DNA of 63,141 nt, filler included, from Reclinomonas americana ATCC 50394 (GCA_048213135.1; 13 parts of 13 records of this genome joined end to end with filler, not necessarily neighbours in it); one strand, 5' to 3'. Counted from the first letter of the whole stretch, positions 1-63,141 are shown. Notes: generated by a model not told the origin, from the sequence alone. A program made the numbers and translations.

Positions 1-640
1 GCGAAGGGGAAGAGAAGGGGAAAGAGAAGGGGAAAGAGAAGGGGAAAGAGAAGGGAAAGAGAAGGGGAAGAGAGGGGAAAAAGACGGGGAAGAGAACAGG
101 GAAGCAAGATGGCAAAGCAAAGAGGAAAGAGCGAAGAGAGATGGCAGGGGAGCGGCGAAGGCGAAGATGCAATAGGGAGACGGGAAGTGATATGCACAGT
201 CTCAAGGGTAGACGAATAGAGAGAAAGCAAAGAGGATTATCGAAGGAGAGAGCAATGGAGAAGCGGGCGGGAAGCGATGGGGGAACAAAGGGAAGCGAAA
301 TGTTATGATGAAGCGGGGTAAGCAACGGCAGGCGAAGGAAAGGGAGACAAGAAGTAGAAGCTAAGGTCACGATAATGGGAGAGGTCATGGAGAAGAGAAA
401 GGAGAATAGAATGGAGAATAAATCCAGGAGAGTTGGAACAGGCGGCGTCGAAGTGGGGACGATGAAGAGAGAAGCGAAGAGGAAGCAAGAGAGACGATGC
501 ATCAAGGGGCTTGATTGAATGGGAGGAGGAAAGGGAAGGAGAAGAGGAAGGAAGAGCAGAAGCGACGAGGAAGAAAGAGACAGCGCATCGAATGGGTGTC
601 AGTCCGTTGATTTTTCGACTCACGACATGTTTGTGTGCAG

Positions 641-3600
641 TTGTGGCAAGCCGTCGCCATGTCCTCCGCCAGCGTCTCCAAGGCGCGAATTCAGTTTGTA
701 ATGTCGCTTTCTCAGGCCGGTGAGGCGGCGTTGGAAGGTGCGTGATGTCTCCTCCCCCGAGAGGGAGAGAGAAAGGGGGAAAGTGGGAAAGAAACGGCGA
801 GAAGAGGATGGAGAGAGAGAGAGAGAGAGCACAGAAGGACGATGAGTGCAACCAGAAAGACTGGCAGGCGGCGAGCGTGTAAGGAGGGAGGGAAAGTGAG
901 AACACTTGCTTTCTTCAACCACACGTCGTCCTGACGCCGCCACAGCTCATCACGAGTCGATGGAGTGGGTCAGCGCTTCGCTCTTGCGCGCGTTTTTGAG
1001 ATGCAGTGACCGCATGCCGCGCTCGCTGCTGGAAGCATGCTCGGTGGACAATGGCACCATGGGCGACGCAGAGCTGCTGGAGGCGTTGGCGCTGTCGGAC
1101 GCACTTGACACGGATGGAACGCGTGGAGCACAGTTGTTGACGGATATGCTGCAAAAGTGCCTGCAATCGATGATGTATCGGCATTACGACGTTCTTGTGG
1201 CGTTTGTGGCGCGTGTGTTCTCGGCGGCGAGTCACGTACTGCGGTTCGTATGAAGACAAGGGTTGGTTTCGAATTGATTTCGTTTCTCATCTTGTCACAT
1301 GTGCAGCAGCGGAGAGGAAGTCGACGGTGCTGGCTCCACATCAAAAGCGGCTCTGCATGCCACCACCGTGGTCAAGGCGCTGACGGGTGACGGAGTCATT
1401 GACACGTTGAATGTTGCGATTGACACCACTTTGTTGTCCATCGCGTGACACTCACATTCTCTTGTTGATATAGGCATTGGTGTTGCGAATCGGCGTGTTG
1501 GACGGCTCACTGTTGCAGCACCTGAGCACCACTGTGGAGTGTGCCGGTGAGTTGGCCAACCAGCTCCGACCGTGGAATCCGAACGCAGGCTCGCAGCGTC
1601 CGCTGGTCTCACAAATGGAGCATCTGTTGGTCACACTGCTGCGCGCACTGCGGCACTGGGACAGCACGCTGTTGACCACGGAGCGCTTGTTCAGTTGCGT
1701 GGCAGTCTGAGTATGGATTTCCTGGTAAGATTGGCGTCTCACCCGGGCCTTCAGATCCACTTGTGTGCCAGCAATCCATCGAGATGCAGCAGGTCGACTC
1801 GGCTCACCTCGAACACGTAGTGACTGCCATTGGCAAGATTGCCGCGCACTTCCGCCAGTACACCATCAACCAGCGGTGCGCTTGTGCATTGATGCAATGG
1901 CTTGACGGGATAATCTGCTCACACATGTTTGTGCGTGACCCAGTGGCCCCACCTTCCAGCTGTCGCCGGCGGCTCAGCACGTGCGCTCACTCAGTCTGCT
2001 CGTGTCGGCCGCCAACTATTTTGCCCTGGCGCTCTGGTTGTGTCTGCTGGAGGGGGTGTCGCAGACGGTGGTGGAGAATTTGTGGACGCTGCTGGAGTGG
2101 CTGGTGGAGGTGAGAGGGGGAGTGGGGCAAAGGGGGAGGTGGCAAAGGGGGAGGAGGAAGGGGGGAAAGGGGAAGGGGGAATTGGGGAGGGGGGAAAGGG
2201 GAAGGGGAGGGGAGTGAAGAAGGGGGAGAAGGGGGCAAAGGGAGGGGGAGACGGGGACTTAAAGTGAGGAAGGGGAAGAAGCGAAGAGTCAGAACTGGAA
2301 GTACAGGAGGTGGAGATAAGATCAACAGAAGCTCGAAGTAGCGATGAATGCTGAGCATGTTCGGCGGCTGCTGGGTGGCGGAGCCGTTGATCACGAATGT
2401 GGAAGGAGGGATGGTGGAATTAGAGGGAAGAGGGTGGTAACAGGGAGTGAGGAAAGCGGGAAAAGCGAGGGTGAAAGGGGAAGTAAGAGAAAGAGAGAGA
2501 AAGAGAGATAGAGAGAGGAGGGAGGGAGGGAGAGAGAAACAGACAGAAAGAGAGAGAGGAGGGTAGGAAGAGAGAGATAGAACGGGAGAGCGAGAAAGTG
2601 AGAAGAGAAAGAGACTGAAGTTGAGAGACAAATAGCCAGAGAGAGAGAGAGAGAGAGAGAGGAGGAGGAGGAAGAAGAGAGAGAGGCAGGAATGGATGAA
2701 AGAGAGAGAGAGGGAGGAATGAAAGAAAGACAAGAGAAATGTGAGAGAGATACGGAAAGAGAGAGAGAGAGAGACGAGGAAGAGAGAAGAGAAAGAGAGA
2801 AACTGAGAGAGAGGAGGGAAAGAAGGAAGAGACAGGAATGGAAGAAAGAAATGAGAAAAAGAGAAAGAGAAGCAGGCAGAGAGAGAGAGAGGGGGGATGA
2901 AAAAGAAAGAAAAGAGAAATTGTGAGAGAGATCAGGGGAAAAGAGAGAGAGAGAGAGCGAGACCAACGTGGAAAAAGAAGTTTATCAAGAACCAGGACGA
3001 GGAGATCATGAAGGAGAAAGGATGCGAACGCAAGGAAGGGAGGAATAGAATATGTAGACGAGAATGAGAACAGACTTGACATGACTGAGAAGTGGAGCGA
3101 GAACTCACAGTCGTTACCGATGCAGAGCGACCAGGCCATGCCGATGGACTCGGTGCTGCCTGCTGTGCGTCTGAGCTGCCCTTCATCGCTGTCGTCGGAG
3201 ACGATTCGCATGTCACTGGCGGCTGTCGAGGCGCACTCGCTGCTGGCCGATTTGCCTCGGTGAGTCACTCGTGCTTTTCTGTCCAAGGCGACCTCGCGCT
3301 GACCGTTTCACCGCAGTCGAGCATCCTCGCATCCTTACGCCGTACCAATCATTCTCGGCCGCTTCTACGGCCTCCTACCGCACGACTTTTCCAGACTGGC
3401 TGTCGCTCTCAAGGCCACGGTGCGTGCAGTCGATCGTCTCCTGAGCAATCGTGTGTTCGCTCACATGCGCATCGCAGCTGCCACCGTCCTCGAAAGACAT
3501 GTATGCGTGTCTGCAAGAGGTCCTCAAGCGACTACCGGCTGGCACACCGTACACGCAGGCTGACTTGACGGATGCGGATGTGCGTTCGCAAATGGGTCGT

Positions 3601-4986
3601 CTTTGATGTTCAAATGTTTTTCTCACGATGATATATCGATAGGATGCGCCACTTGCTGCCGCTGGTCGTCGAAACGCAGCGGTGAGTTGATGCTGCACGC
3701 ATGAATCACTGCTTCTTTCTCTTCTCTCGTGCCGATCGTGCAATCTTGTGCAGGCTGGGCGCACACGCAATCGCGATGATACCACTGTGCCCGCGGCCTT
3801 CTCGCAGCTCTTGAACGCCAATGCGCATGTTGCGTTTCTGAGTGCATCATGCGTCGAGTGGCAGACTGTATGCTGAGCGTGGTATGGTTGTTGCAGTTGA
3901 CAAAGCCCATGTGGGATTCGTTGCGCGGATTCGGCGAGGACATGATGAATGCGGTGCAAGCATTCAACGCTCGCGCCACATCGGAAGACTTTGGTTTGCT
4001 TCCCACGATGTGTGTTTGATGCTCATTGTCGTGCCTCATACGTGCAACACACACAGCTGACTCCGCGACGCTGCTGGCTGCACTCACGCCACCAGTGCTG
4101 TTGCGCGTCGAGCAGCTGGTGCGTCTCATTGTGCACACGCAGCGAAAGACAGTTGTGTTCATCCATGATGTCGTTGTGCAGAGTCTGATTCTGCGCGTGC
4201 TGCCCGAGTCTCTGTTTTACTCTGCGTCGGAGCCATTCTTTGAGGGCGATGAACTGCATTGCATGATCCGTTGCGTTGGTGGCGAAGCAGATGTGGCGTG
4301 TCGAAGCTGACTGTAGGCGCGCAGAATTCTGTCACACGATTCTCTCGCTGCTGTGGGAGACGACGCCGCTGGATGAGCTGCTCAAGTCCGACGCGCGTGT
4401 GCAACTCGCCATGGATATTCTGTCCACGCTGGAGAAGAGGAATTCAGCGCGGTGCGTAAGTAGGGGAAGGGTATTTATTAAGGGAAAGGGAGGAGAGGGA
4501 GGGGTTGAGTGTAGAAGGGTGTAAGGGGAGGGGTGGCGTTGGGTAGGTCTGCGGCGAGCTGAGAAAGAAATGGTTGAAGAAGACGTGAATGTCGAGCGAG
4601 TGTGCGGGGTTTTGTTGTTTTTATGATTATTATTGTTCATGTTGTTGATGTTGTTGAGGTCTTGATGTTGTTAATGTTGTTGATGTTGTTGATGGTGTTG
4701 TTGTTTTTTGTTGTTGTTGTTGTTTTTGTTGTTGTTGTTCTTCTTCTTCCTCTTCTTGATCTTCTTCTTCTTGTTCTTGTTCTTGTTCTTCTTCTTCTTC
4801 TTCTTGTTCTTGATCTTCTTCTTCTTGTTCTTGTTCTTGTTCTTCTTCTTCTTCTTCATCATCATCTTCTTCTTCTTCTTCTTCTTCTTCTTCTTCTTCT
4901 TCTTTTTCTTCTTCTTCTTCTTCTTCTTCTTCTTCTCCTCCTTCTTCTTCTTGCTCTTCTTCCTCTTCCTCTTCTTCTTCATCGTC

Positions 4987-5063
<77 letters not shown>

Positions 5064-7904
5064 ATTGTTGTTGTTGTTGTTGTTCTCTTTGTTGCTCTTC
5101 TTCTTCTTGTTGTTGTCGGTGTTGTCATATCGTTGTTTTTGCTGTTGTGTGTGAGAATGACTGTCCTTGCGCTAAATTTGAGTTCATTTTGTTGCTGGAT
5201 AGAGGGCAGGAGAGACAGAGAATTTGTTATCCTGTTACGTCGCTGTGTTGTGTGCTCATAGTTGTTCGCACAGTGCCATCCTGCCATGCTCGGTGTTCTA
5301 CCACCCGCGCATCTCGGACCACGTAGCCTCCAATCCGAGCGTGCTCGAGCTCCTCGATCCCGGTTTGCTTGCCCATCGCACAGTCGCAGTTCTCACTGCG
5401 TTCACTAACTCGCTGTGTGCGACCAGCCAAACGGTCGTCAAAACTCGGTCGTGGCATGTCTTCCGTGTTTGGTCCGGGCGCGAGATCCATTCCCGGTTCC
5501 AGTCGCATGGAGGAGTCAGTCGCAGCGTCCGCAGCGTCGGCTCCGGCCGGTGCCTCGTCGTTGCTCACGGTGGCGGCACAGGTGAGCAGTGTATCACTTC
5601 TGTCTATCTGTGAACTTGAGATACTCACAGGCTGCTCTTTTCGTAGGTGCTGATGCAACGTGCGCCGTACCTGGTGCACATGGACGTGAAGAGGCAGATC
5701 TTTGCGGCGCAGGTGGTGCCGCAGAATCCGGCTGCTGTGATTACCGTGCGTCTCCGGTTGTCATAAAGTTGCTTGTGAGTCGCATCTTGCTCATCAACGT
5801 GCACAGGTGAATCGCAACAACCTCATTACCTCATCGGTGCGTGCCTGGGAAGCCATTCGCCGCACCGACTTGCGCAGGCGGCTGAAGGTGACATTTGAGG
5901 GCGAGGAAACCATCGACATTAATGGTTTGTTTGAGAAGTTTTTGTGCTCATGTGGTTGGCCTCTGTTGCTGACGATAACCGCAGGCGTGAAGCGCGAGTA
6001 CGTGACGCTCTTCTCGCGACAAGCGTTCCAACCAGACACGGGGCTGTTTGCGCACGCCGATGGCAACTTTGTGCCGAGTGCTCATGGTGCGTGGGGATTC
6101 TCACTCGCCCCGGTTAAAGCGAACAGTGCTGACCCTTTCTCTTGCAGCCACGAGTGCGGACGATCTCCGTCGCTTCGAGGTGCTCGGGCGCTTCCTGGGC
6201 AAGGTGCTGGCGGAGAGGACGCCGATTGAGCCGCACCTCAGTTCGCTTGTGTTGAAGCGTCTACTGAATCGTCGGCTGGTGCGTGAGCGAAGGGGAAGGC
6301 GGAGGGAAAGGGGGAGGGGAATGGGGAATGGATGGGGAAGGGGAATGTGAGAAAGTGGAGAGTGAGAGACTGAGAAATAGAAAGAGAGAGACTGGCAGAG
6401 AGAGAAAGAGAGAGAGAGAGAATGAGAAAGAGAGAAAGAGAGGGAGAGAGGGGGCTCTCTGCTCGCATCTCACCTCGAAGTGAGGAAAGAGAATTGTCGG
6501 ATCTCATCGCTGCGTTGGAGAGATGTTGATGGAGGTGTTTTGTGACGGACGTGCCAGCGTGTTGGTGAAATAGACTACACTAACGATGTTTGGCAGTTTG
6601 AGTGGACTGTCAGGAGAGTGAGAGAGAGAGGGAGAGAGGGAGAGAGGGAGGGCGTTGATGGAGCTCTGTGCTCGCATCTCAGCCTGACCTGAGGGAAGAG
6701 AAGTTGTCGGATATCATTGCTGCAACGGAGAGATGTTGATGGAGGTGTTCTGTGACGCACTTGCCAGCGTGTTGGTGAATTAGAATGCAGTATCGATGTT
6801 TGGCAGTTTGAGAGGATCGCCATTGGAGAGAGTCGGCGCACGAGTTCTGGGGAGTGTTGGATTGACAGCACGAGGAGTATGAAGTGAGAAGGAGGAAACA
6901 GTTGACACTAGAGGCAGAGAGAGTGGTCTGGACGGTTGTGTTGTTGTTGGTCGTGAAGAAATGTGCTCATGTTTTGAGAGGGCACGTGCTTTTTGAGAGA
7001 GCGCCACAAGACATTGTGGTCATACTTTTGATATCTGGCTCACTCTCTGCACTGCAGACGTACCACGACTTGGAGAAGGTGGACCACCAGTTCTACCAGA
7101 ACCGTTTGCTGTGGATTCGCGACAACGACGTGGAGGGCGTGGTGTTCCTCACCTTTACCGAGGGCGACGTGGAGCTGTGCGCGGGCGGACGGCAACGGGA
7201 GGTCACCAACGAGAATAAGTTGGAGTACTTGGATTTGCTGGCCGATTACAAGCTGAAGTTGGAGTTGGAGGCGCAAATGCAGCGACTGGTGCGTGGATTT
7301 GCGGATGTTATTCCCGCGGCCACCATTCAGATGTTTGCGCCGGAGGAGTTGGATTTGTTGTTGTGTGGTGTGGATGCGGTGGAGGTGAGCGGGAGGGAGG
7401 AGAGGAGGGAAGGGGCGGGATAGGGAAAGTGTGAAAGAGAAAGATTTCATACCAAGAGACATCCATGTGGTGTGCACTCACTTTTCTATCCACCCCTTGC
7501 AGCTATCGGACCTGCAGGCGCACACCAAGTACACGCAGAGTTACACAGCCGAGTCGCCCGTCGTGCAGGCACTGTGGCAGGTGTTGGGCCAGTGGGCGCG
7601 CGAGCAGCCGGAGATGCTGCGCAACTTGCTGCAGTTTGTTGCGTCCTTTGCACATGACACGCTTGTGGCGCCACATCCTCTCATCATACTATAGGTCACG
7701 GGTTCGCCACGAGTTCCTCTCGGCGGGTTCGCCAAGTACGATCCACCGTTCACCGTGCAACGCGTCGACGGCAGTGACAAGATGCCGTCGGCCTCGACGT
7801 GTTTCAACATCCTGAAACTGCCGGCCTACCCCTCGGCCGCCGTGCTGGCCGACAAGCTGACGGTGGCCGTGCAGGAGGGAGCAGTGGGCTTTGCTTTCTC
7901 GTGA
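641..7904 (+). CDS. HECT-domain E3 ubiquitin ligase (about 20 exons, 5' end not identified)
   Basis: In-frame GT-AG spliced exons give VNRNNLITSS..RLKVTFEGEETIDINGVKREYVTL, LGRFLGKVL, YHDLEKVDHQFY, VTNENKLEYL, LLQFVTGSPRVPLGGF and PSASTCFNILKLPAY (catalytic Cys), ending GFAFS* at TGA 7902-7904. Upstream exons from 641 join in frame and encode a long helical region. Confidence 0.92.
4620..5140. repeat. Compound trinucleotide microsatellite (GTT)n/(CTT)n inside a HECT intron
   Basis: Long runs of ttc/ctt and gtt/ttg between donor 4452 and the acceptor near 5260; source of the spurious poly-L/V/K/F ORFs. Confidence 0.95.
6453..6812. repeat. Intronic diverged tandem duplication, about 208-nt period
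   Basis: gctc..gctcgcatctca...ggagagatgttgatggaggtgtt...gccagcgtgttggtgaa...cgatgtttggcagtttgag occurs at about 6453-6603 and 6661-6812. Confidence 0.9.
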
Positions 7905-8135
7905 GCGACCATCGCCGCCAGCTGTGCATGCATGCGAAGCCACTCGGAGAAGAAAGCCGTCGCGCTTCCGAGGCCCCCCGCGCCGACTCTTGTCAGCAAG
8001 AGATGATCATCACTCAGGAGGGAAAGAAATTAATAAGATCGACTGATCTGCATGCTTTATACGGTGGGCGGCGAGGAGAGAAACTTTGTAGAAATAGGAG
8101 AAAGAGATAGAGAGGGAGGTATGCATTGAGAGCTC

Positions 8136-11100
8136 TCAACTGATGAACTCGTTGAACTCCTTCTTGCCCCACTCCAGGTCCGGGCAGCCGCTCACAAAGA
8201 TAAAGACCAACAGCGCAATCATGATGAGCACCATCAGGCGCAACAGCCAGGTGACAATCACGCTCTGCTTGCGTGCATCCTCCTTCTGCGGGGCGAGGGA
8301 TGAGGAGCTGGTGGGGGAGCGAAACGAGAAGGACGCAATACCTTGCGAGAAAAGTAGGCCGTGAACCACACGACAAACACGCCGGTCAGGAGGACGAGCG
8401 GGTAGAAGATGTTCGGTGGCATGGAGTTGGGGAAGTGGCCGCGACCGTACTTGATGATCAACATGGTCTGCATAAGAAAAGGGTGGTGAGCAATGGGAGG
8501 GGGGAGAGGGAAGAGAGAAAAGGGGGAGAGAAGGAGAGAGAAGGAGAGAGGGCGAGGGGAAGGTGAGAGAGAAGGATGAGAGAGAAGGGGGAGGGAAGAG
8601 GGAGAGAGAGAGAAGGGGAGAGAGAGGGAGAGGGGGAGAGAAAGACGAAGCAGGAGATACAGAGTTAGAGAAATGATGAGAGAAGAGAGCGAGATATAGA
8701 GACGGAAGGAAAAGAAAGGGACTGAGTGAGAAAAGATGTTTGAAAGAGAGAAGAGCAAGGGGAAAGAAAGACAAAGCGAGAGACAAAGACATAGAGTCAG
8801 AGAAGTGATGAGACAAGAGACAAAGGGGAATGAGCAAAGGCAAGGCAAGAGACAGAGGGAGAGATAGGGAAGAGAGAGAAAGAGAGATACGAGGGAAAAG
8901 GGGGAGAGAAAGAGAGACGATACAGAGAGAGAATTGAGAGCAAGACGAAGCAAGAGACACAGAGGCACAAAGATGAGGCGAGAGAAAGGATAGCGAGGGG
9001 AAGGAAAGGGGGACAGAGAAAGAAACACAGAGACAGTGAGACGTACAAAAATGATGTTGAGGGAAAGAAAAAAGAAGAGAGAACGAAGGGGGGAAGGAAT
9101 GAGAGAGGAAGACAAGGCAAGAGACGCAGAGATAGAGAAAGACGGCGAGAGATAGAAGGACAAAGCAAGAGACACAGAGATAGAGAGTTATGAAGAGAGG
9201 AGAGAGAAGGGATGGAATGAGCGAGAGGAAGGCAAGGCAAGAGACACGAAGGCGGCGAATGATGGTGAGAGGCAGAAGAGAGGGGGGAAGAAGCAGAGGA
9301 AACAGCAAGAGGTAGAGACAGAAACGACGTTTGAAAATGGGAAGAGCAAGGGGGAAAGAAAAGAGGACAAAACAAGAGACGAGAGAGGGGAAAAGAGAAA
9401 CAGACCTCCGCAGAGTATATCGCCAGCGCAATCCACGTGTTCACGCCGACACGCTTGGTCCGCGGGTCGACAATAAACTGGTAGTACTCGCGCAAGGCGG
9501 GCACACCGATTCCGAGCCAAATGAGCAGGCTGCACAGGCGATGAGGGAGACGAAGAGTGATGTTACAGAGATGGACGGCCAACGGACGGCATACCGAATG
9601 GTGTTCATCGGATTCTTCGGCGGCACCCACAGGATGTACTTGAGGAAGAAGCCGTACAGCTCGACGCAGTTGACCTATGCGTGGGTGAGAGAGAAGAGAA
9701 GTGAGGGGCGGGGAGGGAGAGGGAGAAGGAGAGGAAAGTTGTGTGTGTAAGCGAGGGAGAGAGGGTGAGAGTGTTCTGGGTCTATACGTGCGCAATAGCT
9801 GTCGCATACAGCGTACTCTCTCAACAATTCATCTGCTCTCCTCATTGAGAGTTCAACTGTATCTCAACGCTGCTGAATGTGTCCTGATCCTTCTCCCTAA
9901 GACGAAAATTCTCCACCAATGTATATCAGCGCTTCCCCAGCTCGCCCAGTATCTCTCTTTCCTTGCTCATCATGCCACCTCTTTGATCTAGTCATGCTGC
10001 AATATTTCTTCTCTCTCCATTCCTCTCACTCGCTTCATCAGCATTTCTCTCCTCACCCACTCCCCGCAGCTGCAGGCAGAGAAATAGTCTGCAATCGTGC
10101 AGCCACCCCCTCACGCATGTACGCAACAATCCACGCCACGGCCAGCACGTAGCAGAAACGCTTGGCGTTGTCGAGAATCTTCCACTCGAACACATCGAGA
10201 CTAGCAGCAAAGAAACAAAATGAGCAAGTGGCGTTCCGCAATCCGCAACAAAAGCGCGCAACTGCTCAGGCAGGACACGCAGGCCGAGACGCTTCACGCG
10301 GTTCGACTCGCCCATCCAGTCGTACCACTGCGGACCATCAATGAGAACGTGGAGGGGTGCCGGATGCGAGTATGCATCGGCGCTCACTTACCCTCATCTG
10401 GAAATACTCGACAGTCTTCATGCCCAGGTACATGCCCAGCAAATTGCAGCCGAGCACGTCGAGGAGCAACTGCGAGAAAGGTGAGACTTCATAGACATAA
10501 GAGGGTGCACTACAAGGGTTGACGCAACGTGATCCCACCAGCACTCCTTGAAGTTCTCCATCATGTGCTGGAAGACGCTGCGGGAGGGCGCGTGAGCGAA
10601 GAGAGAAGGTGGCAAGAAGAGGAGGAGCGCGACAACGCAACACTTCAGTCACTTCAAAGAGCAAGCTGTTGACGAGCACCAGTCGGTAGTCGCGCCACAG
10701 CAGCGCTTTGCCAAAGTAGCTGTGCGAACAGGGAAGGGTGAGCGATGAGAATGGTGGATGGTGCCGAAATTGTGCGGACAACAGACTCACCCCTGTGTTC
10801 ACGTTGACGGGCGCAGAGAGAGGGGAGGAGAGGAAGGGAAGAGGGGGAGGAGAGGGGAAGAGAGGGGAAGAGAGGGGAAGAGAGNNNNNNNNNNNNNNNN
10901 NNNNNNNNNNNNNNNNNNNNNNNNNNNNTTAATTAATTAANNNNNNNNNNNNNNNNNNNNNNNNNNNNNNNNNNNNNNNNNNNNAAGAAGAAGAAGAAGA
11001 AGAAGAAGAAGGGAGAGAGAGAAGAAGGGAGAGAGAGATGCACACAACACAATGCACACGAGCGATTGTGTAAGAGAGCGAAGCCAGGAAGGAAGAAACG

Positions 11101-11772
11101 GGACAAGAGTCTGACAGAAAGGATGGCGCGAGAGTCAGTGTGAGAGTTGTGAGAGTGTGTGTGCATAAGTGTGTGTGTGAGAGATAGAGAGAGGGAGGGC
11201 GGCACAACAGAGACAGAGGAGACCGACACAAACTTGAATAGACACCCACGTGGCGCGCATTGCAAATCGGTTCACCGTGAAAACCAAAGAGAGAGAGCGC
11301 ATGAGAGAGACAAAGACACACACATACAAGCACACACACAGCACGACATGCTGCAAATGCACACGAACACGTGTGTGTCTGTGAGAGAGAGCAAGTGCAG
11401 ATGTCGCGCATGCACAACACACACTCTCTGCCTCTCCTCTCTCTCACACAAACACACACATGCACGCAACTAACGAATGTTCTGCTCCCACGACTCATGC
11501 TCGCGAATGAACACAAAGTAGATGAGAACGCCGAGGCCGAGTGTCAAATACGTCAGTGTGTGCGGGTTCTCCAAGACACCTCCACCTCCACCTCCACTGC
11601 TGTTATTGTTGGCAACTACAGCGCTTTTCTTGCCACCACTCTTGTCGTCCGCAGAAGAGGATGCGGAAGAGGGCGATGACTCTAATGAGGTCTGAGAGGC
11701 GATTGTGGTTGTTACTGGATTAGAGGAGGAGGAGGCATCGTCGCGTGAGGCTTGCTTGCGACGAGCGCTCAT
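8136..11772 (-). CDS. Phosphatidylserine synthase, base-exchange PSS family (PTDSS1/2-like); middle exons probably hidden in the gap at 10885-10984
   Basis: Spliced translation: NPHTLTYL, YFGKALLWRD, FEVTEVVFQHMMENFKECWWDH, LLDVLGCNLLG, ELYGFFLKYILWVPPKNP, PALREYYQFI. These are the diagnostic PSS motifs. Confidence 0.93.
10885..10984. other. Artificial assembly gap linker N44-TTAATTAATTAA-N44. Others at 15612, 16952, 22825, 25275, 29327, 35528, 45658, 49495, 51466, 56924 and 59615
   Basis: Identical 100-nt spacer with stops in all six frames occurs 12 times, mostly flanked by low-complexity sequence. Confidence 0.99.
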
Positions 11773-12180
11773 GGTGGGCGGTGAGAAGTGATTGAGGACA
11801 TTGCAAGAGGACGACTTCGGCAATGCATTCGTGGCGAAGTGAGTGAGAAGTAACGCACAATGAGCTCTATTGTCAAGGCACCATCTCCGCCTCCGCCTCC
11901 ACTGCTGTTATTGTTGGCAACTACAGCGCTTTTCTTGCCACCACTCTTGTCGACGTCGTCCGCGCGGATCCGGACGGAGGACGACTTCCAGTGCAATTGT
12001 GGCGATTAAACACGTTGAGCTCTATTGTGGACGACTATCTACTGCATAGGTCGCTTCGTATTATGGTGGAGCGCTCATCGTGGGTGGTGAGAGCGACAGT
12101 AGCGGGACGAACCGAACAATCGCAAAAAGCTCATTTTCAGCTATTTTCAATTCGACCATTTTTTCGACTTCCGTGGAGCC

Positions 12181-13779
12181 ATGATCCCCACGCTGGTGCA
12201 GCGGCTGATTCGCACTTCGCTGCTGCCGCTGGAGGGTGCGCATCGACCGGCAGGCCTAGGGCCGCTGGAGGCTGTTCGCATCGCCTACACCGACCCTTCG
12301 AGCGCCCGCACTCTGGTGGGCACCATGGAGAACTGTTTCGCCGTGGGTGTTGAGAAGAACGGCGTGCACATTGTGCGCGCCTCTGAAGACATCAATGGCA
12401 ACCTGCTGGTCAGCACCGTCGGCACTGTGACCGTCATCAATCCCGATTCAGGGCTCGCCGAGCAAAAAATAGCCGCGTTGCGATATCTCGAAGGGAGCCA
12501 CCTGCTGGTCATCGGCGTCAAGAGTCCGCCTGCTGTGTACGTTGCGCGCCTGACCACCCCGTCTTCTATCGGGAGCAACTTGGGCACGGTGTCTGCAAAG
12601 AGAGTCATTTCGTGCGCCGATCTTTTCGAGTGGAGCAACCACGCCAGTCTGCAGACTCTGGACGCCGTGGTGGACGACGACGGAGACGGATGCTGTGTGT
12701 TTGTCGGTGGAGCGTGCGAGTACGAGTACAAGCAGAACACAGACTGCAGCATCACCGAAGAGGCGGGCACAGTCACCGATGTGATCGCCTGCGTTCATCG
12801 GGCACGACCTGTCGCCACGCTCGGTCCAGTGGCACCCATGATTGCTTTCGCCCTTCGTGAGGCTCCCACCAGCAATCCCGCCAGGCGCAGCGTGCCGACG
12901 CTGCAAAGCGGCTGCAAGTGGCTCTTCCCGAGTCCGTGGTCGCAGCAGCCAGCGCCTTCGATATCACCGAGATCATGCACGACCGGGTCCGTCTTTTACT
13001 ACTTGAAATGCCGCGGCCTTGGAGTGTGCCCCACCGATCGCCGCGTCCTCGCCTCGCTGGCGTTCTACAGCAGCAATCGAGTCAGTCATGGAGCTGACAT
13101 GCACGATGGCTTCGTGCAATTCTGGGACATCACCCCTGTTCGTGAGCGAAACACTCAAGTCCGGTCGTGTGGCGAGATTCGAGTCAGTGCGAATTCCATG
13201 GTCCTGCGCTTCCCCGTTCCGGACACCACCATGCTGCCGCCGAACGACTATGTGCAGCTCGGTTCGCTTGTGTGGACTGACGACGGCAGTCAACTTCTGT
13301 TCAGTGTTGCCACCGTCAACTACTTTACGCATGTGGTAGCTGTGCAAGTAGTCGAGCTCGAGCATGATCCGCCGCAGCTGGAGATGCAGTGCAATGAGGC
13401 GGCCCGGCTCAACCACAATGTCGTGCACGTGCCCCATAGCGGCAACATCGTGGCCACAGCGTTGGCTTGCCTGCCAGTGTCGTCGCCCGTCGTGCAATCG
13501 CCAGTTCGCGGTTACATTCCGTGCGCTGGCGCGCAAGATGGACGCGTGTGCTGGTGGGACTCGCCGTCCACTGCAGTGCAGTCGTCGACAAGTCTGGAGC
13601 CGCCAGTCGCCATCCACACGACTAGCAACACCGGTGGTCATGCCACTCCTGTCACCGGCGTTGCGTTCAATCTACCAGCGCACGCCGGTGATGCGCCGCG
13701 CTTCCTGCTCTCGTGTGCCTCTGGTCAGGACGGTACGCTTGTGGTGCGGCGACTGCGCGATCTCAATGCGCAACCGTAA
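12181..13779 (+). CDS. Intronless 532-aa protein with WD40/beta-propeller-like C-terminal repeats
   Basis: Single open frame with coding-like composition; DGFVQFWD, GAQDGRVCWWD, GHATPVTGVAF...ASGQDGTLVVRRL. Confidence 0.75.
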   Translation: MIPTLVQRLIRTSLLPLEGAHRPAGLGPLEAVRIAYTDPSSARTLVGTMENCFAVGVEKNGVHIVRASEDINGNLLVSTVGTVTVINPDSGLAEQKIAALRYLEGSHLLVIGVKSPPAVYVARLTTPSSIGSNLGTVSAKRVISCADLFEWSNHASLQTLDAVVDDDGDGCCVFVGGACEYEYKQNTDCSITEEAGTVTDVIACVHRARPVATLGPVAPMIAFALREAPTSNPARRSVPTLQSGCKWLFPSPWSQQPAPSISPRSCTTGSVFYYLKCRGLGVCPTDRRVLASLAFYSSNRVSHGADMHDGFVQFWDITPVRERNTQVRSCGEIRVSANSMVLRFPVPDTTMLPPNDYVQLGSLVWTDDGSQLLFSVATVNYFTHVVAVQVVELEHDPPQLEMQCNEAARLNHNVVHVPHSGNIVATALACLPVSSPVVQSPVRGYIPCAGAQDGRVCWWDSPSTAVQSSTSLEPPVAIHTTSNTGGHATPVTGVAFNLPAHAGDAPRFLLSCASGQDGTLVVRRLRDLNAQP

Positions 13780-14039
13780 CGAGCTGAGCGTCGACGTCGC
13801 CGTTGATATTGATGCGTAAGAGCTCTGTACATGTACAGAGAAAGGTGAGACAATAGTAGTGTACATCATGCACATATTGTCACACAGTCGTCGTTGGCGG
13901 GCGGGAAGGAGGCACAACAGCCGCCCGCATTCGTGTCGCGTCGCCCACAACAAAACACCTGGTTGTCGCACACCAAACAAACATCGCCACCAGCAACTGT
14001 GATTCAAGGTTGTGGCAGCCGGTGACCCTGCGGTAGCAC

Positions 14040-14225
14040 AGCGCGTGACCTAGACCTCGGCCCTAGGGGAGAGGAGAGTTGCGAACACTCAGTCGAGGAC
14101 ATGTGCACCCTGTCGGTTCGCTTCTGTTGGCTTCCTCTCTTCGGAGAGCAAGCCACCTGGTCGGTACTCTACTGTGGTGATCTGAACATAGCCGCGACCA
14201 CTGCCCGCCCAGCTTCGCTAGACAA
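14040..14225 (+). ncRNA. Candidate structured RNA of unknown class
   Basis: Four adjacent hairpins between convergent genes, including tggctt-c-ctctc-TTCG-gagag-c-aagcca (14128-14155, cUUCGg loop), a GCGA-loop stem and a possible pseudoknot. Confidence 0.35.
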
Positions 14226-14387
14226 TTCGACACCTCCACGCAGCTTCTCCACGCTCACTCCCGGTGCCTCACCTACCGTCACATAACACATCCACAGCGT
14301 GCACATCCACCACACACACACACACATTCAACACCCAGTGCGTGTGTCAACAATACAACATTTTTCATGATCAATCCCCCTCCTCAT

Positions 14388-16665
14388 TCAGCTGCTGCTC
14401 GGTGGTGGCGCCGGCTCGGCACACGCCACCGACTCGCCCGAGAACTGCTTCCACAAGATCTCCATCTCCCCCACCTCCTTGATGTGATGCACGGCCACGA
14501 CGCCTTGCTTCAGCTGATCGCCGCCGTACACATCAAAGCCGGTGAACGGCAAGTCGTACACGATCTTGCCGTTGTTGTTGTAGAGGTAACCGCCGAGGCG
14601 GACCTTGACGCAGTACGACAGAATGTGGTCGCCCTGCGCGCACAGACAAACAGAGTGTAAGAGAGAGGGAAAAGACGACGACGACGACGACGACCTCGGA
14701 AACGCGCAACATTGTACGGTGCACGCGGCTCCACACTGGGGAAATACTGATTGTGCCGGCGCTGCATGTCCTCCAGATCCACATTGCACGACAAGATGGT
14801 GCCGTGGCGCACCAGCTCACGCATGGCCGCCCCCGAGAACATGTACGTACCACCGTACACGATGCCCAGCAGCTCCCCCGAGAGCCAGACGTCGGTGCCC
14901 ACTGTGTACAGAAACAATATCAGCGCAAAAAATCGGACGGATGGCCAGGAGCACGCACGCGCACCATCAATCATCGCCTTCTCCGTCTCCCACAGCAGCT
15001 GGAGCATGCCCTCCGGCTGCAGTACCATGTCGTCGTCCAGGATCAAGTAGAAGCGCTTGTCGGGGAAGGCACGCCACAAATCAATGGGCGCAAACTGCAT
15101 CTTGCGCTGCCCGGTGCTCTTGTTGGCGCGGAACGGACACCCGGAGATCTTCTGAATTCCCAGCTCAGGCACATCGCGATCCGACAGCACCACATGATGC
15201 GGAAACGAGCGCAGAAACGTGCGCTGCTGACACGCCACGCGCACCGTGTCCTGAAAGCGATGCGACACAATCGCCACGCCCACGTCGTCAAACGAGGGAG
15301 CGTGAGTGCGTGCGCGCTCCACGTACGCTCCCCACGCGGGTGTCGGGCTGTAGACGTTGGAGCTGTGGAGTGGGCGGGAAGTGAGAAGAGTGCGAAGGCG
15401 TGTCCAGATATCGATGGGAGAGGGTGAAGGTGAAGGGGGAAGGGGAGGGAGGGAGAGAGGGAGAGAGGGTGAAGGTGAAGGGGGAAGAGGAGAGAGGGAG
15501 AGAGGGAGAGTGGGTTATGGGAGAAAGAGAAAGTGTGGTATCTGTGCGCAGCCGTCTGTTCAGTGCCGATATCGGTGGGCAGAGACACACAGAGAGGGGG
15601 GAGAGGGTGAANNNNNNNNNNNNNNNNNNNNNNNNNNNNNNNNNNNNNNNNNNNNTTAATTAATTAANNNNNNNNNNNNNNNNNNNNNNNNNNNNNNNNN
15701 NNNNNNNNNNNAAAGAGAATGTGCGTGTGTCAGTCTGAGAACTGTATTCGTGCGCAGCCATCTGTGTTCAGTGTCGATATCGATGGGCAGAGACACACAC
15801 AGAGAGGGGGCCCGGGGAGGTGGTGAAGGAGGCAGGGAGGGAGTGTGTGCGTGTGTGTGTGAGAGAGAGAGGAGGGAGAAAGAGAAAGAGAAAGTGCGTG
15901 AGTCTGTCTGAGTATTGAACGTCTGTCTGTCTGCTTCTCCATCTGTGCGCAGCCAGTGTCGATATCGAAGGGCAGACACAGAGAGGGGGAGAGAGGGTGA
16001 AGGGTGAATGGTGAGAAGGGAGAGAGAAAGAGAGAGTGTGCGTCTGAACTTTATGAATGTCACTGTCTGTCTGTCTGTCTGTCTGCGTGTATCTGTGCGC
16101 AGCCGTGTGTGTCCAGTGTTGATATCGAAGGGCGCGCAGAGGGGGAGGGAGAGAGAGGTCAAAGGAGAGAGGGTGAAGGGAAAAGACAGACAGAGACAAA
16201 TAGAGCGGGAAAGAGCGACAGAGAGAGAGAAAGAGAGATTCTCAGTGTCTGTCTGTTTGTGTGAGTGTGCGTGTATGTGTGTGTGCGTGTGTGTGCGTGT
16301 GTCAGCGTGTGTGTGTGTCAGTGTATGTCAGTGAGTGTGTGCGCGCGCTCACTCAACTCTTTCAACCGTCTCGGTCCAAACAACGCCTCGACCGCTGCAT
16401 CCCACCACGACAGATGCGGCAACCGCCTATGCGCATGCTGTGACTCACGCTCACACTCCAACGCTGCACCGCCAGTCACTCTCTCACTCTCATCATCAAT
16501 GAGAAAAGGGCGCGTCAAGTGCGCGGCCGTGACTGTGAGCGCGTTGTTGTGCTCGCGTGAGACGACGAGTGTGGTGATGGCGATGGCGATGAGAATGGCG
16601 GCGGGGAGGAGCAAGAGGCAGAGGAATGTGCGAAGGATGAACCGCCATCGCGTTGCCACTGCCAT
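14388..16665 (-). CDS. Fringe-like / GT31 beta-1,3-glycosyltransferase, type II membrane protein
   Basis: Exon 1 (ATG 16665) has an N-terminal TM segment (FILRTFLCLLLLPAAILIAIAITTLVV). Later exons give KRFYLILDDDMVL (DxD), YGGTYMFSGAAMREL, GDHILSYCV and VAVHHIK. Confidence 0.8.
15405..16145. repeat. Intronic degenerate tandem repeat with a GATATC(G) palindromic core, about 5 copies
   Basis: tctgtgcgcagcc...gatatcg(a/g)(t/a)gggc..gacacacagagagggg recurs near 15408, 15568, 15776, 15960 and 16121. Confidence 0.8.
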
Positions 16666-16879
16666 TTGTGATTGATTGTTTTTTCGAAAATTCTCGCGCG
16701 AATATTCGTGCTGGAATATGCGTGATTGCCTTTTTGGGTGAGTGGGTGAAGGAGAAGGCGGAGAGGGGGGGAGGGAGAGGGGAAGGGTGAGGGGAAGGGA
16801 GGGGAGAAAAGAGAGAGAGACACACACAGAGAGAAAAGAGAGACAGAGAGAGAGAGAGATCTAGAGAGAGAGGGGATCC

Positions 16880-16951
<72 letters not shown>

Positions 16952-17323
16952 NNNNNNNNNNNNNNNNNNNNNNNNNNNNNNNNNNNNNNNNNNNNTTAAT
17001 TAATTAANNNNNNNNNNNNNNNNNNNNNNNNNNNNNNNNNNNNNNNNNNNNGAGAGAGAGAGAGAAAGAGAGAAAGAGAGGCGCAAGAGGGTGAGCGACT
17101 AAAACAGGGGAGAAGGGGAGTCCTCGCGCGCGCCTTCGACGTCGATCATCTGCATTGGACTGCATGAACACTTCTTCCACATCCCTCGCGTGATTTGTGC
17201 AAAGAGTGTGGATATTGCAGTGCATGCAGTGTGTAATAAGGGGGCAACAACCACAGGAAGTTTGCTGTCCGCCACAATGCATCGTCCTTCATGTTGTTGT
17301 TGTTGTCCGACAGGCAAGTCGTC

Positions 17324-20300
17324 ATGCGTCGGAGCGGAGGTTGTGCGCCGACTTTCGATGAAGTCAAGCGGCAGTACGATGAAGCCGAACGGCACTACGG
17401 CAGTGGTGACTATGCCACCGCGGCACCTCTCCTCGCTCGCTGCATGCGAGACTTTGAGGACTTGCGCGGCCCCGACGATGAATGGACTCTTGTGTGTGCA
17501 CACAACTACGCGGTTGCACTCTTGGATTCAGGAGATGCACAGAGCGCATTGCCGGTGTTCGAGGATGAGCTGGAGAGGAGGAAGCGCGTGTCGGGTGCGA
17601 CTCACAAGGATACATTGAGAACGGCTTCCCGCATGGGCAATGCGCGGAGGAAGCTCGGGCGGCATCGCGAGGCCATTGCATTGCTGCGCGACACGGCGGA
17701 GAAACAAGAGCGCTACGGGGCCAAGGAGGACGCCCAAGATGTGTTGCTAACGTTGCATCGCTTGGCACTGGCGCTCGATGACAACAAGGAGTACGAGGAG
17801 TCGATTCGTGTTTCACATGACCTTGTGCGCCAGAGCCGCCAAGTGCTGGGCGAGGATCACCCTGAGACGCTGGCGAGCATGCACAACATGGCATGTACGC
17901 TGGCCAAAGCAGGCAGCTTGGCCAACCTGGAGGAGGCGTTGGAGATCTTCGAGGAGGTGTTGCCGCTGCGTCGTCGCGTGCTGGGACCGGACCACAAAAG
18001 CAGCAAGCGTACTGCCGACTATATTGTTAGCACCCGCGCGAAGCTCACCGCACTCCGCAAGGCTTCTGCGACGACCTCCCCATCTGGTACGTCAGCGACG
18101 CACTCTTTTGTTTCATCCTCCACACTCTTGTTGTTCATCCGCAACTGCAGCTTCCTCTGCTTCTGCATCCTCTCCCCCGCCAGTGCGTTCTCCGGTGAGA
18201 CAAACCTGACAAGTGCCGATGCTTGACCAACACTTACCTGTCTGTGCGCCAACCAGCCGCCACCGGTGAACTCGGCCCGCGAACAGCAACTGGAGGCAGC
18301 AAACGCACAACTGCAACGCGACTTGACCGACCAGCAGCGCCTCGTGCAGCGGCAGACGCAGGAGGTGACCACGCTTCGCAGCCAGCAGTCGCAATCACAG
18401 GCCACCATCGCCGAGCTGCAGCGTGACCTCGCGCAACAGCGGGCGACGACGCAGCAGCACGAAGGAACCATCGCACAACTGCGGCGCGAGGTGGAAGAGC
18501 AACAGGCGGCGGTCCGCGAGCGGGCCGCCCAAGTGGATGCAGCGCAGCAGCTGGTGCAGCGACACGAGGCCACCATTACGCAGCTGCAACGCGAGAAGAA
18601 CGATCAGCAAGCCACTGTCCGCGAGCTGAGTGCCCAGGCGCAACAGCACGAGGCCACCATCGCGCAGCTGCGGCGCGAGCTGGAGACGCAGCAAGCCACT
18701 ATCCGCGAGAGGACCACGCAGATGAATGCAACACAGCAGCTGGTGCAGCAACACGAGGCCACCATCGCGCAAGTGCGGCGCGAGGCGGAGGAGCAGCGAC
18801 AGCGAGTCGGGCAGTTGACCGCTCAATTGCACGCAGCACAAGAGGCCGGTCGCGCAAGTGCAGCGAATGTTGCACGCCTGCAGCAGGAGTTGGAGGAGCA
18901 GAGGGCGCATGGGCAACCTCAGCAAGAGGCCGCTATGCAGCGTCTGCGTGAGGAATGTGCGGCTCTTCGAGTCTCACTGGAGCGCATGGACGAGCAGCGC
19001 CAGCAAGAACACGACCGTGCACAACGACTGGCCGCTGATTTGGCCGCCGCGCAGCACGAGCTCAACCGCCGTGGTGAGTGCGAGTGAGTACGGCAATGGC
19101 TGCTTGTGCGCTGTCGCTCATGTGCAGCTTTGCAGTTCCGCTCACGGCCTTTACCTGGGAGCAAGTCGGCGCCATGACAAACGGCTTTGCTCGTCGTCTT
19201 GGCACGGGTGGACAGGGAAGCGTGTTTTCTGGTACTTGGAAGGAGCAGCAAGTGGCTGTCAAGGTGTTCGACAGCGACGCGCCGTGGTGCATCGAATCGT
19301 TCGCCAATGAGGTGAGAGTATTCGTGGGGGGAGACCGTGTGATGATCGCATTGTGTGCTTATCGTAACCTGGTGGGTGCAGTTGGAGAAACTGAAGAGTG
19401 TGACGGTGCCTGGTGTGGTACGCATGATGGGCTTCGCCGAGTCGGACCGCGGAGAAAAGTGCATCGTGCTGGAGGCCATGAGGTTGGTTGCATGCAGTTC
19501 TTCTGGCTCGTTTGTTGCTAATGTGCTGTTCTTCTCTCGATCATTCTCAAGCGAGCACAATCTCGAGCACCGGTTGTTGGAGTATCAAGCACTCGGTTTG
19601 CCCGTCATGACCATCGAGGAACGGATGACATGCTTGCTTCGGTGCTCGGAGATCGTGGCGGCGTTGCACAGGTGAGGCAGCTGCAATAAGAAGTCAGGTC
19701 CTACGGTCGTATCTCATCCTTTCTTCTTGTTGTACAGGATGGTTCGTGTTACTGTCGTGATACTTAATGACGTCGTTTCTCACTCCCTTTCTCTCACTGT
19801 CACTGCTTTCTGTTCTCGCCTTCACCCAGAATGGTGAGTCTCCGTGAACTCATTTACGTCGTGGCCTCAATTATTCACCATAATTCGCAGTCATTCACCG
19901 CGACCTGAAGCCCGCCAACATCCTGTTTGACGAGCGCGGCCAGGCGTGCATCTCGGACCTGGGAATCGCGCACTGGTTCCGCACCGCCGGGGTGAGTCCC
20001 CTTTCCCGTCCCTCGCCTTCCCACCGATAATGTCCTCACGGGTGTGTGGCGATAAGCAGACACACCTGTCGGTGCAGTTCGCTGGCGACCACAACTATGC
20101 CGATCCACAGGCACTGCGTGGCATTCTGCGCCCAACTGCTGACGTGTACTGCCTCGGACTCATTCTGCTGCAACTGTTCTCCGGTCAGCCGATTGCCGAG
20201 GTACACAAGTGGATCGAGGCGATGGTGGAGGACGACGACGTGTCGAGACTCGATGAGGCCGCTGTGCTACTGGCCGACACCGCGGTCGGCCGGGAATGGC

Positions 20301-20700
20301 CCACATCCGTGTGTCGCCGTCTTGTGCGCTTGGCCATGCGGTGAGTAGTACGCATGAGCCCCGTATTGCGTAGATCGTCCCTCATGATTCGAGAGACAGC
20401 TGTGTCGACTATCGACCCAATCGCCGCCCGAGTGCCGACGAACTGGTGACCGAGATGCGCGATCTCACTGCGTTGTCGTGCCGTCGCGCTTGTGTGCTCT
20501 GTTACGATGTGCGCGACACTCGACTGCGTCCGTGCGGCCATGAGGTGATGTGTCGCAGCTGCGCGCAGCAAGTGGTCGAACGACGCGGCGAGTGCCCACT
20601 CTGTCGCACGTCCATCACCCGTTTCGGCTCGGGAGACGAATACGGATATCACACGATTGTGCTGGTGCCACCGTCAGCTGCGGCCGCCGTGAGCCCGTGA
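17324..20700 (+). CDS. TPR - coiled-coil - RLK/Pelle(IRAK)-like protein kinase - RING finger fusion (start codon uncertain)
   Basis: TPR repeats ([24 protein letters not shown]) and a Q-rich heptad region. Kinase motifs [60 protein letters not shown]...RRPS. C-terminal RING CVLC..PCGH.VMCRSC..CPLCR. All exons join in frame via GT-AG introns. Confidence 0.88.
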
Positions 20701-20762
20701 TGACTGTGTTTGCAAGTAATTACAGATTTCGGTTGGCAAGAATCTCTCTCTATCTCTCTTGT

Positions 20763-20921
20763 CTACTGCGTGCAGCTGTCAGAGGGAGACTGGCTGCAAG
20801 TGGCACCGCTGTAGCTGCCACAGCAGTTGCCGTTGCCGAGGTGAGTGCCAGAGGCCACGGCGGGGTAGTTGTCACAGACGCAGCGGCACTGGCAAGTCAG
20901 GTCGGCCAACGGAGATTGTGA
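20763..20921 (-). CDS. Probable terminal exon of a small cysteine-rich protein (upstream exons unresolved)
   Basis: After acceptor cataaag: SQSPLADLTCQCRCVCDNYPAVASGTHLGNGNCCGSYSGATCSQSPSDSCTQ*, 8 Cys with C/G-ending codon bias. Confidence 0.5.
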   Translation of the reverse strand, partial: SQSPLADLTCQCRCVCDNYPAVASGTHLGNGNCCGSYSGATCSQSPSDSCTQ

Positions 20922-21686
20922 CTTTATGTGCGCAAGAAGAGAAGAGAGGGATAAAGAAGGGAGAGAGTGAAACGATCAAGCAAGAAGCTGTGGGGCTGCA
21001 GCGACATGATCAGTATCTCTCCCCTTTCACTCTTTCTCTTTGGCCCTCAATCACCTTGCGAAGAGCGATCGAAAATAGGGAGTGCGCAGGTACAGAGACT
21101 GCGTTACAGTGCGAGGGGAGCTGAGTGCGAGGTTGCGATTTGGCGAGTGAAGATTGCAGTGCGGGCGAGAGGTCCACGATCGTGAGGTGCGATGGAGCGA
21201 GATGGAATGCACGCGAGGAAAGAGATGAAGGTGCACTTGCATGAGACTCAATGGTCGATCGATGAAGACTCCCTCTGCTCTACTCCACAGGCTTCACTTT
21301 CTCGACTCAGCGATCGAAAGAGACTTGCATGCACTCTCTCCACTGGTATTCGATTTCCAAATTTGGATTATCGAATGCGCACGGCCCTCATATCCCGCAC
21401 GCGCGCGGGCCCACCACACCACATCACAACCCTCTCTCTCCTCCACTCCGTCTCTCCCCCACGCCCACCTCCCCCTCTCCCTCTCATCAAGTTACTCCGC
21501 CACCATCAGCACGGAACAATTCCATCGAACGGCTCTACAATTTCGGAGATTGACGCGAGAGAAGACACACACACTCTCTCTCTCCTCCCACACACACTCT
21601 CACTCTGCGGTGGTCGTGCGCTCTGGTTGAATTAAGTCCCCTGATTCTCCTGTGCCACCCACACCCCGCTCCTGCGTGACCAACAA

Positions 21687-22535
21687 ATGTCCACTGCACC
21701 ACCTCCCCTCCCCTCCTCGCCCTCCTGGTCCGTCTCCTCGTGGATGTGGGGCCGCGACCCGCCCTCCTCCGCGCGCAGTCCGCCTCCACCTCCCTCCGCA
21801 CTGGCCGTGGTCGCTGTCGCCGTGGCCGCAGTGCGACAACGCCTCATTACCTCTCCACTGCAACAACCTCCACCGGCCGTCACTGCGTCATTAGTCGCTC
21901 AGCAGTCTGCCGCCAGTCTGCCTCCACCTCCGCCTCTGATTGGTGGCGCTCGTGTGTCATCACCGACAGAGTCACTCATGGCGTTGGTCAGTGAGTCACT
22001 AGACGATGCCGATGATGACGACGACTTGCTCAACAACAACAACAATGATGGGCGGTACTCGCCGCCAGCGATTCGCCGCGTGCGTGTCGCCGCCTTGCAC
22101 TTGTCCATTCCACTGCCGCCGCACTTGCCGGTCAGGTGTTGCTCGTCGTCGTCGCCGCTGTCGTCGCCGGGAGGAAGTGCGCGGCCGCTGCAGTCGCCCT
22201 CGTCGCCTTCAATGGGAAGTGCGCCGCGAGGGCCGTTGTTGGTGCTGAATAGGCGGCATGAGCGGCGGCTGGGACTGGCGCCGGTGGTGGATGCACCGGA
22301 CCCGGACGATGATGATGACGAGGAGGAGGAAGAAGAAGAAGAAGAAGATGGCGAGGATGGCTTCGACGAGGATGATGATGACGACGAGGAGGAGGATGAC
22401 GAGGAGGAGGGGGAGCAGTGGGAGCGAGCGTCGTGGGCCGACGAGCAAGACGAGGAGGCGCCGGCAGGGCGGAGTAGCAAGGCGCAGGCGGCGCAGTGGC
22501 GGTCGTCGCAGTGGGTGTCGGAGTTTGCTGGCTGA
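21687..22535 (+). CDS. Low-complexity Pro/Ser-rich and acidic ORF, probably first exon of an unidentified gene
   Basis: 282-codon GC-rich open frame followed by a G/A-rich tract typical of intron 5' ends here, then a gap. No recognisable domain. Confidence 0.4.
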   Translation: MSTAPPPLPSSPSWSVSSWMWGRDPPSSARSPPPPPSALAVVAVAVAAVRQRLITSPLQQPPPAVTASLVAQQSAASLPPPPPLIGGARVSSPTESLMALVSESLDDADDDDDLLNNNNNDGRYSPPAIRRVRVAALHLSIPLPPHLPVRCCSSSSPLSSPGGSARPLQSPSSPSMGSAPRGPLLVLNRRHERRLGLAPVVDAPDPDDDDDEEEEEEEEEDGEDGFDEDDDDDEEEDDEEEGEQWERASWADEQDEEAPAGRSSKAQAAQWRSSQWVSEFAG

Positions 22536-22691
22536 TGTGGATCCCATGTGATAGTTTTGAAAAACAAATAAGTGTATAGCAGTGGTGTAATGTGAAAAGG
22601 GGGAAGGGGAAGGGGGGAAGAAGGGGAAGGGGGGAAGAAGGGGAAGGGGGAGGGGGAGGGGGAGGAGGGCAAGGAGGCGCAGGTAAATGAG

Positions 22692-22731
<40 letters not shown>

Positions 22732-23806
22732 GAGGAGGAAGAGAGTAGTAGACGACGTACGTAGTAGCGGACGGGACGGGAAGGGGAAAGGGAAAGGAAG
22801 GAGGAACGGAACGGAAAGGGAAAANNNNNNNNNNNNNNNNNNNNNNNNNNNNNNNNNNNNNNNNNNNNTTAATTAATTAANNNNNNNNNNNNNNNNNNNN
22901 NNNNNNNNNNNNNNNNNNNNNNNNAGAGAGAGAGAGAGAGAGAGGAGTGGGGAGAAGGACATGGTAGACAGGTCAATGCAGGGCAGGGGGAAGAAGAGAG
23001 CGAACAGGGGAAATGCAAGAAAGTCACTGCGCCTTTGCTGAAACAAAGTGCGCCATGAAGTCCTGGACCACAGCAGCCAGCACGTGTTTGCTTGGTTTTT
23101 GCCTCCTGAAAGGGAAGATGACTGTTTGGAGAAGAATATGGTAGTTTGTGCCTTCGGCAAGGAATTTGTGGACATTTATATATCGCATTACTGTATTCCC
23201 GTGGTGATTACGTTCGAATTCGTGCACTTCCATGGCAAGGACGAAGAGCATGGTTCAGATGCCAGGAAGAGCTCAAGGGTCAGGGGATGCGCTTGCTGGA
23301 GGCGAGTCCACTGTTCAACCACGCTTGTGCGGTTCGAAGATCGCTGTCGTTCGAAGCTCCGAGAGCGAACACACGCACACAAGGAACATGCTCCTTCCTC
23401 ATGATCAAGACTGGTTTTGTGTTGATGTTTTGCATAGGGTTGGACTTGATCATCAAGGCAGCTGTTGCTTGGTAGTTGGTGAACGAATTGTTGTTGTAGA
23501 GCAGCATCAGCGCTGCGAAAAAACAACACTTCATGCAAGATGGATATTGATCATTTGATATCACGGCCAGTAACGGAACCAGTGTCCACTTCCTTGCCGA
23601 CAATGATGTCTCTCTACATTATCCGGGGGTTTGAGAGTTCCTTTCCTCCAGCACATGTGCAGAACAGTGCACGTGCATGCATATAATTTGAAAAAAACAA
23701 ACATGTCCGAATTCCGTATACCGTAATTGTCATCCAGTTAGAGTCGAGTTCAGGTCGCGTCCCCCATTAACAGTCGCCCATCCACGAGAGCCAACATCAT
23801 CCGGAC

Positions 23807-24542
23807 ATGCACCCTCTTCTGCTCCTTGCCGCCATTGTGGTGACGCTGCTGAGTTTCAGCACACTGTCCGCCCATGCGCTGTGCGAGAACATGAGTGAGA
23901 GCGACGACATGTGGTACTGGTAGGCGCGATGACGTTAGCAACAAGACGTGTACCAGGCGCACTCCTCTCTCTCACCCTCCTCCTCCTCCTCCTCCTCCTT
24001 CATGCAGCTTGCCCTGCGGAGGCATCTACACGTGCTCCAACATGGTCGACCCTGCCGATTCGTGCTGGACCAGCAGTGTGCCGGACTGCCATCTGCCCCA
24101 CTTTTCAAACCAGTGGCTGTGCTGTCGCAACTGTGACGTCAGTGGCGCTGGCGAGTGTACCTGGCTCGGCAACAATCCCGGGCCGACGCCGCCCGGTCCC
24201 ACTCCGCCTGGCCCCACTCCGCCAAATCCCGATCCCGGCAACCGTGGCTTCTGCCTGGGCGGACCCGGCTGCTCGTGCATTGGCGGCGCTGTCGGGCAGG
24301 TTTGCCTGCTGGTGTTTCTCGGAATCATGCTTGTCGTCGCCATCATCGTGGTCGTCACGGTGCTGCTCGTCATGCGCTACAACCGGCGCCGGCGCAAGGC
24401 GCGCGAAATGGCACCGGTGGAGTACCGACACCTTCCGACCCCGTCCGGATCCGAACCGGCAATGGAGGCCTACAGCTACAATGGTGCGGCCCCCGTGCAG
24501 CCGTCTGGGCAGCGGCCGTCTGGGTTCTCGGTGCAGAACTAG
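23807..24542 (+). CDS. Type I membrane protein: signal peptide, Cys-rich ectodomain, (GPTPP)3 stalk, TM, short tail
   Basis: MHPLLLLLAAIVVTLLSFSTLSAHA signal. Intron 23914-24007 joins it in frame to LPCGGIYTC...; TM LLVFLGIMLVVAIIVVVTVLLVM is followed by the RYNRRRRK stop-transfer. Confidence 0.8.
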
Positions 24543-25381
24543 CAAGGAAGGGGAAAGAGAATCACACAAGTCAGCAAGACAGAGCGCGAGCGTGTTGACG
24601 AATGAATCGTTGCTCAACATGACCTGCTCTTTTTTGTGTTCAACATAGTTGCCAAAGGTGACGCCTTCACTGCTTTGCCTGGCACACAGATCCGGACCGC
24701 ATCGGCTTGTATTCTTGCAGTTTCTTCCAGAGGAACAGCAGTCACAACAAACGGGGCTTTTCATTTGCAATCACTCTTTCCAGTAAAACTATAAGAGTAA
24801 GAGCAGAGCGTCAGCAACTGAATACAAACAAGAGAAGAACGGACAGATACAATTGGATTACGATTGTGACTGCTCCGTTCTTCTCTTCCAGAAACCTCAG
24901 TATACTAAACAGTAACTATCACAAACTGCAGTTGCAATTTGAATTGTTGAAGGGTCCTCGGCCGGATCTGAATGAAGCAATGCAGAACTTTATAGCTCGA
25001 CAGCTGTTTCAAAGGGGAGGATGAAGAGGGTGCCAAAAGGTTTCAGCAGGAGTGGGGATCGCAGTTCTCGACTTGTTCAAGATCAGAATCCGAGAGCGAA
25101 CACACACAAAAAAAACCTGCTGCTGCCTCAAGACTGATGTTTGTGTTGATCAACAGTTGAACTTGGCTATCAAGACAGCTGTTGCTTGGTTGTTGGTGAA
25201 TGAATGTTGTTGCTAGCGAAGGCAAGCGTCATGATCAACGAATTCAACAGTGTTACGCACCCCACCGCCCCCCCNNNNNNNNNNNNNNNNNNNNNNNNNN
25301 NNNNNNNNNNNNNNNNNNTTAATTAATTAANNNNNNNNNNNNNNNNNNNNNNNNNNNNNNNNNNNNNNNNNNNNCGTCGTC

Positions 25382-25440
<59 letters not shown>

Positions 25441-25944
25441 GTTCTCGCTCGCCTGTATCATGTGCCGTGTTCTCAGCTGTCATGTTCTCAGCTGTCATGT
25501 TCTTCGCATCATTCTTTACCCCTGCTCTTTGCCGCTCTCGTCTTCCTCGCAGTTCGTGTGACATGCTTCTCTGATTGAAGGCTGCGTCGCTTCACTCGTA
25601 TTTTTGTCTCATCGCGTTTGTCTTGAACTTGATGCGAGGAGAAGGGGAGGCGATGGGGCAAGGGAGAGGAGAGAAGATGGGAGGAGAAGCTGAGGAGAAG
25701 GGAGAAGGAGGAGAGAGTGTGTATGCGCGCGCGCGTGAGAGGGAGATACTTTCGTTGACATGGCCACCGTGGCATCCATTCTGCCGCTCTTGACACCCTT
25801 TGTTTCCTTGTCGCTTTCTCTCGCCCACTCTGTCACTGTACGGTCTTCCTTCTCCCTCACTTTTCCTCTTTCCCCCCTTTTCCCTTCTCCCTCGCCCTTT
25901 CCCTCACCATCCCCCCTTCGCAGTTCGACTCCAAACCCGAATCC

Positions 25945-28831
25945 ATGACCTCACCCTCCCAAATCCCCCTCACCGGCGGCAGCAACCCCCGCTCCCTCGC
26001 CGAGATGGCCGACGAACCCCTCGACAAGATCGGCTGGTCCGTTTTCGGCAAGGTACGCACTCTTCCCTACCTCCCTCCCCCACACACTCTCCTCTCCCCT
26101 ACTCCCACTCACTTTTCCTACACCCCGCAGGTGCTGCTGGCCGGCTCCGGCTTCCTCGCCGACGCCTACGACCTCTTTGTGATCAACCCGGTGCTGGCGA
26201 ATCTCGCACTACTGCACCCGCTGACCAATTTCGACAAGTCACTCATCTCCTCGATGGCGCTGTGGGGAGCGGTGGCCGGCCAGCTGTGCTTTGGCCTGCT
26301 GGCCGACATTCTCGGCCGGCGCATCATTTTCATGTGCACCCTCGGCCTCATCACTCTCGGCTCGGTCGGCTCGGCGCTGTCGTTTGACACGCCCGCCTTT
26401 AGCGTGTACCAGCAGATTGCCTTGTGGCGCTTCTTCCTCGGCTTTGGGGTCGGTGGCGAGTACCCGCTGTCGGCCACGGTCGCCAACGAGGGCTCAACGA
26501 GGAGATATCAGGGGCGCATGATGGCCGCCGTGTTCTCCATGCAGGGCGTCGGCTCCATATTAGCCTCGGGTCTCGTCGCGCTGTGCCTGGCCATGGGCGC
26601 CAGTCACGAATTCACCTGGCGGTTCGCGCTGGGGTTCGGTGCGCTGCCCGGACTCATCACCTTCCCCTTCCGGTGTGCCATGGAGGAGACCGAGGCGTTC
26701 AAGGAGACGCAGGCGCAGGAGAAGAAGAGGGGGGCGGGGAGGGTGACCACGGTGGATCGGATGGTGGCGGCGGTGTTGCGTGATGAGGGAAAGGGGGAAA
26801 GGGGGAAAGGGGTAAAGGGGCAAGGGGGAGAAAGGGGGAGGGGAAGGAATAGGGGAAGGGGGAAGGGAGAGGAGAAGGGGAGAAGGGAGAGGGAAGAGAA
26901 GGGGAAGGAGTAGGGGGGAAGGGAACGAGGGGAGAGTACAAACTGCTCAATGAGAGCTGCTGGTAGGATTATGTAATGTGTTGGGTGGATGATAAACTCG
27001 AAGAGATACGGAGCGTGAGTGACAGCAGGGTGATGGATGGTTCTCTTCCCCTGCCTGCTACCGCCGATGTCTAACTTCTACCACACAGGCGTGCGTTTTG
27101 GAAACCGATGTTGGGCACGGCAGGCGCGTGGTTCTTGCTGGACGTGTTATTCTACGGTATATCCCTCCCTCCCCTTCCCCTTCTCTCTCTCCCCCCTCCC
27201 TCACCCACCTCCCACAGGCAACGGCCTCTTCACCGCGACCATCGCCCGCATTGCCGGCCTCGGCAGCTCCCCCGAGGACGACGCGCTGAATGCACTGTAC
27301 ATTGGGTGCATGGCGCTGCCGGGGTACTTTTTGACGGTGATATTCTTGGAGAAGGTCGGCCGCAAGCCGCTGCAACTGTTCGGCTTCCTCATGATCAGCG
27401 CCCTCTACTTGGTGCTCGGGCTGGCCTACAGTGCGCTCCTCGATGTGCCGATTGTGTTTGTGATTGTCTACGGGTGCACGTTTTTGTTTTCCAATTTTGG
27501 TCCGAATGCCACCACGTATATTATGCCGGGCGAGTTTTTCCCCACCCATGTGAAGGTTAGTGTGGGGGAAGGGTAGAGGGAGAAGGGGGAAGAGGGGGAG
27601 AAGAGGGAGGAGGGGGATGAGGGGAAAAGGTAAGAGGGAACAGGAGGTGACTGGGGGAGTGAAAGGAGCAAGGGTGTAAGATGAAGGATAAGAGAAAGAG
27701 AGTGGGAAAGGAAGGGACGAGAGCGGGAGAGTGACAAGAAACGAAGGAGAAAAGAGGATGTGAAGTGATTGGGAGAGAGGACTGGGAGTGCGAGTGTGGA
27801 AGCAATCGAATGTGAGTGCACGGACGAGATAACAGAAGAGTGAGGTAAAGGAAGGAGAAAAGGACGGGTGAGGTGGTGGAAAGCGAGAAACGGTGTCAGA
27901 TAGAGGAGATGAAGTGTGGGGAGGGAGTGGGTGAAGGAAGAGAGAAAGAGGAGGGAAGAGATGACGGTGAGTGTAAGTGTGCGAGAGAAGAAAAAGGGTT
28001 GGTGAGGTGGTGGGACGGAAAAGATGGAGTGCGCGGACGACAAGAGAGCCAGAAAGGGCCAATGGTCTACGCCCTCGTCTCAGATGTGAGAGCGAGATGA
28101 TAAGAGAGAGATTGAGATTGAAGCACGAGACAAGGGTGAAGTGAAGATCTTTCCTCCCTTGTTTTTGCATGTGCTGAATGTAGAGAGGCTGAGGGCAAAG
28201 CGATGAGAAGTGTTGGAAGGGCCAATGCTTTGTTGGTGAAAAGTCAGTTCGTTGCACTCCTTCTAGCCTGATGTCCCCGTTTGTTGGTGACTGATCGCTA
28301 CAGAAGAAAGTGATAGTTGTTGTTGTGGAGTAGAACGATCAGGAGCCAACTCATTCGTCGTCTCCAATCTTTCTACTTTTATTTGCTTGTTCTCCGCCCT
28401 CCCTCCCTCCGCCCTTGTCCTTTCCATGCACTGCATCTCACTCTCTTTTCTCACACAGGCCACTTGTCACGGCATCTCGGCAGCCGCCGGAAAAGTCGGT
28501 GCCGCCATTGCCGGCGCAGGGTTGCGTTCCTTTTCCTGATCCCACCTCGTCCCGTTCCTTTTCCTCACTCACGTTGCGCACCAGCTTCTCCCACCTCACC
28601 GACTGGGGCGGTCTCGACACGACGCTCATCATTTGTGCGTGCGTGGGCGTGGCCGGCGCCCTATGGACCGTGTTCCTGGTGCCCAACTACACGCCGAACA
28701 CGCTGGACGAGGTGCGAGACACGTACATGATGAGATACAATCAGTTGCTGGAGGAGAAGGTGGGCCTGCTGCAGAGCGACGCACTGGCCGTGGATGTTGC
28801 GAAAACAAAATCTGCCAACGTGGGCATATGA
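25945..28831 (+). CDS. MFS phosphate:H+ symporter (PHO84/PHT1-like), 6 exons
   Basis: AGSGFLADAYDLFVI, ADILGRR, WRFFLGFGVGGEYPLSAT, RMMAAVFSMQGVG, LGTAGAWFLLDVLFYGNGLF, FSNFGPNATTYIMPGEFFPTHVK|ATCHGISAAAGKVGA. Confidence 0.95.
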
Positions 28832-28926
28832 TGATGAATGCACTCGTCGTCAAGGCGGTTTTATGATTTCTTTTTGTTGGCCCCTCTCTGTACATGGTGG
28901 GGGCGGTGCGCGAAGGAGGCACAAAG

Positions 28927-31900
28927 TTATCCTGCGCCAGAGATGAGAAGGTGACAGACAACAAAGAGTGCGTGCGGGATACGAACCGCGATAGACGCGG
29001 GTCACCACATTGGTCTCGTCGACGCTGACGTTGACGCGATCGGGGCTTTTGAGGGGAAGGGAGTGAGGGGAGGACTGTGATGGTGAAGAAGGAGGGGAAG
29101 GAGAGAGACGCACCGGTAGTCCATGGTCACCTGCAGATTGCGGAGAGAGAGAGAGGGAGAGAGAGAGAGACGGGAGGTGAATGCACGTCATGCAGAGACG
29201 AAGAGCGATGCAAAGGAATGGACGTAGTGCGACGAAAAGAAATAATAATGGCTATGCCATGAACGAGACGGAGTGTGATGAGAAGAATGAGACGGAGCGC
29301 GGTGGGAACAAGAGAGCAGCACGGCGNNNNNNNNNNNNNNNNNNNNNNNNNNNNNNNNNNNNNNNNNNNNTTAATTAATTAANNNNNNNNNNNNNNNNNN
29401 NNNNNNNNNNNNNNNNNNNNNNNNNNATGAGGAGCATGAGGAGGAAGAGGAAGAGGACAGCAATGAGGAGAGGGGAAGACAAGAAGACAAGAGGAGAAGT
29501 CGTCGTTCTGCGGAGGGGGAGAAGGAATGAAGCAGAGTGAGAACGAGGTGAGACGAGCATGAGGAAGAGAACAACAAAGAGGTGAGGGGAAGACAAAAAG
29601 ACAAGAGGAGAAGTCGTCGTGCTGCGACAACGGGAAAGGGGGAAGGGAAGATTGAAGGGGGGAGGAGAGGAATGAAGCAGAGTGACAACGAGGCGAAGAG
29701 GAGGAAAAAAAAGAAGAGAACAGCAATGAGGAGAGGTGCGATGCCAGGAAGACTAGAGGAAACAAGACGGAGTTGGGAGAGAGAACGGGCAAAAAACGAG
29801 AGAATCAGTGACGAGAAAAGACGCAATAGAACGAGGAGAGCGAAGAGAAGGAGAAGGAACAAGAAGAGAAAGGGAGACTGAGTAAAAACAAAGAGAATAA
29901 AGGAGAGGGGAAGAACAGAAAGACAGGAGAGGTGAAAGAGAAGAAAGGAGAGAGCAGGAGAGGCGAAAGAGAAGAATGGAAAGTGCGAGGGCCATGGAGA
30001 CAAGGGAACAACTGACGGAAGGAGAGTGGGCGAGGAGGAAGAACAAGGCAGCACTAAGACGAGGGAAACAGAGCATGGAACGAGGGAAGGAAAGAAGCTC
30101 TGAGTCACACAAACTCAAGATGCGAAACGTTCATCTCACTCTTTCTGTGTAAATGCGTGAATGTGTGTGAGAGAGAGAGAGAGAGAGGAGGGAGAAGAAA
30201 GAGAAAGAGTACACGTGGTCAACAAGTGGCTCTCTCTCTCTCTCTGCGAGCACAACTCACCGCAAACGCGCACGACGCACACGCGACAACAACACACAGC
30301 GCAATCAACACAGTAAACCTATATACACACACGCGCACACTTGTGTGTGTGAGACACCAGCAAGGGATGCAACAGGCACCAAAAGCACACGAGAAGCGCA
30401 CCGCATCGCGATACAAATTACAATGGATGACAATCACGTCCGCCCACTTCATTCTTTCGCGACGTTCTCTCTGCTGTGCTCTGTGTTAGCCGCTCATCCA
30501 TTGTACACTCGCGTCACTGTGCGTGCGTCGTCAATCACCACGTTCACGCGATTCGGTCTGTGTCACAGAGACAGAGTGAGTGGCAAAAATGACGAAGGGG
30601 CAGACGAGAAGCCGCTTTGCACCTGTAGTCCATCGTCACCTGTGAGCACAGCAAGTGAGCCCACACCTCAATATGCGGCGATTCTCGTTGTAAAACAGCC
30701 TCTCTCACTTGTCTGCGTTCGAAACCAAGGAGAAAAGGACGAGGAGAAGGAACGAGAAGGAGGTAGACGCAAGAGCTCTCAACCAAGGAGAAGAGGAAGA
30801 GCAAAGAGGAGAAGAGCCGACGGAGGACGAGGAGGGACGAGGAGTACTCCCCACTCTTGCTTTTATCTGCTTCTGAAACAAAGGAGAAGTGGAAGGGTAA
30901 ACAGGGGAAGGAGGAGTCCAGCTCTCTTGTCTGCATCCACAACAAGGAAGGGAGGACAGAGAGGAGAGCACACATTCCTGCTCTTGCTCTCGTACGAAAC
31001 CAAGGAGATGAAGAACAAGCAGGAACAAGGAGTCAAGCTCTCTGGTCTGCATTTGAGAAACGAAGAGGAGGACGAGGAGGCATGAGAGGAAGGCAGGAGG
31101 AGTCTCTCTTTGTCTTGCTCTCATCGGCATGTGAAGGAAAGGAGAACTGGAAAGCAAAGGAAGAGAAGGAGAAGACGGAGACAGAGTCTGTCTCTCTTGT
31201 CAGCTTCGAGAAAGACGAGGAGTGGAAGAGGAGATATGAGAGGAAGGCAGAGATGCAGGAGAGTTCTTTCTCTCCCCACTTGTGCTCGGAGAAGTGGAAG
31301 AGCAGAAGAAGAAGGACGTAGAGCCTGTCTCTCTTGCCTGCATTAAGGTACGGGAGGAGTCTCTCTTTGTCTTTTGCTCCCCACCCTTGCTCTCATCTGA
31401 ATCTGGCGGAAAGGAGAAGCGGAAGAGCAAGAAGACGAAGGAGTCGAGTCTCTCATCACTCTTATCTGCATTCACGAAAAGGAGACCAGGAGGGAGGAAG
31501 AGTGGAGGAGTCAGAGTCGGTATCTCTTCCACTTACTCTCCTGTCTTCACTCGAGAAAAGGAGGAGGAGAAGAAGAAGGAGGAGGATGATGATGATGATG
31601 AGAGAAAGAATCAGGTGGAGTCTCTCGCTGCCTTTCTCTGTCTCTCACCTGATGAGAACTGCATGACTCTTCATTCTTTCTCTCTGCTCCTTCTCCCCTG
31701 CTTGCTCCTACTTATTCCCTCGCAAGCTCAACGAGCACTGCTCGCATTCTCTCTCTCCCTTTCCTCCCTTCTCTCTCTCCTCTCCTCCCTCACCATCGCT
31801 CCCGGCGGAATCACGCGATGCAGCAACGGCAGATCGACTTCAAACACCTCATTGGCCTCGGCAGCATGCGCACGACGATCAGCAGACACGTCGCCCTCGA

Positions 31901-32017
31901 CGAGGTGCTTGCCCACCCACCCAGAGAAGTCCTAGGAGAGAGGAGAGAGAGGAGAGAGTGAGAGTGAGTAGAGAGGAGACTGAGGAGGAAAGACAAGAAC
32001 GCGACTTGGTTGGCCAT
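28927..32017 (-). CDS. Small serine-protease inhibitor, peptidase inhibitor I78 / potato inhibitor I-like, 76 aa in 5 exons
   Basis: Exons 32017-32006, 31931-31794, 30639-30623, 29045-28987 and 28931-28927 splice to MANQDFSGWVGKHLVEG...DLPLLHRVIPPGAMVTMDYSPDRVNVSVDETNVVTRVYRG*, with the VTMDY.PDR.N...G motif. Confidence 0.85.
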
Positions 32018-32451
32018 GGCGTGTGTGCGAGCTGTCAAAATGATGAGGTGCGGGACAACCCGACACGGCTTTGAAGGGCTCCAGCAGACCGGGAAGTGCA
32101 AAGTAAGAGAGCGTGTTCACAACAACACAAGCACCATTCTTGCTTTGGATCGTTGCTCTCTCGGAGCTTCTGTTGCGATCCGCAAGGCTTGGACCACACG
32201 TCGCAGCTGTTTTGACCGCCCAGTCCAATCATGCCAAGCTTTGTTCTATCTTCCTTTGCTGACCACCTTCGTCTGGGTGCCTCAGTCCGACACGAGGGAG
32301 TACAGCTGCAGTCGACGACGGTGAAGAAGACGACGATGATGACGAGGAGGGTGAGCGTGACCGCCGCCTCTTGCGCTCGGGCGATGCGCTTGGCGCTGGT
32401 GCAACGGTGACCTGTTATACGAAAGAACTACAGCCTCATACTGCGTCTCCA

Positions 32452-33920
32452 TTAACCCGACTGCCAGTCTCCACAGCTGAAAGAATCTGAGGCCTTTCTC
32501 GTCACTCCTTCTCCCACTCTAGCTTCGATTCGAAGCACAAACTACTGTGCACTGGACCCTCTACTATTCGCTTGATCTCAGCATAAACTCTGCTTCCAAA
32601 TCTCCCTCTCTCTACCTCCCTCCCTGTCTCGCTCCTCCTTCTTGAATCTTGTCTTTCCAACCCCACTCTGACGCACAAACAACTGTGCGATACCAGCCAA
32701 GTAGACCTCCACTTCCACATGTTCCCACCATAAACTCACCCGCCTTTCTCCCTCTTTCCCACCTCACATCACCAGCACAAACCACCTTACACAGCATCTT
32801 CTCCTCTCCGACAACTTCCTCACTGTGGACCTCTCCTTCACCCTCCTCTTCTCCCTCTTCCCTGCAAGTGAACACCACCAATCCACCTCAAAATCCTCAG
32901 CACAATCTCGCTTCCGCTCCGTCACTGGACCATTCCTTCACCATCCCTTCCCTTCCACCTCTTCCCTGCAAGTGAGTATCTCAAATCCCCCTCAGCACAA
33001 TCGTGCCCTCCCCCTTTTACCCTCCCTCCCTCTCCGACAAGTATCACTCTCCCGCACACTGGATCTTCTCGCTCTCCCAACCCTCCCTGCCTCCCCCTCA
33101 AATCCTCAACACAAACCACCTTGCACTGCATCTTCTCCCATCCGACAAGTGAACACCTTTCCTTCACCGCCCTTTCCCTTCTTCCCTCTCAACACAATCC
33201 ACCTTGCACTGCACCATCTCCCCTCCGACAAATGAACACCTTCCCTTCACCGCCCTTTCCCTTCTTCCCCCTCATATCCTCAGCACAATCCACCTTGCAC
33301 TGGAGCCCTTCTCCTCCCCCCCCCTCCTTCTCACCCATATCGCTGATCAAACCCCCCCTTCTTCACATGCCGGCGAATCCTCGCCAACACCGGCGTGTCC
33401 AACTCATCCGTCGGCTCGCGCTTCCCCACCGCCAAGTAGAACAGATTCGGATCGCTCTCCTGCAACAGCCGCTCCAGCTGCAACAACTCCGCCTCCGGCA
33501 ACTCGTGAATGTGCTCGCGCGCAAACGACCCATAGATCAAGTCCGTCTCCAACCAGCCGCGCTTTCTCGATTGGTAGACCAGGCGTCGCCGCTTCGCCTC
33601 CCACGATTCGTTGGCCGGAGGTTCTGTAAGAGAGAGAAAGGATCAGAACTCCGCGGAGACAGTGAGCCAGCGAGGCAGAGCGGCGTACGTTGGCGATGGA
33701 TGACGATCTTTGAGTCAATGTCTTCGTTGAGCGAGGGCGCGACTCCGTAAATGTCGTCGAGTCCGCCGCCTCGCCAATTCGACGAGGATGATGACGAAGA
33801 TGATGAGGAGGAGCACATCATTGAGAATGTGGGGAGCAGCGCAGGACGGCGGATGTGTGGTGTGGCTGCTGCTGCGGATTCGCGCAGCAGGCCAGATGCT
33901 GCGCGCACGAGACGCAACAT
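32452..33920 (-). CDS. SDHAF2: Succinate dehydrogenase assembly factor 2 (Sdh5/SdhE flavinylation factor)
   Basis: Mitochondrial-type presequence MLRLVRAASGLLR; KRRRLVYQSRKRGWLETDLI; LLQESDPNLFY. The last exon (32476-32452) is inferred; an unspliced stop lies at 33331. Confidence 0.92.
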
Positions 33921-34202
33921 GAGAGTGGATCAAGAAATGTCCGGGACGGAGCTGAGGAGCTATGCTGTCGCTGTTGCGTGCAAGAGTGGCCGATGGTGTA
34001 AAGAAAGTGTAAGGAAAGTGGAGACAGGCATTCCGCGTTTTACATGTGGAGAGATGGCGTCGGATATGCGACGTCGAGCAACGTCGGGCCCTTACGAGCG
34101 CGTACTCGTCGATCCGGCGTGCGGAAAAGGTCGCACTGCATGTGATGCACATGTTCTCGATGCACTGCTACATTCAGCTGCGACGGGAGATCTCACAGTA
34201 GC

Positions 34203-34780
34203 GACGTCGACACGGTCCTCGACGAACGAGCGTGCACTCGGGGCCGGCAAGCAGCCAACACCATCGTAAGGAGTGTGTGGATGCGTTCTGTACATAAGCC
34301 AAGCGGTTGCTGTGCTTGTACGGGGACACAGACACGCGCAACCTCGACGTCGACTCTTTGCTAGACGAACGAGGCTGCGTATCGAGCCAGCAAGCAGCCT
34401 ACATCATAGCAGGCGGCACGTAGATGTATCCTCTTCACAAGCCAAGCGGCTACAACGCTTGCACGGCGACACAGATGCATGAAACCTCGACGTCGGCACG
34501 AGAGTCGACGAAGGAGCCTGCGCTCGGGGCCGGGAAGCACCCTACATTATAGCAGGCGGCACGTGGATGCTTCCTTCGCACAAGTCAAGCGGCTGCTGTG
34601 CTCGTACGGCGAAATAGACGCTCGCAACCTCGAAATCGACGTCGACTCACCGTAGACGAACGAGGCCGCGTATCGAGCCGGTAAGCAGCCTATACCATTG
34701 TATGCAGTCAACGATAGCCCCTTCTACGTGCAACGAGCGGCTGCAGTGCTTGCACGGCGACATACACGCAACTTCGACTG
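34203..34780. repeat. Intergenic tandem repeat, 4 diverged units of about 143 nt with A-B-A-B structure
   Basis: gacgtcg(a/g)c anchors at 34203, 34346, 34489 and 34638. Units 1 and 3 share ctcggggccgg; units 2 and 4 share cgtatcgagcc. Confidence 0.9.
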
Positions 34781-34935
34781 ACAAAAAAACCTTCTCACTG
34801 CTCTCCACTTCACGCAGCGCTTCCCCAAGCACTCCCTCTATTCCACCACTGCACCCACACTTCGCACACCACACAGCTGCTCCTCAACCAACCCACCGCA
34901 CCTCGCAGGACAAAACTCAGTCACACTCACAACAA

Positions 34936-35366
34936 ATGGCTTCTGCGGGCGCAAGCGGTGCCTCATCAGCTGCAGCGCCCTCTGCTGCCGCCTCCTCTGC
35001 ATCAGTGGTCGGTGGCTCCGCGCTGCTGTTCCCTGGCGACGGACAACATGACACTGTGCATGTGCATCCGCTCGTGCTCTTCTCCGTGGTGGATCATTGG
35101 AATCGGAGGAATGAGGGAGAGGTGGGTGGTCATGAAGGAGGAGAAGGGTGAAGGAGAAGAGGAAAGGGGGAAGGAGTGTGAGGGGTGCACATGTCCTGTG
35201 TAAATGTCGCACACACACACGCTCTCTCTTCCTCTGTGCTCTCTCTTGCACATGTGCTGCTGATGTGCGTAAGGGAGTGTTGTGTGGAGAGAAGGAGTGA
35301 GAGAGTTGACAAGCGACTTGTGTTGTTTGCTCATTGTGATGTGCTGATTTTGGACTTTCTCTCACA

Positions 35367-35401
<35 letters not shown>

Positions 35402-35485
35402 GAGAGAGAGAGACGTACGTCGTCGCCTCTACGTACTATCGTCTTCTTCGTTAGTTATGTACATCGTCTACTCGTCTCCGTTCCC

Positions 35486-35527
<42 letters not shown>

Positions 35528-35630
35528 NNNNNNNNNNNNNNNNNNNNNNNNNNNNNNNNNNNNNNNNNNNNTTAATTAATTAANNNNNNNNNNNNNNNNN
35601 NNNNNNNNNNNNNNNNNNNNNNNNNNNTCT

Positions 35631-35683
<53 letters not shown>

Positions 35684-38600
35684 ATGTCCACCTCTCTCTT
35701 CGTTCAGACTCTGTACAGCATCGGTGGAGGGCCCAGTTGAGAAGAGCTATCATGACCGAGATCTTGTTCCGCAGTCTTGCTGCTTTCTTTCTTCATGCTC
35801 ACACTCCTTCTCTCTCTCACACACGCGCGCACTGTCTGGATCTGCACTCGCCTATCCTCTCTTTCAGGCGCTGCATAGCTTCTGTGAAGGCGCAGCAGAG
35901 AAGAGCGGTGGTGCAGCGACTGAGCACTCTTCTTGGCTTTTTTGGTTGCATCCCCCTTTATCATTCTGTTTCTTCTCTGTCACTCTATCCTCGTTCTCTT
36001 CTCTCCCCTTTCGCCTCTCCTTTCATGCAGACTCCGCACCGCTTCTGGGAAGGCTCAACACAGAGAAGAGCGATCACATAGCCGCTGCGCTTTCTGCATA
36101 TGCTCTCTTGTTGCATCCACGTGCTCACATTTATCTCTCTGTCTTCTCGCGTTCTCTCTCGCTGTCTCCGTCTCTCTCTTCAGACTCTCGAGAGAGCTTG
36201 TTCCGCAGTCTTGCTGCTTTCTTTCATCATGCTCACACTCCTTCTCTCTCTCTCTCACGCACTGTCTGCATCTGCACTCGCCTATCCTCTCTTTCAGACC
36301 CTGCATAGCTTGTGTGAAGGCGCAGCAGAGAAGAGCGGTGATGTAGCGAGAGCACTCTTCTTGGCTTTTCTTTCTCCTCCGTTTTCTTCTCTCCTCATTC
36401 GCCTCTCCTTTCGTGTAGTCTCTGCACCGCTTCTGGGAAGGCTCAACACAGAGAAGAGCGATCACGAAGCGACTGCGCTTCTGCTCGTGCTCTCTTGTTG
36501 CATGTTCGTGCTCACACTTTTCTCACTGTCTTCTCGCGTTCTCTCTCGCTGTCTCTGCCACTATCTTCATTCAGACTCTGTGCAGCATCGGGAATGGCAA
36601 GCAGAGAAGAGGTGTCATGACTGAGAACTTTGTTCCGCAGTCTTGCTGCTTTCTTTCATCATGCTCACACTCTTTTCTCTCTCACTCGCACACACACACA
36701 CGCACACACACTTTTCATATGCTTTCTGGTCATGACGTTCCTCATCCTCGCTCTCTTCTCACACTTGCTCACTGTCTTCTCGCGTCTCTCTCTCTATTTG
36801 CCTGTCCTGTCGTTCAGACCCTGCATAGCTTCTGTGAAGGCTCAGCAGAGAAGAGCGGTCATGCCTGAGAACGTGTCTGCACTCTTCTTGGCTTTCTTTG
36901 TTGCCTTCCTTCTTTGTTGCCTTCCTTTTCTCGCTCTCTCACGCACTCTCTCCCTCTCTCCCCTCCCTCTCCCCCCTCCCTCTTTCCCCTTCCTTTCTGT
37001 CTTCTTGCTCTCTCCCTCCCCGTCATCCACTAACCTCTCGCCTGCTCTCCCCCTCTCTCAGGACCGCGTGGTCGGCGCTCTGCTCGGCACGGTGCAAGAC
37101 AGTCTGTTTGAGATCAAGAATGCATTCCCGCTGCAAGTCAACGTGGAGGTGCGGCGAAAACACAGGCAGCACCATTATCTACACGCATGCACGCAATGCT
37201 GCACATAGAAGCATTGTCCGGCAGTGCAACATGTTCTTGTGCTCATGCGCCCTTTCCTTTCACACAGACGGGTGCCATCGACACGGAGCACTTTAGCAGC
37301 ATGCTGCAATTGCAGCTGAAGGTCAACAAGGAGGAGGTGGTGATTGGCTGGTTGGTTTCTCGTTCCCTCGCTGTTTCCTCTCTCGCTCTATCTCTTACCG
37401 TTTCGGTCAGGTACTCCACCGGCAAGAATGTGGGCGACGCGGCACGTTTCTTTGAGTTCTTCCAGCCGCGCTCGTTCCAGGGACGACCAGTGCATCTGTT
37501 GCTCGACACGTCGTTGACAGCTGGTGAGTTGTTGGGCAGAGAGAGTGAGAGAAGGATGAGGGAGATGAGAACTACAAGCTATTCATGCGCGAGGACAATG
37601 TGTAGCGTGCAAAAGAGAAAAGAATAGGGCGAGGGAGATGAGAATCCTGCGAGAGGTGCACGCTGTTCATGCACGAGGACGATGTGGAACTTGTGGAGAG
37701 AACAAGAGGAGGAGGATAGAGAGAGAGAGAGTGATAACAGAGGAGGAGAATAGAGGGAGATTAACAATGGGAGCGACAAGAAGATGGAAGGAGAGAAGAG
37801 CTGAAAGTGAAAGGGAGAGAGACAACAGAAAGAAAGAGAGAGAGAAAGTGGCGCAGGAGGAATGTAAGAGGAAGAAAGAGAGATCAAAAAAGAAGACAGA
37901 AAGAGAAGGGAGGATGAATAGCGATAAAGCTAAAGAGTGAGAAAACAAAGTGAATGAGAAAGAGAAAAGGAATGGAAGAGAAGGCCGATGTTTCTCGCTC
38001 GCATTTATGCTCAACAGAATGAGAACAGAAAGAGAAGGGATAACGAAAAGAGAATGAGTAGCGAGAAAGCAAAGAATGAGAAAACAAGAGAAAAAGTATG
38101 GAAGAGAAGGCCAATGTTTCTCGCTCTCATCTATGCTCAACAGATTGAGAACAGAAAGAGAAGGGAGAACGAAAAGAGAATGAGTTGCGAGAAAGCAAAG
38201 AATGAGAAAGAGGCGAAAAATGGAAGCCATTGCCGCTCTTCTCTCACTCATCTCTGCTTCTCTTCCCCCGCATGCAGAGGGCTTCCGACCACAGTCGTTC
38301 AGCATCCGACCAGTGGCTTTCGAGACGTACATTATCGGCTACCAGATGGTGCCGCTGCCGACCAGCGTCCTCAACTCAGGAATCGAGATGATTGGCTGTT
38401 GCGTGAGGCAGACGGAGAGAAGAATGGGAGGGCATGTGTGTCGTCCTGCACGATTCAGGGACGCAGCGGTCTCGTGTTCTCTCTCTGTATGAGTGCTGTG
38501 ATAGGGGGCTTCTCTTGTACCGTGCTACGGCATGGACTCTTGTTTCCTTGCCTGCATTCTCTTGCCTCACGCACAGAGATGCTTCCTTCCATTTCTCACG

Positions 38601-39534
38601 CACTTGTTTCTCTTGACTGTCAACTGCAAACACGCTGTCATTGCCTCTTCACTCTATTGTGACTTCCACGATGCCGCGGAGAGACTCCGATGACATCGCT
38701 TTGTCTTGCTCGGTCTCCATCTCTCGCTATCCTTCCCTCTCCTCTGCGCTCACTTCGCCTCTTCCCTCACCACAGTGGACGCACTTCTCAAGAGCGAGGG
38801 CCACCTGCTGGAGCGCGACAGGGAGAACCCCGACCTCAAGCCCGACATCCAGTCGATGCTGCGGTCAATCAACGATCTGCTGATCACACTGAGCGATGTG
38901 GAGTCGTACGTGGAGGAAGTCACGGTGAGTGCGACTGTTTCTTCGTGATTCTCCCTCTCTCCCTCTCCTTCTCGCTGTCCTTGTATTCTGTCTGTTTCTC
39001 GCCTCTCTCTCTCTCTCTCTCTCACACACGTCTTGTACGTGCGTCTGTGTGACTGTCTGCCTGCCTTGTCTCGTGCATCCATTTTTCTTTCCTTGTTTCT
39101 TGTCTGTCCTCCTCTCTCTCTCTCTCCGGTCTCACTCTTTCGTGCTCTCTCTCATTCTCACCCTGTGTGCGTCTCCCTGTTTCTCGCCCTGTCAAAGTGC
39201 AGCTCTTTCTCTCTCCCCTCTCTTCCCACTTCGCTCTCCCTTCATCTCTCCATTCCTCCCCGTCCCTTCCCTGCCCGCTCTTTCTCCCTCCCTTCCCCTT
39301 CTCCCTCCGCCTCACCACCCTTTCCTCTTTTCGCAGGAAGGACGCAGGGCACCCGACAGCAAGATCGGCCGCGCGCTGCTCGACGTGGTGACATCGGTGG
39401 ACACACTCTCGGAGGAGGAGCTCGACACGATCCTCTCGTCACGCGTGCAAGACATGCTCATGCTGCACTACCTGGGCGACATTGCCAAGTCACAAGCCAT
39501 GATTGCCGAGCGCCTGCAAAAGCTGTGCTCGTGA
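34936..39534 (+). CDS. EIF3F: Eukaryotic translation initiation factor 3 subunit F (MPN domain), 7 exons
   Basis: VHVHPLVLFSVVDHWNRRNEGE|DRVVGALLG, KVNKEEVVIGW|YSTG, PVHLLLDT, EGRRAPDSKIGRAL, QDMLMLHYLGDIAKSQ. Confidence 0.9.
35705..36900. repeat. Intronic tandem array with higher-order structure in eIF3f intron 1
   Basis: Cores cagac..tgca..gcttct..gaaggc.ca.cagagaagagcg and variants begin at about 35705, 35865, 36028, 36181, 36295, 36416, 36572 and 36815. Confidence 0.88.
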
Positions 39535-39613
39535 GCGAATCAGAGAGAGGAAAGGGATAGACGTGAAGTACGTAGTGAATCGACTGGTGTTGGTAGGACA
39601 ATCTTGCAATCAC

Positions 39614-41917
39614 ATGGCCGACGAGCGCAGACCACTTGCCGCACTGCTTGTGGCTCGTGTGATTGCTCGTGCCACTGCCGAGACAGTGGAATGCACAGAA
39701 GCCTCACTGGCACAGCGCGTGTGGGAGCGGCATTTTCATCTTCTTCATCATCATGAGGAACCTTCTTCAATGCATCTCGCCAGTGTGCGTCGACTGTTGC
39801 GCAGCGCGTGGGGACTCTTCTCGTCGGTCGATGATGATGAAAGTGGGGATAATGAGGGCAAGCTGATTGTTCTTGCGGAGCGCGGCTTGTGTGATCGGTC
39901 GTCGATGTTGGGCGTGCGTGATGCGAGTGGAATGCAGAGGTGAGAGGATGCAGTGCAGATTGAAGGGTCCCAGTCTCTCTCTTGTCGCTCTTGCTGCGCT
40001 CGTGTCTCTCTTATCGATCTTGTCGCTTGTGTATCTCGTGTCGCTCTTGTCGCTAGTGTCGCTCTTGTCGCTCTAGATCTTTCTCTCTTCGCTCTTGTTG
40101 CTCGTGTCGCTCTTGTCTCTCTTGTCGCTCGTGTCTCTCTTGTCGCTCGTGTCTCTCGTGTCGCTCGTGTCTCTCTTGTCGCTCTTGCGTCGCTCTTGTC
40201 TCTCTTGTCGCTCATGTCGCTCGTGTCGCTCTTGTCCCTCGTGTCGCTCGTGTCGCTCGTGTCGCTCTTGTCGCTCGTGTCGCTCTTGTCGCTCGTGTCG
40301 CTCTTGTTGCTCGTGTCGCTCTTGTTGCTCGTGTCGCTCTTGTCTCTCGTGTCACTCTTGTCGCTCGTGTCGCTCTTGTCACTGTTGTCGCACTTGTCGC
40401 TCTTGTCGCACTTGTCGCTCTTGTCACTCGTGTCGCTCTTGTCGCTCTTGTCACTCTTGTCGCTCTTGTCGCTGTTGTCTTTGTTGTCTCTGTTGTCGCG
40501 CTTGTCGCTCTTGTCGCTATTGCTGCTCTCTTGTCGCTCTTGCTGCTCTCTTGTCGCTCTTGCTGCTCTCTTGTCGCTCGTGTCGCTCTTGTCTCTTGTC
40601 GTTCTTGTCTCTCCTGTCGCTCGTGCCTCTCTCCTCGCTCGTATCACTCTTCTCGCTCGTGTCGCTCGTGTCGCTCGTGCCTCTCCCTTCCTCCCCTTGG
40701 ATTTCGCCTCCCTTTCCCTTTCCAGTCCCTTCCCTTCCCCTGCCTCCCTCCCTCTCCCTTTCCCTCTCCCTCTCCCTTTCCCTCACCCTTGTCCCTTCTC
40801 CCTCTCCCTCTCCGTTGCCCCCTCTCCCTTTCCCCACCCTTTCCCGCATCCCCAGATGGACCGCCCGACTGATCACCGACACCCCACTTTCTGCGATCGA
40901 GCGACGTCTGCAGGCGGAGCAGTACGTGGCCAACCTCCTCGGCGCCTGTAACATCTCGTGTCCGCACGTTTTGCCGACCACCAGCAACGGTACGTTCCTT
41001 TCTCTTCCCTCGTTTTCCCCTTCTCCCCTCCTCTCACCCTTTCCCCGTCCTTCTCCCCCTTCAGCGCTGACCGCGGAAATGGACTCGACCTGCGTGGTTG
41101 TCGTGTACGAGCACACAGTGGACGGCGGTGGCGGTCGGCGCCTGCTGAGCGAGTGCGACTTGACCGACGAGCTGATGGTGGTCGTGGGGCAGTTTGTCGG
41201 CCGTCTGTGCCAGTGCATGGTCATGGCGCCGCCGGCACCGTGGATGGTGGGCGCAGGAGACGACGAAGTGACTGTGGTGTCGGTGCACGACGTGCGCTAC
41301 GCGCGCGAGCTGCTCGAGTGGGCGGCTGCCGACGACCGGGTGGTGGAGGGCGACGACGAACGACGGCATTTGGTGCATGCTGTCGTGCAGCGTCTGCGCG
41401 TTCGACTGGATCCGCGAGTGCGTGAACTGCGCACGGGCCTGGTGCACTCGGCGGTCGACTTGCAACATCTGGTGATGACGACCAGCAGCGCTGGCGACTT
41501 GGAGGTTTCGTCACCACACGCTCTTTCGTGAGAGGAAGAAGACCGCTGATACCCTTTCCCTCACGTGCACAGGTCGCTGGTCTCGCGTGCTGCGCCAATC
41601 ACGTCGCACCGACGCCCTCGTGGATCGTGGCGCACGTCGCCAACTGCATGGCCGCCGTCATCGCCGCCAGCACACCCACCGACACGGTGACACGCTGCGG
41701 TTCACTCTACAGCGGCCTCTCCGCCGAGTTCCCACTCACCGACGCCGAGTTGTCAGTGCTCCCCGCAGTCATCGCCGCCCGCCTGGCCCTGCAGTCACAC
41801 TGGACCGCCGTCTCGCGCTTCCTGGCCATCCCCGAGGACGATTTCTGCGGAAGCCTGCAGGCGGCCATGGCAGGCATTGCCGGCACGCCCACCAGTCGCA
41901 GGAAGAAGCACGACTGA
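39614..41917 (+). CDS. Degenerate APH/hydroxylysine-kinase-like protein (probable pseudokinase), 4 exons
   Basis: Aligns by eye to its neighbour (CPHVLPT vs CPTPVPS, RRLLSECDLTDELM vs GRLLADVEQTDDLL, ELRTGLVH vs ELRQSVLQ, FPLTDAELSVLP vs LPLTEAELAVLP), but the catalytic motifs are replaced. Confidence 0.75.
39975..40680. repeat. 9-nt minisatellite (GTCGCTCTT/GTCGCTCGT)n in an intron
   Basis: Dozens of tandem copies between donor 39940 and acceptor 40855; source of the SLL/TRA/SCR pseudo-ORFs. Confidence 0.97.
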
Positions 41918-41973
41918 CGGACTTCGCGCTTGTCCTTCATGCATGTCCGCCCACTCACCAATCGATTGCAATC

Positions 41974-44905
41974 ATGTCGGCGAGCGAGAGTACTCCATCG
42001 GACACTGCCAGTACTGTGCGTTATCGAATGAGCCCGTTCATCAATCAAGCGCTCACTCACTGATGACCAATTAATGAACAACGTGACAACACAAACAGCA
42101 TGATTTCATCACACAAGTGGTGCAAGACGAGGCCACTCGTAAGCAGCAGAAACCGCGTTTCTCGGCTGTGGAGGCCGCCGAGTTTATGCGAGAGTTGTAT
42201 GCGGTGCAAGTGGAGTCGCCGGAGGTCTCCATGCGACAGCTGGACTCGTATGATGATCTCAATTTTTTGGTGAAGGATGAGGCGCGCGTGCCGAGGTGAG
42301 AGAAGGGGAAGAAGGGGGTAAGAGGGGAAGAAGGGGAAGGAGGGAAGAAGGGGAAGGGGGGAAAGGGAGGAGGATGATGAAGGGGATTATGCATTGCACG
42401 ATTGTATCTCTCTTTTTTCACTTTGTTTGGGATGTTGTGTCAAGCTGTTGCGTGTGCGTTCAACGCTCTCTCTTTCTCTCTCTCTGTGCATTTTGATTGC
42501 AGCACGGTGTCTTGTTTTGCAATCTTGTGAGTCCTTTACAGTCTTCCTCACTCTCCTCCGTTCTCTTTCTCTCCCTTCCTCCTTCCCTCTCTCACTCTCT
42601 TTGTCTGTCTCTCTTCCCTCTCTGTCTCTGTGCATCTTGATTGCAGCACGTTGTCTTGTTTTGCCATCTTGTGAGTCCTTTACAATCTTTCTCGCTTTCT
42701 CTCTCTTTCTTTCTTCTCCTCCTCTCTCTCTCTCTCTGTCTTTTCTCCCTCCCTCTCTCTCTCTCTTTCTCTCTCTCTGTCTCTGTGCAATTTGATTGCA
42801 GCTCGTTGTCTTGTGTTGCAACCTCGTGCAAGCCATTCACATCCTTTCTCACTCTCCTCCGTTCTCTTTCTCTCCCTTCCTCTCCTCTCTCTCTCTCTCA
42901 GTCTCTCTTCCCTCTCTGTCTCTTTGCATTTTGATCGCAGCACGTTGCTGTCTTGTGTTGCACTCTCGTATGAGTCCTTCACAATCTTTCTCGCTCTCCT
43001 CCTTTCACTTTCTCGCCTCCTTCCCTCTCTCTCTCTCTCAGTCTCTCTTCCCGCTCTGTCTCTTTGATTGCAGCATGCTGTCTTGTGTTGCAATCTCGCG
43101 TGAGTCCTTCACTCTTTCTCACTCTCCTCCTTTCTCTTTCTCGCCCTCCCCCCTCTCTCTCTTTCTTTTTCTTTGTCTTCGTTTCTTTCTCAATCTCTTT
43201 TGCTCGTTCGCTCATTCGATCATCAGTCTTGTTGCTGTTGCGTACCATTCTGTATCGCCTTACTGCGTTCGTCTCCATCTCCTTCTCCGTCTCTCTCTCT
43301 CTCTCTCGCTCTCGCTCTCTGTGCCAAAGAGACGAGTGTTTCTCGTTGCATCCAGCTGTTGTTCAACGTGTTTCTCCCTTCCCTTCCCCTCCGTCTCCCT
43401 TCCCTTCCCTTCCCTTCCCCCTCTTCTCCCTTCCTTTCTCCTTCCTCGCACAGGTACATCCTCAAGGTTCACAACGGAGTGGAGAGCACGCGCTGTTCAT
43501 TCGTGGAGGCACAAAACTCTGTGAAGATGTACCTGGCGGAGCACGGTTTCGGCTGCCCGACGCCTGTGCCCTCGGTGACTGGTGAGAAGGAGAGTGCCAC
43601 CCAGAAACGGAAGCAGCCGAATGACTCTCCCTGTCTTTCTTTCACTCCCTTTCTTCTCTCTGTCTCCTTCTCTTTTTATTTTCTCTCTTCTTTCTTTCTC
43701 TCTCTCTCTCTCCCTCTCTGTCTCCCTCTCTCTCTCTCTCTCACACACTCTCTCTATTGGCAACCAACACGGGTGTTGCCTTCCTCTCAGTGTTCTGTAT
43801 CTCTTACACTCTTCGTATCTCTTTGTGTGTTGCCCTTCTCCACACAAGTTTCGCCACTGCTGCTCGTCTGGGTGTTGTCATTCTCCCAGTCTTTCCCTCT
43901 GTCTGTCACCTTGTGACTTCCCTTAGTTCTGCTCCGTCTTTGCAGCCCAGACGGGTATTGCCTTCCCCCTGTCTGTCTCTCTCTCACTCACTCTCCCTCT
44001 CCCTCTCCCTCCTCCCTCCCTCCCCGCACACAGATGGCAAGCTAATCACCTTTGTGCAATCACCCTCTGGTGTCAAGCACGCCGTCCGCCTTCTCAACTT
44101 TGTGCACGGTCGTCTGCTTGCCGACGTGGAGCAGACGGACGACTTGCTGTTCACTGTTGCGTTCTCCTCCTCCACCCTCCCCCATCTCCGTCCTTGTCCT
44201 TCTCTTCACTCTTCTCTTCTAGTTCGGATCGTGGCTCGGGCGCATGAGCCTCGCCCTCATGTCGATGAAACCGGTGCCGGCGGCCTTGCATCGCTTGCAC
44301 CTGTGGGACATGCGCAACATGACGTTCATTGCGCACTTTCTGCCTGCCGTACGAGACGAGAGCCGACGGGCGCTGGTGGAGGGCGCCATTGAGCGATTCG
44401 TGAAGACGGTGGAGCCACGGGGTGCCGAGTTGCGCCAGTCGGTGCTGCAGAACGACCCCAACGACCAGAATATCATTATTAGCGATGACGGGAAGGAGGT
44501 CTCTCACACCTTATTCTCCCTCTGTCGTCATCAACTCATCCTACGTCTGTGCAGGTGGCGGGCATTATCGACTTTGGCGACAGCGTGTACTCGTGGTTGA
44601 TCAATGAGCTGGCGCTGGCGTTGGCCTACATTATGATGGGCAAGGACCGCCTGTTGGAGATGGCGCGGCCGGTGTTCCGCGGATACACCTCGCAGTTGCC
44701 GCTGACCGAGGCCGAGTTGGCGGTGCTGCCGACGCTGACCATGTGCCGCATTGCGATGTCGGCCACCATGTCGGCGTACTCGTCGTCGCGGGATCCGACC
44801 AACGAGTACTTGCTGCTGACGTCCAACTCGGGCGGATGGAGGACGCTGGAGTTGTTGAGTGCGATGAGCGATAGTGAGTTTTTGGCGGGTGTGAGGGGGG
44901 AGTGA
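41974..44905 (+). CDS. HYKK: Hydroxylysine kinase-like aminoglycoside phosphotransferase family protein, 6 exons
   Basis: KPRFS..LDSYDDLNFLV, YILKVHN, HAVRLLNFVHGRLL, HLWDM, LQNDPNDQNIII, GIIDFGD, ELALALAY, GYTSQLPLTEAE, DPTNEYLL. Confidence 0.85.
42440..43130. repeat. Intronic tandem repeat, 5 units with mean period about 143 nt
   Basis: ttgat(t/c)gcagc anchors at 42495, 42639, 42794, 42933 and 43066. Confidence 0.9.
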
Positions 44906-45177
44906 AACGGGGAGAAGGTGGTGGTGAGGCGATTCTGAAGATAGAAAAATAATAGAAACTTCACTGATCCATACACAATTGTGAGCATCTACCAGTGATC
45001 GCCAACAAGATCAAAAGGTTTGGTGGAGAGCTTGGTATTGCAATGTTGCAGGATAGATCAAGATGATAATCATCATTGCTGTTTGGATTAGTAGAGTTGT
45101 TGATGTTGTTGTTGGCGAGCAATCAGCGCATCGCAGCTGCCGAGTCAATATTTGTCGACGTCGAAACCAGATTTGTC

Positions 45178-45806
45178 ATGCAGGACGAGTCGTCGGTTGT
45201 GTCTCCCTGTGTGACGTCGAGCATGGAGGATGATCGAGTGCGCGAGTTGCAAGAGGCACAGCGCACGTTGATTCTCAAGTTGGAGAGCAAAGGTAAGGCA
45301 TGAGTCAACAGAGAGAGAGAGGTGCAGTGTCAGTTGCTCATGTGTGCAGAGTCTGAGTTTGCGAGGTATAAGGAGATGGTGGATGAGTATGAGGCGTTGT
45401 TGGAGGAGGGTGGGCCGAAGGAGGCCAAGATTTTGGAGTTGGCCAAGAAGGTGAGAAAGGGGAGGATAGAGGGAGAGGGAGAGGGAGAGGGAGGGAGAGA
45501 GAGGGAAGAGGAAAGGGGAGAGAGAGAGAGTGAGTGGGGCAAAGGGGGAGAGAAGGAGTGAGGGGAAAGGTGGGAACACTAACAAGTGAGGCAGGCTGTG
45601 TGTGAGAGAGAGACAGAGTGAGAGGGAGAGAGAGTGAGTGTGTGTGTGTGTGTGTGANNNNNNNNNNNNNNNNNNNNNNNNNNNNNNNNNNNNNNNNNNN
45701 NTTAATTAATTAANNNNNNNNNNNNNNNNNNNNNNNNNNNNNNNNNNNNNNNNNNNNTCGTCTCTCTCTCATGTCTCTCTCTACTACTCTCTCTCTCTCT
45801 CTCCTT

Positions 45807-45838
<32 letters not shown>

Positions 45839-48800
45839 TCTCCGTCTCTTTGCCCATCCAGAGGCACTGTGATTGAAGGCTGGTGGCAAGCTGGCGTAGA
45901 GCGCTCCAATTGTCGTTCAGTTTGCAAGTATGTTGGATCAGAGAAGGCACCGCAATATGCTCCTCCTTGTGGCCTCTTTGGCTCTCGGTGGAGGGTATTT
46001 GAAGGCCGTCGCCTGCGTTCTCTCTTGGAGGCCTTTCTGACTTTTTGTCTCTTCTCTCGTCCTGTGTTGCTTCGTGTGTTCCTTGTGCTTTTCGTTCTTC
46101 TTCCTCTGTGTTGGTAATCTCGCTCTATCCATGTCAAGTCCTTTTGGGGCCTGTTTCTCGCATTCGTCTCTCTCTTCATTCTTCTCTTGCTCTGTGTCGG
46201 TGTCTCCATGTCGTTTCCTTTCATGGTCTGTTCTGCTCGCTTCGTCTTCTTCAAGAACGCTTGGAAAGTGCCGACAGAGTGAGTGACGACGCTGCTTTCT
46301 ATGAGATGCGTCTGCATTGCTGCCTTGACTCTGTTCTCGTCACGCAAGTCTCTCTCTCTCTAGAAAAGAGGCGCCGAAAGCGCTGTCATCCATGGACTTC
46401 CCCTTCTCTCACACCTCTCACCTGCAGAACCGCGCACTTCAACTCGCCTTGGAGCGAGAAAAGACGCGTGCAAACAAGCTGAAAACGGAGAATCGCCTCA
46501 TGCAACACCAGCAGGTGAGCGCACTGTGTGCCAAGATCATGTCCGCGACTTGGATTAACGGAGCGAGGTGGTTGTGCAGGGTCCACCACGTTCGCACGCT
46601 GCCGCCTCGGCTGCGGACAGCTCGGACTCTGACGGCGCGACATCCACCGAGGTCGCGGCGCTGCAGCAGGAGTTGCACGATGCGCGAGAAAAGTACAACA
46701 AGGTGCAGCGTGCTTTCCCTCTCCTGCTGCATCGTTGAGTTCTTCTCATGTGTCTGTCGGCGCAGCTCAATGGTCGCGTGCAAGAGATGCGTGTGGCGAA
46801 TCAGCAGATGAAGCAGGACACTATGCGGATGAAGCAGGCGCTGCTGCGGGAGTGTGGCGACGATGTGCCGGTGCAGCAGATACTCGAGGAGGGGAGTGGG
46901 TGGAAGGGAAGGGCGCAGCGCATTACCATTCTCAAGGTGAGGGGGAAGAGGGAAAGGGATGGGGGAGGAAATGGAACGGAATGTGTGAGAGACATTGTGA
47001 AAGTGGGGCGCGGTTGGTGTATGGAGGACAAGCGTGTACGGTCGACAGGATATTGACAGAACGAGGAGATGAGAGTGCATAATCAACGATGTAGGTATAG
47101 CGTGAGACAGTGAATAATGGGGAACGAGTGTGCACGGATGAGAAGATAGGAATGAGAATGATTGTGCAAGTTTGACGAGAGAATGAAAGAGTGGGGCACA
47201 GGGAAGGAGAGGGGAAGGAGAGGGGAGGGGAGGAGAGGGGAAGAGAGGGGAAGGAGAGGGGAAGTCTGCATGTTCAGTTTGGCAAGGGAATGCTGGAATG
47301 GGAGCGAGAATGCGCGATCGACAAGAGAAGGATCGGAATGAGAACGAAAGAGCGAGAGTCGACGATTTAGAAGAGAAGTGTTGCGTAAGAGAGCGACAAA
47401 ATGGGGGAAGAAGAGAAGGATCACGAGAGAGAATGCGAGGACGAGAGCGCACGATCGACTGGACAGGTTTGGAGTGAGAGTGAAAAAATGGGTACCATGA
47501 GTTGATAGTCTGCAGAGAGTGAAGGATTGGGGAGCGAGTGTGAACCGTCGATGAGTCATTTGAGAGCGTATGCGAACGAGAGTGCACGGCCAGTAAATTA
47601 TTGAAATGTGACTGGAGAGTGAGAATAGAGACAAGAGCGCACGAGAGAGTTAAAGGATGGGACGAGGGTGCGTGGTTGACGAGAGAAGTGTGACGCAAGA
47701 GAGTTCGAAAATGCGGGACGAGAGAATGCACTATCGACAAGGGAGGCGTGAGAGTGAATGAAGGAAAACAAGAGTGCACGGTCGATAGTAGGAGTGCGAC
47801 GTGAGAGAATAAAAGAATGGGGGTGGGTCAACAATAGAAGTTGCACGAGATGCGAGGACGAGAGTGCACGGTCAGCAAGAAGCTTTTGGCGAAAGGATGA
47901 GGAGATAACGCGTTCACCAAGAGCAGCTAGGAAAGAAAGAATGGAGACGAGAGTGGCAGCTGAAGAAGACAGTGGAAGACAGACAACTGTGCGTCACTGA
48001 ATGTGTGAGAGGTATGGTCATCTGCATATGTACTTGACGCATCTGTCACTCCTGCACTTCCCTCTCACATGAGCGATGATGAGACATAAAGCAGTGTGAT
48101 TCCTCTCTTTCCCTACAAGTCACTCACTTTCCCTTTTCTTCCCTTTTCTTCCTCTTCCCCATTTCTTCGCAGGGCAAGGTCCGCGACTTGAAAGCCGCCC
48201 TCGCCCAGGCCGGCGTACCCGTCGAACCGAGCCCGCGACCATCCGGTGCCGGCAGTGCTCCGAGTTCCGACCTGCTCTTCAGCGACGCGCGCAGCATGGC
48301 CACTATGTTGCGTCGAGTGTGGTTGAATCTTTCAAAGATATCTTGCCCCTCACCACCTTTCCTCCCACGCAGGCACACCACGCTGACCACCACTACCTCC
48401 GCCTCGCAACTACCGCGTGACTTTACCGAGGTGGAACGCGAACGCAATGTCCGCATTCAGGCCGCTCGCAAAGTTGGCGCCGACCAGGCCACCGCCATGC
48501 TGAAGGTCAGTGCTGTTTGATTGTTGACGGCGTGCGTGCGTATATTTCTCTCATCACTGGTGCTGCAGGAGAAAGAGGACGAGCTGGTCGACGCGCATCA
48601 AAAGAACGAGGCGCTGAAGGCTCGCGTCCGCATCCTCGAAAAGTCCTCGGCCGAGTTGAAAACCAAGATTGCAGTGTTGCTGGAAAAGGTGAGTGCCACT
48701 TCCCTTGGTGAATACACGAGCGTTTCATAACCGCCGTCGTTGCAGAGTGCCACGGACGACGAGCTGGTCAATGCGCTCAAGGCCGAGTTGCAGTCGGTGC

Positions 48801-60056: not shown

Positions 60057-61956
60057 TACGGTCGCAAGGAGAGCGGCACCGCGCTGCGCATGGGACACTT
60101 TTGGGAGATTGGTGCGCCACGCCCTCTCGCCTGTATCGAGTCCCTCTTTATTTGTTCACGCGACTCTCCCTCGTGCCACCAGGCGGCGGCGACAGCCTGG
60201 TGGAACTCGTGGACGTGGTGATCACACCAGAAAACGTGGAGAATTTCGTCGGCGTCATTGTGCTCGACTTGTCGCAGCCGCCGACTGTGATGCGCACGCT
60301 GCTAATGTGGATCAATCGCATCCGTGCACGCGCCACCGAGTGCGTGGAGCGGGCGTCGGCCACTGACGGCCAACTGGGACAGCGACTGGTCACCAAGATG
60401 ATGTCGTGGTTGAGCGGCAATCCCGATTTGTTGAGTCTGTGGTCCCTCGTTCGCTATTGGTGCTGCTGCCTGTTCTCATGACTGCGGCGGAACAGGGCAC
60501 GCATTCGACCGTCACTCGTGCCGGTGATTGTCGTGGCGAACAAGTATGATCAGTTCAAGACGCGAGATAATCCGTGCGTATTGAGGGGGAGAGAGTGGGG
60601 GGAAAGAGATGCAGAGAGGAACTAGTAGGCACAGCCGATGCTCCATTTTCCCGTTTTCTTGTCTTCAACTCTCTGTTATAGGTCGCTTAGCTGGCAGAGA
60701 GTTGCTTATCATCTCCTATGGTTTTGCCTCTACTTCCCCGTTTGACGTATATCGACTGTCACGACGATTCACGATAATTCTGTGTTTCTCCTCTCTTCAT
60801 GCTTCTTTTCTCGTTTCCTTGCCTTCAACGCTCTGTACGCGCTTGCTTGGTTGGGAGACTGTTGCTCGTCGTCTCCTGTGCTCGGTTTCCCCAGTTGACG
60901 TTCTGCCTTTCCCCTCTCCTCCATGCTTCTTTCTCGTTTCCTTGCCTTCGTCTCTCTGTGTACGCTTGCTTGATTGGAAGAACGCTGCTCGTCGTTTCCT
61001 GTACTTTTCCTCACTCTCCCCCGTTGACAAGGGCGATTGCTACACTCGTCGCCTCCTGCCGTTGCTGTCTTTCCTTTCTTCCTTCTACCCCTTCCTGCCC
61101 CTCACCTTGTCCACTCCGCGCCCCCTTCTCCCTCTCGCCTCCAGCGACGAACACCAAATCCTCGGCCGCGCCCTCCGCTACGCATGTCACTACTTTGGCG
61201 CCGCTCTGTGCACCACCGACGTCACCGACTCGTTGACCATGGCTGCGGTGCGGAGATCCCTTCTTCTGCCAAATTCCCCCCTAGTTGCTCACACCTTGCT
61301 TTCCCGTCGGCAGTACCGGAAACTCATGTCGCGCTACGTTTTCGACGTCTCGAGCCGAGACTCGACGCACGCCGATCCGCGCAAGCCCATGTTTATTCCG
61401 ATTGGTGCGTATTCCTTGTCCCTGACACCTCCCTTTCCCGAGCGTCTCCACTCACGATCTCCTCCGCACAGGATGCGATTCGGTGGCCGACATTGGCGCC
61501 GTGCCGGCACCCGACGAGGAGGAACTGAACTGGTGCGTTTTGGCGAAGCCGAATCGTTCCGTCTGCACTCGCTCACTGACTTCATGTTTTGTACACCAGG
61601 CTTCGGCGGCATCCCGATCAGAAGGAGGACAAGACGGAGGATGACGATCTGAACGGGTGGTGCCAGATCTTTGTCGTCGTGTTCCCCAAGTCGATCAAGA
61701 AGAAGGGTTTGTCTCTTTTCCGCTCAATGCCCTTCTTGAGTTCTGTCATGACCATTTCGCAGGCGACAAGCAAGGTGCCGGCTCATCGTCCGCATCGGCT
61801 GCCGCCTCCGACACGCACTGGATGGACACAGTGGACGACGGCGGCACATTTTTTGTTGAGAGCCCCGACTACTCGGAACCCATTATCGACTCGGTGCGCT
61901 CACAAAAGGAGGTGGAACTCGATCGGTACCGCATCCGACAGGGCGTCAGCAAGTGA
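60057..61956 (+). CDS. DYNC2LI1: Cytoplasmic dynein-2 light intermediate chain (5' exons not visible)
   Basis: YGRK..GHFWEI|GGGDSLVELVDVVITPE..VLDLSQP, VPVIVVANKYDQF, ALRYACHYFGAAL, DPRKPMFIPI|GCDS, YSEPIIDSVRSQKEVELDRYR. Confidence 0.92.
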
Positions 61957-62067
61957 GACGGCAATCGTCCACGGGAGACAATGTGAATACAACCGATACT
62001 TTTCTTCATCATTTGCATTCTGTACACTTGTCACGCCCACCCGCCTCGGGTGGATTCATGAAATCAT

Positions 62068-62495
62068 TCAGTCACCCCGCACGCGCACGCGGCGGCCATT
62101 GGCCACACGCTCCAAGATCGTGGCCTCGCACAACAGGTCGACATTGTCTGCCCCGAAGCGCTGTAGCACATGAAATGATTTAGAAAAACAGGGAGAAGCA
62201 AACTCTCTTCCTCCTTTTCGCCACTCACCGCCTGCACCGGCTCCACCAGCTCGCCCTCCTCACACTCCCACTCCTCCATGGCCACTCGCAACAACGCCTC
62301 CGCCCGCTCACCACCGAGAGCACGAGCCACCCGCATGGCGTTCTCCCGTGCAGGATCGAGCATGTGCTCCTGCACCTGGCGCACTTGATGCTCGACGGCC
62401 TCCACGCGTCGGCGAGCCGCCTCCACGCGCAGTCGTTCTTGTTGCTCGCGCACGCGTTGCCAGCCTTCAATGTCGGCTGGGAAGTGGGCGTCCAT
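62068..62495 (-). CDS. Last two exons of an unidentified gene
   Basis: Acceptor ccgcag at 62496; helical ORF ..EEGELVEPVQA|RFGADNVDLLCEATILERVANGRRVRVRGD*. Confidence 0.65.
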
Positions 62496-63141
62496 CTGCG
62501 GAGATGGAGAGGGAGAGAGAGAGGGGAGAAGAGGTTATCGAAAAGGCGATCTCCACGTGGGTTTTCTTGGCCCTCTCTTCCGTGCTGCTGTTCCATCTCA
62601 TCCCTACTCAAGCTCTTTCCTTCCTTCCAAAGTTCTACCTCTCACGTTCCTCAATCGACTCAATTGTCCACTCATACTCGTCTACCGCATGGTCACGTTT
62701 CCCCGTCACGTCCAACCTCTGTCTCTGTTCTCCATATTCCTTTTGTCGCCTCCATTCTCAGTACTCTCGCTTCCTTTCCTCCCTCTGTTCTCCTCCTCCT
62801 CCTTCCCGTTTCTTGTCCTCTTCCCTTGCTTCCCACCTGTCCATTCATGCTTCTCCCGCCAATCTCACAGCTCGCTCTCCTTCCAACCACCAATGACCCA
62901 CGAAGATGAACCATTCACACCGCTCTCAGCTCTCATCTCAGCTCTCATCTCAGCACCTCCTCAGCATGCAGACATACTCCTGCTGCCCCTTCTCTTTGTC
63001 TCTCATGCATGCTTGCTCTTATCGCGCTCTCCACCTTCCCGTCTTCCTCTGCATCTGCAAAGCATCATTAGCTCCCTCCCTCTTCGGCTTGTCTAATCAT
63101 GCTTTTCCTGCCAATCTCACAACTCCCTTCCCTCTTGCAAT

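Follow-up and report, generated by a model that had tools for sequence, protein, structure and literature searches.

The window analysed here is a 63 kb stretch (63,141 nucleotides) of DNA from Reclinomonas americana ATCC 50394 (GCA_048213135.1), and the approximately 11 genes that it carries form our evidence base. These include genes for a HECT-domain protein, a phosphatidylserine synthase (PSS), a glycosyltransferase-like protein, a phosphate transporter (PHS/MFS), a JAB/MPN-domain protein, a second APH-like kinase, a coiled-coil protein, a G-patch protein, a RhoGAP/START protein and a dynein light-intermediate-chain-like protein. The family scan covered 450 stop-free open reading frames and later 48 exon segments, and the best identity to entries of the protein collection was 56–57%. 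We modelled 75 introns, all of which were checked for GT and AG ends. The main class has the consensus G|GTGCGT, with the GCGT block at +3 to +6, G at +5 in 42 of 43 donors, T at +6 in 30 of 43, a mixed +4 (A 17, C 18, T 8) and a CTSAY motif roughly 19 nt upstream of the 3′ end, and fits the description of fungal/protist-type short introns (GTNNGT donor, CTNAY branch). The second class breaks the GTNNGT rule, having C at +5, and follows GT-N3-GT instead: its donors read (T)|GTTGCGT, with the GCGT block displaced to +4 to +7 and the cut still ahead of GT. An earlier, sequence-only reading had reported 22 such donors, and every one of the 22 coordinates bears its motif on the expected strand (19 GTTGCG, 2 GTTGAGT and 1 GTCGCGT).

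The plus-strand HECT gene illustrates how these donors are placed. Two of its introns, at 1413..1473 (t|GTTGCGA, 61 nt) and 1694..1754 (a|GTTGCGT, 61 nt), were recovered by a donor-blind gene finder, described below; the first is in phase 0, open on both sides, with a CTCAC branch motif, and the second has no other in-frame GT before the read-through stop. The intron at 3829..3896 (t|GTTGCGT, 68 nt) is placed with moderate confidence: chained with introns 3994–4056 and 4270–4324 it leaves all exons open, and a rival intron at 3829–4056 requires a spurious additional intron within the open reading frame 4020–4307. The intron at 4270..4324 (c|GTTGCGT, 55 nt) is another donor-blind recovery and has a CTGAC branch motif. 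Within the HECT domain itself, the sequence-only reading had fixed the donor of 7638..7694 (t|GTTGCGT, 57 nt) by the motif LLQF|VTG, and the Pfam HECT profile bears this out, matching 194–237 in the upstream exon and restarting at 238 in the downstream exon (238–305). In tblastn comparisons with four homologues (P0002, P0004, P0005 and P0008), exactly 19 residues were inserted at this point, corresponding to the 57-nt intron.

The minus-strand PSS gene carries a further series of these donors. The junction of 10470..10528 (c|GTTGCGT, 59 nt) lies in the motif WWDH|LLLD and, as the same reading had proposed, falls where the PSS profile passes from position 119 in the upstream exon to 120 in the downstream exon. 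Across 10578..10641 (t|GTTGCGT, 64 nt) the profile matches 77–102, then a split codon, then 104–119. The intron at 10201..10262 (a|GTTGCGC, 62 nt), in phase 2 in the hand model, was recovered donor-blind. Two longer introns are placed with moderate confidence. For 9675..10127 (t|GTTGCGT, 453 nt; hand model, phase 0), a match to PSS profile positions 199–228 begins at the second residue of the downstream exon. For 10720..11470 (a|GTTGCGT, 751 nt with an assembly gap inside), the upstream frame closes with a TAG right at the donor, and a phase 2 join produces a Tyr codon and continues into a PSS-like exon.

Similar donors were detected in the other genes. In the glycosyltransferase-like gene, removal of 14634..14710 (minus strand, t|GTTGCGC, 77 nt; recovered donor-blind) gives a spliced model whose blastp matches to P0130 and P0129 run gapless across the N|G junction; with the intron retained, the match halts there. 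For the plus-strand phosphate-transporter gene we built an HMM from 61 homologues, and the model with both shifted donors formed a single domain scoring 628.5 bits, against two domains and 550.1 bits for the rival model. In this one-domain model, 26775..27088 (t|GTTGCGT, 314 nt) is followed by exon 27089–27156 and the HMM alignment runs gapless into the next transmembrane helix; at 28521..28584 (g|GTTGCGT, 64 nt), a donor-blind recovery with no other in-frame GT, the alignment is unbroken across the junction, which lies within a conserved motif. The following four introns were likewise recovered donor-blind: 38398..38775 in the JAB/MPN-domain gene (plus strand, t|GTTGCGT, 378 nt; IG|LD), whose downstream exon matches the MitMem_reg profile 9–52 from residue 9; 48307..48372 in the coiled-coil gene (plus strand, t|GTTGCGT, 66 nt), with a CTCAC branch motif; 51980..52040 in the G-patch gene (minus strand, g|GTTGCGT, 61 nt, or 58 nt if it ends at 51983), with no other in-frame GT and the G-patch domain in the downstream exon; and 56638..56705 in the RhoGAP/START gene (minus strand, c|GTTGCGT, 68 nt), where the START profile 100–138 reaches the last codon ahead of the donor. 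The intron at 44156..44222 in the second APH-like kinase gene (plus strand, t|GTTGCGT, 67 nt) is in phase 0 between 177 upstream and 125 downstream codons and occurs in no automatic gene model, and we consider it moderately secure. The same grade applies to 60430..60495 in the dynein light-intermediate-chain-like gene (plus strand, t|GTTGAGT, 66 nt; NPD|L), which comes from a second-pass model; the donor-blind model instead took an in-frame GT 9 nt downstream, at 60439. A search with the dynein-like exon found no homologue, and PDB searches with single exons of 24–56 residues, including the gene with the 38398 donor, returned nothing usable.

Four further sites are weak calls. For three of them, claimed earlier, the evidence consists of an open frame plus 3′ signals: 59272..59340 (minus strand, a|GTTGCGT, 69 nt), where all three phases are open and which lies outside every model; 16253..16357 (minus strand, a|GTTGAGT), a CA-repeat intron with an uncertain acceptor, also outside every model, preceded by an upstream frame of 167 codons; and 31932..32005 (minus strand, a|GTCGCGT, 74 nt), which follows a 4-codon first exon, with an open frame and a CTCAC motif but no predicted gene model. 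The fourth, 44854..44995 (plus strand, t|GTTGAGT, 142 nt), is an additional candidate that the sequence-only reading had not listed, and appears in a second-pass model only. A donor at 42447 was rejected, as the position sits within a long intron. Open-frame rescue by itself was too permissive in this GC-rich DNA, with 536 GT sites passing, and plain regular expressions for the 3′ signals had a background of about 20%. In a k-mer enrichment upstream of the 3′ signals, low-complexity sequence swamped the signal.

Profile or homologue alignment pins six junctions (7638, 10641, 10528, 28521, 26775 and 14710) to the exact residue, with GT and AG at the intron ends and removal restoring the frame or the conserved protein, as in U2-type GT-AG introns. 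Cutting behind G+1 while keeping a normal AG acceptor breaks the frame at these six junctions, and moving both cut sites by one base leaves the mRNA unchanged in only 8 of 19 introns and yields ends that are neither GT nor AG; both readings were rejected.

Counts in the window revealed that the motif is also enriched. GTTGCG occurs 57 times, compared to 30.8±5.2 in 100 shuffles, none of which reached 57, and GTTGCGT occurs 24 times, compared to 6.4±2.3, again reached by no shuffle. Within the 44 kb of gene spans, GTTGCGT has 21 sense-strand occurrences and a single antisense one; for GTTGCG followed by A, C or G, the figures are 17 and 11. Naive gene finders demanding only GT ranked GTTGCG as the top donor hexamer, and as they chained genes or entered CT/GA repeats, we used them for this ranking only. 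The donor-blind gene finder also demanded only GT at the donor, with an intron-content model trained on 17 introns whose first 8 nt had been trimmed, and recovered 13 of the 22 claimed sites, 8 of which belonged to the training introns. Those recovered outside the training set were 14710, 28521, 38398, 48307 and 52040, or six with 56705. A single pooled position matrix predicts 0.77 GTTGCG donors among 62, and 18 were observed. The abundance of one-base-shifted donors that had been noted earlier is confirmed, and these donors are a discrete class of 5′ splice site. Their proposed share of about 20% holds as an order of magnitude (19/64 to 23/75 in our less complete set), though the total of about 105 hand-modelled introns gave way to our 75 modelled ones; GTTGCGT-type donors open roughly a quarter of the introns in the window.

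These counts bear on whether the class could be a modelling artefact, with real introns whose true donors are nearby GTs, or with some of the sites exonic. Gene-finder errors do occur, including spurious GTTGCG "donors" at 4100 and 13774 and the choice of 60439 for 60430; sense-strand GTTGCGT at 13660, 33918 and 49037 is exonic in our models; three of the claims are weak; and the junctions are predicted from DNA sequence. However, the six homology-exact junctions, the scarcity of alternative in-frame GTs (44 across 22 introns, with none for three introns) and the 21-to-1 strand bias, which is independent of any intron model, make an artefact very improbable.

The two classes differ at the donor and agree elsewhere. 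The comparisons that follow set 19 shifted against 43 ordinary donors, the ordinary set being incomplete and some of its donors having been picked by motif-aware scoring. The earlier claim that exon position −1 is not G in 20 of 22 shifted sites stands, with both exceptions (28521 and 52040) reading GG|GTTGCG, and the loss of −1 G was borne out in the curated set by a Fisher test (ordinary 37/43 vs shifted 2/19, p = 1.8e-8). Held against the window's own consensus GGTGCGT in the normal register, shifted donors agree at only 2–3 of 7 positions; slid by +1, they match 6 of 7 at 15 sites and 5 of 7 at four sites. Main-class donors match this consensus at 4–7 of 7. The displaced block is also stricter than its ordinary counterpart, with G at shifted +4 in 19/19 compared to ordinary +3 in 27/43 (p = 0.0013), and C at shifted +5 in 18/19 compared to ordinary +4 in 18/43 (p = 6.6e-5). 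T at shifted −1 (11/19) exceeds T at the matching ordinary −2 (8/43, p = 0.003), so the exon side is more than the ordinary profile slid by one. Beyond the donor, the two classes agree in branch motif, in length and at the 3′ end: CTSAY lies within the last 50 nt of 15/19 shifted and 37/43 ordinary introns, every intron of both classes ends in CAG or TAG (YAG), and median lengths are 66 nt for shifted and 65 nt for ordinary introns.

U12-type introns resemble the shifted class in forming a second discrete donor class that coexists with the main one within individual genes. They have the donor consensus RTATCCTT and the branch site TCCTTAAC. Neither was present in the shifted-donor introns, whose donors read GTTGCGT and whose branch motifs are CTCAC, CTCAT or CTGAC, with the main-class CTSAY motif, YAG end and length, and a U12-type origin was rejected. 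The same holds for an introner or repeat family: when the 15 short introns among the 23 with shifted donors were aligned with MAFFT (mean column identity 41%), conservation was confined to the donor and the 3′ AG.

These are genuine GT-AG introns of the U2 type with a second donor class, and judging from the sequence patterns we lean modestly towards the reading that their recogniser sits one base out of register. Whatever recognises the ordinary 5′ splice sites, presumably U1 snRNA through its 5′ end, would bind shifted donors one base off, with intron G+1 occupying the place usual for exon −1 G and T+2 as the sole mismatch, and later steps (U6, U5 and Prp8) would keep cutting at GU. This arrangement would weaken the two strongest pairs, and the remainder of the site would have to fit near-perfectly, which may be why G+4, C+5, G+6 and T+7 are near-invariant. 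Human shifted-register 5′ splice sites (Roca and Krainer 2009, cited and retested in PMC4856993) are alike in having GU and an extra base before the conserved block, a fit after a one-base slide, G+1 where −1 G pairs normally, and a cut kept at GU. PMC4856993 describes both the shifted and the +2/+3-bulged registers as proven for human 5′ splice sites, and U1 as able to bind off-site while the cut is set by U6. Such sites are rare in humans, where that paper gives all validated non-canonical registers together as 1.5% of 201,541 sites, compared to 19/64 to 23/75 of modelled introns here.

The earlier interpretation held at the level of sequence, with the consensus slid one base and G+1 in the place of the −1 G; a folding test with the textbook U1 5′ end counts against its simplest U1 form. 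In nearest-neighbour folding with the textbook U1 5′ end, which may not be the host's, the median was −0.8 kcal/mol for shifted and −6.3 kcal/mol for ordinary donors. Predicted pairing with shifted donors was negligible whatever the register, with G+1 falling on U1 position 9 in 3/19 folds and unpaired in 14/19. A human shifted example has a stable shifted pairing of −6.5 kcal/mol in PMC4856993, compared to −0.8 kcal/mol for GUUGCGU with a textbook U1 that may differ from the host's.

A bulged register, in which U1 pairs with G+1 and T+2, one T (+2/+3) bulges and pairing restarts at G+4, would also accommodate the extra base. This mode is experimentally proven in humans according to PMC4856993, where a table (from Roca et al. 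2012) gives 68 predicted sites among 201,541, or 54 after curation; these human sites share the GUU start and a surplus U between GU and the paired block. Both −1 G sites (28521 and 52040) fold in this way with textbook U1. In such a register, however, exon −1 faces U1 C9, the −1 G pair is kept and −1 G should persist, whereas it drops from 37/43 in ordinary to 2/19 in shifted donors, and G+1 falls on position 8 in only 2/19 folds. We therefore regard bulging as improbable for the class. The T at −1 (11/19) is foreseen by neither the shifted nor the bulged register.

A third explanation invokes a non-textbook recogniser: either a sole U1 whose 5′ end pairs with GCGU (G opposite C), or a second U1-like snRNA whose 5′ end is complementary to (U)GUUGCGU and which would serve the shifted class in a normal register. 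We consider this possible, though somewhat unlikely. The near-invariant C+5 (18/19) is offered no pair by textbook U1, with which A would pair better, and the predicted pairing with textbook U1 is close to zero. A hypothetical template complementary to the window consensus gives medians of −6.2 kcal/mol for shifted and −8.1 kcal/mol for ordinary donors, with G+6 on position 4 in 18/19 shifted donors, a fit that is partly circular because the template was derived from the same data. The T at −1 (11/19) could also add one pair to a dedicated RNA. Against this, the universal U1 5′ end ACUUACCU ranks with the best-conserved RNA sequences of eukaryotes, and the ordinary +4 (A 17, C 18, T 8) does not strongly demand C. 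An Rfam scan of the window for snRNA genes gave no match at gathering scores, and at E up to 1 it gave only microRNA-like matches on simple repeats and one weak scaRNA match, with no snRNA gene. That the host reads its 5′ splice sites by something other than the universal U1 end alone, whether an altered U1 pairing with GCGU or an additional U1-like snRNA reserved for (U)GUUGCGU donors, is in our estimation unlikely, and we retain the out-of-register reading as the preferred one.

Literature searches on this donor motif in splicing returned only primers and unrelated papers, and a search on shifted or bulged registers returned human work only. The layout is known only as a human rarity, and what is new here is the abundance of GTTGCGT donors. 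Recognition of 5′ splice sites out of register is known for only a few human sites, where suppressor-U1 genetics was needed to prove it. A genome with one near-invariant off-register donor at a fifth to a third of its introns would offer a natural system in which to study how the position of cleavage is set separately from initial recognition, how much pairing U1 truly requires, and whether its 5′ end is able to evolve. Any gene finder built on one donor matrix will mis-model about one in four introns in this genome, as our own finders showed, and will thereby corrupt a large share of the predicted proteins. If an altered or second U1 proved true, spliceosomal introns would be recognised in a third, lineage-specific way, used by between a fifth and a third of all introns.

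Shifted donors, in which the intron starts with GTTGCG or GTTGAG(T) and the ordinary donor signal is moved one base into the intron, were confirmed in the window. All 22 sites listed in the sequence-only reading carry the claimed motif on the claimed strand, and the window holds 57 copies of GTTGCG versus 30.8 ± 5.2 in shuffles and 24 copies of GTTGCGT versus 6.4 ± 2.3, an excess for which chance is ruled out. Across 44 kb of gene spans, GTTGCGT was present 21 times in sense and once in antisense and GTTGAGT four times in sense and never in antisense; GTTGCG with A, C, or G as the next base was present 17 times in sense and 11 times in antisense. Modelled donors account for 19 of the 29 GTTG[CA]GT sites of the window, none antisense to its assigned gene, versus 3 of the 64 sites with a base other than T at +7, so T at +7 is part of the signal. 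The motif alone is insufficient, because several sense-strand copies are exonic in our models: GTTGCGT at 13660 (+), close to where a 533-codon ORF ends, at 33918 (−), overlapping the Sdh5 start codon, and at 49037 (+), in a coiled-coil gene, and GTTGCGC at 3920 and 4100 (+), inside HECT exons.

The window, 63,141 bases of nuclear DNA from a eukaryote, has a G+C content of ~54%, and 38% of it is low-complexity purine- or pyrimidine-rich sequence. Genes were named by scanning 450 ORFs without stop codons and 48 exon segments against Pfam. On the plus strand these are a HECT ligase (~600–7900), a phosphate-transporter-type MFS gene (25945–28831), a JAB/MPN gene, two APH-like genes, a dynein-LIC-like gene, and a gene at 17291–20700 in which TPR repeats occur together with a long Q-rich coiled coil, a protein kinase domain, and a RING finger at the C terminus; the model of this last gene is wrong for the exons between 19483 and 19890 (4-nt exons). 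On the minus strand are a phosphatidylserine synthase (PSS; 11772 down to ~8100), Sdh5, a G-patch gene, and a RhoGAP/START gene. The neighbouring genes at 39460–41917 and 41974–45303 (+) have APH/kinase-like ends and look like tandem paralogues; the model of the second is incomplete in its 5' half. The closest protein-database relatives of the window's proteins reach 56–57% identity at most. For the phosphate-transporter exon at 26131–26772 (+), the top relatives are protist transcriptome proteins at 56–57% identity, one labelled Ihof, with dictyostelid and other amoebozoan proteins next at ~50%, and with this exon as query no close sequenced relative of the organism was found in the protein collection searched. 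The twelve 100-base filler blocks, each 44 N, TTAATTAATTAA, and 44 N with stops in all six frames (10885–10984, 15612–15711, 16952–17051, 22825–22924, 25275–25374, 29327–29426, 35528–35627, 45658–45757, 49495–49594, 51466–51565, 56924–57023, and 59615–59714), resemble assembly gaps carrying a stop linker, and GA/CT simple repeats surround nearly all of them. Both GC skew and AT skew take strongly positive values across most of the window and reverse at ~30–45 kb, tracking the strand of GA-rich repeats and not gene strand. No Rfam family was matched in the window; sub-threshold matches to plant/animal microRNA families and SCARNA2 at 35361–35527, 16213–16410, and 11370–11460 were rejected as artefacts, since all coincide with simple repeats and occur on both strands.

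Six junctions could be fixed to the residue. The HECT profile stops at 237 in the exon upstream of 7638 (+) and restarts at 238 in the next, and tblastn with four homologues showed an insertion of exactly 19 residues. At 10641 and 10528 (−), the PSS profile runs over three exons as 77–102, a split codon, 104–119, and 120–145. With the donors at 28521 and 26775 (+), an HMM of 61 homologues found a single domain of 628.5 bits, ungapped at both junctions, versus 550.1 bits in two domains for the rival model. At 14710 (−), blastp to the homologues P0130 and P0129 was ungapped across the junction only with the intron removed. GTTGCG was the top donor hexamer in GT-only gene finders (9–12 of ~200 predictions; 9–11 of 109–129), and a GT-only finder with an intron-content model recovered 13 of the 22 sites; that model was trained on 17 introns, each stripped of its first 8 nt; eight recovered sites were among these and six outside the training set. 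Only 44 alternative in-frame GTs exist for the 22 introns, and none for 1694, 28521, and 52040. The exact junctions and the recoveries uphold the earlier claim that these sites serve as donors, with 59340, 16357, and 32005 remaining weak; 44854 is a further, weak candidate.

The two donor classes were compared in a curated set of 75 introns graded by evidence (48 ordinary, 23 shifted, and 4 GT-N3-GT with other middle bases), in which the ordinary class is under-sampled because uncertain predictions (e.g. 18110, 19483, 19742, 19834, 8371, 44499, 48888, 49192, 57395, 57290, and 58865) and unmodelled genes were left out, and ordinary donors were selected partly by motif-aware scoring. With low-grade introns excluded, G stands at −1 in 2 of 19 shifted donors versus 37 of 43 ordinary donors (Fisher p = 1.8e-8), and across all grades in 2/23 versus 40/48 (p = 1.4e-9), which bears out the depletion originally proposed. 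The shifted donors have T+3 in 19, G+4 in 19, C+5 in 18, G+6 in 19, and T+7 in 16 of 19. Ordinary donors have G 27, T 8, A 6, and C 2 at +3, C 18, A 17, and T 8 at +4, G at +5 in 42/43, and T at +6 in 30/43. GTTGCG exceeds position-independent expectation, with 18 seen versus 0.77 from a pooled matrix of 62 donors. Median intron length does not differ (66 nt shifted, 65 nt ordinary), the branch motif and YAG end are the same, the same genes hold both kinds of intron, and an alignment of 15 short shifted-donor introns found no relatedness among their bodies. The usual donors had been given as GTGCG and GTGAG, which form only part of the main class: gene models also place G|GTTTG forms at 3994, 5363, 5925, and 61707 (+) and at 56613 and 53476 (−), reading GTTTGCTT twice and also GTTTGT and GTTTGA, with −1 G and +5 G retained, so the main class is GTNNGT-like. 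GTTTCGT donors of the GT-N3-GT type were modelled at 41505 (+) and 53619 (−); their consensus fit improves on a one-base slide, as for GTTGCGT, but they have T at +4, with G at −1 in one case and A in the second.

Against the main-class consensus GGTGCGT (−1 to +6), which main-class donors themselves match at 4–7 positions, shifted donors match at 2–3 of 7 positions unslid and, slid one base, at 6/7 in 15 sites and 5/7 in four. Because the match rises on the slide, the shifted class is, at the level of sequence, the ordinary signal moved one base into the intron. In the slid register G+1 falls where −1 G stands and T+2 is the sole mismatch, and the other positions are more constrained than their ordinary counterparts (p = 0.0013 and 6.6e-5), as expected if they are compensating. 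T stands at −1 in 11/19 shifted donors (12/23 including weak ones) versus 2/43 ordinary donors, and exceeds T at −2 of ordinary donors (8/43, p = 0.003), an excess that neither a shifted nor a bulged register accounts for.

Each donor was folded with the textbook U1 5' end, its sequence taken from a table in PMC4856993. Median energies were −6.3 kcal/mol for ordinary and −0.8 kcal/mol for shifted donors, and +5, where A would pair with textbook U1, is nearly invariantly C in the latter. G+1 lies on U1 position 9 in only 3/19 shifted donors and on position 8 in 2/19; the suggestion that G+1 replaces the −1 G has support in the sequence-level register. Among ordinary donors with G+3 (n = 27), +4 is C in 14 and A in 13 (p = 0.0027). 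A simple textbook-U1 account of the shifted donors therefore fits poorly. To our knowledge, the U1 5' end is conserved near-universally. When the U1 end is replaced by the complement of the window's own consensus, a template derived from the same data, shifted donors reach −6.2 kcal/mol.

Sections of PMC4856993 report that human sites provide proof of both a shifted register and a bulge register at +2/+3, that U1 may bind off-site with the cut fixed by U6, that validated non-canonical registers together make up 1.5% of 201,541 human sites, and that the +2/+3 bulge is predicted at 68. A limited literature search, which is not proof of absence, found no report of a GTTGCGT/GUUGCGU donor class and no organism reported to have abundant off-register donors. 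Rare off-register donors are already known and the abundance of shifted donors is new; standard U1, an altered U1, and a second U1 are each candidates for the agent that reads them.
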